Notes under the pieces: model-generated | What the model was told of the DNA's origin: nothing | The model's input: the letters and a program-made list of their open reading frames with translations, nothing else | The model's database searches: none | Origin: a virus | Lineage: Duplodnaviria; Caudoviricetes | Strand: one strand, 5' to 3' | Virus record (IMG/VR): IMGVR_UViG_3300032893_000044 | Coordinates: 1-61,743 of that record | DNA: 61,743 nt | In this document: in pieces, positions 1-61,743 of the stretch | Position numbering within the stretch: position 1 is the stretch's first letter | Layout of the letters: each line of letters opens with the position of its first letter | Made by a program: the position numbers and the translations under genes

Positions 1-27
1 ACAGTCTGATTGTGGATTATCCCAACG
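1..27. repeat. Terminal direct repeat / assembly overlap, left copy
   Basis: ACAGTCTGATTGTGGATTATCCCAACG vs 61717-61743 ACAGTCAGAGTGTGGATTATCCCAACG, 2 mismatches. Confidence 0.85.
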
Positions 28-188
28 ACAACATTCCGATTCTGACTCATGAAGCAGATTGGCAAACCTGGGGTGGTTTTGTCATTGAAACCAACAGTTT
101 TGCTCAAAACAACGCGCCAAGGCCTGCCAATTACCCTGATTGGCAAAGTTGGGCTAAGGCGATTTTTTCAACGATGAACAACACGTGA
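1..188 (+). CDS. 3' part of small Trp-rich gene downstream of the nozzle, spanning the circular junction (starts at 61677)
   Basis: Joining the ends through the 27-nt overlap gives one ORF: MVLPINISLKDWAHSLIVDYPNDNIPILTHEADWQTWG...WQSWAKAIFSTMNNT*. Confidence 0.75.
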   Translation, partial: SLIVDYPNDNIPILTHEADWQTWGGFVIETNSFAQNNAPRPANYPDWQSWAKAIFSTMNNT

Positions 189-198
189 GGAACACGAA

Positions 199-795
199 AT
201 GGCAGCATCATTACTCGAATTTTTAGCCCCCATGGCCGGTCAATTGATTGGCGGGATGTTTGGGGGAGGAGGCGGACATCAAGGCTATGCCCAAGGCGGA
301 TACGCTGAAGGCGGCATGACTCCTCAAGACATGTATCAACAATTACATGCGCAAGTGCATCCCCTGCAAAGCGGCTATGCCCAAGGCGGATACGCCCAAG
401 GCGGAATGCCTCATTACGGCTTTGGCGGATTTTTAGGCGGCCTAGGCAACATGGCTAAAGGCATGTTAGGAAACGCTGTGCAAAAATTTGGCCCGCAAAT
501 TGGTCAAGCTGCCATGAACTTTGGCCAAAACGCACTACAAACCGCAGGAAGCAACTTAGCCAATAAAGTAGGCAGCGCTATCGGGAACCGCTTTGGCGAC
601 CAAGCCGGACAAATGGCACACGGATTGATTGGACAAGGCACTCAAATGGGTCAAAACGCTCTGCAAGGGGCCGCAGGAAACATGATGGGCCGATTCTTCC
701 CGCAGCAAGCCGGACCTCAAATGGCCGCAACCGGCGGATACATGCAGCAAATGCCCAGAGCTTCTTTGCGTGACTATTCGGAGATGATGCGATAA
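199..795 (+). CDS. Gly/Gln/Met-rich putative internal virion protein
   Basis: RBS GAGGA upstream; repeated YAQGG/YAEGG motifs; lies after nozzle gene. Confidence 0.6.
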   Translation: MAASLLEFLAPMAGQLIGGMFGGGGGHQGYAQGGYAEGGMTPQDMYQQLHAQVHPLQSGYAQGGYAQGGMPHYGFGGFLGGLGNMAKGMLGNAVQKFGPQIGQAAMNFGQNALQTAGSNLANKVGSAIGNRFGDQAGQMAHGLIGQGTQMGQNALQGAAGNMMGRFFPQQAGPQMAATGGYMQQMPRASLRDYSEMMR

Positions 796-805
796 GGGGA
801 ATATC

Positions 806-1909
806 ATGGGTTTCTTAAAAAAGCTGGAAAAGAAAGTCCGCAAACCCTTTAAAACGCTAGCGCCTCTCGTTGGAACCGCCGTTGGCAGTTACTTCGGCGG
901 TCCTCTAGGCGCGACGATTGGGGGCGGGATTGGCAATGCTCTGACCTCTCGCAAACATCCACTAGATCACCTCCTCGGCGGCGCTGCCCTGGGCGCTGGC
1001 TATGGCGCACTCATGCCGCAAGTAGGGAATGCCTTTGGTGTCAATGAAGCGAGCACTTTAGGGAAAATTTTTAGCATGGGAAAGCCCGGTCTTGGCGAAC
1101 AATTGGGACTAGGGCCTGCCTTGTCGAAAAGGATTGGTAACGGCAAAGCCACTCCCGTTGCTGAAGCGGCTGAACAAGCAGCTCAACAAACGCCCGGTCT
1201 TTTTAATAGCGACTTAATGCAGACTCTTTTATTAACAACCGCTGTGGGGGGAGCCTTAGGCGATAGACCAAAGTACACCGGTCCCACCATGGATGAGCAA
1301 ATTGCCGCTTTTCAAAAACATCGCGGCAAACGTCCGATTCTAACGGAAGCTAAACCGAAACGTCGCCGCTACCGGCCAAGACCTCATGTCTATACCCCTG
1401 AATCTACCTATGAGCATGACTACTTTGAGGAAGAACCTGAACAAGGCTACGCCCAAGGCGGCATGGTCAAAACCGGTTATATCGCAGGGGGCTCAGGCGG
1501 TCAGACCGATAATCGGCATGTCAAAATTCCCGAAGGCGCTTATGTCATGGATGCAACCACCACTTCCTTAATGGGCGATGGTAATACTGAAAACGGCATT
1601 CGTAAAATAACGGAATTAGAGCAGCATTTCTTAAACCGTGCACCGAAGAAAAACCACTTAAATTCTATGGTGATTCGAGAAAACGCTTCTTATGAGCCGC
1701 GCTATATTGATGCTATGGTGAGCGATGGCGAATACATTATTCCCCCGCAAGTGGTAGCAGCTGCCGGCAAAGGCGATGCAAATAAAGGCGCAAAAGAGAT
1801 TGATAAATTCAGGAAGAATTTACGCAAACAAAAAGGCGTTAAACCCTTCTTACCGCCTAAAACTAAGTCATTACATTACTATCTAGGAGGACGTGCTTAT
1901 GGCCGCTAA
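806..1909 (+). CDS. Putative internal virion (ejection) protein
   Basis: N-terminal glycine zipper; C-terminal GGSGGQTD..GAYVMDA and AMVSDGEYIIP motifs seen in virion proteins of uncultured podoviruses. Confidence 0.6.
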   Translation: MGFLKKLEKKVRKPFKTLAPLVGTAVGSYFGGPLGATIGGGIGNALTSRKHPLDHLLGGAALGAGYGALMPQVGNAFGVNEASTLGKIFSMGKPGLGEQLGLGPALSKRIGNGKATPVAEAAEQAAQQTPGLFNSDLMQTLLLTTAVGGALGDRPKYTGPTMDEQIAAFQKHRGKRPILTEAKPKRRRYRPRPHVYTPESTYEHDYFEEEPEQGYAQGGMVKTGYIAGGSGGQTDNRHVKIPEGAYVMDATTTSLMGDGNTENGIRKITELEQHFLNRAPKKNHLNSMVIRENASYEPRYIDAMVSDGEYIIPPQVVAAAGKGDANKGAKEIDKFRKNLRKQKGVKPFLPPKTKSLHYYLGGRAYGR

Positions 1910-2750
1910 TCCCCAAGCCGTGTTTCAAGAACAAGGCGTTCCACCGGATTTACAAGAATATTTTAACCGGATTTATCACCGCGCAGAAGAATTGGCTAAT
2001 ACTCAGCAGCCTAAATATCAAGGTCAACGCGTTGCCTCTACGCCAGACCAAGTCAGACGTGCCAATGAATTAGCGAATCGTACGGGTCAAGCAATGCCTT
2101 TTTATCAAGAGGCCGCAGACATTGCGAGACGCTCGCAGCAGCCTTTTTATCAAGGCTACCAGCAATATATGAATCCTTATATGCAATCGGTCGTTAACCG
2201 CATTGCAGAAGAAGGAAATCGTAATTTGACGGAACGGGTACTGCCGGCGTTACAAGACCAGTTTGTTGCCGCAGGGCAGCAAGGTTCGTCTCGTCATCGC
2301 AAGTTTGCCACAAAAGCGGCGCGTGATATTCAAGGTGAAATTTCTAATCGCCAATCCCAAGCCTTATCCTCTGGCTTTCAACAAGCAGGACAGCTTTTTA
2401 GTGCAGATATGGCGAGACAATTAGAAGCTGCTAAACAATTAGCGCAAAGCGGCGCATTAGCTCAAGGCAGCAATATCGCCGATATCGCCTCCTTAATGGA
2501 CCAAGGACGTTACGCACAACAGCAGCAGCAAGCCGTACAAGATGTCTTATACGAAGATTATGTCCGTCAACGAGAAAATCCCTGGGTCCAATTAGGTAAT
2601 CAAGCGGCAATTGCCAAAGGTATTCCTAACCCTATCCAGCAAACGCAGTTTTCAACGGTGCCGCAAAGTGCGCAAACAAGCGTCTTGGGCAGTGTTGGTA
2701 ACTTAGCCGCTTCTATTTTAGGCGCAAGCTTGATGGGAGGGAGGCGCTAA
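1899..2750 (+). CDS. Putative DNA ejection/internal virion protein
   Basis: Q/A-rich helical protein, YMNPY motif, AGGAGG RBS 8 nt before ATG. Confidence 0.6.
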   Translation: MAANPQAVFQEQGVPPDLQEYFNRIYHRAEELANTQQPKYQGQRVASTPDQVRRANELANRTGQAMPFYQEAADIARRSQQPFYQGYQQYMNPYMQSVVNRIAEEGNRNLTERVLPALQDQFVAAGQQGSSRHRKFATKAARDIQGEISNRQSQALSSGFQQAGQLFSADMARQLEAAKQLAQSGALAQGSNIADIASLMDQGRYAQQQQQAVQDVLYEDYVRQRENPWVQLGNQAAIAKGIPNPIQQTQFSTVPQSAQTSVLGSVGNLAASILGASLMGGRR

Positions 2751-2756
2751 CCCTTC

Positions 2757-3503
2757 ATGAAAAAAAATCAACAGCTAGCAGATTGGAAAAAAGCAGAGTC
2801 TTTGGGTCAAGAGATGGAACGCTATTATGTTGCTTTAAGGCACCAGGAAGAAGAAGACCAAGAGACCAAAAGACAATTAGGCTTCATCAAACAAAAAGGA
2901 CAGCGTGCGCTTGCAAAAAGAGAAGCCTCTCATAAAGGCAAAGCCAAAGAAGTACCCGAAGCAAAGCCTTATACGCCGCCTCCAAGAGGCCCGTTACCAG
3001 AGCCCGTCCCTTATGGGTTTAAGTTAAAGGTACCGGTTGGCACTAATTTTACGAATGAACCTGAGTATACAGTAACAAACCCCAAAGCGGTTCCTATGCC
3101 GGCAGGGACACCTTATCTAAGACCGGGCGCAACGCCGGCGGAAGTCGCTAAATATACTGATGAATTTGCGCGTTATCATCAAGCGCCGCTGCCAGAGCCG
3201 GTTGTTCAAAAGCCAGAGAGACACGCAGCCCCTCAAAAAGGAAAACAGCGAGAAAGCGATTTGATGGCGTTAGCAAAATTTTATGCGCCTCCGCAATTTG
3301 TGCAATTTTTAATGAATCGCCCGAGCGGTTCGCATATGCCTTACTTAAATCCCTATAGCATGAATGTGATGCGAGAACAACAAGCCTTTGGTTTGCCAGA
3401 ACAAGTGGAGGTAGAGCCAGAACCCACTATTTATGAAAAAATCATGAAATATTTTAGCCCAGATTTTTTTAATCCTCAACAGTATTATGAGGGAGAGATT
3501 TAA
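2757..3503 (+). CDS. Hypothetical protein in ejection module, Pro-rich
   Basis: 248 aa ORF co-oriented in operon. Confidence 0.55.
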   Translation: MKKNQQLADWKKAESLGQEMERYYVALRHQEEEDQETKRQLGFIKQKGQRALAKREASHKGKAKEVPEAKPYTPPPRGPLPEPVPYGFKLKVPVGTNFTNEPEYTVTNPKAVPMPAGTPYLRPGATPAEVAKYTDEFARYHQAPLPEPVVQKPERHAAPQKGKQRESDLMALAKFYAPPQFVQFLMNRPSGSHMPYLNPYSMNVMREQQAFGLPEQVEVEPEPTIYEKIMKYFSPDFFNPQQYYEGEI

Positions 3504-4835
3504 ATGTTTGACTTTACCCGCTTCATGACCCCTGCGATGCAAAAAATGTTTTATACCCAAATGATGGCCAATCAAGGTCAAGGGAATGAAGCGCAACAAA
3601 CGCCTCAATTGCAGCCTTTAACGCCTCCCACAAACACCCTATCTCTAAATCCCACCGGCAAAGGGGCTGCTGCTGCTATTGAAGCCGCTAGAACTTCAAT
3701 GGCTTTATCACCGGGTCAGCAAAAAAAGGCATTAGGACGAGGATTAGTGCAATTTGCAGCCAGCAGGCCTACGCCTCAACCCGGTACGGGTTTTAGAGGT
3801 GCGCTGGCCTCTATCGCAGAAGCGATGCCGCATGCAGTCAATGCTTATCAAAATGAAATGGATAGGCAAGAACTCCTGAATCTAGAATTAATGAAGATGG
3901 AACAGCAGCAAGAAAAAGGTCAAATGGAAAAGCTTTTTGCCTTAATGCAGCGCCAAGACCAAATGGAAGAAACCAAGCGTCATCACCAGATGATGGAAAA
4001 ACTAACCGAAGGACGGCAAACAGAAATGAACCGTCATCATTTAGCCACGGAAGAATATCAAGGCTATAATGTGGCGCAAAGAAAGAAATATGAAGAATTA
4101 GAAAAGAAATTACCGCCCGGCGTGGAATATTTAGACAAGTATCCTTTGAATAGCAATACCCGTATGTTTTGGGAAAAGACCATTAAAAAACAGATTGAAG
4201 AAGGTGACGAAGCAAATCGCGCTTTAACCTATTGGGATGAGCTAGATAAAATCTTTCAACGCAATCCGGGCTTTCACAAAAGTATGAATTATATTCTCCT
4301 GCACGGGCAAGATGGCGAAGACCCCAGTTATTGGCAGCAAAAAGCCATTGAACTCAACGTCCCCGAAAAACAATGGGCAGACTTCGTCGCGGCGGGTAAA
4401 ATCTCTGCGCGATTATGGGCTTCAGAAGCTAGAAGTATCCCCGCTAAGGGCTTGTCAGTTTATGGGGAAAAGCAATTGTCAGCTGGTAACCCTAAACTGG
4501 GTATTCCTTATGCAGCGTTTAAAAAACTCCGCAAGCTCTCGCAAAAAGAACTCATGCATAAAGAAGATACCGGACTTAAAACCAGTCAATATGCGCAACA
4601 AGGCATGATTTATCGAGAACCTGCGATGGCGCAAAAATACCCTTCGCATATTTTAGAAAAAGCGATTGAGGAGGATGCCGCTCAACAAAAAGCGCAAGCG
4701 GTGGCCGCACAACAAATGCAAGTCAAGCAACAAGATGATGCAGCGTTACAAAAGGCGATCGCAGAAGGTCAAGCACGCGGCATTCCCCCCGAGCTCATCT
4801 TACAAGCCAAGGAGGCCTTAGATAATGGCTTATAA
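3504..4835 (+). CDS. Putative internal virion protein
   Basis: 443 aa helical protein with E(T/M)xRHH repeats; operon position. Confidence 0.55.
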   Translation: MFDFTRFMTPAMQKMFYTQMMANQGQGNEAQQTPQLQPLTPPTNTLSLNPTGKGAAAAIEAARTSMALSPGQQKKALGRGLVQFAASRPTPQPGTGFRGALASIAEAMPHAVNAYQNEMDRQELLNLELMKMEQQQEKGQMEKLFALMQRQDQMEETKRHHQMMEKLTEGRQTEMNRHHLATEEYQGYNVAQRKKYEELEKKLPPGVEYLDKYPLNSNTRMFWEKTIKKQIEEGDEANRALTYWDELDKIFQRNPGFHKSMNYILLHGQDGEDPSYWQQKAIELNVPEKQWADFVAAGKISARLWASEARSIPAKGLSVYGEKQLSAGNPKLGIPYAAFKKLRKLSQKELMHKEDTGLKTSQYAQQGMIYREPAMAQKYPSHILEKAIEEDAAQQKAQAVAAQQMQVKQQDDAALQKAIAEGQARGIPPELILQAKEALDNGL

Positions 4836-7437
4836 TCCTGCTGATTTAGAAGCTGCTAAAGCGTTATTACGCGCTGCCGGTTATCAGGGAGCAGCGGCTC
4901 AACAACCCCTAGAACAAGCCAAAGCCTTATTGTTAGAGCAAGGTTATCAACCGCTGGCCTCGAATGCATCAGCTTTAGCGCCCGAAGAACCTGAAGAAGA
5001 ACTGAATGAGCTGAATGAACCCAGTACCGTGCGTTTTTGGCTAGAGCAAGCGGCTAAAGCGGGTTTAAATGCGGCGGATTTTGCCGCTATGATTGGGCGC
5101 GGCATGATGGGCGGAGAAGCCGGACAATTCCTTCGCCGTAATCCAGCCGAAGCCCAAAGAGAAGCCCCGATGGAGCATACGGAAGATATTTTGAAAAAAA
5201 ATATCGGACTTGATGTTAACACGCAACCGGCTGATACGCCGTTAAAGCGTATGGGCGCAGGCGCAATTCAAGCAGGCGTTAGTACCTTATTGTTCCCCGG
5301 AGGAGGCCTCTGGAATATGATGAAAAATGCTGCTATTAGCAGTGGTTTTGGGGCAACTAGCGCAGGCCTGCAAGAAATGGGCGTTCCTGGTCCTGTTGCA
5401 GATTTGGGGCTTTTAGCGGGAACTTACTATGGCGCTAAGAAATTACCCAAAATTCAAGAAAAGATTCATAAAGGTAAAACAGCTGCTTCTAATTATTTGA
5501 GTTCCAACTTTGGCTCTCCTAAAACAGCCGCTGCTAGAACGCTGCAAGATTTTGTGCCTGCCGCAGAACGAGAAGCGGTCACAGAACGATTAATGCCTGG
5601 GGGAAAAAAGGTAGCGCCTTATGCTCAGTCAGGTTATCAGCCAACAAGTGCAGAATTGGCAGATAATCCGGGATTAGCCGCTTTACATCGCAACTTTTAT
5701 GAGCAGCCTCAATCGCAATTAGCGACCCATGTCGGTAGAGAAAGCGACAAATTAAGACATGCTCTTGAAAACGCTTCTAGCGGAGATGTTGCGGCAACTC
5801 AGCAGCATATCGCAGACCGATTAAATCAATTAGAGGGCAATGTTGCACAACGCGTCCGAGAAATTGGTCCCGGGGGCGGCTCTGCGCAAGATGCGGGAGA
5901 AGCCATTCAAAATGCGTTGTTAAATGCGGTAGAAACAAGGCAGCAAGCTAAAAGACAGCATATCGAACCCTTTCGGCAGGCTATGTTAAATAGTGAGGCC
6001 GCTGTTCAGCTGCCAACTGCTAATCGAATCATGAGAGAAGAATTACGAAAAGCAAAGGGCGATACGGAAAAAATTTTAAATGAAGCTTCAGAATTGTTTC
6101 AGCCGAATGCTGCGAACACGCCTGCCTCCTCAATCCTTGACCCGGTGACTAATCGTCCTTTTCAGGATAGGATGCCGGCTCGTTTAGATGCTGAAGAAAC
6201 CCAAAATGCGTTAGCAAAGCTTAATGACTTAATCGCCAAGTCTCGTGTAGACGGCAAAAGAACAACGTCAACAACGGCATTATTAAGGTATAAAAGAGCG
6301 ATTCAAAACGATTTAAGAGAAAGCGTGCCAGAAGTTTTGCGTTTCAGGCAAGAGTATACGCGCGCTATGGAGCCCGTCTCTGCGATTCGTGACCAGCCTG
6401 GCTTAAAAGAAATTATCAAAACAGATCGCTACAATCGAGAACAAATGACGCATGGCCGTGTCTTTCAACGTTTTGAAGGACGTTCTAGAGGCGCTGTCGA
6501 TGATGCGCGAGCGTTGATGCGAGAAGTGGGCCATGATGCGGGGATGCGCCAGTCAATTGAACAGGCGGTTAATCAACAGGCGATGGAAGCTATTGTTGAC
6601 CAGCACGGGCGTGTTAGCGAACGCTTGTTGAATAACTTTAGACAAAACAATCCGGGACTAGCTGTCTTACATCCTCAACTGTTTGGTCATCGTTTAAACA
6701 ATGTACATAACGCGCAAGTGGCCGTGAATCGCTATTATCGCGATTTAGATAGCTTGCAACAAACCTTAATGCGTAATGAATTAGGTCAATATATGCCAGG
6801 TTCTACGCAAAATTTAGGCGCTAAGATTTATCGAGCAGGCCAATCGGAGCGCACCGTAAACAATTTGATGAATGCCACAGCAGGAAATCCGCTAGCGCAA
6901 GAAGGGCTAAGACGAGAAACGATTGACCATTTTATGAGAACTATTTCCAATAATTCTCGTCAAGGCAGCGGCTATACCTTATCTTTTGCTAAAACCAATC
7001 GCTTTATGCAGCAGCATGAACGCGCTTTAGAAAGAGTTTTAACGCCAGAGCAAATGGCGCTTTTGCGGGAAAATCAAGCGATTTTAGCAGGGCAAAATAT
7101 TGCAGAAACTCAAGCAAAAAGCTTTGGTTCACCAACAGCTGCTCGCGACATTATTGAAAAAAATATTGGCAAGGGCATTGATGCCGGTGATTCCAGCTGG
7201 GCTAAATTTTACAATTACTTTGCAACCAAGCGGCGAGAAAACGCTCGAGAACTTTTATATCGCGCTTTGATTGACCCAGAAATTGCGCATGAACTTTTAA
7301 CCATGAAGGTCAAAAGCCAAGCGGCTTTCAATGCCAAGGCGCTTGATTTGAGCAAAGTGCCTTTAAAAACCCTGGCTAGAAATGTGGCGATGCGGCATAC
7401 AGAGCCAGAAGATGAAGACGAGGAGAAATCAAAATGA
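4825..7437 (+). CDS. Large internal virion/ejection protein
   Basis: 870 aa alpha-helical, A/Q/R-rich, hydrophobic glycine-rich stretch; ALIDPEIAHELL near C-terminus. Confidence 0.6.
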   Translation: MAYNPADLEAAKALLRAAGYQGAAAQQPLEQAKALLLEQGYQPLASNASALAPEEPEEELNELNEPSTVRFWLEQAAKAGLNAADFAAMIGRGMMGGEAGQFLRRNPAEAQREAPMEHTEDILKKNIGLDVNTQPADTPLKRMGAGAIQAGVSTLLFPGGGLWNMMKNAAISSGFGATSAGLQEMGVPGPVADLGLLAGTYYGAKKLPKIQEKIHKGKTAASNYLSSNFGSPKTAAARTLQDFVPAAEREAVTERLMPGGKKVAPYAQSGYQPTSAELADNPGLAALHRNFYEQPQSQLATHVGRESDKLRHALENASSGDVAATQQHIADRLNQLEGNVAQRVREIGPGGGSAQDAGEAIQNALLNAVETRQQAKRQHIEPFRQAMLNSEAAVQLPTANRIMREELRKAKGDTEKILNEASELFQPNAANTPASSILDPVTNRPFQDRMPARLDAEETQNALAKLNDLIAKSRVDGKRTTSTTALLRYKRAIQNDLRESVPEVLRFRQEYTRAMEPVSAIRDQPGLKEIIKTDRYNREQMTHGRVFQRFEGRSRGAVDDARALMREVGHDAGMRQSIEQAVNQQAMEAIVDQHGRVSERLLNNFRQNNPGLAVLHPQLFGHRLNNVHNAQVAVNRYYRDLDSLQQTLMRNELGQYMPGSTQNLGAKIYRAGQSERTVNNLMNATAGNPLAQEGLRRETIDHFMRTISNNSRQGSGYTLSFAKTNRFMQQHERALERVLTPEQMALLRENQAILAGQNIAETQAKSFGSPTAARDIIEKNIGKGIDAGDSSWAKFYNYFATKRRENARELLYRALIDPEIAHELLTMKVKSQAAFNAKALDLSKVPLKTLARNVAMRHTEPEDEDEEKSK

Positions 7438-9137
7438 GTTTTCAATTAGTCGGCGGGGGTCAGGTTGTTTATCCTGCTTATGTCAGTTATTTATCCTTAG
7501 AGTTTTCTACCGGGAATACCAATTTAAGTTGGCCTACAGAATATCAAAATCTAAACCCTGTAGTAGCGGCCTGGAATCGGGTTAAAGCGGATGCAGACAA
7601 TCTCACTTTAACATTGCCAGATGCGCGTAAAACCAGCGTGGGACAATCTTTTATCATTGATAACTATGGGACGCATGCTTTTAATTTACTCACCAATGAC
7701 GGGGTTGTGTTAGATGCTATTGCGGCTCCTAGCGTGCAATATTTTGTGTTAAGTGACAATTCGACACAAGCGGGCACCTGGATTACCACTGGCTGGGGCG
7801 GGGGTTATGCGGCGGTGACATCGGTGGCGGCTGCGCCAGCTGCCGGGGTGGCTACGAATAACTTAGATATTTCGGGCAGTCCTATTACGGTAAGCGGTAC
7901 CTTTGTCTTTGATTTAAAAGCTGACTTATTGGCTTTGACCTCATTTGATGCGGGGACAGCCACGGGGATCGCGGTTAGAACGGCGGGCACTCCGACTTAT
8001 AGCTGGTCTTTACGGACTTTAGTGGGGACCGCACAGCAGATTGCCATTACGAACGGGAACGGAGTTGCCGGCAATCCTACCATTGGCTTAGAGGCTAATG
8101 TGACCGGCATTGACAGTATGCAAATTGGCAATATTCAGATTGAAGATAATGCCATTGAGGCGTTTGCTGGCAATGAAATTTTATTAGGCGCAGGGATTGG
8201 GGCTGATGAAATCAAAATCTTATCCAACGAGGTACAGATTTTAAACGGGACTGTTTTAGAGCTGATGGCGGCCGATGATACGCATTATGTAGGTTTTGAT
8301 GCGGGCACTATGGCATCTTCTTATACCTTGACGCTGCCAACGACTGCGCCGACCGCAGGCCAAGTCATGACAGCAGGCTCTATCACGCCTACTGCGTTAA
8401 TTTGGAGCAATGCGGCGAGTTTTTCAGGGAGTTCAACGGCCAATACCCTGCCTTATTTTACCAATGATACTGGCACTATTGGCGATACCGGAATTACGGT
8501 TGGGGGGGGCGGTTTAAATGAATTGTCGGGCCTTCAGTCAGTAACGGTGCAAGATTTAGCCATTGGTTCGGCAGGCAGCACGATTATTTCCAGCACCACG
8601 TCGATTCAATTTAACTCCAATGTAGGGTATGACACGATCGTCAATCGTAATCTTACCTTATTAGCGGCGGGTGAGATTCACTTAAACAAGGCCGGAAATG
8701 ATTATTATAGCGGTTTTAGCGGGAACAACTCAGCGATTGCCAACAACGTGTGGATTTTACCAGCGGCTGATGGCGCTTCAGGCAGTTTTATCACCACTAA
8801 CGGCTTTAAGCAGCTCAGCTTTAGCTCAGTGACTGTGGCCTCCTTAACCAAGGCCTGGGTAACCTTTCAAGGGTCCACAGCTACCATTTATGAGGAATCT
8901 AATGTAGGGAGCGTTGCAAGCGCGGGAACCGGTACTTATACCATCACTTTTACCACGGCATTTTCAAATACCTATTATGGCATGGCAGGTTATGCTTATG
9001 ATGCTGGCGGCACAACGCCCGGTATTGTAGTGATTACAAATATTATCAGCACTTCCCAATGCACCGTGAAAACTTATAATTTAACAGGAAGCGCGGTGAA
9101 CTTTGGCTATGTGGCATTAAGCTTTTTCGGAAACTAA
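7434..9137 (+). CDS. Tail fibre/spike protein
   Basis: G/T/S-rich beta protein; ITNGNGVAGNPTI, YTLTLPTTAPTAGQV, C-terminal KAWVTF..NVGSV..GTYTITF module. Confidence 0.75.
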   Translation: MSFQLVGGGQVVYPAYVSYLSLEFSTGNTNLSWPTEYQNLNPVVAAWNRVKADADNLTLTLPDARKTSVGQSFIIDNYGTHAFNLLTNDGVVLDAIAAPSVQYFVLSDNSTQAGTWITTGWGGGYAAVTSVAAAPAAGVATNNLDISGSPITVSGTFVFDLKADLLALTSFDAGTATGIAVRTAGTPTYSWSLRTLVGTAQQIAITNGNGVAGNPTIGLEANVTGIDSMQIGNIQIEDNAIEAFAGNEILLGAGIGADEIKILSNEVQILNGTVLELMAADDTHYVGFDAGTMASSYTLTLPTTAPTAGQVMTAGSITPTALIWSNAASFSGSSTANTLPYFTNDTGTIGDTGITVGGGGLNELSGLQSVTVQDLAIGSAGSTIISSTTSIQFNSNVGYDTIVNRNLTLLAAGEIHLNKAGNDYYSGFSGNNSAIANNVWILPAADGASGSFITTNGFKQLSFSSVTVASLTKAWVTFQGSTATIYEESNVGSVASAGTGTYTITFTTAFSNTYYGMAGYAYDAGGTTPGIVVITNIISTSQCTVKTYNLTGSAVNFGYVALSFFGN

Positions 9138-9308
9138 GATGAGCTGGTAGTATTGTTTAGCCCATTTGATGTAGCGAATATGATGATATGTTAAGAGAGA
9201 GCGAATGACTTTGCTCGGCGGCCCATCTTTTTCGACTCTACAAGTGATTCCAAATAGATTTCCTAGAACGTAATGAGTTTTAGCAAAGTTTAATGCGGTT
9301 TCGGTCAT
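9117..9308 (-). CDS. YY-motif small protein (cluster A)
   Basis: PSKVIRSLL..WAKQYYQLIL. Confidence 0.7.
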   Translation of the reverse strand: MTETALNFAKTHYVLGNLFGITCRVEKDGPPSKVIRSLLTYHHIRYIKWAKQYYQLILVSEKA

Positions 9309-9493
9309 ACTTTCCCCACTATGATTTTATAGTATTCTTTGGCCCCAATGTGGTCAAAATAATTTACTAAGAGGGCGCAAATGACTGTGCTTGGCGACGC
9401 ATTTCTTGCTATTATCAAACCGTATCCAAATACGCTTCCTACGACGTAATGAGTTTCAGAAATGTCTAATGAGGTAAATTCGGTATATGTCAT
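9305..9493 (-). CDS. YY-motif small protein (cluster A)
   Basis: PSTVICALL..AKEYYKIIVG; ATGA overlap. Confidence 0.7.
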   Translation of the reverse strand: MTYTEFTSLDISETHYVVGSVFGYGLIIARNASPSTVICALLVNYFDHIGAKEYYKIIVGKV

Positions 9494-9675
9494 TTTTCCC
9501 CCACTATGATTTGGTAATACTGTTTAGCCCAATCGATACCTTCAAAGTTATTATTTAACAAGTGATATGATAAGAATTCTTCGATAACTTCACAGGGTAA
9601 ACTTTTTTTTGGAACAAAACAACATGCGCTCGATCCCCTGAGGATGTAATAATTTTCATCAGACTTTTGTATCAT
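9490..9675 (-). CDS. YY-motif small protein (cluster A)
   Basis: PCEVIEEFL..WAKQYYQIIVG. Confidence 0.7.
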   Translation of the reverse strand: MIQKSDENYYILRGSSACCFVPKKSLPCEVIEEFLSYHLLNNNFEGIDWAKQYYQIIVGEK

Positions 9676-9856
9676 TTTTCCCCCATACAACTAAATGATA
9701 ATACTCTTTGACGAAAAAGCATCTATTAGAAAGAGTACGTAAAAAGCATGAAAGTATTTCGGCAGGATGAATATTGCTAGGAATACCATAGGGAAAAGTT
9801 TTTGAGATGATATAATGGGAATCTAGATTAGAGATAAAGCGAGGAGCTTCTGCCAT
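9659..9856 (-). CDS. YY-motif small protein (cluster A)
   Basis: PAEILSCFL..VKEYYHLVV. Confidence 0.7.
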   Translation of the reverse strand: MAEAPRFISNLDSHYIISKTFPYGIPSNIHPAEILSCFLRTLSNRCFFVKEYYHLVVWGKNDTKV

Positions 9857-10044
9857 AATTGGTCCTTTATAATATACTTGTAGTAAGCTTTAACCCATGC
9901 GAGCTCATGCCCCTTTAACATGTGTTTTAGCGTTTCAGTAGGTGTTTCACGACCACGCACGAAGACCAATCTGCCATAAGCTTTTAACGTTAGCTTAGGC
10001 GTGCCATAGTGTATATAAAACGCAGGATTTATGTTTTGCATCAT
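9823..10044 (-). CDS. YY-motif small protein (cluster A)
   Basis: PTETLKHML..WVKAYYKYII. Confidence 0.7.
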   Translation of the reverse strand: MMQNINPAFYIHYGTPKLTLKAYGRLVFVRGRETPTETLKHMLKGHELAWVKAYYKYIIKDQLWQKLLALSLI

Positions 10045-10202
10045 TTTTGCCTCATTATACGCTTGTAGTAATCTTTAACCCACATGAGCTCATTGTTAGT
10101 GTCAGTGAACATGTATTTTAGCGTTTTAGGAGGTGTGCCAGGACCATATACGAAGCATGTACCGCCATAAGCTTGTAACACAATATTTATATTTTGCATC
10201 AT
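10041..10202 (-). CDS. YY-motif small protein (cluster A)
   Basis: VYGPGTPPKTLKYMF..WVKDYYKRIMR; close paralog of 35063-35239. Confidence 0.7.
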   Translation of the reverse strand: MMQNINIVLQAYGGTCFVYGPGTPPKTLKYMFTDTNNELMWVKDYYKRIMRQK

Positions 10203-10414
10203 GCTTTCCCCACTATGATTTGGTAGTATTCTTTGGGCCATTTTAACAGACTACCGGTAATAAAGAGGAGACGTTCTAGCGCTGCGCCTGGGTTGGCATT
10301 TTTAGAGACAGCGCAACCATAACCAAAATAAAAATTGCTTGAAAGTATGTGATATTCAGTATAAATATGAGGAACAAAAGAATGCGTATACAGTATTACT
10401 TCCTGTTCCATCAT
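10199..10414 (-). CDS. YY-motif small protein (cluster A)
   Basis: PGAALERLL..WPKEYYQIIVG. Confidence 0.7.
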   Translation of the reverse strand: MMEQEVILYTHSFVPHIYTEYHILSSNFYFGYGCAVSKNANPGAALERLLFITGSLLKWPKEYYQIIVGKA

Positions 10415-10424
10415 TCTTTCGCTC

Positions 10425-10787
10425 TCATACTTGTCGTGGCTTTGAAACAGTACATACTCGGCCTATCACAAATTGATAATATTCTTTCAAAAATTTCTGG
10501 TAGCGTGGATCTGCCCAAAAGTCAAAGCTGAGTTTTAAAAACTCAGTAGGACTCATCAAAATCATTTTTCGCGTAATAGTGTGTAGATAATGAAAATGAT
10601 GGTTAATCATACTAATTAGAAGTTTTCTTTCTTGTTCTGTATATTGGGAATACCCATTCTTAGTAACTAAACCATAATACTGCCTAAAAAAAGGCAAAAC
10701 AACGGACATCCAGCGTTGTGTTCTAGCGATATGCCACCATACTTCATAAGGAGCATAACCTAAGAAATCAGTAGGATTAAGTACCAT
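10425..10787 (-). CDS. YY-motif protein with two tandem modules (cluster A)
   Basis: PTDFL..FFRQYYGLV and PTEFL..FLKEYYQFVIG. Confidence 0.7.
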   Translation of the reverse strand: MVLNPTDFLGYAPYEVWWHIARTQRWMSVVLPFFRQYYGLVTKNGYSQYTEQERKLLISMINHHFHYLHTITRKMILMSPTEFLKLSFDFWADPRYQKFLKEYYQFVIGRVCTVSKPRQV

Positions 10788-10883
10788 ATTTATTCCTAAG
10801 GTACGGCCTTTTCATAGCCAAATTCCCCCCGCTCTCAGTGCCTAAAGAGAGGGGAGGGTCCTTGGTGAGGGAAAGCAACAATA

Positions 10884-11294
10884 TTAGTCAATGACAGGGA
10901 AAATCTGCCCTTCTAAGTCTGCTTGACGCTGTGAGCGCATAATGTATAAGCCTTTTTTCAAAGGAACAGGATTATGCTCACCGGTGGGTCGATCTTCTTT
11001 CATATGGTGATGTTCTAGCGTTGTATCTTCTTTAACCACAACCAAAAAGGTATTGAAGCGATCCATATTGGCCGCTTTGTAAACCGTTACTTTGCCCGGA
11101 TCTGCTACCCGGTGATGATGCGCGGTTGCTTCACCTTCGATAATCGTAATGCCGCCCTTTTCATCTAATCCCAATTTTTCTAGCGTTTTTTCAAAGGTGC
11201 TCATATCTAAACTGCAATCACCAATCGCTAAACAAGTGCTATCGCTAACTCGATTAAAATAAACATCCCCTTGATGACCACTGTAATTTTCCAT
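10884..11294 (-). CDS. Conserved His-rich protein, usual partner of DUF6745-type proteins
   Basis: HQGDV..EGEATAHHH..EH..L.KGLY..QR motif. Confidence 0.65.
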   Translation of the reverse strand: MENYSGHQGDVYFNRVSDSTCLAIGDCSLDMSTFEKTLEKLGLDEKGGITIIEGEATAHHHRVADPGKVTVYKAANMDRFNTFLVVVKEDTTLEHHHMKEDRPTGEHNPVPLKKGLYIMRSQRQADLEGQIFPVID

Positions 11295-11356
11295 GTTAAC
11301 TCCTAAATTAGTTTAATTAAACTCTACCCAATTTTACCTCAATTTTGACAAAAAAG

Positions 11357-11590
11357 CTACTTCGCCTTCTTTTTAAGCGCAGGGGCACACTGCCCCTCTA
11401 ACGTTTGACGTAATTCTTCCAAATCCACCTTTAATTTTTTCAAATGGAAGATATACTCACTCATCGGCACTTGCTTTTTTGCCAAACTATTCATCTCTTT
11501 TTCAATATATTCGTCAACATCATCAGAATATGTTGCCAACGTATCGACTAACAACTCATATTGAAATTGAGTTAATACAATATTTAACAT
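11357..11590 (-). CDS. Hypothetical protein
   Basis: 77 aa ORF coupled to upstream gene. Confidence 0.55.
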   Translation of the reverse strand: MLNIVLTQFQYELLVDTLATYSDDVDEYIEKEMNSLAKKQVPMSEYIFHLKKLKVDLEELRQTLEGQCAPALKKKAK

Positions 11591-12558
11591 TAAGCCTCCA
11601 CCACCGGATTATATTCACCAGGATTAAGGCCCCAAGTCCAACCAATTGCATCCAACAAATTAGCAAAAGGTATATTCACTTCTACTATTTTTTGCGAATG
11701 AATCGGGTGATCTGCGGGTAATAATCCAGCCTTCTTCATAATCAATAAATTACTCGGCACCAAATCGACTTGATCAATATTACCAACAACCGCTAACGAC
11801 CGGGTTACCCTATCTTCATCTTCGTCCTCGTCGTCATCTTCATCACCATCATCGTTTTGAACCTTCGGAAGCTTCGCCAAAAGCGCCTTCACTTTTTCAT
11901 TGTCATAAGCAAAATATTGACCACAAGGCACTTCAGTTTTTTCTCCACCTTCAGTTTCAGCATCCATCTTTAAAAGGCCTTGCACATATATCTTAAAGCC
12001 ATCCGGCGTTAAACCAATTTTGACACGTTCTTCTGGGGTCATGGCATCAGCCCCGGGCTCCATCGTGCGATTAATCAGCTTTAAGGCAAACCCCACTCGA
12101 ATAGTCCCGTTTTCCTCAGGAATTTCTAGCTTATAAATAGCCGCAAATTGATAATCTTTATCATTAATAGGACTCATATACAGCGAACCGCCGCCATCTT
12201 TAATAAAGTCCTCAAAACCTTTGTTCTTCCATCGACGAATCATCGAAGTGCGGATTTCAGCATTGGGGATACAAAATATTTGGTCAACCCTTAATAAATC
12301 TCCTGACCAGAGAAAGAACAACGCATAAGGAATTTTATAGCGATTACTGGTGATTTCAATCATACCATCCGCTTCTACTGCATCAAAAAAACGATCTGGC
12401 GACATCGCAATTTCTAAATGTTGCATCTGTTCTTCTGAAAGCTTCCACTCTTTGACTTGATCAATCGTTAGTTTTAACTTATTTAAGCGCTCTGGCGATA
12501 AATCGCTAGGTAATACTAATCCAGTTAACTCGATACCTTCTGAAACTTGGGATTGCAT
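11590..12558 (-). CDS. DUF6745-like protein
   Basis: NAEIRTSMI, LINRTMEP..DG.K.Y, AIGWTWGL..EYNP..EA motifs; acidic insertion. Confidence 0.6.
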   Translation of the reverse strand: MQSQVSEGIELTGLVLPSDLSPERLNKLKLTIDQVKEWKLSEEQMQHLEIAMSPDRFFDAVEADGMIEITSNRYKIPYALFFLWSGDLLRVDQIFCIPNAEIRTSMIRRWKNKGFEDFIKDGGGSLYMSPINDKDYQFAAIYKLEIPEENGTIRVGFALKLINRTMEPGADAMTPEERVKIGLTPDGFKIYVQGLLKMDAETEGGEKTEVPCGQYFAYDNEKVKALLAKLPKVQNDDGDEDDDEDEDEDRVTRSLAVVGNIDQVDLVPSNLLIMKKAGLLPADHPIHSQKIVEVNIPFANLLDAIGWTWGLNPGEYNPVVEA

Positions 12559-12610
12559 GCACGTTGCTCCTTGTTACCATAAATCCAAAAATCATTATAG
12601 AATAATTGAC

Positions 12611-12997
12611 TTAGCTTTGTAAGTCAATGACTTTATGACTCGCCTTTTTAAAATGATATTGATAAAAATTTTTCCATACTTGAATATAAAGCTCACGTAT
12701 CGAAAAATCTTCAAAAAGATATTGCATGACTGTTTTAAAATAAGAATATTTCAAACGTCTTTTTAATTTTGTATATTTATTTTTAACACAAAACAATCTC
12801 TCTACCCAGAGCGGCTCAAGGTTAAAGCTTTCCCAGTTACCATAGACTTTATAGCCATAATCATACTCACACGCTAAACTTCTATTTTTAGGAAGCATCA
12901 GCACCTGACAATCAAAAGCTATATGGAATTCTGGCCTACTCCAATAGATAGAAGGCCCTAAGAAAAGAGCCTTCTTTTTTCGTTTTTTATGGGCCAT
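12611..12997 (-). CDS. Hypothetical basic/aromatic protein
   Basis: 128 aa ORF in leftward operon. Confidence 0.5.
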   Translation of the reverse strand: MAHKKRKKKALFLGPSIYWSRPEFHIAFDCQVLMLPKNRSLACEYDYGYKVYGNWESFNLEPLWVERLFCVKNKYTKLKRRLKYSYFKTVMQYLFEDFSIRELYIQVWKNFYQYHFKKASHKVIDLQS

Positions 12998-13215
12998 TAA
13001 GAAGTCCTGGCTAGATCATTAATAAAATAGCCATACAACTTTTCATCGACATGACCCGACTGAGCCGGCCATTCATCTGATTGCGGGGTTGCTTCATATT
13101 TAACGCAAGGTTCTCCGTCACAATATTCCCATAAACCCAAACTTTCCATTAAGTATTGCATTTTTAAAACAGGAATGTGACGACTCACCTTAAATGTTAC
13201 AATTATATCTTGCAT
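12997..13215 (-). CDS. Hypothetical protein
   Basis: 72 aa ORF with AAGGA RBS. Confidence 0.5.
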   Translation of the reverse strand: MQDIIVTFKVSRHIPVLKMQYLMESLGLWEYCDGEPCVKYEATPQSDEWPAQSGHVDEKLYGYFINDLARTS

Positions 13216-13234
13216 ATCCTTATCTCCCTTTAAA

Positions 13235-13924
13235 TTAAACTTTAGTTTTCAGCCTTTTAATGGCCTGTAACGCTTGCTTTTCCGTTAGTTCATGGAAAGT
13301 ACCTACTTTATAGTATTCTAGCATTTTAGCAATACCCTCAGTATCTAATTTTTCAAAAGCGATTTCCTTTAACTCATTTAAGGTCGGCTCTAAAACAAAA
13401 TGCTGCGTCACATCATCGACACTAGACGGCCTGACCGCCGGTACGGGTATTGTTTTAACCGGTGCATTGATGCGCTTAGGTGAAGCTTTCTTGATATCAC
13501 CTTCCCCTTCATCTTCTGGACTTTCTTCAGACTGAGTAATGCCTAAAATAGCCATCAGAGCATATCTGCGCCCATAACTAATGGTAGCTCCTACAGATTG
13601 GATCCACCCTTTGCCCCGCATTTCTTCCACCATCAAATCTAAAGAAGACTGTAGCCATTGTCCAGAATTATGCAACAATAGAGTGGTAATTCTGACTGAT
13701 TTGTTGCATTCTCCTTCAATATGCTGTGTGATACTGAGCCCTTGTTGCGCTAAAAGCTTTCTTACTTGCCCTAATAAATTTTCTAAGGTGGCATAATCAT
13801 AACTATATTTTTTGCCTTCCCGAGTCAGCACATCGACATGACCATCTTTTTTAATATCCGAAACCAGCGTTTGAAATTGCGCTAAGGCTTGAGACAACTC
13901 TTTCAACTCTGTTGAATTATGCAT
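13235..13924 (-). CDS. erf: ERF-family single-strand annealing recombinase
   Basis: Y.YATL, LLHNSGQW..S, QSVGATISYGRRYALMAILGI signature. Confidence 0.9.
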   Translation of the reverse strand: MHNSTELKELSQALAQFQTLVSDIKKDGHVDVLTREGKKYSYDYATLENLLGQVRKLLAQQGLSITQHIEGECNKSVRITTLLLHNSGQWLQSSLDLMVEEMRGKGWIQSVGATISYGRRYALMAILGITQSEESPEDEGEGDIKKASPKRINAPVKTIPVPAVRPSSVDDVTQHFVLEPTLNELKEIAFEKLDTEGIAKMLEYYKVGTFHELTEKQALQAIKRLKTKV

Positions 13925-13975
13925 CTTTCCTTACCCCTGTTATTTGTTAGATACCTAAACCCTTTACTTTTAATA

Positions 13976-13990
13976 CTTTACTTAGTAAAG
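13976..13990. promoter_or_regulatory. Palindromic operator CTTTAC-N3-GTAAAG between divergent erf and RHH genes
   Basis: Perfect 6-bp arms next to TATAAT; related sites at 22531, 28663, 32897, 33861. Confidence 0.6.
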
Positions 13991-14023
13991 TATAATCATA
14001 TTTTTTTTTAGAGAGGATGTAAA

Positions 14024-14260
14024 GTGATTAAGAAAAAAAGAAGCACGGCGGAACGTTTGGCTTTACAAGAAGAACGCAAGAATCGGGTCACCTACATTAA
14101 ACTTCCTTCTTCGGCCGTGAAACAGGAACTAAAAGCGATCGCTCGCGCTGAAAACTTAACGTCTTTGTCTGCTTTGCTGCATATTTGGATTTTAAGAGGT
14201 TTAGAACAGTATAAAGCAGATAAGCAAATGAATCCGGAAACCAAATTAATTAAGTTTTAG
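14024..14260 (+). CDS. Ribbon-helix-helix (Arc/CopG-like) transcriptional regulator
   Basis: VTYIKLP..VKQELKAIARAEN.SLSALL strand-helix-helix pattern. Confidence 0.6.
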   Translation: MIKKKRSTAERLALQEERKNRVTYIKLPSSAVKQELKAIARAENLTSLSALLHIWILRGLEQYKADKQMNPETKLIKF

Positions 14261-14650
14261 ATAGTCGGTGAGACCTTTTTTAGCCTCATCGACGCTATAC
14301 CAGACCATAGTCTGATAGCCCAGTTCTTGGCAAGACGTTAAGAACTCCTGTTGGCTTTCAGTTAGTTTGTTTCCTTTAGTCTTAAATTCAGCGACAAGGC
14401 CGTGATAGGATGCTCGGGGATAAAGACAGATAATATCGCTGACGCCGGGAGTGACGCCTTCTGCTTTGAGTAGTTTTGCTTCTAGCGCATGACGGCTGCC
14501 GCCATTGGCGGGGTGAAAGGTCACTTTGCGTACCTGCGGGTATTGGTAGCGGAGCCATTGAAAAAATGCGCGTTGATGTTGCGCTTCTTGGCGTCGGGGT
14601 TTTTTGCGAGGCTTTTTAGGGGCTGGGGTAAGCAAATTTAGCATAATCAT
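14246..14650 (-). CDS. VRR-NUC domain nuclease
   Basis: FHPANGG..LKAEGVTPGVSD..EFKT..LTESQQEF. Confidence 0.9.
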   Translation of the reverse strand: MIMLNLLTPAPKKPRKKPRRQEAQHQRAFFQWLRYQYPQVRKVTFHPANGGSRHALEAKLLKAEGVTPGVSDIICLYPRASYHGLVAEFKTKGNKLTESQQEFLTSCQELGYQTMVWYSVDEAKKGLTDYLKLN

Positions 14651-15021
14651 AATCGGTCAGTTTTACGGGGCCTCCCTCGTCCTTTGTAAAAAGTGGGTAC
14701 TTCGGCAGCGGGAGGAGGTTTTAAGGATTTAGGTCTGCCGGGTCCTTTTTTCTCTGGCAAGAGCGATTGAATACCCAGCTTACGAGGATAAGGTAGTTTT
14801 TCTGCTGGGGGTTCAGCGCTGATTGTGTCAACCTTTTTGTCAACTTCAGGAAGGGGTTCAGGCTTAGGGGGGGTAATGGGCGCTTTAGTCTCAGCAACGG
14901 GATTTTCATTAGCGAAGGTATAAGCCATCCCAATCGCGGTTAAGTAGGTATGTCCTTCTTTGACTAAGGTTTTGACATTTTCCTCAATAATTTTGCGGCT
15001 ATTCCCAGTCTTCATCATCAT
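14647..15021 (-). CDS. Small phage protein with AT-hook-like motifs
   Basis: N-terminal G.S.K.I.ENV..L..EG..AI.MA motif; GPGRPK and GRGRPRK. Confidence 0.6.
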   Translation of the reverse strand: MMMKTGNSRKIIEENVKTLVKEGHTYLTAIGMAYTFANENPVAETKAPITPPKPEPLPEVDKKVDTISAEPPAEKLPYPRKLGIQSLLPEKKGPGRPKSLKPPPAAEVPTFYKGRGRPRKTDRL

Positions 15022-15418
15022 TATCGGTTTCCTGTTTATTGCGTTTAGACTCCGTCATATACCCTTCTTCACGTCCTACCATATATTCCCATCGTTTAGG
15101 CGCTTCACAGGGTTTCCATACTTCAAACCATTGGGCTTTTTCGGGAAGGCCAATTTTTTGAGTAGAAATCTCATAGGCATAGGCATATTTTTCTAAATGC
15201 GTATCTAAAATGCGAAGCGTATCTAATGAATGAATGATCGCGTGCATATCTATAATATCAAAAATCGTTTCGCTTGCGCTTAAAAACTTGTTAAAACCGC
15301 GCAGTTCATCTTTAATCACTAAGCCTTTTTGATACTGCGGTTCATGCTTGATCATGCCAACCTTACGAAGGGAATGAGTATGGGGAATGGTCTTAATCAA
15401 CAAATAGCGATATTGCAC
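14999..15418 (-). CDS. Hypothetical protein
   Basis: 139 aa ORF, GAGG RBS. Confidence 0.5.
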   Translation of the reverse strand: MQYRYLLIKTIPHTHSLRKVGMIKHEPQYQKGLVIKDELRGFNKFLSASETIFDIIDMHAIIHSLDTLRILDTHLEKYAYAYEISTQKIGLPEKAQWFEVWKPCEAPKRWEYMVGREEGYMTESKRNKQETDNDDEDWE

Positions 15419-15543
15419 TACACCCTCATTTAGCTTTTAAACTAAGTCAAGCATAAGAGTTTTTAAAATCGCTCGTCAACGCGCTACTACACATACTGCA
15501 AAAAATCAGTTATGCTGTGACGGTTTCACTAAAAAGGATTTTT

Positions 15544-15996
15544 ATGCAGCTAAACACCCTACAGGATACTAGTCTTTATTTTCATCTTCATAGTCTTTAC
15601 TTACACACGTCCCGCTTATACGGGAGTGCGCTACGTCCTTTAGGATTAGTGCCTGAACAATTTATGCTCTTAGTTGCATTGCAAACCATCCATATCGCAG
15701 CAAACTTAGCAAAAACTTTATCGGTTAATCGCACGACTTTATCGCGTACGTTAAAGACGTTAGCCGCGCGTCAGCAGATCCAAATCAAGAAAGTGAGAAC
15801 CGCTAAAAATCGCTTGCAAAAGCTTTATGAGCTCACGCCTAAAGGCCAAGATATTCTTAAAAAGGCTACGTTAGAATGGCGTAAGGTAGAGCTTTATCTG
15901 AAAAACAATTTAGAGCAAATGTTGCCGGATTTTGTCACAACTTCTGGCTGGATGACAGAAAGAATAAAGGAGTTAAAAATGATGACACACTCTTAA
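15544..15996 (+). CDS. MarR-family winged-helix regulator
   Basis: LRPLGL..QF.LL, LAKTLSVNRTTLSRTLK.L, ELTPKG. Confidence 0.8.
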   Translation: MQLNTLQDTSLYFHLHSLYLHTSRLYGSALRPLGLVPEQFMLLVALQTIHIAANLAKTLSVNRTTLSRTLKTLAARQQIQIKKVRTAKNRLQKLYELTPKGQDILKKATLEWRKVELYLKNNLEQMLPDFVTTSGWMTERIKELKMMTHS

Positions 15997-16015
15997 CTCC
16001 TTTCATGGTCTTTTT
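15966..16015 (+). terminator. Hairpin at the end of the marR-like gene, probable terminator
   Basis: AAAGGAGTTAA...TTAACTCCTTT inverted repeat followed by a T run. Confidence 0.4.
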
Positions 16016-16219
16016 GAAAATTTTTGTTTAAAAGTTTTCGAGAAGATTTAGGCAGTTACAAGCTACTTAGGTGTGAAACTAATTAGCCTTAACTTTGAGA
16101 CGCTACCCCAAACACAAGCTCCAAAAACAACAAAAACAAACAAAACCCTGTTAGCGACCATAGGGGTAGCGTATCAGAGCTGTAACTAAAGTGCAAGTAC
16201 AATTTACTTAGAGACAGCT

Positions 16220-16879
16220 ATGAAATTTGAAACCTGTAAATCTATTTATTCAACTTCTGTTAATAAACTAACTGGTATTGAGAAAGCTTTATTAATTTAC
16301 CTTTGCTATCGCACGAATGCGGAGGGAAATGCTTTCCCCAGTTTGAAGCGGATCAGTCGCGATATTAGTTACTGCTTAACAACAGTTAAAGGCACCATCA
16401 AAAGCCTCATTGAAAAAAACTTCATCCGGAAGATCCCAGCAGTCCCCCAATCCTCCCGACGCTCCAATGTTTATCAACTAAATCATAGCATGCTCTTTGC
16501 TCAGAAGCCTGTGGATAACTCTGTTGATAAGTACCGAAAATCTGTGGATAAGTTTGTGGATAAGTTGTTAGTAAATAGCCGGGTGGATAAACATACAGGG
16601 CGCGAGGCGACCACAGAATATATTAATAATATAAATACTAACCCTTATAATAATATTATAGTTAATCGAGGAGGGACGGCTTATCAAAAACAGCAATTAA
16701 AAGAAAAAGAAAAAAGGCAATTGGCTTATCTGCTCGCTTTATGCAAGCAAAGAAGCGTTTCTCAAAAAGCGGTACCTGTGGTCATTCCTGAGACTATACC
16801 TCCCTTAACCCCCCGTGCGCCTAAGACCTTAGCGGCCATCCTAGGAGAAAAAAATGTTACCTACGGCCAATTACGCTGA
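16220..16879 (+). CDS. Phage replication initiator with N-terminal winged HTH
   Basis: EKALLIYL..AFPSLKRI..S..TV..IKSLIEK..I..SNVY; internal DnaA-box repeats. Confidence 0.8.
   Translation: MKFETCKSIYSTSVNKLTGIEKALLIYLCYRTNAEGNAFPSLKRISRDISYCLTTVKGTIKSLIEKNFIRKIPAVPQSSRRSNVYQLNHSMLFAQKPVDNSVDKYRKSVDKFVDKLLVNSRVDKHTGREATTEYINNINTNPYNNIIVNRGGTAYQKQQLKEKEKRQLAYLLALCKQRSVSQKAVPVVIPETIPPLTPRAPKTLAAILGEKNVTYGQLR
16510..16665. promoter_or_regulatory. Putative replication origin: five DnaA boxes plus AT-rich stretch
   Basis: TGTGGATAA at 16510, 16543, 16555; 1-mismatch boxes at 16522, 16582; AT-rich 16617-16665. Confidence 0.7.
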
Positions 16880-17531
16880 GTTAGTGGCTAGCGCGGAGCG
16901 CATTTTAACGCGCTTAACTCGTCACGTCCCCAATCACCAGCTAGATAACTGGCAAATGGTTAATTTGATTAAGCAGCATGGGGTGGAAAAGGTATTGATG
17001 ACGTTAAAGGCGGTGATCGAGAACAAGACGGGGAACGTAGCAAACTTTCCTCGTTATTTAAAAAGCTGTTTGCATGGTGGCTGGGAGCTTGCTGAAACGG
17101 GCCAAGGTGCCACGAACGGCAAAAACCGTCATCACACATATGAAGAAACGCAAGTCACGCTAGAATCGCAAAATCTTTCGTTTAAACGCACAGTTGAGAA
17201 AGAGCAGCGCATGCGAGAGATTTGGCAAGCATTACCGGTTGAGCAGCGTTACCGGATCAAGGCGTGGTTAAAAGCCTCTCCGTTGGAGCAATTGATGCCT
17301 GAGCAGATTTTGCAGCGGTCTTTACGGGCATTAGAGGCGGATGAACCTGATCGAGGGTCTTTTACGCTTTTGAATTTTGCTGAAACTCATATTCCTGAAG
17401 AATTTAGTTTACCCAAGCCTGATTTGAGTGTTTTAGGAGAAAAAGAAAAACCTGTTAATAAGCTGATTAATGAGCTAGAAAAAAAATTTGGCGCAGTTCA
17501 AGTGGAAGTTAAGCCCCAAACTTGGGGCTAA
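16854..17531 (+). CDS. Replication-associated hypothetical protein
   Basis: Overlaps initiator gene; V.N.PRYL..CL..GW initiator-C-terminal-like motif. Confidence 0.55.
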   Translation: MLPTANYAELVASAERILTRLTRHVPNHQLDNWQMVNLIKQHGVEKVLMTLKAVIENKTGNVANFPRYLKSCLHGGWELAETGQGATNGKNRHHTYEETQVTLESQNLSFKRTVEKEQRMREIWQALPVEQRYRIKAWLKASPLEQLMPEQILQRSLRALEADEPDRGSFTLLNFAETHIPEEFSLPKPDLSVLGEKEKPVNKLINELEKKFGAVQVEVKPQTWG

Positions 17532-17559
17532 TAAATTAAGGATTAAAATATGTCTTGCA
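17506..17559 (-). ncRNA. Putative sRNA unit 1
   Basis: TTGACA(17594-89)-17-TAGATT promoter; unique segment; AGCCCC-AAGTTT-GGGGCT-TAACTT. Confidence 0.65.
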
Positions 17560-17608
17560 CAATCCAATCTAGCGCGATTTTAAACAAATGTCAAGCGTAA
17601 TCTATCGA

Positions 17609-17674
17609 AAGTTTAGCCTCTAAGCGAGGCTAATGTAAGTGGTAAATTAGAAACCTATACAAAATGTAGCTTGA
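17609..17674 (-). ncRNA. Putative sRNA unit 2
   Basis: TTGACA(17710-05)-18-TATCTT with extended TG; AGCCTC-GCTTA-GAGGCT-AAACTT. Confidence 0.65.
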
Positions 17675-17713
17675 AAAATTAAGATAGCATAATGGCTAAT
17701 AAAATGTCAAGAG

Positions 17714-17773
17714 AAGTTTAGCCTCTAAGCGAGGCTATATAGTATTTCACAGTTAAGAGGATCATGCCTGATC
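17714..17773 (-). ncRNA. Putative sRNA unit 3
   Basis: TTGACA(17809-04)-18-TATATT; AGCCTC-GCTTA-GAGGCT-AAACTT. Confidence 0.65.
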
Positions 17774-17812
17774 AAGTATAATATAGCCTAATAACTAGGT
17801 GCATGTCAAGTG

Positions 17813-17857
17813 AAGTTAAGCCCCCTTTGGGGCTATTTTTTTTAAGCGTGACATGAA
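17813..17857 (-). ncRNA. Putative sRNA unit 4 (no separate promoter seen)
   Basis: AGCCCC-AAAG-GGGGCT-TAACTT directly downstream of unit 5. Confidence 0.5.
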
Positions 17858-17906
17858 AAGTTAAGCCCCTCACGGGGCTAAAAAAATGTACTTAGCAATG
17901 ATTAGC
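17858..17906 (-). ncRNA. Putative sRNA unit 5
   Basis: TTGACA(17941-36)-17-TAAGCT; AGCCCC-GTGA-GGGGCT-TAACTT. Confidence 0.65.
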
Positions 17907-17930
17907 TTTTTTAGCTTATGGGAGAGACTT

Positions 17931-18173
17931 ATGATTGTCAACTGGGTTGCGGAATTTTTTGATACGGTGGTCTCGGTAGCTGGCAAATATGCCAGGTGGT
18001 TAAATATCAAAGGGAGACGGATTTGTTTTTTGATATGGGCTATCTGTTCCGTGTACTGGGTGGGGCGAGATATTGCGGTGGGACTTTATTCCCAAGCGGC
18101 TTTTGCAGTTTTTTCGGTAGGATTAAATGCCTATGGTTTTTTTAATTGGAAGAAAAATAAAATTGGAAATTAA
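17931..18173 (+). CDS. Small PnuC-like membrane protein
   Basis: Hydrophobic helices; LNIK..CFLIW..LYSQ..YGFFNWKK; GGAGAG RBS. Confidence 0.6.
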   Translation: MIVNWVAEFFDTVVSVAGKYARWLNIKGRRICFLIWAICSVYWVGRDIAVGLYSQAAFAVFSVGLNAYGFFNWKKNKIGN

Positions 18174-18211
18174 AGCTTGACACTTTTTAAAAGTCTCTTT
18201 ACACTTCAATT

Positions 18212-18272
18212 GACCATGAGTGTTAGTACTGTTATCGATGGTAAAAACTAGCCCCGGCAGGGGCTCAACTTT
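18212..18272 (+). ncRNA. Putative sRNA unit 6, leader of the ProQ/FinO gene
   Basis: TTGACA(18177)-17-TACACT; AGCCCC-GGCA-GGGGCT-CAACTTT ending 17 nt before ATG. Confidence 0.65.
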
Positions 18273-18289
18273 ATCGTTATGGAGGATGA

Positions 18290-18883
18290 ATGATGGAACA
18301 GCAACAAAAACCTTCTCGCAAAGTGCGGATGTCTGTTGGTCTTTTTGAAAAAGGACTAACCATTTTAAATGTTTTAAAACAAACTTATCCTAAATGTTTT
18401 TTTGAACCCGGTAAAGAAAAGCCTTTAAAAAAAGGTATTTTGTTAGATTTATTGCAAGCATCGGGTTTATCCTTTGAATCTCCTTCCTATCAAGCGATTA
18501 CAGCGGCAATTAATATTTACACAAGCACATTGAGTTACCGGGTAGGTTTAATTCGAGAAGACGCAGTACGCATTGATTTAGAAGGCAATGAAGTTGAGCC
18601 GATTAATTTACGGGAAAGAACTCAGGCAAAAATAGAAAAAATGAATTTTGAATGGAAGTTGAGCATGGCAGAAGCGGTGATGGCAAAAGATATTCGTAAA
18701 CAAGCCGGTTTTCATTATGCGCGCGATCGAAAAAGAAAAGAAGCTAAAAAGGCAACTATGTCCACGGTTGAAATGGCAGATAAAAGTGATGTGATAAACA
18801 CTGAAGCTGTATCAGCTTTGCCTGTCAAAAAGGAAACAATGCCTAAAATTGTTTTTAAAAAGAGGTTAAGCCAAGGGGTTTAA
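18290..18883 (+). CDS. ProQ/FinO-domain RNA chaperone
   Basis: L...YPKCF..KPLKKGI..DL..AI..YT....Y..GL...AVRIDLEG..V signature; basic C-terminal extension. Confidence 0.9.
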   Translation: MMEQQQKPSRKVRMSVGLFEKGLTILNVLKQTYPKCFFEPGKEKPLKKGILLDLLQASGLSFESPSYQAITAAINIYTSTLSYRVGLIREDAVRIDLEGNEVEPINLRERTQAKIEKMNFEWKLSMAEAVMAKDIRKQAGFHYARDRKRKEAKKATMSTVEMADKSDVINTEAVSALPVKKETMPKIVFKKRLSQGV

Positions 18884-18886
18884 AAG

Positions 18887-19327
18887 TTATGGTAATGTTA
18901 ATAAGATTTTCAGGAGTTCTTTTAAATCATTAAACTTGCTAAACAAAGTTAAATTTAAACGAGCATCCTCATCTATGGTGCTGTATAAAAATTTGTCATA
19001 TATCGATGTTAATGATGAGAAGCCATAACTCACATTTTTTATTCCTCCGTGCATGACATTTGCATAGCCAGTTGCTGATGATGAGAATCCATGACTAAAT
19101 CTCATAGACCTTCGAAAAGTAATGCGTTGACTGGTCATTCTTAAACTTAAAAACAACGCTTTTAAGACGCACCCTAAAAAATGCTTTGGATATCTTTTAG
19201 CATGTTGTAAATAAACTTTAAGCTGCACCTCAAACTCAACGACAGAGCTTTTTCTTTGATAAAGCCGCCAGATATCTTCAATGAAGACTTGTTGTTCAGA
19301 GGTAAACCAATCTACTTTTATATTCAT
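18887..19327 (-). CDS. Hypothetical protein
   Basis: 146 aa ORF. Confidence 0.5.
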   Translation of the reverse strand: MNIKVDWFTSEQQVFIEDIWRLYQRKSSVVEFEVQLKVYLQHAKRYPKHFLGCVLKALFLSLRMTSQRITFRRSMRFSHGFSSSATGYANVMHGGIKNVSYGFSSLTSIYDKFLYSTIDEDARLNLTLFSKFNDLKELLKILLTLP

Positions 19328-19332
19328 AAAAA

Positions 19333-19704
19333 TCAGTCAAAGAATATTTTTTTGGCTATGCTTTTGCAAGAATAATCTCGTAAAGCAGCGTAAAAGAGCG
19401 TTTGCAAGATCTCTTTTTTAACGGCAACACTGAAATATTCAACAGCCGAATGATCAAACATCATCGGGTCTTTGTTGATAAAGCGATACGCTATTTTTTG
19501 ACTTTCATTCCAAAGATTATAAAAAACAGGAGCGCCTTCTTTGATAGGCTCTAATAATACCGCCGCGTGGCCTAACCCCCATTCTGATTGATAAGCTTTT
19601 TCTTTTTTTTTCGTTCCTACAATAGGCTCTGTTAGCCAGCCCATAGCTATCTCTCGACCGATGAAAGCCAATCTGAATCCGGCTTTAAAAGCGGTTCTTC
19701 GCAA
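19333..19704 (-). CDS. Hypothetical protein (start may be MGWL at ~19644)
   Basis: ORF in leftward unit. Confidence 0.45.
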   Translation of the reverse strand: MRRTAFKAGFRLAFIGREIAMGWLTEPIVGTKKKEKAYQSEWGLGHAAVLLEPIKEGAPVFYNLWNESQKIAYRFINKDPMMFDHSAVEYFSVAVKKEILQTLFYAALRDYSCKSIAKKIFFD

Positions 19705-19801
19705 AGATAAGTCAATATTAAGTCTGGCTTTTGCTTAGTATAGTCTTTAACCATCTCTTTTAAAATTTTGACCTCAATGGGGCTTAAATCAAAATCTTCA
19801 T

Positions 19802-20011
19802 TCATGCTTCACCTCTTTCTTTTAGGGGCAACTCTGGCGCAGTATCACTTAAAACAACCGTTTCTTGCTTCCCCGTATTATCTTCATAAATAAAAGTTAA
19901 TGTCCAGCGGATAGGCGTTACCCGCTGACGAGCTTCTACGCAACATTGATGAATAGCTTGTTTAACCCGAATCAATAACCCATGATTTAGCCCGAACAGT
20001 CTTTCAATCAT
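19802..20011 (-). CDS. Hypothetical protein
   Basis: GAGG RBS; TTGACA at 20077-72 upstream. Confidence 0.5.
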   Translation of the reverse strand: MIERLFGLNHGLLIRVKQAIHQCCVEARQRVTPIRWTLTFIYEDNTGKQETVVLSDTAPELPLKERGEA

Positions 20012-20121
20012 TTTAACCTCGCTTTACCCAATCCTTTACCGCGCTTTACTTATAGAAGATAAGAATCCTACTGTCAAGTTATTTTTGTTGCATTTTTCTT
20101 AAACCTTCTTTAGAATAAGGC

Positions 20122-20168
20122 CAAATGTTTCTATTGGTCATAATTTAGCCCCTTCGGGGGCTTTACTT
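20122..20168 (+). ncRNA. Putative sRNA unit 7
   Basis: TTGCAT(20088)-17-TAGAAT; AGCCCC-TTCG-GGGGCT-TTACTT. Confidence 0.65.
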
Positions 20169-20195
20169 CTGATTTACCCCTTGTTACTATACGTT

Positions 20196-20246
20196 TCGAT
20201 GTCGATGATATTTCTTATTTTTAGCCCCTTCGGGGGCTTTAATTTT
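20196..20246 (+). ncRNA. Putative sRNA unit 8
   Basis: TTTACT(20162)-17-TACTAT with extended TG; AGCCCC-TTCG-GGGGCT-TTAATTTT. Confidence 0.6.
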
Positions 20247-20296
20247 CTTCTCCTCTGTTAAAACGAAAAAGATAGCCTCGTTAGAGGCTTAACTTT
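20245..20296 (+). ncRNA. Putative sRNA unit 9 (no separate promoter seen)
   Basis: Anti-SD-like TCTCCTC segment; AGCCTC-GTTA-GAGGCT-TAACTTT. Confidence 0.55.
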
Positions 20297-20297
20297 C

Positions 20298-20326
20298 TTG
20301 ACCGAATTTTAATTTACCCCTATCCT
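20298..20326 (+). promoter_or_regulatory. Sigma70-type promoter upstream of terminase small subunit
   Basis: TTGACC-17-TATCCT. Confidence 0.5.
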
Positions 20327-20374
20327 TTCTAAGATGCCTAAATTATTAGGTATTTAGTTATTAACTAACTAAGG

Positions 20375-20926
20375 GTGACAATGGCCGCTCCGACAGGGAA
20401 CAAGTTTGGATTGCGATTTTCGAAGGGATTCGATCCACGAAGGAGTGGCCGTAAGCCTTGGAATCCTGATTTCAAAATCAAGTATGACAAAGAAGAACCT
20501 CAGCTTTTAGATAGGCTCTTTGATATTGCTCGTTTTGACCCCAATCCCGGGGTAGCTTTGAATGCGATTATTTACCTCATGAGTATGCGCTATGGCCGTC
20601 CGGTGGACATGGTCCAAATGAAGCAGCTGAATGAGGAATTTGAGCGTCGAGAAGCGGAAGAAAACGCCATTACCTTTACGCAAGAACACGCCCTTTTAGC
20701 CGCGGACGTGATTAAGAATCAAGGGGTGGAAGCTGACATTTTAAAACTCATGCGCACCCTTTATAGCTCGGGCATTTTAGGCTCTCTTTATAGTCAATTT
20801 GAAGCAGAAGCCCAACAAAGTGAACCTCTCTTAATTTCTGCTGCTGAATCCATTGACAATGACGCTTGCCAAGGATACAGTGAGGCAAGCAAACAAGGAG
20901 AAGGAGAGCAGGACAATGATTGCTAA
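20375..20926 (+). CDS. Putative terminase small subunit (DUF5681-like N-terminus)
   Basis: AAP.GNKFG.RFSKG.DPRRSGRKP; YL..MRYGRP. Confidence 0.55.
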   Translation: MTMAAPTGNKFGLRFSKGFDPRRSGRKPWNPDFKIKYDKEEPQLLDRLFDIARFDPNPGVALNAIIYLMSMRYGRPVDMVQMKQLNEEFERREAEENAITFTQEHALLAADVIKNQGVEADILKLMRTLYSSGILGSLYSQFEAEAQQSEPLLISAAESIDNDACQGYSEASKQGEGEQDNDC

Positions 20927-21089
20927 AGCCATAGAACCCATTCTACAAGTTTCCTCTGATATTCTAGATTTACTCTGGCCGGAAGGTAAAACGGCTGTTT
21001 ATGACTTCAATGAACAGCGAGTTTATGTTTTTGACCCTGAGCTTAATCATTGGCGTATCCCCAATGAAATGGATTTACCTGATTACTAG
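20916..21089 (+). CDS. Hypothetical protein
   Basis: Short ORF with AGGA RBS. Confidence 0.45.
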   Translation: MIAKAIEPILQVSSDILDLLWPEGKTAVYDFNEQRVYVFDPELNHWRIPNEMDLPDY

Positions 21090-21098
21090 GAGATAACA

Positions 21099-21362
21099 AT
21101 GCCAATGTTTGATTTTGAATGTGTTAAATGTAACACGCAACAAATAAATCAATGGTTAAAACTTTCTCATACGACCGAAGATTATCCCGTTTGTGAAAGT
21201 TGCGGGGACAAAATGAGTAAATTATATATTTCAGCCCCTGCCTTTAAAGGGGCTGATTTTATCAGTTCCAAGTTTAAACCCTCTAGCGCACCCGCGGGTG
21301 TTTCGGAACGTATCCATAAATTGCGCCAAAAGTCTGAGCTAGGCCCGGGGGTACAACCATGA
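21099..21362 (+). CDS. FmdB-family zinc-ribbon protein
   Basis: MPMFDFECVKC..CESCG..MSKL.SAP.FKG. Confidence 0.85.
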   Translation: MPMFDFECVKCNTQQINQWLKLSHTTEDYPVCESCGDKMSKLYISAPAFKGADFISSKFKPSSAPAGVSERIHKLRQKSELGPGVQP

Positions 21363-21547
21363 AAATTCTAGCCTGTTTTGTCATGAGCTGCTTTTTGACT
21401 ATCATGATGGTCATCACTCAAACGATAAGCCGTTTTATTTGCGAATATTTAGTTGCTAACACTACTTATCAGCCAACCATGTTTTTTAAAACAGGATTGT
21501 TAGTTGTTCTCTATACTTTGCCCTTATTTTTTATCTTATTAGGCTAA
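21359..21547 (+). CDS. Small membrane protein
   Basis: Two hydrophobic segments. Confidence 0.5.
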   Translation: MKILACFVMSCFLTIMMVITQTISRFICEYLVANTTYQPTMFFKTGLLVVLYTLPLFFILLG

Positions 21548-21551
21548 TGGC

Positions 21552-22403
21552 ATGAGAAAGTTTTTTTCTTTTTTAAAAGCGTTATGGGACCGCTGGGTTA
21601 AAAAACCTCAATGTCGTGCCCTGTTAGAGACCAAAACCGAGCGGTCCCCCTCTTATGCTGTAAAGGATAGCACTGAAACAATCCCGTTACAAGAATTTTT
21701 ACCTCAAATGCTGGATTTCTTAAAAGAGGAAAGTAAAGATAATTTAAATTGGCTGACTAAAATTGAAACAGGCCAGCATGAATTAAATTTTGCTTATTAT
21801 TATTTGTTGGATGCCTTTAAAGCCTTGTCAAGAAAATATCGCGTTTTTTCAATTACAAAAGAGCATGAAATTCACGGTATTTATTTTGTTCACTCTGTTT
21901 CTCGTTTAGACAGTATCTTCAATGCTGCGCGACCTATTTTTGGGCAATTGGATGTGCAATTTTTGAAGGAAAATAATGAGCTTTATTTGCAAGATCGCAT
22001 TGCGCCTGCAATACAGTTTCGGCATCCTTGTATTTATAAAAAAGATGCTGACGCGGTCATGCAATTAATCAAAGATTGGCATCAAGTATATGCCTTAAGC
22101 GCACCGGACGCTACTACGCAAGAACGCATTGAGAGGGTTGTAGATGTCGGGGTTGCAAAAAATATCATTACAATAACAGAGCCTGGTACATCTATCTTCA
22201 ATTTGCAAAGAACTAAATTATTAGAACCTCGTATTTATTATCGGACGCATATTTTTAACCATGTTCAGTCAACGCTCAACCCTATTCACGCATGGCATGC
22301 AACGTTTTGTGAGCTCACTCCTTTTGACGATGTGCGCACCTTGCATTTACCTGAAATAGAGGCCCTAGTTTTTTTAGAAAAGAGAGTACCTTTCAATGGA
22401 TAA
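21552..22403 (+). CDS. Hypothetical protein
   Basis: 283 aa ORF. Confidence 0.55.
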   Translation: MRKFFSFLKALWDRWVKKPQCRALLETKTERSPSYAVKDSTETIPLQEFLPQMLDFLKEESKDNLNWLTKIETGQHELNFAYYYLLDAFKALSRKYRVFSITKEHEIHGIYFVHSVSRLDSIFNAARPIFGQLDVQFLKENNELYLQDRIAPAIQFRHPCIYKKDADAVMQLIKDWHQVYALSAPDATTQERIERVVDVGVAKNIITITEPGTSIFNLQRTKLLEPRIYYRTHIFNHVQSTLNPIHAWHATFCELTPFDDVRTLHLPEIEALVFLEKRVPFNG

Positions 22404-22526
22404 TTTTTTAAAACGCTTAAATTTAGCACCCGGTGAACTTTTCCCCATTGTCCTGTCTTGCGTCTTTGTCATTGCCGGCATTGTGGGGTTCACCTTGTTA
22501 GCTATGAAATTAGCTTACTCATAAAT

Positions 22527-22549
22527 ATCTCTTTACTTTGTAAAGAGAT
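22527..22549. promoter_or_regulatory. Palindromic operator overlapping a TTTACT-17-TAGAGT promoter
   Basis: ATCTCTTTAC-TTT-GTAAAGAGAT, 10-bp arms. Confidence 0.6.
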
Positions 22550-22589
22550 TGTTATAGAGTAGGTATTAACATTAGTAAGGGAGGATCAC

Positions 22590-22781
22590 ATGAACATATT
22601 TCGCTATTCTCGGGAAGACTTGGAACAAAAGAAGCAGCGGTTTGTGGAAGAAATTTTAAGGTTAGAGCAGGAAGCCGCATTTGAAAGCCCCGCTGTCCGT
22701 CAGCAAATGCAGCAAGAGATACGACGGCATCAAACTTCTGTGGTCTTTTTAGAAGAAGACCTGTACGAAATGAGTGTTTAA
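22590..22781 (+). CDS. Hypothetical coiled-coil protein
   Basis: GGAGG RBS. Confidence 0.55.
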   Translation: MNIFRYSREDLEQKKQRFVEEILRLEQEAAFESPAVRQQMQQEIRRHQTSVVFLEEDLYEMSV

Positions 22782-22791
22782 GGAGAAAGCC

Positions 22792-23034
22792 ATGTTTAAA
22801 AAGCCAGAGACAGAAAATGATACGATACTAGCATTAAGTGAAGAAGAAAGGAATTTGATTTGTTGCGCATTAGATGTTTTACAAAGCCAAGTCAGAGAAA
22901 TTTCAAATAAGTATGAAAAATCCAACCAATATTTACAATTACATCGTCGATATAACGAAATCGCAACGCTTGCGGATAAAGTGTCCGCTAGGAAAATTAG
23001 CAAAGAAGGAGAAGAAAATGCGAACCCTTTTTAG
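22792..23034 (+). CDS. Hypothetical protein
   Basis: AAGGAG RBS. Confidence 0.55.
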   Translation: MFKKPETENDTILALSEEERNLICCALDVLQSQVREISNKYEKSNQYLQLHRRYNEIATLADKVSARKISKEGEENANPF

Positions 23035-23320
23035 TTTAATGCTGGCGGTCGTCTTTTTAGTAGGCTGCCATAAAAAAACAGAAATGGGGCTTACTAATCC
23101 GGATTTGTCCTCTTCTTTGGCTGCGCCAAAATCAGTTGATGAAAAGCTAAAGCCGGTTAACCAACGGCATCGACCGCCTACGCTTGAGGAGTATTTGGAA
23201 GATTTTGCTGAGATTCCCGTTGAAAACGATGAAGCTAAAGAATCGCATGCGGAAGAAATAGACGAAGAAATTGACTATGTTAAAGTAAGGCGGATGGTAG
23301 ATGAAAGAATGCAAAGATAG
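23018..23320 (+). CDS. Putative lipoprotein
   Basis: Signal MRTLFSLMLAVVFLVGC with lipobox. Confidence 0.6.
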   Translation: MRTLFSLMLAVVFLVGCHKKTEMGLTNPDLSSSLAAPKSVDEKLKPVNQRHRPPTLEEYLEDFAEIPVENDEAKESHAEEIDEEIDYVKVRRMVDERMQR

Positions 23321-23534
23321 TATCGCAAAAGGCTTATTTATAGCGTCTGCGATTTTATTTATGGGGACCATTTGCTTGATTAGTTTATGGAAAGGGGGAT
23401 TTTTAAATGGCTAAGGCGATTATAGCAAGTTTTTTAATCATGTTAGTTGCTTTGGTTGCATTTCTCATTTCTAGCGGCATTTTAGGCACCATTTGGTGCG
23501 TTAAACAGATTATTCAATTGGTGACGGGGGCAGC

Positions 23535-23906
23535 ATGAATAAAAAATTAGAGGGTATTGTAGATTTCATCAATATTTTATGCTGGATATCGGCTATCTGT
23601 CTTATTATTTTTTCTATCATTGGCATCTGGAACGCCTTAGAAAAGTCGGACAAGAGAGGGAAAATCCAAGAAAGTGCCCATGCGTTTTATGCTTCTCCCA
23701 TGATAGAGCAGCCAGACCACTTTGCTGTGTCGGTATTTCATCCCCATACTAATGGATGGCTAATCCCTTTCATGATAAATCAGGCACGCATTGCTAACAA
23801 AAAGAAAGTTGAAGTGCCTGCAAAAACTCAACCGCTTGTCCAAGATGAATGGCGTACCGAAGAAACGTGTACGTTTGATACCGAGGGCAAAACATGCGAG
23901 ATATGA
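23535..23906 (+). CDS. Membrane-anchored hypothetical protein
   Basis: N-terminal TM helix. Confidence 0.5.
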   Translation: MNKKLEGIVDFINILCWISAICLIIFSIIGIWNALEKSDKRGKIQESAHAFYASPMIEQPDHFAVSVFHPHTNGWLIPFMINQARIANKKKVEVPAKTQPLVQDEWRTEETCTFDTEGKTCEI

Positions 23907-23950
23907 TAATAAAATTCATAATGTTTTCCATTTGATTAAAGGAGTGTTAA

Positions 23951-24943
23951 GTGATTATGTATTTATTTTTATTTATTGCAATTTTAGCGCCGGCGGCGTT
24001 TTTCCTTTGGCATCAATTTAAACATGATAGATGCTGTACTGAATTGGGATGGTTTATAAACGGGGGTATAGCTGCTGTCTATGTTGTACTGATGATGATT
24101 CTTACCTCCCAATGTATTGTGCAAATTAAGCCGGGAGAGGTTGGGGTGGTCGTGGACATGTTGGGGTCACAAAAAGGGGTAGAAGATGAAGAACTCACGG
24201 TGGGTTTCCATTTTCTGTTACCGTGGAAAGATGTCTATCATTTTCCGATTTATGAGCAAAATCATCAGTGGATTGATGCAGATGGCTTTAATTTCCAAAC
24301 CATTGAAGGGTTATCTGTACATGCTGATTTAGGGATCACCTATCACTTATCTCCGGACAAGGTACACGAGCTTTTTTGGCGTTATCGCCGGGGGATGGAA
24401 GAAATCACCCATCTTTTTGTGCGTAACAATATCCGAGATGCCATCAATCGGGTCTCTTCCCGGATGAAAATTGAAGAACTTTACGGTGATAAAAAGGAAG
24501 AATTTTTTACGACCGTTCAGCGTCAAGTTCAAGGAGAGCTAGAAAGCCTTGGGTTTAAAATTTCTCATCTCTACATTATCGGGCAATTTAAGGTCCCTCC
24601 CATGGTCATGGAGGCTTTAAACCGCAAGATTGAGGCAACCCAAAAAGCCCAGCAACGCGAAAATGAACTCCGAGAGGCCGAAGCCGAAGCTAGAAAAGAA
24701 ATCGCTAAGGCGGAAGGAGAAGCAAAATCTCGCTTACTCAAAGCCAAAGCTGAAGCCGATGCGATCTATGTTCAAGCCGAAGCTAAAGCTAAAGCCAACC
24801 AGCTTTTAACCAAGTCCCTCAGCGATGAACTCATCATGTGGGATATGGTAAACCGTTGGGATGGAGTGATGCCTAAAATTACGGGGGACAAAGGCATGAT
24901 TATACAATTACCTATGTTAGGGGCAGAACATGGCAAAAATTAA
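23951..24943 (+). CDS. SPFH/band 7/prohibitin-domain membrane protein
   Basis: IKPGEVGVVV, FQT.EGL, AQQRENELREAEAEARK..AKA.G.A, WDG.MP. Confidence 0.9.
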   Translation: MIMYLFLFIAILAPAAFFLWHQFKHDRCCTELGWFINGGIAAVYVVLMMILTSQCIVQIKPGEVGVVVDMLGSQKGVEDEELTVGFHFLLPWKDVYHFPIYEQNHQWIDADGFNFQTIEGLSVHADLGITYHLSPDKVHELFWRYRRGMEEITHLFVRNNIRDAINRVSSRMKIEELYGDKKEEFFTTVQRQVQGELESLGFKISHLYIIGQFKVPPMVMEALNRKIEATQKAQQRENELREAEAEARKEIAKAEGEAKSRLLKAKAEADAIYVQAEAKAKANQLLTKSLSDELIMWDMVNRWDGVMPKITGDKGMIIQLPMLGAEHGKN

Positions 24944-25208
24944 CACAAAACAACGTATGTACTCTTTAGAATTAACCCAAAAAGAGTTAGAATACTTGCA
25001 TGACCTGGTTGAAAACGAGTGGGAAGTTTTAACTGACGAACAAACTCGAGACGAAATTGTTGAGCCTTTGTTAGAAAAGATTTTAGCGGAGGGAGAATTT
25101 AAACCTTCTCGCCACTGGGAGGAACGAAATGAAAAAGCAGACAACGACGAAGAAGAAGACGAAGACGGCTACCCGGATGACTGGGAAGAAGACGAAGAAT
25201 ACGAGTAA
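24930..25208 (+). CDS. Acidic hypothetical protein
   Basis: D/E-rich C-terminus. Confidence 0.5.
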   Translation: MAKINTKQRMYSLELTQKELEYLHDLVENEWEVLTDEQTRDEIVEPLLEKILAEGEFKPSRHWEERNEKADNDEEEDEDGYPDDWEEDEEYE

Positions 25209-25557
25209 GAAGGGGGTCAGGAATGAGTTGGGTGAAGAAATTAGACAACGATTGCTTGAAGTCATTGTCCCTCATCCTTATTATTGCGTTATTGCATCTG
25301 GTGATACTTATTTAATTGTTCTAAAGCGTCAAAATTTGCGCATAGAGGTTAGTAAGAACATGGAGTCGATGCAGCCTTATCAGACTATCAAAGATAAGAT
25401 GGTCACCAGTATTCATATCATTCGCTGGCCGGATGAGAATGGGGCAGCACAAAATTGCAAGGATGACTTGTTTATAGCCTTAGAGCGTTTTGGTTTGTAT
25501 CAAAACTACCTCTATCCAGGGGAAGATATTCCGCAATTTTTGGAGAGATTGGTATGA
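25129..25557 (+). CDS. Hypothetical protein (true start probably TTG ~25228)
   Basis: ORF in rightward operon. Confidence 0.4.
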   Translation: MKKQTTTKKKTKTATRMTGKKTKNTSKKGVRNELGEEIRQRLLEVIVPHPYYCVIASGDTYLIVLKRQNLRIEVSKNMESMQPYQTIKDKMVTSIHIIRWPDENGAAQNCKDDLFIALERFGLYQNYLYPGEDIPQFLERLV

Positions 25558-25808
25558 GGAGGGAACCGTTGCCGGGGGATATTGAAGAAACCGTTCATGA
25601 AACGGTGCTAGGAGACTTCCTGCATGTCATTAACGTCTTTCATGAAAACCAATGGCTCCGGGTCCATCACTGCCATTTACGTCCTAATACGCCTGACGGC
25701 GAGCCTGAGTGTAAGAAAGCTGGCAAGAAGGCGATAGATTTGGTGAAAGAGGGAGTTGCGAGACTAAAAGCGGAGGCGCAGGAGGGGGCTGAATGGGAAC
25801 ATTCTTAG
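25554..25808 (+). CDS. Hypothetical protein
   Basis: ATGA-coupled ORF. Confidence 0.5.
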   Translation: MRREPLPGDIEETVHETVLGDFLHVINVFHENQWLRVHHCHLRPNTPDGEPECKKAGKKAIDLVKEGVARLKAEAQEGAEWEHS

Positions 25809-25856
25809 CATTTTTAATCGGAATTTTAATTGGTTATTTTTTATTAGGAGAATAGG

Positions 25857-26480
25857 ATGTCAAACATTTTATCATTGGAAGAATTTAGAAAAGAAAGCCA
25901 TCGTATCATGAACGAAGCAGATGGGAAAATGACCAAAGAAGATGGTGTTTTTATTTTAGCCGCGATAGAAGAACTTGAAAGCGTCTTGTATAGTTTTTAT
26001 AAGAATTTACCTGAAAATCCTTCTTATGCTCTTTTGTTTAGCGGAGTGCTGCTCGCTGATATGACAGAAAGATGCATTAAACATTTTTCTAATCTGAAAG
26101 TATTAGGAGATGGCGACGGTCCAGTCATTGAGGGACAATCCTTTAAAAGTATTGTCACGAAAAAAGTCCTTGAATTAGGAGATTTCGAATCTTACGAGGC
26201 TAAAGCCAAAGTGAGGGGATGGGTAGTAGACAAGTCACCTATATTAAGTCAGCTTCCTATTGAACAGCGCGAGGCTTATATTGAAAATGGGATTGAAGGC
26301 GTGTACCCTGAGAAGCCTCAACAATCTACTCAATCCGGAATGCCCGCTGGTTTAGAAAAGTTCTTAACTGCACTTCAAGAAATGGGTGCTAAAGTTGTGA
26401 CCGCTGAACTATCCTCTGAGGATAGCCAGCAAAACAGTAGCGATGAACCTAGCAAATTACCAAAGGAGACTTTAAATTGA
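25857..26480 (+). CDS. Hypothetical protein
   Basis: AGGAG RBS, 207 aa. Confidence 0.55.
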   Translation: MSNILSLEEFRKESHRIMNEADGKMTKEDGVFILAAIEELESVLYSFYKNLPENPSYALLFSGVLLADMTERCIKHFSNLKVLGDGDGPVIEGQSFKSIVTKKVLELGDFESYEAKAKVRGWVVDKSPILSQLPIEQREAYIENGIEGVYPEKPQQSTQSGMPAGLEKFLTALQEMGAKVVTAELSSEDSQQNSSDEPSKLPKETLN

Positions 26481-27016
26481 CCACAGAACCAAAGCCAAAA
26501 ACGCCGGCAGAAATGCTGTATCAAGCAACTAAGCGGGTAAATAAGATTTTAAAATCTGCTCAATATCCTCGTTTTAAAGTAGATGTTGCCGTAGATTTAG
26601 TGCATCCTCAACAGTTTTTACACAGCTTGTGTATAGAATTTTTAGATAATATAGCAGTGGACCCGCTTTTGTTTCAAGAGCCGGCAGAAAACGAGCTCTT
26701 TGTTGCTGTGAATAATGCGCAAATGAACATGCTTTCTTTAAATTATTTGGACAGACTTGTATTGTTAAGTACTTTAGCAGATCCAGTTAATCAGTTTTTA
26801 CAAAGTGTGAGGATTATGGCAGATGATGAAGCGGTAAAAAATAATCGACTCAATCTGTTGTTAATTACCTTCACTACCTTAACGAGTGTAGCAAATATGC
26901 AGATTGCCTTTGATGGTGTTGGAGATCAGACTGACTGTAAGCCTCCACCGCCAAAATATGATTTTAACTGGTTCAGCTATATCCTGCTTTCGGCTCGTCA
27001 GGCTAAAGCTAAATAG
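26477..27016 (+). CDS. Stand-alone DALR anticodon-binding domain of glycyl-tRNA synthetase beta chain
   Basis: KRVNKIL..VDP.LFQEPAE.EL..Y...L..L..L..PV..F...V.IMADDEAVKNNRLNLL matches GlyS C-terminus. Confidence 0.8.
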   Translation: MTTEPKPKTPAEMLYQATKRVNKILKSAQYPRFKVDVAVDLVHPQQFLHSLCIEFLDNIAVDPLLFQEPAENELFVAVNNAQMNMLSLNYLDRLVLLSTLADPVNQFLQSVRIMADDEAVKNNRLNLLLITFTTLTSVANMQIAFDGVGDQTDCKPPPPKYDFNWFSYILLSARQAKAK

Positions 27017-27019
27017 CCT

Positions 27020-27355
27020 ATGTTTTCCAAAAGCAAAGTAACTAATAAAGATAGACAAAAGTTGCAGGAATATATTGAGGAAGTCGGAGGGCTAGAGAAG
27101 TTCTATGACATTCGCACTCTTAATTATTATGCTCAAGAGATAATTTATGGTTATCTCAATGATACCCCTATTCTTTTTGTATCACGAAACATGGAAGCTT
27201 TTTGGTTTGACAAAGAGAAGTTACGACAAATGCTTTTGGAAGACCCGGTGATAGGCCATCACTTTACAGACGCGGCATTGTTAAAAAACGCATTCGATTA
27301 TCATCCCGTTTTCGCCAAACGGCTATACCCTATTCTTTTAGGATTACCCCTATGA
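27020..27355 (+). CDS. Hypothetical protein
   Basis: 111 aa ORF. Confidence 0.5.
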   Translation: MFSKSKVTNKDRQKLQEYIEEVGGLEKFYDIRTLNYYAQEIIYGYLNDTPILFVSRNMEAFWFDKEKLRQMLLEDPVIGHHFTDAALLKNAFDYHPVFAKRLYPILLGLPL

Positions 27356-27664
27356 TTTTAGATTTTTCCACGTCAAAGTGATTTTTTTGTCCATGGCTGC
27401 GGCTAATTTAGCTAATGTATGAGCGGTTAAATTGGCCTGCCCTTTCAAAATTTTATCTAGCTGAGAAAAGGTGATACGTATTTTACGAGCAGTTTCGTTA
27501 ATACCTAGCTTATTTTCTTTAATATAAAGCTTAAGTTCTCCGGCTATTTGTTTTTTAAATTCCGCAAAAACTTCTTGCTCAACTTTGTTTTTTTGTTTTA
27601 GCCATTCAATTTCTTTGGTGTCTAAACGCGCTGCTAATTCTGTCTCATATGTTTTGATTTTCAT
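27350..27664 (-). CDS. XRE-family HTH protein
   Basis: LGINETARKI..SQLDKILKGQANLT..TL.KLA.AM. Confidence 0.8.
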   Translation of the reverse strand: MKIKTYETELAARLDTKEIEWLKQKNKVEQEVFAEFKKQIAGELKLYIKENKLGINETARKIRITFSQLDKILKGQANLTAHTLAKLAAAMDKKITLTWKNLKS

Positions 27665-27673
27665 CAGTTTCTC

Positions 27674-27898
27674 CTATAGATTAATCAGTGAATCATATTG
27701 ACCCGCTACTTCATATTCATAAATTTCTAAAAAATGATGAAGATAATTGCGGCTAGATTCTATAAAAAAAGCCCCTTTATGCGGAACATATATCACTTTT
27801 CCCGTAAACTTAGGCACCCCTTTGACATAGGCTGTCACAATGTGACCTTCTTCAATGTCAACGCCGTTTTTGTCTTTAATGCCAACCGCTTTATTCAT
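27674..27898 (-). CDS. YopX-like protein
   Basis: GIKDKNGVDIEEGHIV...EVAG..YD. Confidence 0.75.
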   Translation of the reverse strand: MNKAVGIKDKNGVDIEEGHIVTAYVKGVPKFTGKVIYVPHKGAFFIESSRNYLHHFLEIYEYEVAGQYDSLINL

Positions 27899-28160
27899 AA
27901 AACCACTGGTATTTAACCATTGTTTGGCAAAATTTAGAGAGACGTGGCTCTATAGCAAGACCACCCCACAAATCATAGCCCTGAGTTAATTCTTTTTTTA
28001 CCTCTTTTTCTAAGCCATCTTTCAAGTAGTGACAAAAAATTTTATAGTCCACCACGCGCATGCGATAGGCAACAGGGGTTTCTTTTTGTTCTTCTACTCC
28101 TTCGGCAACACTGATACCCAAAAGCAGACTTAGTGCGAGCCCTTTAACCCATGCCTTCAT
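27891..28160 (-). CDS. Secreted small protein (DUF1737-like)
   Basis: Signal peptide; LEKEV...L..GY.L.GG..FCQTMVK. Confidence 0.5.
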   Translation of the reverse strand: MKAWVKGLALSLLLGISVAEGVEEQKETPVAYRMRVVDYKIFCHYLKDGLEKEVKKELTQGYDLWGGLAIEPRLSKFCQTMVKYQWFYE

Positions 28161-28645
28161 GCCATTGTCCTTTTAAGCTTTTGCTCCATCGCGTCAATTT
28201 CTTGGTCCATTTCAGCCCAAGCGGTCTTAACTGACTTCTCATGCTTTAAAATCTCAATCTCAGATCCCCGTTTAGTCAACAGCAAACTATATTCCCGCGC
28301 CTGTAAACGTTTCACCAAAAAGTCTACAGCTAAAAGCGGATCTGCTTTTTCCCCACACGTGTAAAACGCAATGCTCGCCCGCCGATGCTCCGGCCAGGTA
28401 TGAATAGTAATATGTGACTCAGCTAACAAAATAAGAACGGTCACACCATGGGGCTTAAATTGATGGCTAATGCGATTGATTTGTGTGGCTTTAGCAATGA
28501 TAGCAGCGGACCCCAGCGTCTCTTCCAGAAAATCTCGCTCATTCAATAAAATCCCCGAACATCCAGACAATTCCAGACTCAAGTCTTTACCATCGGACGT
28601 ATAGGTGGGATAAACAGTTTCTACTAATCTAAATTGTTTTAACAT
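28157..28645 (-). CDS. speD: S-adenosylmethionine decarboxylase proenzyme
   Basis: HQF.PHGVT...LLAESHITIHTWPE...FYTCG with ESH autocleavage site. Confidence 0.9.
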   Translation of the reverse strand: MLKQFRLVETVYPTYTSDGKDLSLELSGCSGILLNERDFLEETLGSAAIIAKATQINRISHQFKPHGVTVLILLAESHITIHTWPEHRRASIAFYTCGEKADPLLAVDFLVKRLQAREYSLLLTKRGSEIEILKHEKSVKTAWAEMDQEIDAMEQKLKRTMA

Positions 28646-28739
28646 TGTCCTCTCTCCTCAAAACCTACACTGTAAAGAACTTTCTTAAAATAATCAAGCT
28701 CCCCTTATGTGAATTTCAAAGTCAGCTTACACTCATTCT

Positions 28740-30353
28740 ATGGACAAGCTTGCCTTTTCTAGCTTGGAGTTTCCGCACTTGCTAGGGTATACGGACATTG
28801 CTCTCGCGGAACAGTCTCTTTATGCTTTTGTGAAGCAAGCGTGGCCTATTGTAGAGGGTCGACGGGTGTTTGTGGGTGGCTGGCACATTCAAGCCATTTG
28901 CGAGCATCTAGAAGCTGTGATTAAGGGCGATATTAAGCGGTTAGTCATTAATGTACCCCCGCGTACCAGTAAGTCAACGGTCGCGAGCGTGATGTTTTGC
29001 GCGTGGGCTTGGATTTCCCGGCCTGAGCTGCGCTTTCTCTATGCCTCCCATAAACAAGAGCTGGCCACGGTTCATTCGGTCTTATGTCGTAATTTGATTC
29101 TTTCTCCTTGGTACCAAGAGCGTTGGGCAGATCGCTTTCAGCTCGTCAAAGGCGAGATTCAAAAAGAAAAGTTTCAAAATGACCAGCGGGGAGAACGACT
29201 CACCACGGGTGTTACCTCAGGGCTCTTAGGAACAGGAGGCGATATCCTCTTGGCAGATGACCCCAATACGGGGGAAGATGTCACCTCCAAAGCCGAACGA
29301 GAAAAAAAAATCGCCTGGTTTCAGCATAGCTTCTCAACCCGTTTAAATGACCCCAAAAGCGGTTGTATCGTCGTGATTCAACAACGCCTCCATGAGAACG
29401 ATATCACGGGCTATCTCATTTCTAATGACCTCTACAAAGAGTATGTGAAGCTCATCCTCCCTATGGAGTTTGAACCCGCCAGACGCGCTAGAACCATTAT
29501 CTTACCCACATCCCATGGCAAAGTTTGGCAAGACCCGCGTAAAACCGCAGGCGAACTCCTCTGCCCTGACCGTATTGGCCCTAAAGAGCTTAATCGCCTC
29601 AAGAATCAGCTCGGCACAGAGCTCAATATCTCAGGACAGCTTCAACAAAGCCCCCATCCCGAAGGGGGTGCCTATATCAAAGCAGACTGGTTTCAATGGT
29701 GGGTGTCTAAAAGCGTGCCCAAGCTCATTCGTATCTTTCAAAGTCTCGATACCGCCTATACGGATAAAGCTGAAAACGACGCATGCGCAATCACCACCTG
29801 GGGCCTCTTTTATCATGAAAAGCTCAATTGCCGTTGCCTGCTATTACTAGATACCTGGTCTGACCGTGTTCTTTACCCTAAACTTCGTCGGATTGTCACA
29901 GCCGGCTATCATGACTACCGCTCGCACCATCGAAAAGTCCAACCCCATTCTGCCTATAAAACCGATACCCTTATCATCGAAACCAAGGCAGCAGGAGCCC
30001 CTATCCTCCAAGACCTGCATGAAGCAGGCTTACACGTGCACGAGTTCAATCCGGGTAAGATGGACAAAGTGGGACGCGTTTCTCTCTGTAGCGCACTCTT
30101 AGAAAATGGCCTTATCTTTGTTCCGGCAGACCCTAAGACAGACTTCAAAACGCTGCTACCCATTTCTGCCCAACTCATTGACCAATGCATTAGATTCCCT
30201 AACTCAGAGCATGACGATATTGTCGACACCATGACGCAGATGCTTATCTATGCACAGCAAAACCATATACTAGACCACCGCGACAACCCCAAATTCACCG
30301 AAGACTTCGGTCAACCTACCTCTATTGGCCTTTATAACGATTATACGCTGTAA
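28740..30353 (+). CDS. terL: Terminase large subunit
   Basis: INVPPRTSKS Walker A, LLADDP Walker B, QQRLHE.D, SLDTA, HDDIVDTMTQ. Confidence 0.95.
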   Translation: MDKLAFSSLEFPHLLGYTDIALAEQSLYAFVKQAWPIVEGRRVFVGGWHIQAICEHLEAVIKGDIKRLVINVPPRTSKSTVASVMFCAWAWISRPELRFLYASHKQELATVHSVLCRNLILSPWYQERWADRFQLVKGEIQKEKFQNDQRGERLTTGVTSGLLGTGGDILLADDPNTGEDVTSKAEREKKIAWFQHSFSTRLNDPKSGCIVVIQQRLHENDITGYLISNDLYKEYVKLILPMEFEPARRARTIILPTSHGKVWQDPRKTAGELLCPDRIGPKELNRLKNQLGTELNISGQLQQSPHPEGGAYIKADWFQWWVSKSVPKLIRIFQSLDTAYTDKAENDACAITTWGLFYHEKLNCRCLLLLDTWSDRVLYPKLRRIVTAGYHDYRSHHRKVQPHSAYKTDTLIIETKAAGAPILQDLHEAGLHVHEFNPGKMDKVGRVSLCSALLENGLIFVPADPKTDFKTLLPISAQLIDQCIRFPNSEHDDIVDTMTQMLIYAQQNHILDHRDNPKFTEDFGQPTSIGLYNDYTL

Positions 30354-30433
30354 GCATGGGCGCACTTTACCGAATTTCAAACTTAAGCGATAATAGGTCA
30401 TCTGTCTTTTTGTTTTAACGTGGAGGAACAACC

Positions 30434-30697
30434 ATGAAAAAGCTATTATTAATCCTTCTAACTTTTTTGTTAGCAGCGGGTTGCTTTTCGACTGTTGTCA
30501 CTCATTTGAATGTCAATGTGAAGCTAGAACGCGCCCCTGTTCTTCCTCCTCAGTATATGTTGAAAGGAGCGGACCCAAACTTAATCAAGAATCAGTACTG
30601 CGTCAAAATCCCCTTGATTAAGCGCGAGCTCGGCCTCTCTCTGCATAAAGGAGGAGAGTGCGAAGGGAAAGCTATCCTTAACTTTCCCAAACGTTAA
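30434..30697 (+). CDS. Putative lipoprotein
   Basis: MKKLLLILLTFLLAAGC lipobox; GGAGG RBS. Confidence 0.65.
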   Translation: MKKLLLILLTFLLAAGCFSTVVTHLNVNVKLERAPVLPPQYMLKGADPNLIKNQYCVKIPLIKRELGLSLHKGGECEGKAILNFPKR

Positions 30698-31004
30698 AGT
30701 CTGGGGGAATGGTTTGCAGCATCGGCGACATTCCCCCTATGACTGTCTCGCTACTCTTAGCTGTCACATTATGCCCAATCGCGATACAGCCAGGTTCTGC
30801 GCTTGCCCCATGCCCAATAGCAACCGCAACCCCGCTCGCTCTGAGCTCTAGCAACCGCGCCATCATCTCAGAACTAATAACCACAATCCCGGAACTACAA
30901 TTTTCTTCGCTAATGTCTTCAAAATCGCCAATCAAAATCGCGCCTGTGCGTAAAAGCTTTATCTTCTTTAACACGTCTTCTGGCAACTGGTGGCTAATTG
31001 TCAC
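30678..31004 (-). CDS. Hypothetical protein with YadA-head-like xIG repeats
   Basis: AVAIGHGASA, CIAIGHNVTA, TVIGG. Confidence 0.45.
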   Translation of the reverse strand: MTISHQLPEDVLKKIKLLRTGAILIGDFEDISEENCSSGIVVISSEMMARLLELRASGVAVAIGHGASAEPGCIAIGHNVTAKSSETVIGGMSPMLQTIPPDFNVWES

Positions 31005-31323
31005 CGCTTGGTTCCCCCTTATTGTAAAATTTTAGACCCTCTTGATATTCTGTCTTTAATTCAGAAAGCTTAGTGGTTAGCCTCTCAGTAATTTGCGCTA
31101 GAAGCGTGACAGAGAAAAGATAATGTTTTTCATTTCTAGAATTGTTTATTCCGAGCTCATTGATGAAAGCAGAAATATGCGTTCCCCGTGGAACCCACAT
31201 TTCGTCATCTAAGGCTCCCATCCCCGATAGCTCGGAAGCTAGCTCACGAAAAGCTCTCGTGTAAACGTTAGCTCTTTTATGAAACAGATCTATAAACTCT
31301 TGCTTTGTCATACTAACTTTCAC
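30994..31323 (-). CDS. Hypothetical protein
   Basis: ORF in leftward operon. Confidence 0.5.
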   Translation of the reverse strand: MKVSMTKQEFIDLFHKRANVYTRAFRELASELSGMGALDDEMWVPRGTHISAFINELGINNSRNEKHYLFSVTLLAQITERLTTKLSELKTEYQEGLKFYNKGEPSGDN

Positions 31324-31729
31324 TTTTTTCTCCTTTTTTCATAACCGCTTGATAAAACTGCTTGAGATCTGAGAAAGGAAAATCATGCGCCATGCCTTTT
31401 AAAATAATGGCACGCTCTACCTTTAAACTTCGCACCTCTAGGGTACGCGATTCTGCCTCTTTCATGAAAAAGACTTCAGTGGGCCAGATATCCCAGTTCT
31501 CTCCTGAGTACTTTTTGTGCAACTGCCCCACTGCACCCCCAGGAAGCCGAAGCCAGCCTGCATTGAACTTTTTACTTATTCTTCTAGTATCAAAATCAGA
31601 CACCACAACCGACAAAGGCTTGCCCTCCTCTGCACACTTCTCACTTAGCCTTTTTAAGCCTTTATCCCAGGTCCTCATAGCGTCTGTCTCTTTAGTTAGC
31701 GTCTTCAAATCTTTTTTCCATTTCTTCAT
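31313..31729 (-). CDS. Hypothetical protein
   Basis: C-terminal LKQFYQAVMK resembles the YY motif. Confidence 0.5.
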   Translation of the reverse strand: MKKWKKDLKTLTKETDAMRTWDKGLKRLSEKCAEEGKPLSVVVSDFDTRRISKKFNAGWLRLPGGAVGQLHKKYSGENWDIWPTEVFFMKEAESRTLEVRSLKVERAIILKGMAHDFPFSDLKQFYQAVMKKGEKSES

Positions 31730-32066
31730 AGCACCTGTCCTCTAAATCATCTAACTGACACTCAAAGTTCATCAATTGAAAACACGCGGCTTCTGTTTTA
31801 TCTGACAAGCCTTTAGTGGCTTCTCCCCAGGCTTTGTCAGCCTCAGCAAAAGCAAGGGCCATTTCTTTTTTGTTTTTAAAGGGGTCTTTAGAAACGCGCA
31901 AGTGCAGCTCGTCTTGAATAACTTTTAGCTTTTGGACTAAAAAAAGATACAAATCGAGCAAGTCGGACGAAGCCGTTTCGAGATTTGCTTCAATCTCTCT
32001 ACCTGCTAGTTGAAAGATAGCTCGATACAACTTAAAAAACTTTACCTTGTCATAAAAATTTTGCAT
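31692..32066 (-). CDS. Hypothetical protein
   Basis: AAGGAG RBS. Confidence 0.55.
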   Translation of the reverse strand: MQNFYDKVKFFKLYRAIFQLAGREIEANLETASSDLLDLYLFLVQKLKVIQDELHLRVSKDPFKNKKEMALAFAEADKAWGEATKGLSDKTEAACFQLMNFECQLDDLEDRCYEEMEKRFEDAN

Positions 32067-32079
32067 TTCTTTCTCCTTG

Positions 32080-32454
32080 TTAATTACTTTCTGCTGTTAA
32101 CTTTTCAAGCGTACTGACGGTTTTGTCATAGATATCTGTCAGATGACCATGAGTCAACTCTAGCCCATACTGCATCATGAGCTGCACAGTCTGTCTTTTA
32201 GACTTAATCACACCCTCCATCAACTTAATTTCGTGGTTAGTATGGTCTTTTAAACACTGCATCAAAAAGAGAAACTCAAGCTCAGTGAGTATCTTTTCTT
32301 GATCTAGCACAAACTCAAAGAAGGGGTCTGTCAAAAGCTCGCGCCCCTTTTTTGTTAACAGCTTATCCGAAGGTCTATCGTCTTCAGGTGCATGAAATTT
32401 TAAGAAGTTGAGCAACTTATTCATGTCATCATAAGAAAAAGTATTATCAGCCAT
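32080..32454 (-). CDS. Hypothetical protein
   Basis: GAGGAG RBS. Confidence 0.55.
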   Translation of the reverse strand: MADNTFSYDDMNKLLNFLKFHAPEDDRPSDKLLTKKGRELLTDPFFEFVLDQEKILTELEFLFLMQCLKDHTNHEIKLMEGVIKSKRQTVQLMMQYGLELTHGHLTDIYDKTVSTLEKLTAESN

Positions 32455-32466
32455 TGGTTATCTCCT

Positions 32467-32853
32467 CTAGTCTAAGGACCATTCGTCTACTAAAGACCAT
32501 TCAGCTTTGTCATATCCAGGCAAACTGTGTAAAGCACTTTTCATAATCGCCTTCAAGATAAATTTAGCCTCGCTGGTATTATAGTCGGGGGCATCTTCTG
32601 TTTGATACTCATAACATTCGCAAAGCTTCAAGGCCTGCACGGCCGAGATTTCGCTCGGACAGCGCTTAAAAGTGAAAGAAGGCGTACTAATTTTTTCTTC
32701 ATACCGATAGTTCACGCTAGCCATATTCTGCTGACGCAGCTTATCTCCCCAGATTTGCAGGTGTTTATCGGTAGCAGGATCTTCTCCTCGACTGTCACTA
32801 TAAAAATTTAATATCGCGTTCAAATGATTATCGCCCAATAAAAATGCGCTCAT
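32467..32853 (-). CDS. Conserved phage protein of unknown function
   Basis: MSAF..H..AI, N..SVNYRY, LK.C.CYEYQ...Y..SEA, LPGY..A.W motifs. Confidence 0.65.
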   Translation of the reverse strand: MSAFLLGDNHLNAILNFYSDSRGEDPATDKHLQIWGDKLRQQNMASVNYRYEEKISTPSFTFKRCPSEISAVQALKLCECYEYQTEDAPDYNTSEAKFILKAIMKSALHSLPGYDKAEWSLVDEWSLD

Positions 32854-32896
32854 GACTTTCTCCTTAATCTACATTAAACTCACTTTACCACTACAT

Positions 32897-32911
32897 ATTT
32901 ACTTTGTAAAG
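32897..32911. promoter_or_regulatory. Operator copy on -35 of leftward promoter (TTTACA-17-TAAAGT)
   Basis: ATTTAC-TTT-GTAAAG. Confidence 0.55.
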
Positions 32912-32918
32912 AACTTTT

Positions 32919-33527
32919 TTAAAAAATATTCTCGCCTAAATTTGACATCTGACTTTGTATTAATAACTTTTGCAGTCGGATAATAGCGGTTTGAATAGCT
33001 GATTTAATTAATAACTTTTCTGTCGTAGGCGGTTTGCTTAGCACATAATCCGCAACCGCTTCTTTGTGACCCGGGTGATCAATGCCTAAGCGGATACGCT
33101 GGAAATCTCTACTATGGAGGTGATGAATAATGTCTTTTAGTCCATTGTGTCCGGCATGTCCTCCCCCGACTTTAAAGCGAAATTGTCCAGCTTTAAGATC
33201 CAGTTCGTCATGCGCAACCAGGATGTTGACGGGGGCAATGTGAAAGTATTTTGCATAAGCACCTAACGCTTGTCCACTATGGTTCATATAAGTGGTTGGA
33301 ATTAACAAAGGATATGTTTTGCCGCCAAAGCTCCATTCCGTCAAACGGGCACTAAATTTTGTTTCTGTATTAAGCTTTAAACGAAATTGCTGGCATAAGG
33401 CTTCAATAAACCAGGCACCCGCATTGTGCCGGGTTTCAGCATACGCTGGGCCGGGATTACCCAGCCCAGCAATGAGCTGTATGCTGCTACCAGGCTGAGT
33501 CACCAGGGTTGACCTGCTTCGAGCCAT
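32919..33527 (-). CDS. pth: Peptidyl-tRNA hydrolase
   Basis: LIAGLGNPG..Y..TRHNAG, PTTYMN.SG, VAHDELDL, GGHAGHNGLK, RIRLGI, DYVL. Confidence 0.95.
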   Translation of the reverse strand: MARSRSTLVTQPGSSIQLIAGLGNPGPAYAETRHNAGAWFIEALCQQFRLKLNTETKFSARLTEWSFGGKTYPLLIPTTYMNHSGQALGAYAKYFHIAPVNILVAHDELDLKAGQFRFKVGGGHAGHNGLKDIIHHLHSRDFQRIRLGIDHPGHKEAVADYVLSKPPTTEKLLIKSAIQTAIIRLQKLLIQSQMSNLGENIF

Positions 33528-33811
33528 GCTGCAATGCCGTCGATGGTGCAGGGAATGTCGACATTAAAAAAGTCGTTCTCGGGATATTTTGCTTTTACCA
33601 AGGTGAGCATGCCCGTCTGGTCATTAAAGCCGGTGCTCTCTGTCAGCCTCTCGTCTTCTGGCAGGCGCACTAACGCACGCACGAGTTCAATAAGGAACCT
33701 GACCTGCTGCTCATCTTCGTCTGCGTTGGGATCGAAGGGCTCAAGCATGTAAGGCACGCCGGCGCGGTATCTGTCCCACTTCTGCTGTATCATCTCTTTG
33801 TAACTTTCCAT
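33500..33811 (-). CDS. Hypothetical protein
   Basis: GAGGAG RBS. Confidence 0.55.
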   Translation of the reverse strand: MESYKEMIQQKWDRYRAGVPYMLEPFDPNADEDEQQVRFLIELVRALVRLPEDERLTESTGFNDQTGMLTLVKAKYPENDFFNVDIPCTIDGIAAWLEAGQPW

Positions 33812-33860
33812 CTCATGTCTCCTCTGCTGTAGTGACTATAAGGCTACTGTAGCATCACCT

Positions 33861-33875
33861 TTCTACTTTGTAAAG
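33861..33875. promoter_or_regulatory. Operator copy on -35 of leftward promoter (TTTACA-17-TACAGT)
   Basis: TTCTAC-TTT-GTAAAG. Confidence 0.5.
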
Positions 33876-33926
33876 CACTTTTTTAAAAAAAGTTTTCATC
33901 TGTGACAAGTGTGATAAGATAGCCAC

Positions 33927-34139
33927 ATGATAGACAGAACTAGACTACCCGATTTTCATCTTCGTCCTCCCTGGTATCGTGATGGGTTCACTCCGCAGAG
34001 TGCGGGCGTATACTATGGAATACAACATAAATGTTGTCCAAAAGGAGTGATTCAAGCTAGCTCTGCTTGGTGGCGACATCATCCGAACAGAACAATGACT
34101 TTTTGGCGATCTTATTATCAAACGGTATTAAAAAGATGA
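33927..34139 (+). CDS. YY-motif small protein (cluster B)
   Basis: CPKGVI..FWRSYYQTVLKR. Confidence 0.7.
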   Translation: MIDRTRLPDFHLRPPWYRDGFTPQSAGVYYGIQHKCCPKGVIQASSAWWRHHPNRTMTFWRSYYQTVLKR

Positions 34140-34348
34140 TAGGCAGAACTGGCTTCCCCGCTTTTTACCTGGTTACACCCTGGTGTATGGCAAACGTTTC
34201 TCCGCGCTCTGCGGGGGTATACTATGGGATGCAGCCGGACTTTTGTCCAAAGCAAGTCATGCGAAGCGGGCTCGATTGGTGGCGAAATCATTCGCACCGG
34301 ACGCTAGAGTTTTGGCGGTCTTACTATCAAACGGTGCTAAAGAGGTGA
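34136..34348 (+). CDS. YY-motif small protein (cluster B), tandem duplicate of previous
   Basis: SAGVYYG..CPKQVM..FWRSYYQTVLKR. Confidence 0.7.
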   Translation: MIGRTGFPAFYLVTPWCMANVSPRSAGVYYGMQPDFCPKQVMRSGLDWWRNHSHRTLEFWRSYYQTVLKR

Positions 34349-34494
34349 ATCTCTACGCTCGCATATTTAAGGCTGTCTTGACTTTTGACTGGGCCATGGT
34401 GGACGCGATGAGGACATACTACCGTGTCATCCTCCGAGAGCCGACTGAGGCAGAGCGTAAGATGATAGGGGGAGAAGATGACGGACAGGTTTGA
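34345..34494 (+). CDS. YY-motif small protein (cluster B)
   Basis: GTGA overlap; MRTYYRVILRE. Confidence 0.6.
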   Translation: MNLYARIFKAVLTFDWAMVDAMRTYYRVILREPTEAERKMIGGEDDGQV

Positions 34495-34693
34495 AAAGTT
34501 TAATACTGAGTATATGTCAGAGTGGGCTCTCTGGGGAAACAAGCATCTTGCTGCTTACCTCTATTCCCTTCCTGAAGCGATTACTCGGTCAGAAACCTTG
34601 AGCTACATTTTGTGGAACTATGAGATCGGCTCAAGTGTCGGCAGATACTTTGTTTATACTCTAAAAAAATACTACCAGGCAGTCGTGAGATGA
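34478..34693 (+). CDS. YY-motif small protein (cluster B)
   Basis: RSETLSYILW..LKKYYQAVV. Confidence 0.7.
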   Translation: MTDRFEKFNTEYMSEWALWGNKHLAAYLYSLPEAITRSETLSYILWNYEIGSSVGRYFVYTLKKYYQAVVR

Positions 34694-34875
34694 CGGACAG
34701 GTTTAAGGAAAAGGATATACCGCTGTGGGCTATATATGGCGCAGCAGGGCTGCCCGACTACTTCTTCTACTCTCTTGATGAATCCAGCGCTTCTCGGTCA
34801 GAACTTTTGAGCTACCTTTTGTGGTACTATGACCCTGCTACTCTAAAAAAATACTATCGGGTAGTCACGCAATGA
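34690..34875 (+). CDS. YY-motif small protein (cluster B), paralog of previous
   Basis: RSELLSYLLW..LKKYYRVV. Confidence 0.7.
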   Translation: MTDRFKEKDIPLWAIYGAAGLPDYFFYSLDESSASRSELLSYLLWYYDPATLKKYYRVVTQ

Positions 34876-35066
34876 AGCAAGATATATGGCAGAAGAACCT
34901 CGCGCACCGTATGCAGCATCCTGAACAGTATTATGTAATTTGGGGCTTTAACTACATCTCAAAAGATATACGCCCCAGTAAAGCTATGTGCGAGCTGATA
35001 TGTGATCGCCCTGCCTTTTTGGCAGTAGCCAAAGAGTACTACAAAATCATACTGAGAGAAGCATGA
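34872..35066 (+). CDS. YY-motif small protein (cluster B)
   Basis: PSKAMCELI..AKEYYKIIL. Confidence 0.7.
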   Translation: MKQDIWQKNLAHRMQHPEQYYVIWGFNYISKDIRPSKAMCELICDRPAFLAVAKEYYKIILREA

Positions 35067-35239
35067 TACAAAGCCTTAAACAATATCTTGGTGAGCCTAT
35101 GATAGTTTTAGAAGCCAATGGCGGATGGTGCTGGGTATATGGTCCTGGCACACCTCCTAAAACGCTGACATACCTGCTTACTGACAATGATTTCATATGG
35201 GCTAAAGCGTACTACAAGCACATCATGAGGAAAGCATGA
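35063..35239 (+). CDS. YY-motif small protein (cluster B; below ORF-track cutoff)
   Basis: Translated by eye: VYGPGTPPKTLTYLLTD..WAKAYYKHIMRKA. Confidence 0.7.
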   Translation: MIQSLKQYLGEPMIVLEANGGWCWVYGPGTPPKTLTYLLTDNDFIWAKAYYKHIMRKA

Positions 35240-35460
35240 CACAGATATATTACTGGGGCCTTGTGACACGAGAAGACCACCTATCCCTCGCCATCACTGA
35301 TGTGCACATCCTACAGAAGCGTCGCCCAGAATGGTTTCGCACCTTCTTTCAGGGCGAAGAAGCTTTCTTGACCCCAGAAAGGGTGATGCGTTACTTTACA
35401 ATGCAATCTTTCATAAACCTCGCATTCATCCGCGACTACTACCAATGGGTCATGCCATGA
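35236..35460 (+). CDS. YY-motif small protein (cluster B)
   Basis: PERVMRYF..IRDYYQWVM. Confidence 0.7.
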   Translation: MTQIYYWGLVTREDHLSLAITDVHILQKRRPEWFRTFFQGEEAFLTPERVMRYFTMQSFINLAFIRDYYQWVMP

Positions 35461-35648
35461 GCACAGAATATCGTCACGCACTGGTAGAAGACTTTCTTCA
35501 CGTGTCGCGCCTATATATCGGCCTCAACTCTTTCCCTTTACGCTACTATTACCAGATGGCAATTCTGAATCCGTATCCCACCGATGAGGAATTTATGCAT
35601 AACGCTCATCTGCTATCTGAGAAGCTCGCCCTGCGGAAGAAAACATGA
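35457..35648 (+). CDS. MSTEYRH-type small protein, copy 1
   Basis: LRYYYQMAILNPYPTDEEF. Confidence 0.7.
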   Translation: MSTEYRHALVEDFLHVSRLYIGLNSFPLRYYYQMAILNPYPTDEEFMHNAHLLSEKLALRKKT

Positions 35649-35830
35649 GCACAGAATATCGTCACCCCATCGCAAAACAATTCCTCGACTACTTGCGCAC
35701 ATATCCAAGTCTGCGTTGTCTTATCTTACGCGCCCATTACCAGATGGCAATTCTCAACCCGAATCCCACCGATAAGGAATTTATTAATATGAGGATTTTG
35801 TTCCTAACCGGCGTCCGGAAGAAAGCATGA
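35645..35830 (+). CDS. MSTEYRH-type small protein, copy 2
   Basis: LRAHYQMAILNPNPTDKEF. Confidence 0.7.
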   Translation: MSTEYRHPIAKQFLDYLRTYPSLRCLILRAHYQMAILNPNPTDKEFINMRILFLTGVRKKA

Positions 35831-36015
35831 GCACAGAATATCGTCACCCGCTGATAAAACACTTTCTCCACGCGGTGCGCACATATAGCAGTATCAGACC
35901 TTTTGCCTCACGTCACTACTACAAGATGGCGATCCTCAATCCCTATCCCACCGATGACGAATATCTTCATAACGCTCGTCTACTAGACAAGCGCGCCCTG
36001 CGGAGGAAAGCATGA
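35827..36015 (+). CDS. MSTEYRH-type small protein, copy 3
   Basis: RHYYKMAILNPYPTDDEY. Confidence 0.7.
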   Translation: MSTEYRHPLIKHFLHAVRTYSSIRPFASRHYYKMAILNPYPTDDEYLHNARLLDKRALRRKA

Positions 36016-36236
36016 GCACAGAATATCGTCATGCGCCAGTAAAACACTTTCTCCAGGCAGTGCGCACATATCCAAGCCTGCGCTCTTTTCGCTTGCGGTA
36101 TCACTACCAAATGGCAATTCTCAATCCGTCTCCTACCGATGAGGAACTGGTTCATAACCAGCGTAAAATTCCACAAATAGTTTCTTCAGCTCCTCTCCTC
36201 CGGTTACTGCATTCTCGCCCGCTTCTGCTGCGATGA
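36012..36236 (+). CDS. MSTEYRH-type small protein, copy 4
   Basis: LRYHYQMAILNPSPTDEEL. Confidence 0.7.
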   Translation: MSTEYRHAPVKHFLQAVRTYPSLRSFRLRYHYQMAILNPSPTDEELVHNQRKIPQIVSSAPLLRLLHSRPLLLR

Positions 36237-36632
36237 AGACCCCTCCGGAGCTTCCTCCTCAAGCGATGCTGCAAAAGACTGCAACATCTCATCCTCGGTC
36301 TCCTTTATTTCTTCCCGCAACAGCGTTATCAAAGACTGGCTCTCAGCCCTATACCTTTCTGCCTCCAAGTGCTTTTGCTTAAGCTGCTCCAGCAAAGCCT
36401 CGTACTCTATCTTGGCCATCTCAAACTGCACTTCCTGCAAACGCGCCTCTAAGCCTTCCGCAAGGGGCTTCTGCTTTAACACCAACAGAAAGTCTCGCGT
36501 TGATTTTACCGCAGCAGTCAAAACTTGACACTCCGCCATCACCATCGTCAAGCGATTAGTCACCCTCAAAAACTGCTGATACCGCTGCCAGGCAGGGCTT
36601 CTCTTAGGCTGCTGCTGTAACTGTGTAAACAC
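36204..36632 (-). CDS. Coiled-coil protein with acidic block and basic C-terminal tip
   Basis: ..LEEEAPEGSSSQQKRARMQ; GGAGGA RBS. Confidence 0.6.
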   Translation of the reverse strand: MFTQLQQQPKRSPAWQRYQQFLRVTNRLTMVMAECQVLTAAVKSTRDFLLVLKQKPLAEGLEARLQEVQFEMAKIEYEALLEQLKQKHLEAERYRAESQSLITLLREEIKETEDEMLQSFAASLEEEAPEGSSSQQKRARMQ

Positions 36633-36644
36633 TATTTTATCCTC

Positions 36645-37037
36645 CTATTCTATCCTCGGGTTTTGTTGCTGAGACGACGGAAAGACATTATTCCAGCGGT
36701 CTAACCACTGCGTAACCAAACGCTTGCCTTCCTCGATATGGTGTAGGGCCGTACGCGATTTTTCTTCCATCCGAGCTTGTAGCTCACGAGAGGCTTCTAC
36801 TCCTTCTTCTATAAGCTGCGTCAGCTCCTGTATGCGCTCGGCTTCTGCCTCACCCTCAGCCTGCTCGAGCTCATCCTTTTCCGCGACCCACTCTTGGACC
36901 TGCATAGCGTGTGTGTCCTGCTGCCTTTGCAGTTCAAGCACTTCTTCTGCCAGCTGTTTGACGCGCACCATGTTCTCTAAGATAGCTACCCAACCTGGTA
37001 TGATAGGTCTAGCCATCAAACTAAATAAATTAAACAT
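36645..37037 (-). CDS. Coiled-coil protein, probable paralog of neighbours
   Basis: MFNLF start; ..SSQQQNPRIE; AGGAGG RBS. Confidence 0.6.
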   Translation of the reverse strand: MFNLFSLMARPIIPGWVAILENMVRVKQLAEEVLELQRQQDTHAMQVQEWVAEKDELEQAEGEAEAERIQELTQLIEEGVEASRELQARMEEKSRTALHHIEEGKRLVTQWLDRWNNVFPSSQQQNPRIE

Positions 37038-37052
37038 CTAATAACCTCCTTA

Positions 37053-37514
37053 TTATTCCATTCTTGACTTCTTCGCCGGCGACTCCTCGCTCTCCTCTCT
37101 ACTCATGGGCTCATCCAACGGATGCACGTTTTTCTCAGGCTTCACCTCTGCCGTCATCACACTGTGCCACTCGCGCAAAGCCTGGTCGCGCTCACGATAA
37201 CATATGTTCGCTTGCTTTTGAAGCTCTTCCAGCTTCTGCGTTGTACTCCACAACTGCGTCTGCATCGTATGTATCTGCGCTTGCAGGATACGGTCGTGGA
37301 TATCTCCTGGCTTAAAGATGCCATTCTCTAGCCCGCTTAGCCGTGATTTTTTGTTGCGGTCGATGTCTTTTTGCAAGTTGGCCGCGTCCGTCGCGTAGCT
37401 GTCGTTTTCATCCATAAGCTTACGAAAGCGAGCAGTAATCTTTACTACCTTTTGAAAGGCGTCCCACTCAGCTTTGTTGCTTTGGTCGGGTTCTTTGCCA
37501 AACATGTTAAACAT
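37053..37514 (-). CDS. Coiled-coil protein with acidic block and NLS-like tip
   Basis: MFNMF start; ..EESEESPAKKSRME. Confidence 0.6.
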   Translation of the reverse strand: MFNMFGKEPDQSNKAEWDAFQKVVKITARFRKLMDENDSYATDAANLQKDIDRNKKSRLSGLENGIFKPGDIHDRILQAQIHTMQTQLWSTTQKLEELQKQANICYRERDQALREWHSVMTAEVKPEKNVHPLDEPMSREESEESPAKKSRME

Positions 37515-37689
37515 TTTTATTCATCCTTATCACCCACTGATAATGTCTGCGCACAATGTGCGGAAACCTATCGAAAACCGCACACGCTTCCTTAAACGCC
37601 TCCGCCAACGTTAGTTCAGGAGGAACTATAGTTACATCATAAAGCGGAAGCCAGTTTCTCCACATATGTAAATTCATCCTTTTCTCCAA
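37507..37689 (-). CDS. YY/HY-motif small protein (cluster C)
   Basis: LAEAFKEAC..VRRHYQWVI. Confidence 0.65.
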   Translation of the reverse strand: MEKRMNLHMWRNWLPLYDVTIVPPELTLAEAFKEACAVFDRFPHIVRRHYQWVIRMNKNV

Positions 37690-37925
37690 ACGTCTCCGAC
37701 TGAGACTTCTTCCACATATTGTGCTATCTCCCGGTCACCCTTCACTATCGCCTTGTAATAGTCTTTCAAGGTATAGGAGAAAAGAGGCCAATGGTAAAAG
37801 AGGGGTTTAATCGAGTCGGCAGTAGATGCTTTTTTGCTTACAGCAGGAACAGGGAAAGCAGCCATTAGATTGAGTAACCGCCTTTTAAAGTGTTTTAACT
37901 TAAGGTGTTTTAACGTAAAGTTCAC
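37674..37925 (-). CDS. YY-motif small protein (cluster C)
   Basis: WPLFSYTLKDYYKAIVKG. Confidence 0.65.
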   Translation of the reverse strand: MNFTLKHLKLKHFKRRLLNLMAAFPVPAVSKKASTADSIKPLFYHWPLFSYTLKDYYKAIVKGDREIAQYVEEVSVGDVWRKG

Positions 37926-38067
37926 GCTTTTCTCCTTTAATTACCGCCTGGTAATAGCCTTTCAAGGTATAGGTGAAAAAAGGCCAGCTGCGAAACAACA
38001 TGGTCATCGTTGCAACCGTCTGGATAGGACATTGAGTAATATCAGGTACTTTGAACTTAACTGTCAC
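37900..38067 (-). CDS. YY-motif small protein (cluster C; below ORF-track cutoff)
   Basis: Translated by eye: WPFFTYTLKGYYQAVIKG. Confidence 0.65.
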   Translation of the reverse strand: MTVKFKVPDITQCPIQTVATMTMLFRSWPFFTYTLKGYYQAVIKGEKRELYVKTP

Positions 38068-38332
38068 CCTTTTCTCCTAACTCTACTTCTTCCTCCATAA
38101 ATCTCCCAATACACAGATTTCTGACAATCTCTGCGGTCACGTACATATCTGGCGGGTCTATATCGCGCAAGTCTCCGTCATATTTACGCCTAATCTCTTG
38201 GAGTTTGTTAATCTCAGAATCTAGGCATGCTTGAATGATTTCTATATGCTTGTCAAGAAGAAAGCGCGGATAGCCTATGTGTCGCCATAAATGTTTTCTG
38301 AGCTTGTCTAAGTCTTGCATGGAGACTTTCAT
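38057..38332 (-). CDS. Hypothetical protein
   Basis: MKVSMQDLDK start with AGGAG RBS. Confidence 0.55.
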   Translation of the reverse strand: MKVSMQDLDKLRKHLWRHIGYPRFLLDKHIEIIQACLDSEINKLQEIRRKYDGDLRDIDPPDMYVTAEIVRNLCIGRFMEEEVELGEKGDS

Positions 38333-38514
38333 GACTTTTCTCCTTGAACTACCCTCTGATAATGTATACGCGCTATGTGCGGGAAAAGATGCCAAATCTG
38401 ACAAGCCAACTTCAACTCTCCAGCAAGCGATAAATGGTCGGGAACTACCAGAAATGAATGATCGAGCTTTGTATGGTCGAGATTTGGTGGCCATATGGTA
38501 AATGTTGTCATCAT
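38329..38514 (-). CDS. HY-motif small protein (cluster C)
   Basis: ELKLACQIW.LFP.IARIHYQRVV. Confidence 0.65.
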   Translation of the reverse strand: MMTTFTIWPPNLDHTKLDHSFLVVPDHLSLAGELKLACQIWHLFPHIARIHYQRVVQGEKS

Positions 38515-38690
38515 TTTTTCTGCACCACTCTCTCATAATGCCTGCGCACAAGGCTTGGAAAAAACCCCCAAACCTCACAAGCCACTTTCAAAGCTTCAGC
38601 AGGCGTGAGGTTGTCTTTCCTTACCACGTAATCAAATGCACGCTCGGGATCTGGGGGCCAAGCTGGTGGCCAAGAAGGAATTTGTATCAT
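38511..38690 (-). CDS. HY-motif small protein (cluster C; below ORF-track cutoff)
   Basis: Translated by eye: TPAEALKVACEVWGFFPSLVRRHYERVV. Confidence 0.65.
   Translation of the reverse strand: MIQIPSWPPAWPPDPERAFDYVVRKDNLTPAEALKVACEVWGFFPSLVRRHYERVVQKK
38540..38607. repeat. 68-bp direct repeat, second copy at 39236-39303
   Basis: 67/68 identical; encodes the shared core of two cluster C paralogs. Confidence 0.85.
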
Positions 38691-38941
38691 CTTTCCCCCA
38701 TTACTTGCCGATAATGTATACGCGCAAGCTCTGAGTCAGTATCCCAAAGCTCACAAGCTAACTGTAAGGCTTTGGCACGCGTGAGCCTTTCTGCTATCAT
38801 CACCCGATTAAATACAGACTCGAAAGATTCCGGCGGCCACATTAACATCCTTTTATGGAACAGATGATAGCATGCGCTATTTCTCCATAGGGTCATATAT
38901 CCCGTTCTGTGCTGTCCCTGAACACTTCGAGTTATAAACAT
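38687..38941 (-). CDS. HY-motif small protein (cluster C)
   Basis: ALQLACELW..LARIHYRQVM. Confidence 0.65.
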   Translation of the reverse strand: MFITRSVQGQHRTGYMTLWRNSACYHLFHKRMLMWPPESFESVFNRVMIAERLTRAKALQLACELWDTDSELARIHYRQVMGER

Positions 38942-39192
38942 TTTATCTTCCTCATTACCCGCCGATAATGTCTACGCGCAAGTGTTGAGTCAATATGCCA
39001 GAGCGCACAAGCTAACTTTAACGCTTCCGAAGGCTTGAGCTTTTTTTCTTTTGCCAGGTAATTAAAGGAAGACTGCGCAGACTCGTGTGGCTGCAAGCCA
39101 TATCTGCACAAAAACTGATGATACAATCCGCCATCTCTAAATATGGGGCCATATCTTCGCAGTGGCTTAAACCATCCGCCAGTTATAAACAT
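38932..39192 (-). CDS. HY-motif small protein (cluster C)
   Basis: PSEALKLACALW..LARRHYRRVM. Confidence 0.65.
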   Translation of the reverse strand: MFITGGWFKPLRRYGPIFRDGGLYHQFLCRYGLQPHESAQSSFNYLAKEKKLKPSEALKLACALWHIDSTLARRHYRRVMRKIKCL

Positions 39193-39347
39193 GTTCTTAG
39201 AGAGCCCCCTATCCCTAAAACTACATGCTGATAACGCCTGCGCACAAGGCTTGGAAAAAACCCCCAAACCTCACAAGCCATTTTCAAAGCTTCAGCAGGC
39301 GTGCGTTCTTTCGCCATAAAGCGCTCAAACAAATATTCATACATCAT
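39183..39347 (-). CDS. Small protein of the same family (cluster C; below ORF-track cutoff)
   Basis: Translated by eye: TPAEALKMACEVWGFFPSLVRRRYQHVV. Confidence 0.6.
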   Translation of the reverse strand: MMYEYLFERFMAKERTPAEALKMACEVWGFFPSLVRRRYQHVVLGIGGSLRTCL

Positions 39348-39474
39348 AGATATGTATCCATCTTAGGGAGACCCCTTACTTGAATTTTAAAGCTATCTTA
39401 TACTGCCTTTAAGCCCAGAATCTTTGCCTGGCTTGGACCCCGTAAGGGGCTAACAGCTATGGATAAGGCAAAGA

Positions 39475-42060
39475 ATGGCTTTCGAAGACGAATTCGCTCT
39501 CCTAGAGCAAGACCTCTTACCAGACGATGCGTCTGCGTATGAAATCGCGGCAAAGGGCCCGGCAGACGGAGGAACAACCCCTGCCGGGAGCGATTTTTAC
39601 GAAAACCTCGCAGAGCACATCGATGTCTCCATTCTATCCGGTCTTGGGGCCAGATTACTAGACGAGATTAAAGAAGATATCGAATCCCGCCGTGAATGGG
39701 AACAAACCATCGCCCTCGTCATGAAGTATCTAGGCGAAAAGGTAGAAGAATCCAAAAGCGTTCCCTTCTTTCGCGCCTGTTCTTCCTTTGATACCACTCT
39801 CACCACGGCTGTCTATCGTAACTATAGCGTCTACAAACGCGAACTCTTTCCCCCGGAAGGTCCTTGCAAATCTAAAATCAATGGTATCCCCACCAAAGAA
39901 ACCGAAGAAATTGGGGAACGCCGCAAGATTTTTGCTAACTACTATCTAACGACAGTCGACAAAGAATATTACCCTGACAGCGAAAAACTGCTGTTATACA
40001 CCATCTATTGCGGCTCTGGTTTTAGGAAAATCTACCAAGACCCTTTAACCAAGATGCCGGTAAGCCGTTTCATTCGACCGCAAGATTTTATTGTCAACGT
40101 CCATACCACTACTATCCTTTCCTCCTCCCGCCTCACACACCTCTACGAGCTCCCCAAACAAGATATCTATCTGCGTCAGCAGGATGGGTATTTTACCGGG
40201 GAGTCCCTCCCTAATGTGAGCGACGATACGGAAAGCGAGCCCAGTGTTATCACGGAGACCACCAAAAACATCACCGGCATCCAGACGGACAATACCGAAA
40301 ACAAATCGCTGTTCAAGTTCTATGAATGTCACGTCATCCTAGACTATACCGACTTAAAGGGCCAAGACCCCGCTGCCGACCGCAACATTCCCTGCCCCTA
40401 CATCGTTACCATCTGCGAAGCCACAAAAAAGATTGTGCGCATTCAGCGGAATTGGGAAGAAGGCGACGAGCAGTTCAAACGCAAAGAATACTTCGTGCAC
40501 TACCAGTTCCTCCCAGGCTTTGGCATGTATGGCATCGGGATGGCCCATTTAACCGGATCCAATGCCATTACCCTGACAACGATTTTGCGTCAGCTCATTG
40601 ATGCTGGCACGCTCAAGAACTTCCCCGGCGGCTTAAAGTCCACGTCTGCACGCTCGAATCAAAACAACAAGTCGATCGGGCCCGCGGAGTGGCAAGAGGT
40701 GGAGACCGGAGGCAAAGCCATTCAAGACTGCTTCATGCTCATGCCCTATGCAGAGCCTTCCCAAGTCTTGGCTGCCTTGCGCGGTGAACTCAAAACTGAA
40801 ACCTTAAATGTCGTCGCAGCCGCCGAGGAAGGCCTCCAAGAAATGGGGCCTAATACCGCACCCACGACAGCCTTAATCAGCCAGGAAGTTGCAGCACGCT
40901 TGCAATCGGCTTCTTTAATGTCCATGCATTCGAGCTTGGCATACGAATTTAGCTTGCTGTTCGCCATCTTTGGCGAATGCTTGCCGGATGAGCCTTATCC
41001 TTTCAAGGTGCCAGGTTATGAGGGAGCCGTTCTAAAGACGGACTTTAACAACAATATTGACACAGTCCCGGTCTCTAATCCGAATGTGCTCACCTCATCC
41101 CATCGTCTTATCAATGCCGATGCTTTGCTGAAGCTCGCCTCCCAAGCTCCCGATGTCTACAACATCCGTGAAACCCAAAAACGCATGTTAGAGGCGATGA
41201 ACGTCGAAAACATCGACGCGGTCTTAAAGCCAGAGCCTGTCCCGCGCTCTTTAGATGCAGTCAGTGAAAACATGCTCATTTTAAAGGGGCAGCCGGTCAA
41301 AGCCGCGCACTTTCAAAATCACAAAGCCCATAACACGGTGCATAACAAGTTTATTCAAGACGTGAGTCAAAACCCTATCTTCATGCAGCTGAACCCCATG
41401 GCGGTTCCTGATACCACGCTGCATATCCAGCAGCACTCGGCCTTAGCTGTCTTGCAAGAGTGGTACGCACAAGACCCGCTCTTTGCCGACAGCATTGTGC
41501 AAAAGTTCATGCAGCAAAACAACATCAATCCGCAAGAAGAACTTTCTGAAGAACAAATCATGCTTATCCCAGAAGTGCAAAACCGGGTGACAGAGATTAA
41601 CGCCGAAGAAGCCATGCAGCAGATGGAAGCACAAGCCGCTCAGCAGCAGGCCATGATGGAAGCGCAGATGAATCAGGTTGACCCGGCGCAGGTGATGCTA
41701 GCAGACGTCGAGCAGCAGCGTGAAAAGACGCAGATTGAAGCCGAAGTTGCGCTGCGTAAAGTTGAGACCGAAAAAGAAATCGCTGACCAGAAAGCCGAGA
41801 CCGAAAGCTTTAAGACGCAGCTCAAGTTTGAGGGCGACCAAGCCAAGATTGAAGCGGACCAAGAGATGGCCCGCGAAAAGGCTGAAGTCGATGTGATGTT
41901 AGCGGAAATGAAGCAGCAGGCAGCCCACGAGCAAAACCTCTTAAAACATGAAGCAGCCAAACAGCAAAACGAAATGAAGCATCAGGCGGCCAGAGAACAA
42001 CAGGCCAATCAGCATCTTCACCAATCCTTACATAAACCTAACCCTAAAGAGGAAAGATAA
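39475..42060 (+). CDS. Portal protein
   Basis: FYENLAE, SRREWE, ELFPPEGP.K, GSGFRKIY.D, YFVHY.FLPGFG.YG.G, LRQLIDAGTL.N.PGG; long helical C-terminal barrel. Confidence 0.9.
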   Translation: MAFEDEFALLEQDLLPDDASAYEIAAKGPADGGTTPAGSDFYENLAEHIDVSILSGLGARLLDEIKEDIESRREWEQTIALVMKYLGEKVEESKSVPFFRACSSFDTTLTTAVYRNYSVYKRELFPPEGPCKSKINGIPTKETEEIGERRKIFANYYLTTVDKEYYPDSEKLLLYTIYCGSGFRKIYQDPLTKMPVSRFIRPQDFIVNVHTTTILSSSRLTHLYELPKQDIYLRQQDGYFTGESLPNVSDDTESEPSVITETTKNITGIQTDNTENKSLFKFYECHVILDYTDLKGQDPAADRNIPCPYIVTICEATKKIVRIQRNWEEGDEQFKRKEYFVHYQFLPGFGMYGIGMAHLTGSNAITLTTILRQLIDAGTLKNFPGGLKSTSARSNQNNKSIGPAEWQEVETGGKAIQDCFMLMPYAEPSQVLAALRGELKTETLNVVAAAEEGLQEMGPNTAPTTALISQEVAARLQSASLMSMHSSLAYEFSLLFAIFGECLPDEPYPFKVPGYEGAVLKTDFNNNIDTVPVSNPNVLTSSHRLINADALLKLASQAPDVYNIRETQKRMLEAMNVENIDAVLKPEPVPRSLDAVSENMLILKGQPVKAAHFQNHKAHNTVHNKFIQDVSQNPIFMQLNPMAVPDTTLHIQQHSALAVLQEWYAQDPLFADSIVQKFMQQNNINPQEELSEEQIMLIPEVQNRVTEINAEEAMQQMEAQAAQQQAMMEAQMNQVDPAQVMLADVEQQREKTQIEAEVALRKVETEKEIADQKAETESFKTQLKFEGDQAKIEADQEMAREKAEVDVMLAEMKQQAAHEQNLLKHEAAKQQNEMKHQAAREQQANQHLHQSLHKPNPKEER

Positions 42061-42798
42061 ATGACCGACTATACCAAAATTAGAGCAGGCTTTCATGGTA
42101 AGAAAGACCCCTTGCGCTCTAATGCCGAAAAACTCTTTGGCCGTGCAGAAATGGGCTTTAGAGATAAAAACATTGCGCCAGCTCCTTCTAGCAGCGTCGG
42201 ACGAGAAAAGATGCGCCCTTTTAAGAAAGGGGGCACCGTTGGGTTGGAAGGTCGTAACGAACTTGAGAGCGCCAAGTCCATTGGGCGCTATAAATCAGAA
42301 AAGGAATTCTCTAAAGCTTTGCCCATGGGGCACTATAAATCAGAAAAAGAATTTTCTAAAGCTCGACCCATCGAACGCCATAAATCAACTGATGAATTTG
42401 AAAAAGCAAGAAGAAGCTATAAAACCGGCGGACACATCCACGGTCTAACCAAACAACAAACCGACTTATACATCCCAAAGCGCAAGAAGTCTACACCTTT
42501 CAAGCAGGAAAGCATGGCTAAGGCTACGTCCAATTACAAAACGGGCGGAGCAGTCAGAAGCCGTGATTCGCAGGGGCGTTTTGCTAAAGGCGGCTATGCC
42601 GATGGCGGCGGGATTGAGATGCCAAAACCCACGATGAAGCGCGGCGGTAAAACCAGTCAAAACGAATACGGCTGGGGCGGTGCAGTGGGTCAATTTGTTA
42701 ACAAAATCCCCTTAATTGGCGGCCTAACCTCCATGCTCGGCATGAAAGAAGGCGGCTCAACAAAGTCTAAATCTAAATCTAAACGAGGTTGCAAATGA
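42061..42798 (+). CDS. Basic head-module protein with (F/Y/M)(K/A)xGG motifs
   Basis: FKKGG, YKTGG, FAKGG, YADGG, MKRGG, MKEGG; three 15-aa repeats. Confidence 0.65.
   Translation: MTDYTKIRAGFHGKKDPLRSNAEKLFGRAEMGFRDKNIAPAPSSSVGREKMRPFKKGGTVGLEGRNELESAKSIGRYKSEKEFSKALPMGHYKSEKEFSKARPIERHKSTDEFEKARRSYKTGGHIHGLTKQQTDLYIPKRKKSTPFKQESMAKATSNYKTGGAVRSRDSQGRFAKGGYADGGGIEMPKPTMKRGGKTSQNEYGWGGAVGQFVNKIPLIGGLTSMLGMKEGGSTKSKSKSKRGCK
42278..42410 (+). repeat. Three 45-bp tandem coding repeats
   Basis: TAAATCA recurs at 42291, 42336, 42381 ((Y/H)KSxxEFxKA). Confidence 0.75.
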
Positions 42799-43046
42799 AA
42801 AAGTTATCAGCCGGCGGAAGCTCGGTTTATGAAAAGCAAATGGTAGGCGAAAAGCCCAGTCGCAAGATGCCTCACTTTAACTACGAATCTGAAATGCGCG
42901 GAGAGCATCCCATCTCGGTTCGTAAAAAGAAAGGCGGTGCGATTCGCAAAGCGGCCATTGGCGGTGCGCAAAAGATGCGCTTAGGCGAAATGACTAAAGG
43001 CGGGATGCAAGCCAAGCCTAAGCCGGTGAAGCGCGGGGGCACTTAA
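42795..43046 (+). CDS. Small basic head-module protein
   Basis: xxGG motifs; ATGA overlap. Confidence 0.55.
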   Translation: MKKLSAGGSSVYEKQMVGEKPSRKMPHFNYESEMRGEHPISVRKKKGGAIRKAAIGGAQKMRLGEMTKGGMQAKPKPVKRGGT

Positions 43047-43288
43047 TGCTCTTTAAGTATATCGACATCTTGGCGGAACGCTTAAAAGCAGCCATCGAGC
43101 CTTATGACAGCCGGCTCGTAAAAGGTGATTTTAAGCCCGACGAGTTTCCCGAATACAAATACATTGCAGGCGTGCGTCAGGGACATTATGACGCGCTTAG
43201 GATTGCAAATCAGCTTTATGACGAGATGTTCAACCAAAACGCTAGGAGAGACACGGATGACTCAAGTATCGGTAGTGAATGGCTTTAA
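43046..43288 (+). CDS. Conserved small head-module protein
   Basis: L..G...F.EYKY..G...G...A pattern typically found before phage GroES. Confidence 0.6.
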   Translation: MLFKYIDILAERLKAAIEPYDSRLVKGDFKPDEFPEYKYIAGVRQGHYDALRIANQLYDEMFNQNARRDTDDSSIGSEWL

Positions 43289-44009
43289 ATTTAAAGACCG
43301 CTCAAGTTTTATTGAAGACCATGAAGTCAAGGAAGCAAAAGACCTGATTGAAAAGGAGCTAGGCTTTGAGCCTCCGCACCCTTGCGGCTATCAGATGGTC
43401 GTGAAGCTTTATGTCGGGCTAGAAGACACGGTACCGGTTAAGAATGACGATGGGTCTCTAGTGTTAGGGCAAGATGGCAAACCTTTGCGCATTTTATTAC
43501 CTGAAGCTGAAACACGTAGCGAGAAGTGGTCGAGTTGTGTGGGATTAGTCATTAGGCAGGGCCAAGAAGTTTATAAGACAGGGAAGTTTAGACGCGATCG
43601 AGGCTTTATGAACTTTTCCTGCTATACCGAATTCTTATCATGCTGTCAGATGCTAAGCGAAAGCCGGTTTACCCCAGAAGAATATCGCGGCAATTTGCCA
43701 GATATCTTGGCAGCGGTACAGTTTGGTTTACGCTTAGACTTATCCCCCATTGAAGCTTTGCATCGTTTGCACTTAGTGAACGGTGTGCCAGCCTTTAAAG
43801 AAATTCCCAAAGATGGCGACTTTTCTCAAAACATTTTGCACTTCCTGCAAGAAAACAATATTCAGCCTTGGTGTCAGGTAGGCGACTGGGTCGTTATTCC
43901 TCGTCACGAAGGTACTTTAATCAACTACAGAGGCGTTCCCATGATGTTTATGCCAGATGACCGAATCTTGGCCGTAGTGGAGGACCCCTCTTACGTCACT
44001 CGTTTCTAA
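43257..44009 (+). CDS. GroES/Cpn10-like co-chaperonin with internal insertion
   Basis: PPHPCGYQMVV, ILLP, VGLV..G...Y, PWCQVGDWV...R..G, DDRILAVVEDP. Confidence 0.75.
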   Translation: MTQVSVVNGFKFKDRSSFIEDHEVKEAKDLIEKELGFEPPHPCGYQMVVKLYVGLEDTVPVKNDDGSLVLGQDGKPLRILLPEAETRSEKWSSCVGLVIRQGQEVYKTGKFRRDRGFMNFSCYTEFLSCCQMLSESRFTPEEYRGNLPDILAAVQFGLRLDLSPIEALHRLHLVNGVPAFKEIPKDGDFSQNILHFLQENNIQPWCQVGDWVVIPRHEGTLINYRGVPMMFMPDDRILAVVEDPSYVTRF

Positions 44010-44019
44010 GGAGAGACTA

Positions 44020-44997
44020 ATGCAAGACGAACGCGAATTAGACCAAGAATTCGGGGGTGCCGAAGAAGAAATTGTTCCCGAAGATAATGAGGATAACCTA
44101 GAACCGGAAGAAGGACCCGAACCGGATACAGACGACCCCGATGGTGAAGATAAGCCTGAGCCGGATGAAGACGAAAAGGAGAAACGTCGTAAGAAGAACT
44201 TAGGACAAGCCTTAAAGCGGGCTCATGCGGAAAAATATCAGGCTTTAGAACGTATCCGCCTTTTGGAAGAAAACCTGCGCCAAGCGCAAATTGCGGCTGA
44301 GCGTTCGTCTGAGGCTGCTATGCGCAGCTACGATGCGGAAGTCATTCATAAGGTCGCGATTGCTCGGCAAAAGCTGCAAGAAGCTAAAGAGTTGGGAGAC
44401 TCTCAAGCAGAAATTGATGCGCAAATCAGCCTGAACCTTGCCACCAATGAGCTGCAAAAATTGCAGGATTGGAAAGCGCAGCAGGAGATGCAGCAGGAAT
44501 GGCAGAAAAGCCAGAGCAATATTCAGCAACCGCAAACGAATCCAAACGTTAATCCTTATGAATATCATCAGGAAGAAACAGAAGAATGGATTACGCGCAA
44601 TGCGGACTGGTTCCACCCGGAAGGGGAAAACTACGACCCGTACTTCGCGCAAGAAACCAGCCGGTATTCGGAAGCCTTAAACCAGTTGTTAATGGAGCGT
44701 GGATACGGCCATTTGATTGGGTCACAAGAGTATTACGACACCATTGACAATCAAATTGCTTTAGCCAGACAACGCTTACAGCAATCGTATCAAAAACATC
44801 AACCCTATCAGCGAGGACCTCAAATGAAGTCAGTCAGAGCGCCGGTTGCCCCTAGCCGGGGAAGCATGAATCGCGTGACACCGTCTAGTAAAAAACCCTT
44901 GTCTGCCGCAGAGCGCGACATGATTCGTGGGCTGGGCGTCACAGAAGAAGCTTATCGTCAAAGTCAGGCTTCGCTTCGTAGAGCAGGGAAACTATAA
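44020..44997 (+). CDS. Putative scaffolding protein
   Basis: Acidic N-terminus, coiled coil, W..RN.WF, SQEYY..ID, APVAP, LS..E...LGV. Confidence 0.7.
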   Translation: MQDERELDQEFGGAEEEIVPEDNEDNLEPEEGPEPDTDDPDGEDKPEPDEDEKEKRRKKNLGQALKRAHAEKYQALERIRLLEENLRQAQIAAERSSEAAMRSYDAEVIHKVAIARQKLQEAKELGDSQAEIDAQISLNLATNELQKLQDWKAQQEMQQEWQKSQSNIQQPQTNPNVNPYEYHQEETEEWITRNADWFHPEGENYDPYFAQETSRYSEALNQLLMERGYGHLIGSQEYYDTIDNQIALARQRLQQSYQKHQPYQRGPQMKSVRAPVAPSRGSMNRVTPSSKKPLSAAERDMIRGLGVTEEAYRQSQASLRRAGKL

Positions 44998-45009
44998 GGA
45001 GTCTTTATT

Positions 45010-45573
45010 ATGGCAAGAGAAGTCAGACGCGGCGAAGAAGCTGCCCGCGGTCAAAATGAAATGAGTCACGAGGCTCGTTCAGATAATCATCGACGCTTAC
45101 AAGAGCGTATTGCTGCTTTGAGAAAAGTACAAAACATGGATTATTCTAATCCCATGGCGATTTTGAAAGATATCGTTCCGCCCGGCTGGGAATATGCCTT
45201 CAAACGTATCTTCATTCGAGACTTTTATGACCAAGGCAACTGGGGGATGGCGCAGGCCAACGGCTGGGAACCTGTCCCAGCAGATAGACACCCAGAATTG
45301 GCATTGATGAAAGATATCACCGTGCATGAGCAGTTCAGAAACTCTTACTTTTATAAAGGCGGTATCTTGTGCGAACGTCCTTTAGTTATCAGCTTAGAGC
45401 ATCGCAAGAGAGTCCGAGACGAAGAGCTCAGAAAAGTTAATGACTTGGAAACTTTAAAGAACACCATGAACGAGGCTGGCATTATCCCCGGCAATTGGGT
45501 TGCTAACAAAGTGCAGCCTGCGCAAGGCGGCTCTTTTGAATCCAGCTATGATGAGTCTTTAGGTCGATTTTAA
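45010..45573 (+). CDS. Conserved head-module protein
   Basis: PPGWEY.F.R, GWEPV.A..HPE, GG.LC.RP. Confidence 0.7.
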   Translation: MAREVRRGEEAARGQNEMSHEARSDNHRRLQERIAALRKVQNMDYSNPMAILKDIVPPGWEYAFKRIFIRDFYDQGNWGMAQANGWEPVPADRHPELALMKDITVHEQFRNSYFYKGGILCERPLVISLEHRKRVRDEELRKVNDLETLKNTMNEAGIIPGNWVANKVQPAQGGSFESSYDESLGRF

Positions 45574-45834
45574 AATCGTTTGGTAGTAATCCCGATATTG
45601 CACTAAATTGGGCGAGTTGGGATTACTATAGCGAGCTGTCAAAGCCTTAAAGTAAAGATGAACCTGAAGGGGCGGTATGCCTTGTTTCTTGCTTTCGTGA
45701 GCCAGAAAGTTTCCGAACTTGGGGTTAATTGGGTGCGGCGCAAGTAATATCGAATTTAGCCATGCGCTATAAATCTTATCAATTGCTTCAAAAGACGGGC
45801 AGATTTCTAATATGTCATCCCGATACCTTAGCAT
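45559..45834 (-). CDS. YY-motif protein (cluster D)
   Basis: FGNFL..IPP..YRDYYQTIL. Confidence 0.65.
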   Translation of the reverse strand: MLRYRDDILEICPSFEAIDKIYSAWLNSILLAPHPINPKFGNFLAHESKKQGIPPLQVHLYFKALTARYSNPNSPNLVQYRDYYQTILKST

Positions 45835-46127
45835 TTTGCAAGCTCCATAATCGTTTGGTAGTAAGACTTGAACTCCTCTAAAGCGCGGTCCATTGGAGAA
45901 GCAAAAGAGATATACTTTTGCCAAAATAATAACACATTTGCAGAGTGTATGGTATGTATGTGGCTGCGATTAGGATGAGGGTAAGAAAGAAAAAACTTGC
46001 CAAAGGAAGGAATACTATAGTCATGTCGATAAGCAAAATAAACATTATAAATTGCGTCAAACTGAGGCACGTGCGTGCGAAGAAAGTCATAATACCATGG
46101 AAGAATATGACTAACCATTTTGTGCAT
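45828..46127 (-). CDS. YY-motif protein (cluster D)
   Basis: FGKFFL..FKSYYQTIM. Confidence 0.65.
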   Translation of the reverse strand: MHKMVSHILPWYYDFLRTHVPQFDAIYNVYFAYRHDYSIPSFGKFFLSYPHPNRSHIHTIHSANVLLFWQKYISFASPMDRALEEFKSYYQTIMELAKC

Positions 46128-46449
46128 CCTTCATGATGGCTTTATAGTAGCGAATTGCATAAAAATCCCAATCCATCCCTAACGTCCCGCACATTAAAAA
46201 TTTTAACGCCATTCCTGGGGGAACCTTATGTTGATTGACGTAAAGATAGTGGGCAAACCCTTTAGGTAAACCTTCTATATTATGCCAATGCTCGCTTTCT
46301 AGCAAGATATACTCTAGCGATATACTCTTTATATCATCCCAATGTCGATTGTCTATCGGGCAATAATCTTTATTAAAAAGCCGAATAATTTTAAGATTCC
46401 AGTGTTTCAGTTTTTGCTTTCTGTACCAGCTGCGTAAAGCTTTTAGCAT
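46111..46449 (-). CDS. YY-motif protein (cluster D)
   Basis: YLY..Q.KVPPGMALKFLM..IRYYKAIMKDA. Confidence 0.65.
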   Translation of the reverse strand: MLKALRSWYRKQKLKHWNLKIIRLFNKDYCPIDNRHWDDIKSISLEYILLESEHWHNIEGLPKGFAHYLYVNQHKVPPGMALKFLMCGTLGMDWDFYAIRYYKAIMKDAQNG

Positions 46450-46733
46450 GATGCATCCTTCATGACGGCTTGGTAGTAGAGTTTTGGGTCAGGATATCTT
46501 GTTAAGTTAGGTTCGTCTGTTAATAAATAATAAAGCGTCATTGCCGGTGGGATTTTACGCTGTTTTATATAAAGATAGCGCAGAAAGCCGTACAACCCTG
46601 GGTGATGGAAATCTTCTGTCCAATAGTTGGGATCTCCCTGGGGGAAATAATCATTCAGAAAAATTTTGCGAATTGTATACACCCATTTATTTAATCTTTT
46701 TTCTCTGTTTCTTTGACGTATCCACTTAAACAT
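46443..46733 (-). CDS. YY-motif protein (cluster D), paralog of neighbour
   Basis: YLY..Q.KIPPAMTLYYLL..KLYYQAVMKDA. Confidence 0.65.
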   Translation of the reverse strand: MFKWIRQRNREKRLNKWVYTIRKIFLNDYFPQGDPNYWTEDFHHPGLYGFLRYLYIKQRKIPPAMTLYYLLTDEPNLTRYPDPKLYYQAVMKDASC

Positions 46734-46735
46734 AT

Positions 46736-46906
46736 TTACTCCTTTAGTTCTAAGATATATTGATAGTAACGTCGTGAATAAACAAGAGACCGCCGTGTAC
46801 TCTCAAAGCAGGAGCCACGCAGAAGATATCTAAAGATATCAGAAGGAGGTTTATGATACATATAAAAAATATCAGATGTTGCTCCAATGAATTTGTTTTT
46901 ACTCAT
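46736..46906 (-). CDS. YY-motif small protein (cluster D; below ORF-track cutoff)
   Basis: Translated by eye: PPSDIFRYLL..SRRYYQYIL. Confidence 0.65.
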   Translation of the reverse strand: MSKNKFIGATSDIFYMYHKPPSDIFRYLLRGSCFESTRRSLVYSRRYYQYILELKE

Positions 46907-47132
46907 CTTCTGCTTCGTTTGAGTTTACTATCGCTTGATAAGACCGCTTTAGCTCTGACAAATCTGTTAATCGAGGATGACAAACGAAATGAGTAAGGCT
47001 AACTTTAAATCTTTCGCTGGTGGTTTTGGCGGCAAGCATCGCCAGCTCTCTCCGAAGCATAATAGCGCTTACCTGTGCCATCACATTGTTCAGCTCTGAG
47101 AACAGATTAATACCCCGAGCAGTTCTTATCAT
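46899..47132 (-). CDS. YY-like protein (cluster D)
   Basis: LKRSYQAIV; ATGA overlap. Confidence 0.55.
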   Translation of the reverse strand: MIRTARGINLFSELNNVMAQVSAIMLRRELAMLAAKTTSERFKVSLTHFVCHPRLTDLSELKRSYQAIVNSNEAEDE

Positions 47133-47362
47133 TCCCTTCCTCTTATGGCCAATTGGTAATATCGTTTTACGTCTACTAAGCCAAATTTCCAGCTTAAAAA
47201 TCTTAAAGCGATTCTTCTTGGTACATTTGAATGATAATACAAATATTGATATAAGCGCACACCTTGCCGTACTTGCCGGGAGCGCCAGTAGGCTTTTAAA
47301 ATGGGCCAGTTCCACTGGTCTAGTACGTTATCCCTCTCATCTAGCTCATCTAAGATGCTCAT
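47129..47362 (-). CDS. YY-motif small protein (cluster D)
   Basis: YLY..VPRRIALRFL..VKRYYQLAI. Confidence 0.65.
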   Translation of the reverse strand: MSILDELDERDNVLDQWNWPILKAYWRSRQVRQGVRLYQYLYYHSNVPRRIALRFLSWKFGLVDVKRYYQLAIRGRE

Positions 47363-47559
47363 TTAGGCATGCCCATCACATGTTGATAATAATGCTTAAT
47401 CCTTGGTAGCCGATAATAGCTTAAAAAATAGTTAAATACTTCAGATTTTGAAAGGTCAGTTGTATTAAATAAATATTGATGAGGAAATTCATAGGGCGAA
47501 ATAAGGTAACCGTTGACAATTCTTTCATTTAAAGAATCAAGATATTCCTTGTCGCTCAT
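47359..47559 (-). CDS. YY-motif small protein (cluster D)
   Basis: YLF..SEVFNYFL..IKHYYQHVMG. Confidence 0.65.
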   Translation of the reverse strand: MSDKEYLDSLNERIVNGYLISPYEFPHQYLFNTTDLSKSEVFNYFLSYYRLPRIKHYYQHVMGMPK

Positions 47560-47808
47560 TTAGGCATGCCCAGTATTAGTAATTCCTGTTACTAACTTAT
47601 AATACCATTTCATGTCACTTATAAATGGCTCGCTGATGCTTTTGTCAAAAGTGCGTAAACACTCAAAAGCAACGTTAATTGCATAACACTGTTCATATAA
47701 AAAGTGGGCAAAAGTGTATTCTGAGTAAGGCCGCTTCTCCGATCCTAAGTTGAACAAATACGTCGACAGCATCGATGCCCATAGAGCGCGCTTATCATTA
47801 TTAGTCAT
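47560..47808 (-). CDS. YY-motif small protein (cluster D)
   Basis: FAHFLY..MKWYYKLVTG. Confidence 0.65.
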   Translation of the reverse strand: MTNNDKRALWASMLSTYLFNLGSEKRPYSEYTFAHFLYEQCYAINVAFECLRTFDKSISEPFISDMKWYYKLVTGITNTGHA

Positions 47809-47817
47809 TCAAATATC

Positions 47818-48045
47818 TCACTTATTCCTTGTTAGGTCCCGATAAAACGGCTTAAACGCTTCACGCCAACCTGGCCCAAACTCAATCAAGAGCCAAGCAA
47901 GCACTTCATGAGCGGGTATCTCTGTCAAAATAAAGCTTATAAAGTCTCGGCTCAGGACATCAAATCTTGTCCCCGCGCCAAACCTGTTTTGTACAAAAGG
48001 CTTCCAATACAATTGGTTTAAAATCCGAAGTCGCTTTTTAGTCAT
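47818..48045 (-). CDS. YY-like small protein (cluster D)
   Basis: IPAHEVLAWLL..FKPFYRDL. Confidence 0.6.
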   Translation of the reverse strand: MTKKRLRILNQLYWKPFVQNRFGAGTRFDVLSRDFISFILTEIPAHEVLAWLLIEFGPGWREAFKPFYRDLTRNK

Positions 48046-48102
48046 GCGTCATTTTAGTCGCCTCTTGACCCAATTTCAATCCTGTTGGAAACTAAGCTTA
48101 GA

Positions 48103-48153
48103 CGGACCTGAGTCTTACAAACGGTCAAGCGGACCTGAGCTTTCAAAACGGTC
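48103..48153 (+). repeat. Two tandem 24-nt hairpin repeats in capsid operon leader
   Basis: CGGACCTGAG-N6-AAACGGTC at 48103 and 48130. Confidence 0.7.
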
Positions 48154-48276
48154 GGAGCATTCCCCGGTTGTCTGAGCCACAAATCAGAGCGGATAAGAAC
48201 GCAAGTTCTTAAAAGTTAAGTTTTGCGGGCTGTCTTTTCCCCTTTGCAGATAAGCTCCTAGTGTGGAGTTTTCCTC

Positions 48277-49056
48277 ATGGCTTACGGCACAAACGCGCCG
48301 TTTGGTCTGCAACCCCGTTACTTTTTGAACGGTTCAACCTGGAATGACCAAACTCGCCAATATGACATTGCCTCAGGTTACACACCTGAAATCGGCGGTA
48401 CCCCTTTACCTGGACTCTTTATCGGTGATCCTGTTATTCGCCTCTCAGATGGCACTATTGGCATCTGGCCCGGCTTAGGCTCTCCCGGAAATCCTTCTGC
48501 TCCTATTTTAGGCGTTTTCTTCGGCTGCTTCTATTACGATACCAACGGCACCTACGTCCCCAGTAACTATTGGCCCGCAGGAACCGTCACACGCGGCGCA
48601 CAAAACGCTAAAGCTCTTATCGTTGACGATCCTAGCGTTATTTTCAGCGCTCAGGTTTCTACTAGCGCCGGTAATCCTTCTACTGCTGTAGGTATTCAGC
48701 TAAAGAACTTAGGCTGCAATATCTCTCCCGGAATGGGAAATAATCTCGGTGCAGCTGGTAACGCTTTTAATCCGGTAACAGGACCTGGTGGTGTTTATAC
48801 CCCTCCGGCTAACCCATTACCCTCCGGTGCAAATGGCGGACAGTCTACTTTTTATCTTGATTTCAGCGAAATGTCCAATACGGCCACTTATTGCCTGAAA
48901 TTAATTGATTTAGAACCCAATCCAGCACCCGGTCAACAATTCTACGTCGCAGGCCCCCCCACGAAAGGCGTCTTCAACAACGCTCTCGTAATCATCAATA
49001 GCCACTACTACAAAGGCGGCACTGGTACAGCAGGTACCGGCACGGTCGGGGTCTAA
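48277..49056 (+). CDS. Head decoration/minor capsid protein
   Basis: NAPFGL.P, IASGY, GVF.GC.Y, DDP..IF..Q; immediately precedes MCP. Confidence 0.7.
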   Translation: MAYGTNAPFGLQPRYFLNGSTWNDQTRQYDIASGYTPEIGGTPLPGLFIGDPVIRLSDGTIGIWPGLGSPGNPSAPILGVFFGCFYYDTNGTYVPSNYWPAGTVTRGAQNAKALIVDDPSVIFSAQVSTSAGNPSTAVGIQLKNLGCNISPGMGNNLGAAGNAFNPVTGPGGVYTPPANPLPSGANGGQSTFYLDFSEMSNTATYCLKLIDLEPNPAPGQQFYVAGPPTKGVFNNALVIINSHYYKGGTGTAGTGTVGV

Positions 49057-49066
49057 GGAGTAAATC

Positions 49067-49975
49067 ATGGCAATTAATACCTCGCAAATCCAACAACTCT
49101 TAAGGCCCGGCCTAAGCGCCGCGTTCGGGGACTTCGCAATGTACCCCGCTCAATGGCCTGAAATCTTCGATACCTATGAATCTGACAAGAATCAGGAAAT
49201 CGAATCTGAACAAAAATTCTTAGGCCTAGGTCAGATTAGACCCGAAGGAGCGCCTACTGCCGTGGACACTATGGGCCAACGCATTGTGACGACCTATGTC
49301 CATAGATATGTTGGTTTGTCCTTTGTCATCACGCGCATGGCTTTGTTAGACAACTTATATAAGTCAAAATTCCCACATATGGTGAAGAGCTTAAAACGCT
49401 CCTTAGCGCAAACGAAGGAAATTTTGGCAGCTAGCGTACTAAATAATGCGTTTGACGCTGCTTTCCCACTCGGAGATGGTCAGCCATTGTGCTCACTTAA
49501 TCATCCGATTGACGGGGGTGTGGTCGCTAATACGCCGGTGGTACAAAGCGATTTAACTGAAGCTGCTTTAGAGGCTGCGGTTATTACCATTCAACAATTT
49601 AGGGACCAGGCTGGACTCATTATCCATACCAAACCTAAGAAGATGATTGTGCCCACAGCTGGACAGTTTGTGGCCGAACGTCTATTAGGGTCTGCGTTCC
49701 GCGTGGATACCAACGTCAATACTATCTCGGCTATCTACAACACGCAGGTAGTTCCAGAAGGGTATCGCGTTAACCAATTCTTGACACCCCTCCAACCTAA
49801 TGCTTGGTTCTTACTCACTGATTCACCTGACTCATTTAAGCATTTTATTCGCGAGAAGGTCGAAACAGACGTGTACACGGAGCAGAGCACCGATAACCTC
49901 ATCGCAAAAGCTGTGGAAAGATACAGTTTTGGGGTATCTAACTTCCGAGGCGTTTACGGCAGCAATGGACCCTAA
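49067..49975 (+). CDS. Major capsid protein
   Basis: L.PGL.A.FG, DNLY, TKE..AA.VLNN.F, GDG..L.S..HP, AWFL.TD, ERYSFG. Confidence 0.9.
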   Translation: MAINTSQIQQLLRPGLSAAFGDFAMYPAQWPEIFDTYESDKNQEIESEQKFLGLGQIRPEGAPTAVDTMGQRIVTTYVHRYVGLSFVITRMALLDNLYKSKFPHMVKSLKRSLAQTKEILAASVLNNAFDAAFPLGDGQPLCSLNHPIDGGVVANTPVVQSDLTEAALEAAVITIQQFRDQAGLIIHTKPKKMIVPTAGQFVAERLLGSAFRVDTNVNTISAIYNTQVVPEGYRVNQFLTPLQPNAWFLLTDSPDSFKHFIREKVETDVYTEQSTDNLIAKAVERYSFGVSNFRGVYGSNGP

Positions 49976-49995
49976 GAGGTTTCTAGGAGCAGAGT

Positions 49996-51927
49996 ATGGC
50001 TATTAACTTACTTGCCCCTGGCGGGGCCTCGCCTTCGGGCTACCTGATTTACGACACGGTCAAAGCTTATCCCGCTCAAAACGGGTTGCCCGCGGCGGGT
50101 CCTGGTGGAACAGCGTCTTTTACGAAAGTTGATGTTGACGGTGTAGAAACAGTTGTCTCAGCGGCTTTAGAAATCCAATCGACATTAGGGGGATTATTGA
50201 TCCCTCGCATGACCACGGATGAACGTGAAGCGTTAGTGGTGACTGATGGGTTTTTGGTTTTTGATACCGATGATGTTGTTTTTTACATGCGGGCTTCTGA
50301 CGAATGGCAGGTGATTGCTAACCAGCCAGCCGGAGGGTATGTAGAAGGTCCTGAAACCACAACGGTTAACAGCGTTGCAACTTGGGGGAATGGTATTGGT
50401 ACTTACCTCAAAGAGGCAGTAGTAGAGATTGCGCCTGTTACGGGTAATATGACTGGTGTTGGAATTATCAATGCAACCGATATTGGCGATGCAATTACTC
50501 CTACTTATTCTTTTACGGGTAGAACGGATATCGGCATGTACACCAGTGCGGACGATACGCTTGATTTTGCAACCCATGGCGCAAGACAGTTCCAAATTTA
50601 CTCTACCGAGGACTCTGTTAACTTTCTTCAAGTAAGAGGAGCGGTTGCGGAAAATAATCCGTCAATTGTGTGCGTCTCTGAAAATTCACCTCCTGACACC
50701 AATTTTGGTTTAGATATTTTTACGTCTGGTGACGGGGCCGTTACTATCAAAGATGTTTTAGCTGAAAATGGCGGTCAAATTCGTTTAGCTCAAGACGATG
50801 GCACAGAGTTTGTCGGCTTTAAAGCGCCTACCAATGGCGTTACCACAACGATTTGGCAATTGCCTGCAACCGATGGTACGAATGGTCAAGCGCTGATTAC
50901 CAATGGGTCTGGCGTTTTATCCTGGGGTAGTTCGGGCACTGTCACCATTACCGGCACCCAAACGGCTAATCATGTCACTACCATTAATGCCAGCAACGTT
51001 TTACAGCAAACACCGGTGCTCATTGCGCAGGGAACTGGCAACGTAACAGGCGTTGGGATTGTTAATGCAGGCAATGGGGCAGAAGATGCACCCACTTACT
51101 CGTTCACCAGTCGAACTGATACGGGCATGTGGACCGATGGGGCAGCTATTAACTTTTCAACAGCAGCTGCTACTGCTTTTCAAATTGCTCAAACAATTAG
51201 TGCCACCGATTATATCATCGTCAAAGCGAGCATTGATGGTTTGCCGAGTTTCACGACAAGCGGCGACAGTACCAATATCGATTTAGATATTCTCTTAAAA
51301 GGTACGGGTCTTGTCAGAATTTCGTCTACCGGAGCTCATCCAGGCAGATTGATTTTGACAGACAACGCCGGAACAGGTTGGGTGGGTTTTTCAGCTCCTT
51401 CAGATTTAAGTCTTGCCGAACTCATTTGGCAATTACCTTTGGCTGACGGAACGGCTGGTCAAGCTTTAACCACCAACGGTTCACAAGTTTTAAGTTTTTC
51501 TAGCGTTGTTCAGGTTGCAACTGGCACTTTGAGCTCTGCTCAATGGCAAGGCATGTATGCAACACCGGTTGATTTAATTCCTGCACCGGGTGCCGGAAAA
51601 ATGGTTGTAGTCGTGAGTTGCAGCATTGAACTTGTGTGGGTTTCAGCCGAATACACCGGCGGAGGCACTGTTGCGCTGCAATATGGCTCAGCTGCACATG
51701 ACGTTGGACCGTTAGCGACTGCAACGATTGCTGCAAGCGCTTTCACCGTCGCACGAGTTGGTAATGGCGCAAATTCTGTTGCCGGAGCCGCAGGAGCTAT
51801 CCCACAAGCAGCCGCAACGAGTCTTGCCAATACTGGCATCTATATCAGTAACGGCAGCGCTGCCTTTGCAACGGGTGACAGCACTTTCAAATACTCGATC
51901 GCTTACTACATTGCTTCAGTGAGTTAA
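49996..51927 (+). CDS. Fibre-like virion protein with internal duplication
   Basis: Two copies of PTYSFT.RTD.GM..VGF.AP..WQLP..DGT.GQAL.TNGS. Confidence 0.7.
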   Translation: MAINLLAPGGASPSGYLIYDTVKAYPAQNGLPAAGPGGTASFTKVDVDGVETVVSAALEIQSTLGGLLIPRMTTDEREALVVTDGFLVFDTDDVVFYMRASDEWQVIANQPAGGYVEGPETTTVNSVATWGNGIGTYLKEAVVEIAPVTGNMTGVGIINATDIGDAITPTYSFTGRTDIGMYTSADDTLDFATHGARQFQIYSTEDSVNFLQVRGAVAENNPSIVCVSENSPPDTNFGLDIFTSGDGAVTIKDVLAENGGQIRLAQDDGTEFVGFKAPTNGVTTTIWQLPATDGTNGQALITNGSGVLSWGSSGTVTITGTQTANHVTTINASNVLQQTPVLIAQGTGNVTGVGIVNAGNGAEDAPTYSFTSRTDTGMWTDGAAINFSTAAATAFQIAQTISATDYIIVKASIDGLPSFTTSGDSTNIDLDILLKGTGLVRISSTGAHPGRLILTDNAGTGWVGFSAPSDLSLAELIWQLPLADGTAGQALTTNGSQVLSFSSVVQVATGTLSSAQWQGMYATPVDLIPAPGAGKMVVVVSCSIELVWVSAEYTGGGTVALQYGSAAHDVGPLATATIAASAFTVARVGNGANSVAGAAGAIPQAAATSLANTGIYISNGSAAFATGDSTFKYSIAYYIASVS

Positions 51928-51957
51928 ACGGATTTTTTAAAAACCAAGGAGAGACCC

Positions 51958-52224
51958 ATGAAAAATGCAAACGATGTTTTACAAATCCTCGAACAGAAGT
52001 TGAAAGAAGTCAACGAGCGTATTCGGGCTTATCAAACGCAAGTGTTAGCTATCAAGTCTGATATTGAAAAGTTCCAATCTGCAAAAGAGCAAATGGAAGA
52101 TGCGCTAAAAGCATTAGACGGCGCAAGACAAGCGTATGAACTCGCTATTTCTGAAACCAAGGATTTAAGCGCCAAGGCAGAAAATACCGAAGCTGAGAAA
52201 ACCACAGAGGTTAAAAAAGCCTAA
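51958..52224 (+). CDS. Coiled-coil protein (fibre chaperone-like)
   Basis: Heptad pattern, L.GA motif. Confidence 0.55.
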   Translation: MKNANDVLQILEQKLKEVNERIRAYQTQVLAIKSDIEKFQSAKEQMEDALKALDGARQAYELAISETKDLSAKAENTEAEKTTEVKKA

Positions 52225-52964
52225 TGAAACCGATTGTTTTTGCCTGGCCTCCCGCTTCAACCACTTTCGTCGCAGCTTCACAAAACACGGCGAGCGCAGG
52301 CGCGTTGATTCTGAATGGGGCCGGGTCAAACATCGGGAATGGCGGATTGGTTTCAGTGCCTTTTTGGAATGTCAATCGTACCGTTAGCCTCACTTCAGTC
52401 AATAACTTAAGCGGTGTAACCTTTACGGTGACAGGCACGCTCAACGGCCAAACGGTTTCTGCCAGCTTGGCAGGACCTAACAACAATACCGTCTATACCA
52501 CGCAAACATTTAATACCGTCACCGGTGTGAGTGTGAGTGGTGCTGTGACGGCGGTCAGCGTGGGCTCTGGGACCACCGGTTCGACGAACTGGGTGCGCTA
52601 TAACCATTATGCCACCGTCAAAGGTTTTGCCGTTCAAGTGCAAGTGACAGCAGCCACGATGGACAACACTATCACGTATGAGCTGCAAACCACGATGGAT
52701 AACGTGGAAGTGGTAGCCTCCCCCGCGTTAACGATTGGCGCAGTGGTTAGGAATGCAACAGCGGTTGCAGACCCTACTACGGATGCGCAAACGGCGTGGA
52801 CGACCATTATGAACGGAGCTGACCCCATTACCGCAGCAGGTACTTTGGTTGCCTCTGACTTTTTACCCAACGTTTTTCAATATGCGCGTATTGCGATTAC
52901 TGCTCAATCAGCCACCTTTGCCGGCCAATTAAACGCCAGCTTTATGCAACAAGGAGTGACTTGA
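52224..52964 (+). CDS. Virion structural protein
   Basis: Beta-rich; TFTVTGT..SA.LAGPNN.TV..F..VT.V..SVG. Confidence 0.65.
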   Translation: MKPIVFAWPPASTTFVAASQNTASAGALILNGAGSNIGNGGLVSVPFWNVNRTVSLTSVNNLSGVTFTVTGTLNGQTVSASLAGPNNNTVYTTQTFNTVTGVSVSGAVTAVSVGSGTTGSTNWVRYNHYATVKGFAVQVQVTAATMDNTITYELQTTMDNVEVVASPALTIGAVVRNATAVADPTTDAQTAWTTIMNGADPITAAGTLVASDFLPNVFQYARIAITAQSATFAGQLNASFMQQGVT

Positions 52965-53149
52965 TGAATAGACCGCAAAAAAACTGGATTCAGGGCGCGA
53001 TTAAAAAACCCGGGGCACTGCACAAACAATTGGGCGTACCGGAGGGTAAAAAAATCCCCGCCGCAAAGCTCAATAAAGCTGCTCATTCTGATAACCCTTT
53101 GCTTAGAAAACGAGCGAATTTAGCCAAAACCTTAAAGAAATTTCATTAA
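52961..53149 (+). CDS. Conserved small basic phage protein
   Basis: NWIQGAIKKPGALH..LGVP.G.KIP..KL..A..RA.LAKTL. Confidence 0.7.
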   Translation: MMNRPQKNWIQGAIKKPGALHKQLGVPEGKKIPAAKLNKAAHSDNPLLRKRANLAKTLKKFH

Positions 53150-53171
53150 ACGGAAATTCATGGGATGGTGA

Positions 53172-54305
53172 ATGCTCACGACAACTTCGGGTTTATATAC
53201 CTACAATACCCCGCAAAATAGACTCCTCATCGACGATGCGTATGAGCGTTGTGGTATTGTCCCCCAGTTGTTAAGTGATGAACAGTTAAGGGCAGCATCT
53301 AGAACCGCTAACCTCATTTTACAATCTTATCCCAATCGCGGGCTTAATCTTTGGTTAAGACGAACCGCGATGTTAGCGCTCATTCCTTATCAAGCTCAAT
53401 ATAATCTGCCGCTTTATACCCTCGATGTTTTAGAAATGACGCTGCGCCGTTCCGTCAGAAACTTAAGCGGAACCGCTTATTCCAGCGCAGGGGGTGTGGC
53501 TGCAAATGCGTTTGACGGCAATCCCGCCACCGCTTGTACACAAAATGCGCCTAATGGCTTCATCAGCTATCAATGGCCTTATACCATTACTCAACCCGTT
53601 GGGAATGTGGTCTTAAATCCTTACACGAATGGTACGACCGCGATTACTTTAGTTGGTGTAATCTCTAACGTCACCCGCGATTATACCCTAACGTTTTCGT
53701 GGTCGCCTTATGTAACCAATTGGGACCCCAATACCGCAACCTGGTATCCCGTTCTAAGCGTTCCTACCCAAACTTATACGGCCGGTCAATTGTACTGGTT
53801 TAGCGTTGTTGCACCGGCTTTTGGTACTGCTTTTAGATGCCAAGAAACGAATGGCGCAACCCTAGATATCCAAGAACTCTATTTTAACAATCAGGTGAAC
53901 GATGTCTTGATGACACGTATCTCTGAATCTGAGTACATGTCTTACCCTAACAAAAGCTTGCCGACCATGACGTGGCCGAGCAGCTTTTATGTAGACCGGC
54001 AAATCAATCCCGTGCTCTATGTCTGGCCTTCGCCGGCTCCTCAATATAACAACATTTTTTATTCCTATACGCAGCAAATCCAAGACTTTGGACAACTCAT
54101 GAATGCGCCGCAATTGCCCGCTCGTTTCTTGAGCGCGTTTACGGCGGAACTGGCGTGGCGTTTAAGCGCAAAAGTCGCCCCTGACAGAAGCGAATCTTTA
54201 AAAGCGGATGCCAAAGAAGAATACGCAGCCGCGCATAACGAAGATAGAGAACGCGTGCCCTTACGCGTCTTTGGCGATTACATGCAAGGGTGGGCGCAAG
54301 AATGA
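53172..54305 (+). CDS. Head-tail adaptor (tail tubular A-like) with inserted beta-sandwich
   Basis: TSG.Y, AYERCG, NRGLNLW, Y..YPNK..PS.FYVDRQI.P..WP, P.RF, EDRER. Confidence 0.75.
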   Translation: MLTTTSGLYTYNTPQNRLLIDDAYERCGIVPQLLSDEQLRAASRTANLILQSYPNRGLNLWLRRTAMLALIPYQAQYNLPLYTLDVLEMTLRRSVRNLSGTAYSSAGGVAANAFDGNPATACTQNAPNGFISYQWPYTITQPVGNVVLNPYTNGTTAITLVGVISNVTRDYTLTFSWSPYVTNWDPNTATWYPVLSVPTQTYTAGQLYWFSVVAPAFGTAFRCQETNGATLDIQELYFNNQVNDVLMTRISESEYMSYPNKSLPTMTWPSSFYVDRQINPVLYVWPSPAPQYNNIFYSYTQQIQDFGQLMNAPQLPARFLSAFTAELAWRLSAKVAPDRSESLKADAKEEYAAAHNEDRERVPLRVFGDYMQGWAQE

Positions 54306-54634
54306 GCTATAGACCCCACGGAAAACTCGTTCGCATTGACAGCATGTCGCCTAAAGGATTGGGCATTTGCGATAAAACTCAGTTCATTTGCTTGCACGAA
54401 GATTTGGTCAAACAAATGGAATGGCGCGGCAATTCCCTGCAATGGACCGGCTATATGGTGCATCGCGACTACGTGGATAAGCCCAATGAACAATTGCGCC
54501 CTCCTATTTTAGCGCCGGACCCCGTTCCCTTAGTCAATCCGCGGCATGAGCAAATTCCCCCCAACGGGCCGCCCAATGTCCCGGATTTTCAAACTTCTTA
54601 CCTCATCCTCAATCAAACCTACTTTGGCGGTTAA
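54302..54634 (+). CDS. Conserved small tail-module protein
   Basis: GICD..F, L.KQ.EW.G..L.WTG..V...D.P..Q..DP.P..NPR. Confidence 0.7.
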   Translation: MSYRPHGKLVRIDSMSPKGLGICDKTQFICLHEDLVKQMEWRGNSLQWTGYMVHRDYVDKPNEQLRPPILAPDPVPLVNPRHEQIPPNGPPNVPDFQTSYLILNQTYFGG

Positions 54635-54636
54635 AC

Positions 54637-56883
54637 ATGGCAAACAATCTTACAGCCCCTAACATTCAACCTTCGGCTACCGTTATCGCCGATACCGGTC
54701 TTTTCTTTGTGCCTTTAGATGCAAACAACGACTACGACCCCTTAACGCGTAACGGAGTTGTACAAGGCATTCAGTTAAGCCCCGGAGCATTACCGCCTTC
54801 AGTCAGCCAAGTGGTCCGGGAAGGCGAATATTATCCCGTACCCGTTTCTGCTTGCCTAGATTTGAATTCTGTGAGCGGCGGCTTACTCGTACCCCGTCTC
54901 ACCAACGACACCATTACTTCAGATGATTTTGTGCCAACCAACGGCATGATTGTTTACAACACAACGCTCGGCTCCATGGACATGTTCATTGACGGCGCTT
55001 GGGAAAACTTCACCCAAGGCAACGGCGATGTCGCAGGACCCGCAGAAGCAGTGGAAGGAAATATTGCTGTTTATGGTGATATGACCGGGAAAGTGATTAT
55101 TGATAGCGGGGTCGGCATTGAAGCTGTCGAGGCTTTAAATGGCAGTAAGGCCGCTACCGTCAATTTGCTGACAGATTTAGGGTTTTTACAGTTCACCAAC
55201 TTGATTGGCGCTATTTACGTCACGGATACCGGTGTTACTAATTACCTCGCACAAGAGTTTGTTTTAAATACCGTTGGAGGATTAACCCAAGGTTGCACCA
55301 TTGTCAATGGAACAACTGGCGGGGTTAGCTCCACTAGTATTAGTGCTTTATTGGAGATTCAATCCACCACCGGCGCATTGCTGCTGTCAAGAATGACAAC
55401 CGTAGAGCGTGATGCTTTAGTCAATCCCGTTAACGGTTTGATGATTTACAACACAGATTCCGGTGTCAATGCCGTTCAAGCCTATGAAGGCGGCACTTGG
55501 AAAACCTTGTCAGATGCGGGCACCGGCACCGTGACTTCTGTTGCAACCACCGGTTTTATTACCACTGAAAGCGGCTCTGCCATCACTAACTCTGGGACAT
55601 TAAAAATTGCAAACTCTAATCCTGATACTTTGCTTGGTTTTGAATCGGGCACCGGTATTCCCACCAATATTACGGCGGGCGCCGGTATCAGTATCACAGG
55701 CGGACAAATTAGCGCCACGGGAGCGGCAACGGTTGCGATTACCGCAGGAACAGGATTAGGCGCCTCGCCTGCAAGCCCCATTGAAGGAGTAGGCGAACTC
55801 TTTATTCAAAATACCGGCTTAACGGCAGGTAATTACTTTGCCAGCATCATGAGCTTTAATGCGCAAGGACAAGCCACTGGCGTTGTACAGCCCGTGAGCT
55901 TATTCGATACCAACTTGGCCTCGATTGCCATTCCCAATCAGCTAGGTTCGCTATTAGGACTTAATCCTACCGTTTCACAATATGTGACTGCGTTAGGGTG
56001 GCAAGCGATGCCCAGGGTCGCAACCAATGGACCCACTTCAGCTGCTTATAACACGGCACTTGGAGCTGCCAGCTTAGATTATTTTGGGTTTGGTCAATAC
56101 AACATCGGTATCGGATATGGTTCGGGCGCTTATAACGGCACCGCAGTGAATGCCTACCAAGCCAATAGTTGTATCTTTATCGGCTCCTTTACGACCACTA
56201 ATCAGGGCACGCTCAGTAATGCGATGGCCTTAGGAACTGGTACGTCAGTCAATAGCTCCAACTCCACCGTTATCGCCAATAAATCCTACATCGGCTTTAA
56301 CGAACCAGATCCGCAATATCCGCTTGATATCGGCCCCGTTGCAAGAGGGGATGTTGGTCAAAAGATTGCTGCTATTCAACTACAAGCCAGCGAAGCCGTT
56401 CCCACAACGCCCAATAGCGGAAATGTTGTTTTATACGCAAATTCCGGCGTTTTAGCCTACCGGTTAGCCTCCGGTGACACGCAAAATGTGCTCGGTATCA
56501 GCAGCAGCATCACGCCAGGCACTTATAACAAATTCACCATTAGCAGCGAAGGCGTCATTACCGCGGGTGTTTCTGGCGGACAAATCGTGAGCGTGACGAC
56601 GGTTTCTTTAGCTTCCAGCGCTTATAACGTGTTAGCGACCGATTACATCGTAGCGGTGACCAGCACCACCAATTCCAACAACGTTTATCTGCCTGCTGCA
56701 ACACCCGATATTGATGGGCAAACCTACATTGTGAAAGACCAAGGCGGCAATGCTGCATCTTCTAATATCGCCGTGCATGTTTTTGGGGGCGGAAGTATTG
56801 ACGGGGTCAGCGCCAAACTCATCAGCACCAATTACGGCTATCTCTCTTTCTACACCGACGGAAACGCTTGGTATACGGGATAA
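54637..56883 (+). CDS. Tail fibre protein
   Basis: GTVTSV, ITAG.GISIT, NTALG repeats; C-terminal LP..G..YIVKD..G..IDG..NYG..DG..W module. Confidence 0.75.
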   Translation: MANNLTAPNIQPSATVIADTGLFFVPLDANNDYDPLTRNGVVQGIQLSPGALPPSVSQVVREGEYYPVPVSACLDLNSVSGGLLVPRLTNDTITSDDFVPTNGMIVYNTTLGSMDMFIDGAWENFTQGNGDVAGPAEAVEGNIAVYGDMTGKVIIDSGVGIEAVEALNGSKAATVNLLTDLGFLQFTNLIGAIYVTDTGVTNYLAQEFVLNTVGGLTQGCTIVNGTTGGVSSTSISALLEIQSTTGALLLSRMTTVERDALVNPVNGLMIYNTDSGVNAVQAYEGGTWKTLSDAGTGTVTSVATTGFITTESGSAITNSGTLKIANSNPDTLLGFESGTGIPTNITAGAGISITGGQISATGAATVAITAGTGLGASPASPIEGVGELFIQNTGLTAGNYFASIMSFNAQGQATGVVQPVSLFDTNLASIAIPNQLGSLLGLNPTVSQYVTALGWQAMPRVATNGPTSAAYNTALGAASLDYFGFGQYNIGIGYGSGAYNGTAVNAYQANSCIFIGSFTTTNQGTLSNAMALGTGTSVNSSNSTVIANKSYIGFNEPDPQYPLDIGPVARGDVGQKIAAIQLQASEAVPTTPNSGNVVLYANSGVLAYRLASGDTQNVLGISSSITPGTYNKFTISSEGVITAGVSGGQIVSVTTVSLASSAYNVLATDYIVAVTSTTNSNNVYLPAATPDIDGQTYIVKDQGGNAASSNIAVHVFGGGSIDGVSAKLISTNYGYLSFYTDGNAWYTG

Positions 56884-56885
56884 AC

Positions 56886-59123
56886 ATGTCGACGACAAAT
56901 CCTTTTCGACAACTCATTTTATATCCGGGGACCGGCCTCACAGGCGGTCCCTTCGGGATTTTGTCGTTTCCATTGCCTTACATTCCTCCTACGCCCACGC
57001 AAACGGTTATCAAAGACAATGGCGAAGATTATTACACCGCTGATTATATTAGCTTAGCAGACAGCGGCGCAACAGCAGGAACTTATTATTTTCCTAAACT
57101 CACCATTCAAACCACAGGCATTATTTCTGCGATTGATTCTCATGGCTACGAAGATGCTTCAGCTAATTTATTTTTAAGCAATAACGCAGGCAATAACACG
57201 CTGAGCGGTATTAATAACGTCGGAATTGGTTATGGTGCTTTAAAGCTGATTTCCGGAGGAAATTATAATTTCGGCTTAGGCGCACAAGCATTAGCCTCAT
57301 TGACCGGCGGCTCAGGTAATGCCATGGTAGGCTTCCAATCGGGAGCCAGCATTGTTAATAACAATAGCAATGTAGGATTTGGTTATGGTGCTTTAGCAGC
57401 TTTACTGACCGGCGATGATAATACTTCAATCGGCGCACGTGCGGGCATTGCCAGAACTTCTTATAGTTCCTGCACGTTTTTAGGTTATTCAGCAGATGCC
57501 ACCACCGGCGGCTTAAGTAATTCAGGTGCCATTGGGGCTAATGCCACCATTAGCGTTAGCAATGGAATTAATATCGGCAGCGGTACTTATGTCGGCGTTA
57601 ACCAGCCGTCTCCCGCTTATTCTTTAGATTTAGCCAACGTCAGTAGTCAATGTGGCCTCCGCTTAGCCGCCAGCACTGGAACCCCTACAACGCCTGGAAA
57701 TACCAATGATATTGTTATTTTCAATAACGCAGGAGCTCCTTATTGGAAAGATACGGGAGGCACCTTGCATGCCTTTGGGAGCGGTAGCGGTTCAGTCACT
57801 AGTTTAACAGCAGGAACCGGTATTACCTTAACGCCCAGTACTATTACCACGACGGGAACCATTGCTTTAACCACACCCGTTGCTTTAACCAATGGCGGAA
57901 CCAATGCGAGTTTAACGGCTTCTAATGGCGGCATTGTTTATTCAACCGCCTCTGCTTTAGCCATTTTAAGCGGCACTTCAACCGCTCGGCAAATGCTGCA
58001 ATCAGGCGCCAGCACAACCCCTGCCTGGTCAACGGCGACATGGCCTGCCACAACCACGATTAATCAAATTCTATATTCCTCTGCGGCTAATACCGTAACA
58101 GGATTAGCTACGGCAAATAGCAGCGTCTTGGTGACTAATTCCAGCGGTGTTCCAAGTCTAACCAATATCTTGCCGGCGATTAAAGTTCAAGCGACTAATA
58201 CCGATGCTTTTGATGTGCAAAATTCTGGTGGAAGCACGACGCATTTTAAAGTAGATACCACGAATAGCGTCATTTATTTAAATGATGTGACGCAGTTGGG
58301 CGGATTTAATAATGCGACTGCCTTTTATATTCAAGATTCTGGTGCAAATGTTTATTCGAGCTTTTCAACGGTTAATACCGCATCTGTTTATACCGCCACG
58401 CAGCCAGGTGGTACCAGCTCTCCGGCCATCTTTTTAAATGGCACCGGTACCGCTTCTGGCTCAGGAACTTATACAGCGGATGGTATCGCTTTTGCACTTT
58501 TTTATACCAATAATCTTGGCAATATTCAAAGCGTCATTACTCAAAAAGGTTGGCTAGGAGATAGTACTAAAACTATTTTACGCGTTTATGCGCAACAGAG
58601 TGGCGTGACAACTATGGTGGTTGATTGCGTTAAAGGGGATAACTCGGGTTCTGCCCCAATTTATTTTGGTAATGGAATTTATGCTAATTCAGACAATTCT
58701 TACACCTGCGGTGCAAGTGGTCATCGTTGGTCAGCAGTTTGGGCCGCTAACGGCACCATTCAAACCTCAGCACAGTCGCAAAAAAATAATGTTATTGATT
58801 CGCCTTTAGGCTTAGATTTTATCAACAAATTGCAACCTAAATGCTGGAAATGGAATAACGGACCTGAACAAACAAAAACCCATCATGGCTTTGTTTATGA
58901 AGATGTAGCATCGCTTATTTCACCAGAATATTTTGGAGGATTATATCCTGCCGAGAATCTAGAACATGACATTCGAGATGAAGAAACAAAAGAGATTAAA
59001 AAATTTGTTGAAGAAGGTACTCATGGCTTAAATTATGCCGCTTTCATTGCGCCCATGGTCTCCGCCATTCAAACCTTATCCCAAAAAGTCATGCGCTTAG
59101 AAGCGCAATTGGAGGCCGCATGA
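56886..59123 (+). CDS. Tail fibre/spike with C-terminal peptidase S74 chaperone domain
   Basis: N..G..AL repeats; IQTS....KNN..LGLDFINKL.P, HGF...DV, LNY..FIAPMV.AIQ.L. Confidence 0.85.
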   Translation: MSTTNPFRQLILYPGTGLTGGPFGILSFPLPYIPPTPTQTVIKDNGEDYYTADYISLADSGATAGTYYFPKLTIQTTGIISAIDSHGYEDASANLFLSNNAGNNTLSGINNVGIGYGALKLISGGNYNFGLGAQALASLTGGSGNAMVGFQSGASIVNNNSNVGFGYGALAALLTGDDNTSIGARAGIARTSYSSCTFLGYSADATTGGLSNSGAIGANATISVSNGINIGSGTYVGVNQPSPAYSLDLANVSSQCGLRLAASTGTPTTPGNTNDIVIFNNAGAPYWKDTGGTLHAFGSGSGSVTSLTAGTGITLTPSTITTTGTIALTTPVALTNGGTNASLTASNGGIVYSTASALAILSGTSTARQMLQSGASTTPAWSTATWPATTTINQILYSSAANTVTGLATANSSVLVTNSSGVPSLTNILPAIKVQATNTDAFDVQNSGGSTTHFKVDTTNSVIYLNDVTQLGGFNNATAFYIQDSGANVYSSFSTVNTASVYTATQPGGTSSPAIFLNGTGTASGSGTYTADGIAFALFYTNNLGNIQSVITQKGWLGDSTKTILRVYAQQSGVTTMVVDCVKGDNSGSAPIYFGNGIYANSDNSYTCGASGHRWSAVWAANGTIQTSAQSQKNNVIDSPLGLDFINKLQPKCWKWNNGPEQTKTHHGFVYEDVASLISPEYFGGLYPAENLEHDIRDEETKEIKKFVEEGTHGLNYAAFIAPMVSAIQTLSQKVMRLEAQLEAA

Positions 59124-59752
59124 GCTTAACTTATGACAGTCTTGTCCAGCAAATCATGGACAACCTCGATCGCACCGATAACGCCACTCTCTTAGAAGTG
59201 CCTAACTTTATCGCGAGAGCGGAGCAAATCGGGTCACGCAAAATCTTAAGTATCGGGATGCTTCAGTATGTGACCGGCACTTTAACGCCAGGCATTAATC
59301 AATATGAAAAGCCCGCGAATTGGCGGCAAAACATCACTTTTAGCTGTCAAAGTTTAGATGGATTGCAAACCGTTTCAACCCTGCAATTACGCAGCTATGA
59401 ATACATGGTTCAATATTCACCGCAACCAGGATTACAAAGTATCCCTATCTTTTACGGGGATTTTGATTATAACACCATTTATATCGCGCCAACGCCTGAT
59501 TTAGCGTATCCGTTCTTATGGGGCTATTTACAATTACCTTTCCCCTTAAGTCCGCAAAATCAAACCAATTGGTATACCAATAATGCGCCGGATTATATCT
59601 TCTACGCTTCCATGGTAGAAGCCATGCTTTATCTTAAAACAGACGATAGATTGCAGCTTTTCCAAGGCAAAATGCAAGAGGCTATCGATAGTCTTAACGA
59701 ACAAGATAAACGCCGCGTCATTGACCGTTCAGCAAATGTGGGGGCTGCATAA
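59120..59752 (+). CDS. Tail adaptor/tubular protein
   Basis: TYDSL..I...L.R, P.FI..AE, APTPD..Y, NQTNW...APD...Y..EA...LK. Confidence 0.8.
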   Translation: MSLTYDSLVQQIMDNLDRTDNATLLEVPNFIARAEQIGSRKILSIGMLQYVTGTLTPGINQYEKPANWRQNITFSCQSLDGLQTVSTLQLRSYEYMVQYSPQPGLQSIPIFYGDFDYNTIYIAPTPDLAYPFLWGYLQLPFPLSPQNQTNWYTNNAPDYIFYASMVEAMLYLKTDDRLQLFQGKMQEAIDSLNEQDKRRVIDRSANVGAA

Positions 59753-61677
59753 TGGCTATGCAACAACAAAATCTCCCTCATATCTCGCCTTTATTGATGA
59801 AGCCTGGCATTTTGCGGGATGGCACAACGTTTGCTAAACCTAATTATGTTGATGGTCAATGGATGCGTTTTTATCGGGGACTGCCTAAGAAAATGGGCGG
59901 CTATCAACAAATTACCGCCGATTTAACCGGCATTGCCAGGGGGGTTTATGTCGTTCCTCGTTCTCCTAATTTTGATGTGTATGTTGGTGATGCTAACAAG
60001 CTTATTGTAGTACCTATCAATTATCAAGGTATTCCTATCGGCAATGTCAGTACCGATAGAACGCCGGCTAATTTTGCCACTAATCCGGCAAACGATTGGC
60101 AATTTGATGTGATGTATTCTAACAATTTTGATTCCAGTATTTTAATTGCTTTTGCGGCACCCAACTTAAATTCTATCGACAGCCGCATTGAAAGACCTGT
60201 TTATTACGGAAAAACCTATCCTTTAGTGGATGCGGATGTTCCGCTGCAATCAACCGGCATTAATGTCAGCGGCGGCATTATGGTGCTTCATCCTTTCTTA
60301 TTTTATCTCGGTAATGATGGACAAGTGCAATGGAGTGAAGCCAGTAATCCCAGCGTGATTGCCGGAGAAAGCCGCATTGCGCCTTATAAACTGGTGGCAG
60401 GATTAGCCACCCGCGGGGGCACCAATTCACCAGCGGGTTTAATTTGGAGTTTAGACAGAGTCATTCGCGTCACCTTTGTGGGCGGCGCTACGCAATTTAA
60501 CTTTGATACCGTCACAGGACAAAGTTCAATTTTATCTTCGCGCTCCATTATTGAATGGGATGGCCTTTATTTTTGGTGCGGAGTAGACCGCTTTTTATTC
60601 TACAACGGTGCGGTTCAAGAATTACCCAACGATATGAACATGAACTTCTTTTTTAATAACCTGAACTATGCGCAGCGTCAAAAAGTGTGGGCCACCAAAG
60701 TCACGCGTTGGGGTGAAATTTGGTGGTTTTTCCCCAAAGGGGACAGTATCGAGTGCAATTGGGCTATCGTTTATAACGTGCGCCAACAAGTTTGGTATGA
60801 CACGCCCATCAATCGAGCCGATGGGTATTACGACAATGTGTTTGCGCAACCCATTTGGTCTGACACGATGCCCATTGTCACTCAGCAGCTTAATGGAACG
60901 CCGAGCGCTTCTACCGGCGATGCCAGCGGTGTGTTTACGGGTGTTTCTCCTTGCACCCAAAGCGCGCCTAATGGCTATATTCGCTATCAGTGGCAAGCGC
61001 CCGGATTCCCCATCGCGGTCGTTAAAATCACGTCTGAAACGACACAAACTTATCAGCTCTCGTTGCAAAGTTCTAATGATGGCGCTACGTGGAATACTGT
61101 TTTAGCGATTCCTTCGCAAACCTATACCGCTGATACTGAATATGTGTTTAACGTTCCCGTTCCTGATTATGGCACTTACTTTCAGATTTTAGAAACGGGC
61201 GGTCATACGCTCAATATTCAAGCGCTCAACTTTAGCACCAATAACTATCCCATTTGGATGCAAGAGGTGGGTGTTGACCAGGTGGTCGATGGCAAAGTCT
61301 CGCCCATTTATTCTTTCTTTGAAACGGGCTCTTTGTCTTGGGTCGCGGTTGATGCGGAAAAGGAACGTCATGGTTATGACCGTTGGTATTACCTGTATCG
61401 GGTAGAACCAGACTTTTTACAAGAAGGCGACATGACATTGAGCGTGATGGGACAACAGTATTCTCGCGTTCAAAGTCAAAACACCAATACTTTGTCCGGA
61501 CCTTATACCTTTTCTCCTACCACAGAAAAAATTGATATTGGCACGCCGCGTCAGGCGCGAGAAATGACCTTGAAGTTTGAAAGCAACACCATCGGCGGCG
61601 ATTACGAAATGGGTCAAATCTTAGTGTTGGCACGCATTGGCGACGGTCGTCAGTCACCTCCGACGGAGGCCACCTAA
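59752..61677 (+). CDS. Tail nozzle/tubular protein B
   Basis: PGI.RDGT, DG.W.RF.RG.P.KMGG, GL.WSLD, GEIWWF.P, R.EPDF, L.FESN..GDY.MG. Confidence 0.8.
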   Translation: MAMQQQNLPHISPLLMKPGILRDGTTFAKPNYVDGQWMRFYRGLPKKMGGYQQITADLTGIARGVYVVPRSPNFDVYVGDANKLIVVPINYQGIPIGNVSTDRTPANFATNPANDWQFDVMYSNNFDSSILIAFAAPNLNSIDSRIERPVYYGKTYPLVDADVPLQSTGINVSGGIMVLHPFLFYLGNDGQVQWSEASNPSVIAGESRIAPYKLVAGLATRGGTNSPAGLIWSLDRVIRVTFVGGATQFNFDTVTGQSSILSSRSIIEWDGLYFWCGVDRFLFYNGAVQELPNDMNMNFFFNNLNYAQRQKVWATKVTRWGEIWWFFPKGDSIECNWAIVYNVRQQVWYDTPINRADGYYDNVFAQPIWSDTMPIVTQQLNGTPSASTGDASGVFTGVSPCTQSAPNGYIRYQWQAPGFPIAVVKITSETTQTYQLSLQSSNDGATWNTVLAIPSQTYTADTEYVFNVPVPDYGTYFQILETGGHTLNIQALNFSTNNYPIWMQEVGVDQVVDGKVSPIYSFFETGSLSWVAVDAEKERHGYDRWYYLYRVEPDFLQEGDMTLSVMGQQYSRVQSQNTNTLSGPYTFSPTTEKIDIGTPRQAREMTLKFESNTIGGDYEMGQILVLARIGDGRQSPPTEAT

Positions 61678-61743
61678 TGGTTTTACCTATCAATATTTCT
61701 CTCAAAGATTGGGCCCACAGTCAGAGTGTGGATTATCCCAACG
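61677..61743 (+). CDS. 5' part of junction-spanning small gene (continues at position 1)
   Basis: TAATG coupling to nozzle stop; GGAGG RBS. Confidence 0.7.
   Translation, partial: MVLPINISLKDWAHSQSVDYPN

Follow-up and report, generated by a model that had tools for sequence, protein, structure and literature searches.

A family of 38 small paralogous proteins in four gene arrays of a phage genome, a possible host-interaction or counter-defence repertoire

Four tight clusters of small genes that share a tyrosine-containing helix raise the question of whether they encode one protein family and, if so, what a phage would do with so many copies. The window analysed here (the whole 61.7-kb stretch of DNA) is an entire phage genome of metagenome origin. 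The original prediction placed about 38 such genes, of roughly 50–120 aa and about 8 kb in total, in four clusters, and these figures held. Arrays A (9117–10787), B (33927–36236), C (37507–39347) and D (45559–48045) contain 8, 12, 8 and 10 member genes, whose products measure 49–120 aa (<60 aa in 8 of 38) and which sum to 8247 nt, or 13.4% of the genome (Table 1). All 38 reading frames are open; several starts were refined to coupled ATG or GTG codons, giving proteins shorter or longer than the called ORFs. Coupling by ATGA or short overlaps, also predicted, was found at most intra-array junctions: 31 of 35 overlap, the shared stretch being 4 nt (ATGA or GTGA) in 20 cases, and the remaining four have gaps of 0–10 nt. 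We infer that the members are co-expressed as coupled polycistronic arrays. The best sigma-70-like site in the scanned region, matching 10 of 12 positions, lies just upstream of array D; since counts of such sites in that region did not exceed those in shuffles, it is a lead only. Short DNA repeats occur at some gene junctions (DNA-repeat families labelled D5, D13 and D14). A single contig at ∼10x depth underlies the whole case, the phage being present in one DNA run, and the search for runs containing the phage listed no RNA run.

Table 1. Members of the small-protein family and associated features. Family-profile E values of the 38 members are low by construction; foreign-array E values come from the cross-array HMM search, with the array that supplied the model.
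Feature	Position	Strand	Length (aa)	Family-profile E	Foreign-array model E	Remarks
A1	9117..9308	-	63	3.7e-14	B 5.6e-6	
A2	9305..9493	-	62	3.8e-9	B 1.2e-3	
A3	9490..9675	-	61	4.2e-12	B 4.6e-5	ATG at 9675
A4	9659..9856	-	65	7.1e-14	B 2.7e-4; D 4.8e-4	
A5	9823..10044	-	73	2.3e-13	B 1.7e-5	
A6	10041..10202	-	53	1.3e-16	B 1.2e-8	ATGA-coupled start at 10202
A7	10199..10414	-	71	5.4e-12	B 8.7e-3	
A8	10425..10787	-	120	4.7e-12	C 5.8e-3	59-aa N-terminal extension
B1	33927..34139	+	70	2.3e-13		
B2	34136..34348	+	70	3.0e-13		ATGA start at 34136
B3	34345..34494	+	49	1.3e-6		GTGA start; without N-terminal strand-like segment
B4	34478..34693	+	71	1.5e-11	D 1.6e-6	
B5	34690..34875	+	61	5.3e-9	C 6.5e-3	
B6	34872..35066	+	64	1.3e-13	A 9.7e-9	
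B7	35063..35239	+	58	4.8e-14	A 1.7e-11	
B8	35236..35460	+	74	5.0e-11	A 3.7e-3	
B9	35457..35648	+	63	1.5e-7		MSTEYRH subfamily
B10	35645..35830	+	61	2.4e-8		MSTEYRH subfamily
B11	35827..36015	+	62	4.6e-9		MSTEYRH subfamily
B12	36012..36236	+	74	1.0e-8		MSTEYRH subfamily
C1	37507..37677	-	56	1.0e-13	B 6.4e-4	
C2	37674..37925	-	83	1.6e-10	A 1.2e-3	GTG start (gene caller's version 63 aa, P0022)
C3	37900..38067	-	55	4.1e-10	B 9.6e-4	GTG start
Non-member inside array C	38057..38332	-	91			ATGA-coupled to C4; no family or Pfam match
C4	38329..38514	-	61	1.2e-11		
C5	38511..38690	-	59	2.4e-15		
C6	38687..38941	-	84	8.4e-11		
C7	38932..39192	-	86	3.9e-14	B 4.9e-3	ATG at 39192
C8	39183..39347	-	54	3.4e-15		R-Y replaces Y-Y
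D1	45559..45834	-	91	2.4e-6	B 4.3e-3	ATG at 45834 (longest ORF 121 aa)
D2	45828..46118	-	96	7.1e-8		
D3	46111..46449	-	112	6.7e-11		60-aa N-terminal extension
D4	46443..46733	-	96	2.9e-14	A 1.2e-4	
D5	46736..46906	-	56	2.1e-9	B 2.0e-3; A 3.6e-3	
D6	46899..47132	-	77	5.9e-7	none at E<0.01	Divergent; S-Y replaces Y-Y
D7	47129..47362	-	77	8.9e-11		
D8	47359..47559	-	66	8.5e-12	B 3.6e-7	
D9	47560..47808	-	82	8.5e-9		
D10	47818..48045	-	75	8.1e-7	none at E<0.01	Most divergent; F-Y replaces Y-Y
Possible 39th member	31313..31729	-	138	0.006		Match confined to last helix
Sigma-70-like site	48051..48079	-				TTGAAA-17 nt-TAAAAT

The proposal of a shared C-terminal helix motif was tested at several levels. 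All 38 domains align, and a strict form of the motif ([KR].[YH]Y[QKRHE].[IVA][IVMLT] within the last 45 aa of ORFs ≥35 aa) occurs in 33 ORFs, all within the arrays, compared with a mean of 0.11 and a maximum of 2 in 100 local shuffles. HMMs built from single arrays were run against the 38 members together with 519 other ORFs and 418 decoys made by shuffling or reversal. At E<0.01, 21 of the members were matched by a model from another array and 17 had no such match; none of the other ORFs or decoys reached this threshold (best decoy E 0.18). The second Tyr is kept in all 38 members with synonymous variation (TAC 20, TAT 18), and the basic position that precedes the YY pair by two residues draws on AAA, AAG, CGN and AGG codons; the first Tyr is lost in D6, D10 and C8. 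At least 21 members were independently gene-called in public protein sets. Alignment, shuffles and codon mix thus show a family and not a compositional motif, and on these sequence grounds the 38 genes are one paralogous family of real small proteins. For the possible 39th member, the domain E value was 0.013 against 0.033 for the best decoy, and a search for relatives of the whole protein found none.

The family was originally described as unrecognised, and wider searches agreed. No relatives were found among 1.84 billion protein representatives, no Pfam or PHROGs family matched any of the 38 members, a PDB sequence profile search gave no match, and the family was absent from the related phage DNA examined, including relatives with the same head genes. 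No member resembled a known anti-defence family in Pfam or PHROGs. The absence from all of these representatives and related DNA points to fast turnover.

The shared domain spans ∼49 positions in the alignment and, in most members, consists of a hydrophobic strand-like segment followed by two amphipathic helices, from which we infer a compact scaffold as the fold. The second helix has the consensus (K/R)-x-(Y/H)-Y-(Q/K)-x-(V/I)-(V/I/M), its conserved Lys/Arg, Tyr and Gln adjoining hydrophobic core positions. The predicted upstream helix, P-xx-(A/V/T)-(L/I)-xx-(L/F)-L, was recovered as P-xx-(A/V)-(L/I)-xx-(L/F)-L, with Pro in 21 of the 37 residues of its column and a helical periodicity of 95 degrees, the moment being equalled by 0.7% of column permutations. 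The same column-pattern test found no strand periodicity in the strand-like segment, which is missing from five members (B3 and B9–B12). In the MSTEYRH subfamily (B9–B12) the two-helix core is N-terminal and is followed by a C-terminal extension (∼22 aa in B9). The members are mostly basic (median pI 9.15; pI >8 in 25 of 38), and 15% of their residues are aromatic. Such a pI is no less compatible with binding to nucleic acids than with inhibition of proteins. A constant docking module carrying variable N-terminal heads had been proposed; the constant C-terminal helix stands, but the modularity was overstated, because the conserved ∼49-position domain is the bulk of the protein and leaves N-terminal extensions of only 17 aa at the median (≤15 aa in 16 of 38, >40 aa in 4). 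Homology also extends through the N-termini in close pairs such as B1/B2.

We tentatively favour reading the arrays as an old set of small accessory proteins, diverging rapidly on a common scaffold, that would interact with the host or counter its defences. In such a scheme, a compact scaffold family would expand by tandem duplication at accessory hot spots and then diverge strongly, and the coupled arrays would allow members to be made together as polycistronic products. The conserved helix would shape the fold and might also offer a common surface for contacts or oligomerisation, whereas the variable surfaces would confer differing specificities. Members would then most likely act as inhibitors, whether of host defence or of other proteins of the host.

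The domain could alternatively belong to small dimeric nucleic-acid binders, ribbon-helix-helix-like or helical-hairpin, with paralogs for different DNA or RNA sites or for coating, which we consider unlikely. A length of 50–70 aa, the basic and aromatic composition, the column pattern of a hydrophobic segment, Pro turn and two amphipathic helices, and the Lys/Arg, Tyr and Gln retained in the final helix would all fit. Arc/MetJ-type repressors share the size of ∼50 aa and the arrangement predicted here, a hydrophobic segment ahead of two helices, and the family may resemble Arc itself in this element order and in its Pro-to-Tyr spacing. In contrast, the Pfam models for Arc (PF03869) and HTH_17 (PF12728) had no hits in the window even with the threshold relaxed to E≤10 while detecting their targets in control genomes, PDB sequence profiles were equally silent, and the first segment lacks strand periodicity where present and is absent from five members. 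There are also no repeated operator sets, the sole repeated intergenic element having three copies, and we know of no precedent for 38 regulators in a 62-kb phage.

The genomic setting bears on when and where the proteins might act. Array A terminates an operon containing Erf and VRR-NUC recombination genes, and arrays C and D flank the head genes (portal at 39475–42060, major capsid protein at 49067–49975) but are transcribed in the opposite direction; no single expression class is therefore evident. The terminase–portal gap is 9.1 kb here compared with 0.2–6.7 kb in five complete relatives, and the gap occupied by array D spans 187 bp to 3.4 kb across 17 related loci, with unrelated genes elsewhere. 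Equivalent sites in relatives hold toxin–antitoxin-like, HTH and other accessory genes, supporting a location of the arrays at accessory-gene hot spots of the lineage. The description of the clusters as inserted fits array D but not A, B and C: the closest relative carries small-gene arrays of another family at their sites, which consequently look like old array loci.

Position beside the portal-to-capsid module, small basic products and a constant terminal element on variable bodies could also suggest packaged internal or ejected virion proteins, with the C-terminal helix as a capsid- or portal-targeting signal. T4-type internal proteins are variable, small and basic, carry an N-terminal capsid-targeting peptide that the head protease removes, and in some cases counter host restriction. 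Their targeting element is a short N-terminal peptide, whereas the conserved unit here is a whole C-terminal domain and no short tag, and it occurs in far more copies. Since arrays C and D also run against the head genes, array A lies within a recombination operon, and the family is missing from relatives that share these head genes, we regard a virion role as improbable.

To examine selection and history, dN/dS was calculated over the 38 closest pairs and was measurable in 31. It was <0.6 in 24, 0.6–1 in four and ∼1 or more in three, a mix that would be expected for constrained, fast-evolving genes; dS exceeded dN in 28 of 31. The closest pair, B9/B12, shares 69% amino acid identity; A6/B7 share 68% and B1/B2 57% (over 70 aa, N-termini included), and C5/C8 share 76 nt at 96% identity. 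With no pair above 69% and dS ≥0.25 in every pair, the repertoire appears old and diversified and not recently amplified. The tree requires 12 changes of array label where shuffles require 21.1, and none of 200 shuffles came as low, suggesting growth mostly by local tandem duplication, with some exchange between A and B (e.g. A6–B7).

These data also bear on whether neutral or selfish duplication accounts for most of the arrays, with many members decaying and no function in common. The three pairs with dN/dS ∼1, the loss of the first Tyr in three members and the 17 members without a foreign-array match would agree with decay. Against this, every frame is open, the second Tyr persists through synonymous change, most pairs are under purifying selection, and 13.4% of a size-limited genome is a high cost; we consider neutrality very improbable. 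Finally, short repeats at some junctions notwithstanding, a compositional or DNA-level repeat with no genes behind it is refuted as far as sequence analysis allows by the dN/dS values, the amino-acid-level conservation with mixed codons, the shuffles and the public gene calls.

Known systems offer partial parallels to the repertoire that we favour. Polyimmunity loci encode small proteins in tandem, often paralogs of one another, whose supposed role is to neutralise many toxin variants (PMC3482391, PMC3113570). The setting here is a phage genome instead of a bacterial conflict locus; Pfam scans showed no toxin gene or cassette adjoining the arrays and no immunity-family match in the 38 members. 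AcrID1 anti-CRISPR homologs have multiplied in single rudivirus genomes (26 of 35 in four viruses), which the authors read as duplication with functional diversification (PMC11065993). As in the present arrays, those clusters hold one small-protein family with closely spaced genes and low identity, but they belong to archaeal viruses and lie at genome termini, and the present genome has 38 copies.

A parallel also comes from the closest relative itself, which carries 22 copies of a separate orphan small family, amounting to ∼10.7% of its genome. The two families have no detectable sequence similarity (hhalign probability <1%), neither profile matched the other's genome, and at the array-D site the relative has no array and a gap of 0.3 kb. 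Like ours, that family is small (median 93.5 aa for the longest ORFs), contains 14% aromatic residues, forms tightly packed arrays and is nearly confined to its own contig. It likewise has a hydrophobic segment and two helices, and conservation is highest in the final helix, (A/L)-K-(D/N)-(F/I)-I-(M/L)-x-x-(V/I)-x-K. Its arrays use two of the sites occupied here: the tail-fibre site, where they follow the homolog of 10884–11294 in the same orientation, and the terminase–portal gap. Given this shared position, common descent of the two families is plausible.

Four clusters of small genes had been predicted in the window, and each of these (arrays A–D; see table) proved to be a run of small genes on a single strand. 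With starts picked by coupling to the upstream stop codon, the arrays encode 38 proteins of 49–120 aa, and the member genes total 8247 bases, or 13.4% of the genome. The predicted coupling through ATGA or short overlaps was likewise borne out, with overlap at 31 of 35 junctions and by exactly four bases in 20. GC content is 36.8% in array A, 46.7% in B, 43.5% in C and 38.8% in D, compared with 44.3% for the genome. Three adjacent minus-strand genes between arrays B and C (36204–37514) encode coiled-coil-like proteins of 130–153 aa with acidic tails; we rejected these as paralogs of one another, no relationship being detectable.

The members share a C-terminal helix with a YY motif, (K/R)-x-(Y/H)-Y-(Q/K)-x-(V/I)-(V/I/M). 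In its strict form, the motif was found near the end of 33 ORFs, every one inside the arrays, whereas locally shuffled genomes gave a mean of 0.11 motif ORFs and a maximum of 2 (100 shuffles). As far as sequence analysis can show, the motif is therefore not a product of composition, the outcome that would have undone the original prediction. The search set for profiles built from single arrays comprised every member, 519 other ORFs and 418 decoys, either shuffled or reversed. Models from a foreign array found 21 of the 38 members at E < 0.01, including matches from array A to B7 (the seventh gene of array B; 1.7e-11), from array B to A6 (1.2e-8) and D8 (3.6e-7), and from array D to B4 (1.6e-6), and none of the decoys or other ORFs scored under E 0.06 with these profiles. 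The other 17 members join through the all-member alignment, where their scores arise by construction; the weakest members are D1, D6, D10 and B3. An orphan protein of 138 aa (31313–31729, minus strand) resembles the family's final helix in its last 15 residues, no better than the best decoy does; it may be the 39th member, or else another protein body bearing a lone copy of the helix. A second domain in A8 (10425–10787, minus strand), where a YY-bearing stretch lies about 60 residues before the real motif, was rejected because the family profile gives it no support.

Coordinates of the arrays, of other genes in the window and of the small-gene arrays in the closest relative
Feature	Position	Strand	Remarks
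Array A	9117-10787	-	8 genes
Array B	33927-36236	+	12 genes
Array C	37507-39347	-	8 genes and one non-member (38057-38332)
Array D	45559-48045	-	10 genes
Erf-type annealing protein	13235-13924	-	operon of array A
VRR-NUC nuclease	14246-14650	-	operon of array A
SPFH/Band 7 protein	23951-24943	+	accessory
Protein with DALR anticodon-binding domain	26477-27016	+	accessory
S-adenosylmethionine decarboxylase	28157-28645	-	accessory
Terminase-like gene	28740-30353		weak Terminase_6C match, under the Pfam cut-off
Peptidyl-tRNA hydrolase	32919-33527	-	Pfam E 5e-58
Portal	39475-42060
Major capsid protein	49067-49975		~40-44% identity to annotated capsid proteins of Pelagibacter phage HTVC023P and others
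A2 array, record G001	L037:1329-2569	+	small-gene family of the closest relative
A2 array, record G001	L001:11601-17846		small-gene family of the closest relative

The domain alignment has 49 well-filled columns. It opens with a hydrophobic, aromatic segment (F/Y-x-Y/C-x-V/I), followed by a turn that often ends in T/S/P-Pro, a first helix ((A/S)-(E/K)-(V/A)-(L/F)-x-x-(L/A)-(L/C)-x-x-(W/Y)), a loop of variable length and a second helix ((W/F)-(A/L/V)-(K/R)-x-(Y/H)-Y-(Q/K)-x-(V/I)-(V/I/M)). Column periodicity supported the two helices: hydrophobicity has a period of ∼95 degrees in the first, with a moment reached by 0.7% of column permutations, and of ∼90 degrees in the second, reached by 9%. 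Since the same test found no strand periodicity in the first segment, which is missing in B3 and in the MSTEYRH subfamily B9–B12 (where a C-terminal extension takes its place), the minimal core is two helices. The second Tyr is invariant (38/38), and a basic residue stands two positions ahead of the YY pair in 37 of the 38 members. N-terminal extensions have a median of 17 aa and exceed 40 aa in only four members, so the picture of a small constant docking module carrying large variable specificity heads fails for most of the family. The proteins are basic (median pI 9.15, >8 in 25/38) and rich in aromatic residues (15%), compared with a median pI of 6.1 and 8% aromatic residues for ORFs of at least 150 aa.

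Among known kinds of gene family, a pattern of numerous constrained, co-packed genes at accessory hot spots, with fast evolution or turnover, is closest to virus-encoded families that interact with host factors. Therefore, we rank first, as a tentative reading, that the members are small host-interaction or counter-defence proteins forming a diversified repertoire on one scaffold. Its main rival, that the members are small nucleic-acid-binding dimers, agrees with their charge and size, and the order of elements in the domain suggested Arc and HTH_17 as candidates. However, both family models tested fail: the Arc-like ribbon-helix-helix model (PF03869) had no match anywhere in the window at E ≤ 10 and matched 10 of 14 control genomes, and the excisionase/MerR-type HTH_17 model (PF12728) gave 0 matches at E ≤ 10 and matched 14 of 14. 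Nor were matching repeated operator sets found, and we consider nucleic-acid-binding dimers unlikely. That the members are internal proteins packaged with the phage seems distinctly improbable.

The family had not been recognised from its sequence, and no relative turned up in Pfam, PHROG or PDB sequence profiles. Specifically, no Pfam or PHROG family was matched by more than 1 of the 38 members (E ≤ 0.1), and 10 full-length members gave no match of note in a Pfam/PHROG-type family search. PDB sequence profiles returned nothing for A1 and insignificant matches only for the C and A/B subfamilies, and in the ESM Atlas the best score was 0.83, for C5 (noise level), with no usable match for B7. 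The alignment obtained with A1 was too variable to be scanned as a pattern. Bromodomains are four-helix bundles of ∼110 aa whose ZA loop and subsequent helices contain a similar motif, but most members terminate a few residues past the motif; this candidate, suggested by a 13-residue match of the P-D-Y-Y-x-x-I region to TAF1 bromodomain chains (E ∼0.1), was rejected.

Relatives were also sought on a larger scale. Among 1.84 billion representative proteins, a profile built on the 38 domains had 26 matches at E ≤ 0.001, of which 21 were the window's own proteins and 5 were translations of repetitive DNA with few residues matched. Each of the 10 members looked up was a singleton at 90% identity and occurred on one contig. 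The search that had been proposed, with a profile of all copies, recovered no member elsewhere in the material covered here. Local searches are far more sensitive than a whole-database E-value, yet members were also absent from ∼850 kb of DNA of related phages (including 36 terminase loci, whole related records and 8 metagenome portal loci), from five further related records, which bring the whole records to 10, and from 22 capsid-related loci. Among candidate hosts, neither the 5 MAGs nor the 41 genomes taken from a single order, many of them incomplete, gave a match. The protein family thus appears to be new, in that no relative was found.

We examined coding and selection within the family. 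The invariant Tyr is encoded by TAC in 20 members and TAT in 18, and the basic residue of the motif by six different codons; that the ORFs are a non-coding artefact can practically be dismissed. In the 38 most similar pairs, synonymous distance was saturated in 7, and among the remaining 31 pairs dN/dS was <0.6 in 24, 0.6–1 in 4 and 1.01–1.16 in 3 (C5/C8, A5/A6 and C6/C7). We regard decaying neutral duplicates as very unlikely. The maximum pair identity is 69% and dS is at least 0.25 in every pair, so the family is old and diversified rather than freshly amplified. On the domain tree the array label needs 12 changes, compared with 21.1 in shuffles, and a value as low occurred in 0 of 200. Members therefore cluster by array above chance, but arrays A and B interleave (A6 lies beside B7); most forks are unresolved because the alignment columns are few.

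The phage itself is a tailed phage, with tail-fibre genes in the window. Its record is one contig of 61,743 bases, the whole virus record, and is estimated to be 100% complete. The first and last 27 bases (1–27 and 61717–61743) match at 25 of 27 positions, which makes the assembly circular or terminally redundant, and the two mismatches suggest variants within the population. No tRNA genes were found in the window and nothing matched Rfam. No close relative turned up in the collections searched: the best was IMG/VR record G001 (terminase 49%, portal 54% and capsid 73% identity), metagenome contigs offered nothing closer (portal identity ≤40%), and phage GenBank records gave no match by megablast with the head region or tblastn with A7. 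The terminase is 40–49% identical to those of five complete related phage records. Only one DNA run was found to contain the phage, a wetland metagenome that is probably its source, and no RNA dataset containing it was listed. Logan contigs of this run, built independently, showed no differences across 31000–39265 at ∼10x, with no cover beyond that interval (58% of the run read). This lends support to the way arrays B and C were assembled locally, but it is not an independent sample.

The peptidyl-tRNA hydrolase gene, the sole basis for a host assignment, points to a host that may be a Legionellales-like gammaproteobacterium. Among bacteria, the gene product is matched best (≤58%) by MAGs of gammaproteobacteria, several of which bear the labels Coxiellaceae, Legionellaceae or Rickettsiella; this is a weak hint about the host. 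Two sets of repeated elements were also observed. A ∼23-nt element with an A/T tract occurs in three copies (28668–28690, 32902–32924 and 33866–33888), each directly upstream of a minus-strand gene start (28645, 32853 and 33811), and on the minus strand resembles a promoter (TTTACA, 17 nt, TA-rich). A G+C-rich hairpin, AGCCCC...GGGGCT followed by T's, is present in five copies across the replication/early region (17816–24007) and is terminator-like.

The arrays occupy sites that vary among related phages. Array A closes a minus-strand operon holding the Erf-type annealing protein and the VRR-NUC nuclease, and adjoins the end of a tail-fibre gene. Between terminase and portal, arrays B and C occupy a gap of 9.1 kb; its counterpart in five complete relatives measures 6.7, 5.0, 1.2, 0.7 and 0.2 kb. 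Two head-module genes flank array D, which is in inverted orientation. The corresponding gap (window 45573–48277), bounded by homologs of 45010–45573 and 48277–49056, is 187–495 bp in 9 and 1.5–3.4 kb in 8 of 17 related loci (among L091–L111), and the filled gaps contain unrelated large plus-strand genes. Insertions recur at site D. In other relatives, the array sites harbour accessory genes that include toxin-antitoxin-like and HTH genes.

A parallel case was found in G001, where 22 small genes, ∼10.7% of the genome, belong to a different orphan family (A2) with the conserved last helix (A/L)-K-(D/N)-(F/I)-I-(M/L)-x-x-(V/I)-x-K. The A2 genes sit behind the homolog of 10884–11294 and ahead of the tail-fibre gene, in the order and orientation of array A, and again in the terminase–portal gap, the site of arrays B and C; the likeness of position and orientation holds at these two sites and not at site D, which has no A2 genes. 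A2 is nearly confined to its contig (7 matches, 5 on that contig). Compared with the 38-member family, A2 gave an hhalign probability <1% and no cross matches at E ≤ 0.1. The shared position suggests common descent of the two families, and by sequence comparison the window family appears to evolve or turn over so fast that the nearest sampled relative keeps nothing recognisable. Another relative, G002, has small paralog sets of its own (L042:3886–6134), including about six proteins of ∼80 aa rich in Gly, Asp and aromatics and three proteins with a common N-terminal stretch.

In conclusion, the member genes are real, constrained, co-packed and numerous, and are sited at accessory hot spots. The whole case is drawn from the sequence of one low-coverage contig. 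Multiplied small accessory genes are known in viruses, but we know of no other tailed phage of 62 kb in which 38 diverged copies of a single orphan domain take up 13% of the genome, and a word search of the literature found no description of such a tailed-phage case. The scale is unusual, as is the relative's parallel array. As G001 does likewise with a different family at the same loci, a lineage-wide strategy with quick turnover of the repertoire is suggested.

A more specific form of the host-interaction reading, which we consider unlikely, is a natural binder library, in which 38 co-expressed, surface-diversified copies of a minimal two-helix scaffold would neutralise many host defence or regulatory proteins. 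Mixed oligomers might form through the shared Tyr-bearing helix, and the arrays would turn over rapidly, leaving the closest sampled relative with an unrecognisably different 22-copy version at two shared loci. If true, tailed phages would have a repertoire-based form of counter-defence that is not known to have been described for them. More generally, if the proteins are counter-defence or host-takeover factors, they would amount to dozens of small natural inhibitors sharing a scaffold, and the arrays would allow the diversification of phage repertoires to be studied.

Two known systems offer comparisons for a host-interaction repertoire. The polyimmunity arrays of bacterial conflict systems, as outlined in PMC3482391 and PMC3113570, resemble the window arrays in their tandem paralogous small genes, but differ in that Pfam scans of the genes neighbouring the window arrays showed no toxin domain. 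Homologs of the anti-CRISPR AcrID1, according to the account in PMC11065993, are multiplied in a few rudiviruses; like those paralog arrays, so far as they are described there, the window carries one small family in many diverged copies, grouped in accessory regions.

Follow-up and report, generated by a model that had tools for sequence, protein, structure and literature searches.

Nine copies of one short hairpin lie around the gene of a FinO-domain protein in a phage genome, and the question is what these hairpins do there. The preliminary description of the locus read them as the constant 3' handles of nine guide RNAs, forming a programmable array. In our reading, which rests on sequence, they belong to short, largely cis-antisense RNAs of the phage early region, each with a terminator-like 3' handle and plausibly serviced by the FinO-domain protein; we give this explanation about an even chance of being right.

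The hairpin family and its strand

The pattern AGCCYC-N3-7-GRGGCT was searched over the whole window, the complete 61.7 kb phage record of 61,743 bases. It matches exactly nine times, starting at 17512 (hairpin E), 17615 (D), 17720 (C), 17819 (B), 17864 (A), 18250 (F), 20147 (G), 20223 (H) and 20274 (I). Chance would produce 0.01 matches, none of 100 shuffles reached nine, and the pattern read backwards is absent from the 61,743 bases. All the hairpins listed earlier were thus recovered, and the record holds no others. They make up nine of the 21 perfect 6-bp GC-rich hairpins of the window and are confined to 2.8 kb around the FinO-domain gene. The full motif common to them is T-AGCCYC-loop-GRGGCT-(N)AACTT. 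Alignment of the copies gives 14 invariant columns (T-AGCC-C...G-GGCT-.A.TT), with a tail of (T/A/C)(A/T)A(C/A)TT.

Throughout the family all 54 stem cells are paired while the loops vary between 4 and 6 nt. A single stem position swaps C-G for U-A in three of the nine copies, a change that had been described as compensatory. Pairing is indeed always kept, but since C and D are identical across 24 nt and I differs from both by one loop base, the covariation represents at most one or two independent events, and probably one event at one position.

The element has a clear orientation. On the strand defined by the tail, covariance model R1 scores the nine sites at 38.6-44.6 bits, and on the opposite strand at 10.9-15.9 bits; no other site in the window exceeds 15.9 bits. 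Among the six loops of 4 nt, four are UUCG (twice), GUGA and GGCA on the tail-defined strand, all counted as UUCG or GNRA (P = 5e-5, or 8e-4 with G and H taken as one), and none of their opposite-strand versions (UCAC, CUUU, UGCC, CGAA twice, UAAC) is of either type. Because stable loops occur in the tail-defined strand alone, an RNA-level element is favoured. Together with the strand-specific tail and the place of the hairpins after promoters, the loops support reading the element as an RNA hairpin of defined orientation.

Alternatively, the copies might act in DNA, as asymmetric, palindrome-containing 23-bp sites to which the O-like initiator or a neighbouring helix-turn-helix protein binds, in the manner of iterons or operators. 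Arms of 6 bp around a short spacer resemble the palindromic iterons of lambda-type phages, the sites lie just downstream of replication genes, and four of the tails lie 8-20 nt from a -35 box, an operator-like arrangement. Against this, the spacer varies (4, 5 or 6 bp), stable tetraloops specific to RNA are enriched on one strand only, the stem change is symmetric and preserves pairing, and the sites are scattered over 2.8 kb in both orientations. A better origin candidate exists in the TGTGGATAA repeats at 16510-16563, three exact copies and one near copy inside the gene of the lambda-O-like replication initiator (16220..16879, plus strand; Pfam HTH_36, E 7.8e-11, and PHROG replication-initiation families); judged by its repeats, this cluster is likely the replication origin. 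We consider a DNA-level role highly improbable.

Promoters and predicted transcripts

Perfect TTGACA -35 boxes occur at 17941, 17809, 17710 and 17594 on the minus strand and at 18177 on the plus strand, each 62-79 nt upstream of a hairpin. Four of the five are paired with a -10 box matching the consensus in at least four of six positions; the one at 17941 has TAAGCT (3/6). The whole window contains 41 TTGACA boxes, seven of them with a good -10, and four of these seven lie in the hairpin region. The corresponding five hairpins are found 27-43 nt downstream of the promoters, with no ORF between. Seven units had been credited with promoters of their own, five of them with perfect TTGACA. The five boxes are present, but the remaining two promoters match only 8/12 of the consensus: TTGCAT-17-TAGAAT at 20088 before G, and TTTACT-17-TACTAT at 20162 or TTGTTA-17-GATGAT at 20181 before H. 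No promoter was found by consensus for B or I, and on this measure B, H and I are without a convincing one.

The rightward replication module closes with an ORF at 16854..17531 (plus strand), to which family searches assigned no family and whose 3'-terminal codons overlap with hairpin E, which lies on the opposite strand. Unit E (17504..17594, minus) begins with TTGACA-17-TAGATT (17594-17566) and is predicted to yield a 56-nt RNA, from about 17559 to 17504, ending in the hairpin at 17512-17529 (7-bp stem, loop AGUU, tail UAACUU). Unit D (17607..17710, minus) has TTGACA-18-TATCTT with a TG (17710-17681), a predicted RNA of 68 nt and its hairpin at 17615-17631; unit C (17712..17809, minus) has TTGACA-18-TATATT (17809-17780), a predicted RNA of 62 nt and its hairpin at 17720-17736. 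Both tails are AAACUU. Hairpin B (17819-17834, element 17811..17843) bears the family tail on the minus strand. On the plus strand its stem is followed by T8, the strongest canonical terminator, where the rightward replication operon probably ends. Unit A (17856..17941, minus; TTGACA-17-TAAGCT at 17941-17913) would give a 51-nt RNA ending in the hairpin at 17864-17879 (loop GUGA, tail UAACUUUU). A small membrane ORF (17886..18173, plus), to whose 5' region unit A runs antisense, is weakly like the C-terminal portion of PnuC (sub-threshold Pfam match to NMN_transporter, E 1.8e-4) and likely starts at the ATG at 17933, after GGGAGAG. The predicted lengths of 51-68 nt are calculated for transcription that starts 7 nt past the -10 box and stops 8 nt past the stem.

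On the other side, unit F (18177..18289, plus) consists of the proQ promoter (TTGACA-17-TACACT, 18177-18205) and leader, in which the hairpin at 18250-18265 (loop GGCA, tail CAACUUU) is followed by a GGAGGA ribosome-binding site and the ATG at 18290. Beyond the FinO-domain gene, four small ORFs, for which family searches gave no function, form a leftward operon (18887..20011, minus) with the promoter TTGACA-17-TATAAG beginning at 20077. Units G, H and I (20088..20297, plus) contribute three hairpins on the same strand, at 20147-20162 (UUCG), 20223-20238 (UUCG) and 20274-20289 (GUUA). The promoter TTGACC-17-TATCCT (20298..20326, plus), 8 nt past hairpin I, would serve a rightward gene beginning at 20375 or 20381. 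The units had all been regarded as non-coding; C, D and E contain no credible ORF, but E overlaps the end of ORF 16854-17531 and F lies in the proQ leader.

We infer that the units are transcribed and that transcription ends at the hairpins. The nine elements would then be RNA-level, terminator-like 3' stem-loops, with a GC-rich stem of 6-7 bp that is capped by a stable loop and followed by a single-stranded tail, (U/A)AACUU, punctuating a regulatory hub of the early region. The four strong host-type promoters of the minus strand (A, C, D and E) would produce non-coding RNAs of 50-70 nt ending at hairpins. RNAs C, D and E would be fully complementary to an untranslated stretch of the rightward replication-operon transcript, which would cross this stretch before reaching its own terminator, hairpin B on the plus strand (17819-17843). 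RNA E would extend further and overlap the 3' end of the gene that closes the replication module, and A would face the 5' region of the next gene. The fifth promoter would drive the FinO-domain gene through hairpin F, which may work as an attenuator, release a small RNA from the leader, or do both, and G, H and I would place three further copies ahead of the next rightward operon.

Termination, targets and occurrence elsewhere

The tails are poor U-tracts, having 3-6 U among their first 8 nt and being interrupted by a conserved AAC, and a simple terminator scan is passed by some of the nine copies only, which makes efficient intrinsic termination uncertain. In support of our reading, the region 17300-20500 holds 12 terminator-like sites in the same scan versus 3.1 expected. 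Alternatively, the hairpins could be ordinary punctuation, that is, locally duplicated, weak and partly bidirectional intrinsic terminators or insulators at small convergent and divergent early operons, with minus-strand promoters working by transcriptional interference or collision with rightward early transcription, independently of the RNAs they produce, and the FinO-domain gene a bystander. B (plus, T8), F (minus, AGTTTTTACC) and I (minus, ATCTTTTTCG) also resemble ordinary terminators on the opposite strand, and the tails of G and H are U-rich. The copies stand where operons meet or end: at the close of the replication module, between proQ and the read-through path of the leftward operon, and in front of the 20375 operon. 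C and D are near-identical, as are G and H, and the promoter regions of C and D are 75% identical over 44 nt, which indicates tandem duplication of terminator-promoter cassettes. In addition, no relative among the four phage records examined ties such hairpins to a FinO-domain gene. However, C, D and E each follow a strong promoter of their own with no gene to terminate, and one copy sits between the proQ promoter and the ribosome-binding site. Positions 1-17400 lack comparable terminators (18 sites versus 21.4 expected, in a scan that covered 1-20500), and termination alone would not hold stem and tail sequence constant while loops vary. Punctuation of this kind appears to us possible but doubtful.

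The array of guides has to be judged by its targets. On that view many interchangeable 5' guides, directed in trans against mRNAs of the host or of rival elements, would depend on a single chaperone and share one constant 3' handle. The 5' segments are, as described earlier, unique to each unit and mutually unrelated, in contrast to the conserved hairpin, tail and downstream -35 box, and no Rfam family is matched by any of the units. Nevertheless, the longest exact complements of the nine seeds elsewhere in the phage fall within the shuffled range, the best being 13 nt for I (reached by 4% of shuffles) and 13 nt for D (11%). Among duplex energies against 258 translation-start windows only the cis pairs A and B stand out; for seed D the duplex is patchy, and its z of -3.6 is based on 25 shuffles only. 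No trans target beyond shuffled controls was found within the phage genome. Promoters exist for at most about six units, and the transcription units number at most about six: A (with B), C, D, E, the proQ leader F, and G (with H and I). A programmable array of nine guides is not borne out by these results, and such trans-acting guides seem improbable; A, C, D and E are better read as putative cis-antisense RNAs.

Beyond the window, searches of IMG/VR and of 596 Gb of prokaryote genomes, one per species, found the motif only singly, at a level consistent with chance, and never as an array; the strict motif appears once in the 596 Gb. The hairpin cluster is a singleton among the collections searched. 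None of them contains a related array in which turnover of the seeds could be followed. A link between arrays of this form and proQ/finO genes in related phages had been set as a test of the guide reading, and its outcome is negative: none of four examined phage records carrying related FinO-domain genes has a hairpin family with a repeated stem. This absence is weak evidence because the FinO-domain proteins are only about 40% identical to ours where measured (phages G001-G003).

The same searches bear on a likeness to CRISPR. A hairpin with a handle of about 8 nt resembles class 1 CRISPR repeats, and as in CRISPR arrays or the solitary repeat units of phages, a constant structured element alternates with unique segments. 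The copies might be imagined as repeat mimics (solitary repeat units or RNA anti-CRISPRs) or as a degenerate mini-array. Unlike CRISPR repeats, they have loops that differ between copies and irregular spacings of 45, 99, 105, 103, 76 and 51 nt, and their units have promoters of their own. Instead of forming a processed repeat, the constant part follows the variable segment, on its 3' side, within a single RNA. No repeat array matching the motif was found in the 596 Gb, and as the strict motif occurs there just once, no represented host has a CRISPR array of this repeat. We regard mimicry of CRISPR as scarcely tenable.

The FinO-domain protein and known RNA chaperones

The gene in the middle of the hairpins (18290..18883, plus strand) encodes a FinO-domain protein of the ProQ/FinO family, as was originally proposed. 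The 197-aa product matches Pfam PF04352 (E 1.7e-16; 60.6 bits versus a cut-off of 27) and the ProQ and RocC structures 5nb9 (E 1e-7), 6s10 and 7rgs; its FinO domain spans residues 24-117, followed by a basic C-terminal extension. A sensitive search gave 200 relatives, and relatives' genes are located in replication or partition modules. The phage gene likewise adjoins the replication module, and its own leader carries hairpin F. Residues Y83, R94 and G49 are equivalent to the ProQ pocket residues Y70, R80 and G37; among 17 relatives Y83 and R94 are invariant and G49 nearly so. This likeness to ProQ is incomplete, as T71, Y67 and N75 stand at the positions of E. coli ProQ R58 (essential), K54 and R62.

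As described in the relevant parts of PMC9674577, FinO domains bind the hairpin base and a 3' tail of 4-5 nt, irrespective of loop size; RocC with RocR (Legionella) and ProQ recognise the terminator-hairpin base and such a tail with its 3'-OH. The phage motif agrees with this geometry and with the ligand rules in section 5 of PMC12001967. Below the G-C closing pairs comes an A-U pair and then U.U (six of nine copies), U-A (two) or U.C (one); a U.U mispair at the stem base is shared with RocC and ProQ ligands (PMC9674577). By analogy, the GC-rich stem base, A-U then U.U, and the single-stranded pyrimidine-rich tail support a site of FinO-domain type. Stem and tail sequence are, according to the same account, not read by FinO domains (PMC9674577), so their conservation here is left unexplained by the phage protein. 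We infer that the protein binds these RNAs and that they act as antisense: it would grip the stem base and 3' tail, like FinO, FopA, RocC and ProQ with their ligands, protect the RNAs and speed sense-antisense pairing, and so tune the replication and early genes.

Similar arrangements are known from plasmids. FinO grips the GC-rich terminator hairpin and 3' tail of FinP, antisense to traJ, and of RepX (PMC9674577), and RepX controls the copy number of a cohabiting plasmid (PMC8136791). FopA of plasmid pCol1B9 binds and stabilises Inc, the antisense RNA controlling the mRNA of the replication initiator repZ (PMC9977716); FopA/Inc-repZ and FinO/RepX (PMC8136791) are both cases of replication control. 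The phage shares with the FinO systems, as described in these sources, a FinO-domain protein on a mobile element and short cis-antisense ligands (whose binding is here proposed), and with FopA the place beside the replication module. The FinO systems use one or two RNAs, whereas the phage has several with one common stem and tail, and its antisense RNAs would pair with the untranslated 3' end of the replication operon instead of a 5' leader. For FopA, the sections concerned in PMC9977716 report one RNA partner and no repeated handle family, while the ligands of the phage protein are predicted only. FinO ligands are characterised in PMC12001967 by a purine-purine mismatch below the stem, where the phage hairpins have U.U or A-U, as in the ProQ type. 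RocC and ProQ ligands, on their part, have U-rich tails of varied sequence, in contrast to the fixed (U/A)AACUU of the phage RNAs.

Lambda makes a comparable short RNA, OOP, which is transcribed leftward within the rightward early region, next to the replication genes, from a promoter of its own to a terminator hairpin. It overlaps the 3' end of an early gene; OOP is one RNA, not known to be served by a dedicated phage-encoded chaperone. The same layout is found in unit E, but here four tandem units share a common handle.

Hairpin family of the early region

The pattern AGCCYC-N3-7-GRGGCT matches exactly nine sites in the window, and these are the nine hairpins of the preliminary description: A (starting at 17864), B (17819), C (17720), D (17615) and E (17512) on the minus strand, F (18250), G (20147), H (20223) and I (20274) on the plus strand. 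By chance, 0.01 matches are expected; none of 100 shuffles reached nine, and the pattern read backwards has no match in the window. The whole phage contains 21 perfect 6-bp GC-rich hairpins, nine of which belong to this family. A tail-anchored alignment of the copies has 14 invariant columns; the stem reads AGCC(C/T)C / G(G/A)GGCT with a T just 5´ of it, and the tail (T/A/C)(A/T)A(C/A)TT. A covariance model built from the nine hairpins (R1) scores them at 38.6-44.6 bits, while the next best site in the window, at 15.9 bits, is a family hairpin on the wrong strand. This makes it a genuine element with a definite orientation, restricted to 17500-20300, and the original sequence observation is confirmed, far beyond chance. 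No Rfam family reached its gathering score across the window, and none was found at E up to 1 over 17400-20450.

Stem positions pair in all 54 cells of the nine-copy alignment. The matched stem change previously read as compensatory does exist (C-G to U-A at one position in C, D and I), but C and D share an identical 24-nt stretch from which I departs by one loop base, so that the change probably represents a single event.

The 61,743-base window is a complete IMG/VR virus record (CheckV completeness 100) and belongs to a tailed phage. Large terminase (28740-30353), portal (39475-42060) and tail proteins are encoded, together with an ERF-family recombinase in the leftward arm (13235-13924, minus strand; E 4.6e-17) and an SPFH/Band 7 protein (23951-24943, plus strand; E 4.6e-25); no tRNA genes were detected in the window. 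No GenBank phage has a terminase that shares more than 39.5% identity with the one encoded here. Neither the window DNA, in near or distant comparison, nor its ProQ protein matched GenBank phages.

The layout of the early region is lambdoid. Leftward early genes run from 15418 down to 10425 and rightward ones start at 15517. The latter include an O-like replication initiator (16220-16879, plus strand; HTH_36, E 7.8e-11; PHROG replication-initiation families), and 3´ of it lies an ORF without family match (16854-17531, plus strand), which has no relatives in IMG/VR. Pfam, PHROGs and Atlas gave nothing usable for this ORF or for four leftward ORFs. A La-domain match among neighbouring proteins was dismissed as weak (E 0.0024, far below cut-off), and no phage RNA polymerase of a kind that could use hairpin promoters was found among the large ORFs of the window. 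On the minus strand, a 52-aa ORF (19805-19647) shares 58 nt, in another frame, with a 123-aa ORF that starts at TTG (19704-19333); a frameshift or an error of assembly could explain this, or the two could be separate genes.

Inside the initiator gene, TGTGGATAA occurs in three exact copies within 54 bp (16510-16563, plus strand), the only ones in the window, joined by the near copy TGTTGATAA. This 9-mer corresponds to the DnaA-box consensus in reverse complement. The cluster is the likely replication origin, and its placement is the same as in lambda, whose origin also lies inside the initiator gene. This bears on one alternative explanation of the hairpins, namely that they are DNA-level sites such as iterons for the O-like initiator. 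We consider it very unlikely: lambda-type iterons are sites of fixed length, clustered in or beside the initiator gene, whereas here the spacer takes 4, 5 or 6 bp and the sites are dispersed across 2.8 kb, and the TGTGGATAA repeats are the better origin candidate.

Several features favour action of the hairpin at the RNA level. Six copies have 4 nt between the stem arms, two have 5 nt and one has 6 nt, a variation tolerated by a hairpin loop and not easily by a protein operator of two half-sites. On the tail-defined strand, the 4-nt loops are GUGA, AAAG, GGCA, UUCG, UUCG and GUUA. Four of these six are scored as stable GNRA or UNCG tetraloops (P = 5e-5 given base composition, 8e-4 with G and H counted as one), as against none of six on the opposite strand. 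Finally, five copies stand at constant distance 3´ of strong promoters.

Mimicry of CRISPR repeats is extremely unlikely. Repeats of a CRISPR array, or a solitary repeat unit, would be identical including the loop, follow a regular repeat-spacer period and match a host repeat, whereas the loops of this family differ, its spacings are 45-105 nt and the motif has only one match across the genome collection. N-utilisation sites (nut/boxB) have a conserved loop read by an antiterminator and a boxA upstream. They were rejected as well, because the loops vary (GUGA, AAAG, GCUUA, AGUU, GGCA, UUCG, GUUA) and the conserved single-stranded part is located 3´ of the hairpin, not 5´.

Predicted promoters, transcripts and termination

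Next to the hairpins, predicted promoters are concentrated. The window contains 41 TTGACA hexamers on both strands, only seven of them with a good -10 box (at least 4/6 matches plus A2 and T6), and four of the seven sit here: three on the minus strand (17809, 17710 and 17594) and one on the plus strand (18177). One more TTGACA, at 17941 (minus), is paired with TAAGCT as its -10 box. Own promoters, formerly proposed for seven of the units (promoter, 5´ part and family hairpin, lettered after the hairpin), are predicted here for A, C, D, E and F; G and H have only 8/12-match candidates, and B, whose hairpin follows that of A after 29 nt, has none, nor has I. The independent count is therefore about six units, not nine. 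As to their non-coding nature, no credible ORF was found, though frames of 30-33 aa without ribosome-binding sites do cross the hairpins. An independent sRNA gene should have a promoter to itself, lack an ORF, end at a defined 3´ position and have its transcript detected. Units A, C, D and E show a predicted promoter and no ORF; unit F forms a leader, and B, H and I lack a convincing promoter.

Assuming a start 7 nt past the -10 box and an end 8 nt past the stem, the predicted RNAs are 51 (A), 62 (C), 68 (D), 56 (E) and 62 nt (F) long. Every predicted fold contains the family hairpin and leaves the tail single-stranded. Transcribed 5´ parts are mutually unrelated, while hairpin, tail and next -35 box do align. 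The promoter regions of C and D share 75% identity over 44 nt, a similarity compatible with a cassette of terminator and promoter having been duplicated in tandem. Hairpin F sits downstream of the proQ promoter and ahead of the GGAGGA ribosome-binding site and, from this position, is predicted to be part of the leader of the FinO-domain gene itself (proQ; 18290-18883, plus strand).

An intrinsic (Rho-independent) terminator consists of a GC-rich hairpin and an immediate U-tract. Hairpin energies of the family are -9.4 to -11.9 kcal/mol, and the first eight bases past the closing G-C pair contain 3-6 U, broken by the conserved AAC. A simple scan found 12 terminator-like sites in 17300-20500 against 3.1 expected, nine of the 12 rows being family hairpins on either strand, and no excess in 1-17400 (18 against 21.4 expected). 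With the hairpins in their family orientation, the scan accepts five (A, C, G, H and I) and misses B, D, E and F. By sequence, the hairpins are plausible, if weak, candidate terminators. The main rival explanation takes the elements simply for weak terminators that arose by duplication, together with promoters that interfere, unconnected to the FinO-domain protein. We hold it to be somewhat unlikely.

Some hairpins also look like terminators when read on the other strand. Hairpin B, on the plus strand, is followed by T8 and makes the best canonical terminator of the region. On the minus strand, hairpin F (18250-18265) is followed by AGTTTTTACC and hairpin I (20274-20289) by ATCTTTTTCG, so that both resemble terminators in this direction too; hairpin F could stop leftward transcripts that cross proQ in antisense. 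Rightward transcripts of proQ meet no terminator ahead of G, H and I, and for this reason proQ and the leftward operon may overlap convergently. Separately, a plus-strand promoter-like site, TTAAGA-18-TATAAT, was noticed within 17753-17843, with its -10 region (17777-17785) common with the minus-strand promoter of unit C. An RNA from this site would be about 55 nt long and end at the T8 terminator of hairpin B, making a back-to-back pair of small transcripts around the unit C promoter possible.

The positions of the units suggest what they might pair with. On the plus strand there is a U-tract after B only, none after E, D or C, so the rightward replication transcript should reach about 17843. 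Units C, D and E would then be fully complementary to the untranslated end of this transcript, with E extending into the last codons of ORF 16854-17531, and unit A would lie antisense to the stretch immediately preceding the probable start of a small membrane ORF (17933, after GGGAGAG). Judged by these coordinates, the arrangement suggests action in cis rather than in trans.

A search for trans targets within the phage found none. The 5´ parts had been proposed as guides ("seeds"), yet their exact complements do not exceed in length those obtained with shuffled seeds; the longest, 13 nt each, belong to I (reached by 4% of shuffles) and D (11%). Among duplex energies against 258 start-codon windows, only A and B stand out, and they overlap the window of ORF 17886-18173 in cis. 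A duplex of D at 22739-22776 (z = -3.6 from 25 shuffles) is patchy and was judged not significant. The earlier interpretation was a programmable array of trans guides. Its most far-reaching form would be a private modular riboregulation kit, with several guides expressed in parallel against mRNAs of the host or of competing elements. There, the FinO domain would recognise a fixed 3´ handle, AGCCYC/GRGGCU plus (U/A)AACUU, and the tandem terminator-handle and promoter would let new 5´ guide segments slot in, giving CRISPR-like modularity without nucleases. No positive support emerged for this array, and we rate it as unlikely.

We prefer to see in the units short, mostly cis-antisense non-coding RNAs of the early region plus a leader attenuator, all with one common terminator-like hairpin and tail and plausibly serviced by the FinO-domain protein. 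The chances that this sequence-based reading is right or wrong seem to us evenly balanced.

FinO-domain protein and its candidate ligands

The product of ORF 18290-18883 scores 60.6 bits against PF04352 (E 1.7e-16, residues 24-117), above the curated cut-off of 27, and by profile is a member of the ProQ/FinO-domain proteins. Phmmer matched it to the solved structures of E. coli ProQ (5nb9, 1e-7), Legionella ProQ (6s10) and RocC (7rgs). A sensitive search of 1.84 billion representatives yielded 200 relatives at E up to 0.001 and 18 at up to 1e-10; a word-based search returned the protein itself plus one other. Its closest ProQ relatives (P0001, P0003-P0006) are 41-47% identical. On plasmids, it matches only chromosomal-type proQ, with 33-38% identity over 40% of the query, and an alignment search for ProQ in the genome collection found nothing.

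Residues were mapped by hand to E. coli numbering from a structure alignment, the offset being checked against residue names in PMC10168233. In this paper, RNA binding by E. coli ProQ is attributed to Y70, R80 and R58 of the concave face, plus K54, R62 and G37, and R58 is essential for seven of seven RNAs tested. Residues of the 3´-end pocket are present in the phage protein: Y83, R94 and G49 correspond to Y70, R80 and G37. In an alignment including 17 relatives (A1), Y83 and R94 are invariant and G49 nearly so. The basic residues of helix 3 are replaced, T71 standing for R58, Y67 for K54 and N75 for R62. Since the R58 equivalent is missing and the other helix-3 basic residues are replaced, the phage protein may bind RNA differently or more weakly than E. 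coli ProQ.

How well do the hairpins suit such a protein? According to PMC9674577, FinO domains grip a terminator hairpin at its GC-rich base, together with an unpaired 3´ tail of about 4-5 nt that carries a free 3´-OH; loop size is immaterial to them, RocC and FinO have no specificity for the stem-base sequence, and the RocC-RocR structure contains a U.U mispair at the stem base. The portion of PMC12001967 concerned with ligands assigns to ProQ ligands, next below the closing G-C, either A-U or G-U pairs or a mismatch between two pyrimidines, not between two purines, and to FinO ligands a purine-purine mismatch at this place. All nine copies have a GC-rich stem base (G-C, C-G, C-G). Below the closing G-C there is an A-U pair in nine of nine, followed by U.U in six, U-A in two and U.C in one. 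The geometry of the motif, as predicted, is thus ProQ-type, in agreement with the ligand context. The tail is single-stranded in predicted folds, but (U/A)AACUU is not oligo-U and the 3´ end is only a predicted one.

The fixed sequences of stem and tail are not accounted for by the FinO-domain literature cited here, and they conflict with the reported lack of sequence specificity. Either the FinO-domain protein is sensitive to sequence or the motif is recognised by some other factor, and each answer would be instructive. A chaperone gene with several promoter-driven RNAs of one handle, and the handle in its own leader, would make a compact, clonable test bed for ligand choice by the FinO domain and for the question whether phages time their replication, or the choice between lysis and lysogeny, with dedicated sets of chaperone and sRNAs.

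Distribution and related loci

The closest known systems are FinO/FinP, FinO/RepX, FopA/Inc and RocC/RocR. Compared with these four, the present system is phage-borne, comprises multiple predicted RNAs, has a fixed handle sequence and carries the handle also in the leader of the chaperone gene itself. FinO-domain proteins are known from plasmids and chromosomes; phage-encoded ones are mentioned, none with an assigned RNA partner, in the consulted part of PMC9977716. Searches of an open-access library, covering main texts, turned up no report of sRNAs with a common handle on the flanks of a FinO-domain gene in a phage.

The hairpin cluster appears to be a singleton among the collections searched. 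The strict motif has one site in the 596-Gb genome collection. A scan of IMG/VR for hairpin plus tail gave 76 stretches, with single sites except for three large contigs with another repeat, and by R1 none of 68 loci (599 kb altogether) carries a second copy. Genomic context of FinO-domain relatives was available from four phage records: G001, G002 and G003, whose proteins are 40-42% identical, and G007, identified by Pfam match as the sole PF04352 carrier among ten TerL-related records screened. Linkage of arrays to proQ/finO genes, a check set beforehand, was not seen in these four records, none of which has the motif or any hairpin family with a repeated stem.

In G007 (L141, 1249-2657), the gene immediately ahead of the FinO-domain gene encodes an HTH_36 protein, and its stop overlaps the FinO-domain start; in G001 (L086, 4784-7462) a ParA-like ATPase is encoded 3´ of the FinO-domain gene. 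As in the window, the FinO-domain genes sit in replication or partition modules. In G003 (L088), two hairpins are located downstream of the ProQ-like gene (about 8600-8660 and 9190-9240). The first is a 10-bp one, GGGAGCCCCG-9-CGGGGCTCCC, with a U-rich tail; the second, farther downstream, is CCCCCTTGT-8-ACAAGGGGG, followed by ATTAACTTTG. Both stem core and tail of the window's motif are present there on two separate hairpins, unscored by R1, a resemblance that could be due to chance.

The other repeat is a high-copy composite palindrome, AAGTTA-AGCCCCC-loop-GGGGGCT-TAACTT, with conserved flanks of about 20 nt, in some loci arranged in pairs about 60 nt apart. It occurs on one 172-kb IMG/VR contig (L011, L015, L038, L054, L063, L074, L075, L083 and L084) and on further contigs (L025 and L034; L041 and L044). 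No FinO-domain ORF was found in 84.5 kb of fragments from these contigs. Core and tail are common to the palindrome and the window's motif, but in the palindrome the tail (AACTT) is base-paired within a longer stem and the flanks are constant.

Follow-up and report, generated by a model that had tools for sequence, protein, structure and literature searches.

The locus described here raises the question of why a phage genome should carry one short hairpin nine times over, with every copy gathered around a gene for an RNA chaperone. The window, i.e., the whole stretch of DNA that was analysed, is an entire phage record of 61.7 kb (a single genome). A covariance model run over all of it picks out one module nine times, a 6-bp hairpin (AGCCYC/GRGGCU) followed by a UAACUU-like tail, with scores of 39.4–46 bits (E 3e-10 to 3e-8); the next-best match in the window reaches 16.5 bits, and nothing else is comparable. 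All nine modules lie between 17495 and 20306, within 3 kb around the ProQ/FinO-domain gene, and the model finds none elsewhere in the 61.7 kb. Five point leftward (17495–17941) and four rightward, and the pattern AGCCYC-N3-6-GRGGCTWAACTT is matched six times against 0.00 expected. Spacings between units are 45, 99, 105 and 116 nt and more, and no ORF of at least 20 aa was found between modules on the sRNA strand. We rejected a CRISPR array, as the repeat-spacer periodicity is not regular and units occupy both strands; no Cas family was found among the ~50 proteins scanned, a subset of the ORFs. Rfam 15 at gathering thresholds gave 0 matches over the whole window.

Our tentative answer, to which we assign a probability of roughly 0.45, is that the phage carries a series of small and for the most part autonomous sRNA genes, which differ in their 5' parts, share a constant 3' handle of the FinO type and are served by the chaperone encoded among them. 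Repeats, hairpin, promoter-like sites, FinO domain and their clustering can all be read from the sequence itself. Each unit would consist of a sigma-70 promoter, a unit-specific, largely unstructured 5' segment of 23–50 nt and a constant 3' module, which would act as terminator and probably also as binding handle for the ProQ/FinO-domain protein encoded mid-cluster (Table 1).

Table 1. Units of the array and adjoining genes, with positions in the window
Feature	Position	Strand	Predicted parts and context
ORF, 225 aa, function not assigned	16854..17531	+	downstream of O-like replication gene; last 8 codons encode the L1 hairpin
L1	17501..17594	-	promoter TTGACA-17-TAGATT (17594-17566); leader ~17559-17530; hairpin and tail 17529-17501
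L2	17604..17710	-	promoter TTGACA-18-TATCTT with TG (17710-17681); leader ~17674-17633; hairpin and tail 17632-17604
L3	17709..17809	-	promoter TTGACA-18-TATATT, 11 of 12 (17809-17780); leader ~17773-17738; hairpin 17737-17709
L4	17808..17857	-	hairpin 17834-17813; just 23 nt before the hairpin; promoter absent, ATGTCA replaces TTGACA
L5	17853..17941	-	exact -35 TTGACA (17941-17936), weak -10 TAAGCT (by eye); leader ~17906-17880; hairpin and tail 17879-17853
Small membrane protein, PnuC-like, 80 aa	17931..18173	+	start 17931 supported by 80-83-aa relatives
R0	18177..18282	+	promoter TTGACA-17-TACACT (18177-18205); leader ~18212-18249; hairpin and tail 18250-18279
ProQ/FinO-domain protein, 196 aa	18293..18883	+	
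R1-R3	20124..20326	+	hairpins 20147-20168, 20223-20245, 20274-20295

Standard pairs occupy 54 of 54 cells of the aligned stems, all nine modules carry a 3'-terminal GC-rich hairpin, and this hairpin is retained in the minimum-free-energy folds of the units, in which the leaders are mostly unpaired. One stem pair is changed on both sides (CG in six copies, UA in three), and the covariation score of the stem is reached by 13 of 500 shuffles; this is covariation among copies within one genome, with none between genomes. Loops vary in sequence and length (4–6 nt by alignment) while stems are kept, and L2 and L3 combine an identical 24-nt module with unrelated leaders. Terminator-like sites number eight against 2.1±1.4 in shuffles (four against 1.0±1.0 in a second scan). 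The tail, with the consensus U(U/A)AACUU(U/C) and two conserved purines, is a poorer U-tract than classical terminators have, and also poorer than the polypyrimidine tails described for FinO ligands (PMC9674577). In FinO-dependent sRNAs of the FinP, RocR and Inc type, the expected tail is single-stranded, short (~4–8 nt), rich in pyrimidines and closed by a 3'-OH. At the stem base, U stands opposite U in six of the nine modules; a U-U mispair is formed in the RocR crystal structure (PMC9674577).

A good match to a sigma-70 promoter is located ~50–70 nt upstream of the module in four of nine units (L1, L2, L3 and R0). Three of these sites are on the minus strand (17809, 17710, 17594) and one is on the plus strand (18177); they agree with the consensus at 10–11 of 12 positions, each with a same-strand hairpin downstream. 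L5 and R1 have weak candidates only, that of R1 (by eye) being the sole one for R1–R3, and L4, R2 and R3 have none. Exact TTGACA occurs four times in 445 nt of the minus strand against 0.15 expected (P ~2e-5); promoter-like sites in a 2-kb scan (six) are not above shuffles (4.6±2.2). The junction of hairpin, tail and TTGACA is itself conserved, reading GGCT-WAACTT-YNC-TTGACA at two junctions and in degenerate form at three more.

That the conserved block continues from the hairpin into the -35 element favours an alternative in which the modules are cis-acting terminator–promoter cassettes, either transcription insulators or recombination cassettes similar to the PeSLs of T4-type phages. The hairpin with its adjoining -35 would then be the functional or mobile unit and the short RNAs by-products. 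This unit would stop incoming transcription and then restart it. The four convergent leftward promoters would block or dampen rightward read-through from the replication operon, and in the rightward part three hairpins and the promoter at 20298 would form a leader/terminator cluster before the next operon, a possible target of antitermination. Consistent with this, the L4 hairpin is also a strong plus-strand terminator, and thus bidirectional, because T8 follows the same hairpin on that strand; the promoter after R3 (TTGACC-17-TATCCT, 20298–20326) faces a protein gene, ORF 20375–20926; and the array is absent at the same position in relatives, as expected for an inserted cassette. PeSLs lie on either side of ORFs and are dispersed over hyperplastic regions, yet the phage modules have no ORF of that kind between them, are packed 45–116 nt apart and occur only around the RNA-chaperone gene. 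What the two share is the build: PeSLs are small composite stem-loops acting as terminator/promoter sequences, with a sigma-70 promoter and repeated in variable regions (PMC4122927). Against the cassettes it further counts that the leftward array drives nothing and faces the 3' terminus of a gene, that all nine copies surround a gene for an RNA chaperone, and that the conservation of the tail exceeds a terminator's needs. We regard cis-acting cassettes as somewhat unlikely.

The identity of the adjoining gene bears on the sRNA array that we prefer. Its product matches the Pfam ProQ/FinO family (PF04352) with 60.6 bits against a cutoff of 27 (E 1.7e-16) and, among PDB entries, the N-terminal domain of E. 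coli ProQ (5nb9), Lpp1663 (6s10) and RocC (7rgs/7rgu). The 3'-nucleotide pocket of RocC is formed by Gly52, Tyr87 and Arg97 (PMC9674577). These residues are conserved in the phage protein, where they align with G48, Y82 and R93, and in a 15-member subfamily Y82 and R93 are invariant and G48 nearly so. For RocC numbering we used chain 7rgs and an offset of 18, with which the three pocket residues and Arg75 all agree. This last residue, the RocC N-cap (~80% conserved in the family), aligns with Thr70 of the phage chaperone; as the feature is not universal in the family, Thr70 does not exclude membership.

Transcription, the ends of the RNAs, binding by the chaperone and every target we infer. 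If FinP/FinO, Inc/FopA and RocR/RocC are a guide, the chaperone would grip the base of the hairpin and the 3' end, stabilising the RNA, and would help the 5' segment to base-pair with mRNAs. Where the segment carries an anti-SD sequence, as in L1, L3 and R3, it would pair with a ribosome-binding region. The leftward units would in addition be perfectly antisense, in cis, to any rightward transcript that reads through from the replication genes into those for the membrane protein and the chaperone. R0 stands directly 5' of the SD of the chaperone gene (18281–18285) and is therefore a probable leader or attenuator of that gene; as a leader of its mRNA, it may allow the chaperone to control its own synthesis.

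What the leaders might pair with was the subject of the initial annotation, which read the unique segments of the leftward units as antisense to ribosome-binding and start-codon regions. All strings that it quoted are present in the window. On the plus strand, unit 1 (L1) gives TTAAGGATTAAAATATGTCTTGCAC at 17536–17560, with the SD AAGGA at 17538–17542, a spacing of 7 nt and ATG at 17550–17552, so that the L1 leader mirrors an SD with its start codon (17538–17552). Unit 3 (L3) gives AAGAGGATCATG with ATG at 17764–17766, mirrored in the leader by CAU and CCUC; unit 4 (L4) gives GACATGAAAA with ATG at 17853–17855; and unit 5 (L5) has ATGs at 17886 and 17898. The strings ascribed to units 6 and 7 exist as well, but in rightward units (18212–18249 and 20124–20146) beyond the leftward array under which they were reported. 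L2, with two CAU, has no anti-SD. Complements of the leaders contain an SD 4-mer followed by 3–10 nt and ATG in two of nine units, L1 and L3, against a shuffle mean of 0.20 (P=0.015) and an empirical mean of 0.31 (P=0.036). These and the following P values are generous because the features were picked post hoc.

CAU as a design feature common to the sRNAs finds no support. CAT occurs in seven of nine leaders, against a mean of 4.3 in shuffles (P=0.064) and 3.7 in random segments of the same phage (P=0.028), and in five of five leftward units (P=0.036 and 0.011, respectively). ATG occurs on the same strand seven times against nine for CAT, and there is therefore no clear strand asymmetry. The enrichment is marginal and partly explained otherwise: the CAU of unit 4 sits in ATGTCA, which aligns with the -35 TTGACA of other junctions and is a degenerate -35, and the ATGs of unit 5 precede the actual start of the membrane-protein gene next to it. 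Besides the window's own 80-aa entry, five relatives of this protein measure 80–83 aa and cover 79–85% of the 95-aa ORF, and their length points to a start at 17931, which would place the L5 leader antisense to the 5' UTR of the gene. The mirrors of a canonical SD and ATG are thus exact for units 1 and 3 and do not extend to the remaining units; with two of nine units behind it, the anti-start-codon idea is a weak one for the array as a whole.

The same two mirrors could mean that the plus strand is the functional one, the SD and ATG opposite L1 and L3 being real or relic starts of tiny or deleted genes, e.g., the 16-codon ORF at 17550–17600, and L1 regulating it in cis as the antisense RNA of a type I toxin–antitoxin pair would. 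In agreement with this, the stop of ORF 16854–17531, inside whose last codons the L1 hairpin falls, is immediately followed by a canonical SD and, 7 nt on, an ATG. An 18-mer from the L1 mirror agrees as well: in 5 of the 12 unrelated viral contigs that contain it, it is a true start, opening ORFs of 76 to 675 aa, and is therefore a credible initiation region; the corresponding 18-mer from the L3 mirror has two matches in viral contigs, neither of which opens an ORF. As the initial annotation had it, no substantial ORF follows the ATGs of units 1, 3 and 4 (none of at least 20 aa on the plus strand); by reading, they open 16, 5 and 3 codons. Such short peptides speak against a functional plus strand, as does the 16-mer MSCTIQSSAILNKCQA, which is not hydrophobic, unlike type I toxins, and only two of nine units would be accounted for. 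We consider this explanation improbable.

If the leaders are guides, one may ask where they come from and what they match. Capture from host or competitor genes, as initially proposed, finds no footing in the matches: the 12 matches of the L1 18-mer extend by 0–3 nt only and the two of L3 by 0 nt. A blastn comparison of the array (17500–17945) with 50,697 phage and 72,556 plasmid records returned only matches with E>=2. Targets within the phage fared no better, the longest exact complements of the leaders (10–13 nt) being inside the shuffle range. Duplex energies of the guides were calculated against 111 crude gene starts, with shuffled guides and 1187 internal windows as controls. For two of nine guides the best duplex overall coincides with a gene start, against ~0.8 expected, which is not significant: R3 finds its partner in the SD region of an 87-aa ORF (30434; -18.4 kcal/mol) and R1 in a GTG start (47315; -16.0 kcal/mol), each the global best window for its guide. 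Two candidates were rejected, a match of L4 that consists of A-run against U-run pairing and a 13-mer of L2 at 34601–34613 that is antisense to a plus-strand ORF and not at a gene start. The interpretation first given to the locus is supported in part: the leftward units resemble real small transcription units, with a variable 5' part and a constant 3' hairpin, beside a FinO-domain gene, and two leaders (L1 and L3) are exact mirrors of an SD and ATG. Capture, targets in the phage itself and a shared CAU found no support.

An extension of the sRNA array is that it forms a multiplexed, protein-assisted RNA silencing kit, in which one dedicated FinO-type chaperone would serve guide sRNAs with a common 3' handle, new guides would arise through recombination of the hairpin–promoter junction beside new sequence, and several would target the ribosome-binding regions of genes for host defence or of competitor elements. 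We think this quite unlikely; if true, it would be the RNA-guided counterpart of a spacer array, acting on translation rather than on DNA, and leaders that silence host or rival genes would represent a new route of phage takeover or counter-defence.

Nine near-identical handles with no detectable targets, one of them (R0) in the leader of the chaperone gene itself, would also suit decoys, sponges or autoregulatory sites, with handles that titrate a ProQ/FinO-family chaperone of the host or buffer the phage's own, and 5' segments that have no guide function. A sponge would need neither separate promoters nor different leaders, though, and the leaders here are unstructured, differ in each unit and, in L1 and L3, mirror complete initiation regions; we consider this account improbable. 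It is highly improbable that the palindromes act at the DNA level, as partition, packaging or operator sites to which a phage protein binds. The core TAGCCCC..GGGGCTA does read as a palindrome and is present in nine copies, but the loop length differs by two nucleotides among copies, which would shift the distance between half-sites. Conservation of the flank is limited to one orientation, the promoters keep a consistent place on the strand of the hairpin, and the iteron or DnaA-box-like repeats of the likely origin are elsewhere (16509–16565).

An array-bearing relative was not found in the collections searched. The hairpin pattern hits 59 loci in viral contigs, none with the chaperone and most of them unrelated bidirectional terminators, and the junction pattern gives six chance matches in metagenome contigs, all without hairpin, and 0 in genome contigs. 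A single-sequence query with the chaperone had no match in viral contigs, an alignment query of viral records yielded three distant loci (40–42% identity) from which the module is absent (best E for the module 0.31), and an alignment search of genome and metagenome contigs found no relative; in the plasmid collection only chromosomal proQ matched (33–38%). The 36 loci of terminase relatives (<=53% identity) have no chaperone gene within reach, and ten viral loci of membrane-protein relatives have neither the module nor an adjoining chaperone gene. The nearest isolate phages by terminase (<=39.5% identity) have mixed hosts.

To our knowledge, the FinO/ProQ proteins of mobile elements studied so far are each paired with a single antisense RNA. 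The closest models for the preferred sRNA array include FinP/FinO of F-like plasmids and Inc/FopA of IncI plasmids, in which the RNA pairs with the ribosome-binding region of traJ or repZ mRNA (PMC9977716). As in these systems, a mobile element, here a phage and there a plasmid, encodes a FinO-domain protein together with short RNAs that end in a terminator hairpin, and L1–L5 are antisense to a neighbouring operon. In contrast to the one RNA encoded in cis opposite a single target, the phage array has nine handles with different leaders and at least four or five promoters of its own, and no protein-gene start lies opposite any unit (L5 is in a 5' UTR and L1 opposite the 16-codon ORF). In the Legionella pair RocR/RocC, a FinO-domain protein binds a trans-acting sRNA at the terminator hairpin and the 3' tail, and plasmid-borne RocRp is an sRNA of a mobile element that silences host genes (PMC6744872 and PMC9674577 for the former, PMC6744872 for the latter). 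RocRp borrows the host chaperone and mimics the host sRNA, whereas the phage element would bring its own chaperone and several unrelated leaders, and the UAACUU tail differs from the polypyrimidine tail of RocR. No sequence similarity to RocR or RocRp was found in the array (0 matches at Rfam gathering thresholds).

Among phages, small RNAs such as c4 of P1/P7, CI RNA of P4 and sar of P22 block ribosome-binding sites or transcription of phage genes. These are single RNAs with their target sequences in the same phage, unlike the array, which has no complementary site beyond 13 nt elsewhere in the genome. In the open-access full texts searched, we found no account of a tandem sRNA array that accompanies a FinO-domain gene on a phage. 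A phage with its own chaperone and up to nine handle-bearing RNAs would widen the picture to a multi-RNA regulon. How FinO domains select RNAs could be studied in such a compact setting, for which the unusual conserved UAACUU tail would be a ready-made specificity test.

As to the surroundings of the array, no tRNAs were found in the phage, and look-ups in Pfam, PHROGs, NCBIfam and Atlas gave nothing usable for the other neighbouring ORFs. ORF 18887–19327 has a sub-threshold match to a La domain (18.2 bits against a cutoff of 37.1), which we set aside. Apart from the modules, the iteron or DnaA-box-like repeats at 16509–16565 mark a likely origin.

The repeated hairpins, together with their clustering round the gene of a ProQ/FinO-domain protein (the chaperone, 196 aa), are real and far beyond chance. 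The module reads AGCCYC, then a 4-6-nt loop, GRGGCT and WAACTT; it occurs five times on the minus strand (units L1-L5) and four times on the plus strand (R0-R3). The strict pattern has six matches versus 0.00 expected, and a covariance model derived from all nine copies recovered exactly this set in the window at 39-46 bits, with a runner-up match at 16.5 bits. Stem pairing is perfect in 9/9 copies (54/54 cells). At one stem position both sides vary (six copies have C-G, three have U-A), and the observed covariation score was reached by 13 of 500 shuffles; this evidence comes from paralogues of one genome only, and because the L2 and L3 modules are identical the two-sided change probably represents at most two independent events.

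We favour, with a probability of roughly 45%, the reading that the array is a battery of small RNAs encoded with its chaperone. We found no description of such an arrangement of chaperone gene and RNA array in the open-access literature searched; the part of a review that mentions phage-encoded FinO homologues holds no RNA array (PMC9977716). The ProQ/FinO domain scores 60.6 bits in Pfam and belongs to a sparse subfamily, with 200 members at E<=1e-3 and only 18 at 1e-10 among 1.84 billion representatives. The protein aligns with the N-terminal domain of E. coli ProQ, Legionella Lpp1663 and RocC. The RocC pocket for the 3'-terminal nucleotide, described as Gly52, Tyr87 and Arg97 (PMC9674577), corresponds to G48, Y82 and R93 of the phage protein; across the subfamily alignment neither Y82 nor R93 varies, and G48 is nearly invariant; the N-cap Arg75 of RocC is replaced by Thr. 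FinO domains are described as binding a terminator hairpin and a short tail with a 3'-OH, with little stem sequence specificity (PMC9674577). The phage module matches this description except in its tail, UAACUU, a mediocre U-tract in which two purines are conserved.

A good promoter precedes R0 and the SD of the chaperone gene itself follows it, so a copy of the conserved hairpin and tail probably forms the beginning of the chaperone mRNA. In the predicted fold, GAUGGUAAA pairs with UUUAUCGUU round the hairpin, and this extended stem, which reaches to just before the SD, could serve as an attenuator or autoregulatory leader. The 146-aa ORF next to the chaperone gene has a La-domain match of 18.2 bits, below the cutoff of 37.1, and returned nothing in an Atlas look-up; should the match be genuine, the ORF would encode another protein that binds RNA 3' ends.

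Several units resemble short-RNA genes. In a consensus scan, TTGACA, a spacer of 17-18 nt and a -10 element, at 10-11 of 12 matches, precede the hairpins of L3, L2 and L1 (minus) and R0 (plus), while L5 has an exact TTGACA and a -10 that was judged weak by eye. Exact TTGACA occurs four times in 445 nt of the minus strand versus 0.15 expected from the window-wide rate. The total of promoter-like sites in a 2-kb scan (6) is not above that in shuffles (4.6+/-2.2), so the argument rests on site quality and position instead of number. The predicted RNAs would be about 50-70 nt long, largely unpaired in their 5' part and with the hairpin 3'-terminal, and no ORF of at least 20 aa lies between modules. 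For L4, which is only 45 nt from L5, and for R2 and R3 no promoter was found; a 9/12 promoter match 3' of R3 faces the next ORF. The main rival explanation, that the units are cis-acting terminator-promoter cassettes, we consider rather unlikely. With its T8, the L4 hairpin is predicted to be a good terminator also for rightward transcription and, judged from its sequence, appears to be a strong bidirectional one.

The small-RNA reading leads to the leaders, the unit-specific 5' parts, which the initial annotation had taken to be antisense to SD-like and start-codon-like sequences and perhaps captured from host or competitor genes that they silence. All strings it quoted are present in the window. 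CAU occurs in 7 of nine leaders, including all five leftward ones, with P=0.064 (nine) and 0.036 (leftward) against mononucleotide shuffles and 0.028 and 0.011 with random stretches of equal length from this phage as reference, all in tests framed post hoc on data already seen. On the leader strand there are 7 AUG versus 9 CAU. The CAUs of two units are explained otherwise: that of L4 belongs to ATGTCA, a degenerate hexamer standing where the conserved junction has its -35, and both ATGs mirrored by L5 are upstream of the true start of an 80-aa PnuC-like membrane protein at 17931, making L5 antisense to a 5' UTR. This start has a GGGAGAG SD, and the protein's five relatives (80-83 aa; own 80-aa entry excluded) begin at its equivalent. 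CAU as a general leader feature is not supported. A full SD 4-mer, 3-10 nt and ATG are mirrored by L1 (AAGGA, 7 nt, ATG) and L3 (GAGGA, 2 nt, ATG) only (2/9; P=0.015 with shuffles, 0.036 empirically, in a test likewise framed post hoc), and the R3 leader contains UCCUC and no CAU. What stands is that two leaders, perhaps three, are credible candidate anti-ribosome-binding-site guides.

The longest exact complements of leaders within the phage (10-13 nt) are inside shuffle distributions. When duplex energies were computed against 111 crudely called gene starts, with 60 shuffles per comparison, L4 and R3 were beaten by at most 1/60; the L4 match is homopolymer pairing and was rejected. With real internal windows as background, 2/9 guides (R1, R3) have a gene start as their top window of all, versus about 0.8 expected. 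Shortly after the terminase gene lies an 87-aa ORF whose SD region can pair with the R3 5' end (UCCUCUGUUAAAACGAA) at -18.4 kcal/mol; this is a lead only and not significant allowing for nine guides. R3 has no promoter of its own. For anti-SD leaders, pairing with starts is on average 1.4-1.9 kcal/mol better than pairing with internal windows, a difference that any anti-SD would be expected to show. Capture from other genes is not borne out: blastn searches of phage and plasmid collections with the array returned matches at E>=2 only, and the 18-mer mirrored by L1, present in 12 viral contigs and placed at an ORF start in five (ORFs 76 to 675 aa long), has matches that extend by only 0-3 nt beyond it, which indicates generic likeness to initiation regions and not a source. 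The L3 18-mer occurs in two contigs and opens no ORF.

Coordinates of features in the phage and in other viral contigs
Feature	Position	Strand	Remark
Tail fibre	7434-9137		
O-like replication initiator	16220-16879		
Tandem CTGTGGATAA-type repeats	16509-16565		DnaA-box or iteron-like; within initiator gene
Module copies L1-L5	17495-17941	-	
L4 hairpin	17819-17842	+	T8 directly after it; between replication genes and membrane-protein and chaperone genes
Membrane protein	17931-18173	+	
R0 fold	18225-18279	+	
Module copies R0-R3	18250, 20147, 20223, 20274	+	
Chaperone	18293-18883	+	
146-aa ORF	18887-19327	-	directly downstream of chaperone gene
R3 5' end	20251-20273	+	
ORF faced by promoter match	20375-20926		
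S-adenosylmethionine decarboxylase family	28157-28645	-	
Large terminase	28740-30353		
R3 pairing site	30409-30448		87-aa ORF at 30434
Portal protein	39475-42060		
Hairpin in distant phage	L060, 5106-5141		
AAGTTAGCCCCC..GGGGGGCTTAACTT terminators	L002, L005, L013, L019, L022, L036, L041, L050, L051, L057, L058 and L024, L027		

A chaperone of this subfamily (40-42% identity) is encoded in three viral records, where the operons are tightly packed and the module is absent. In ten viral loci the membrane protein (53-64% identity) directly follows other coding sequence, with neither array nor chaperone beside it; this half-size protein is a stand-alone small gene in all ten contigs. Neither pattern nor protein scans of genome and metagenome collections turned up anything related, so array and chaperone were either acquired recently in this lineage alone or have simply not been sampled elsewhere. 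A distant phage with a chaperone homologue has, about 560 nt downstream of that gene, a 9-bp hairpin followed by ATTAACTTTG; the tail of this hairpin, GGGGG-ATTAACTTT, resembles the UAACUU tail, a single case to which we attach no weight. The many bidirectional terminators recurring across two jumbo-phage contigs (172 kb, 264 kb) are a repeated-terminator family unrelated to the module.

The phage itself, a complete virus record of 61,743 bases, had no close relative among isolated phages, and the window has no tRNA genes and no Rfam family at gathering score. Its early region encodes Erf, a VRR-NUC nuclease and the O-like initiator, whose internal repeats are probably the phage origin. Directly upstream of the terminase gene and divergent from it lies a gene of the S-adenosylmethionine decarboxylase family (105.7 bits in Pfam), which may be an auxiliary metabolic gene.
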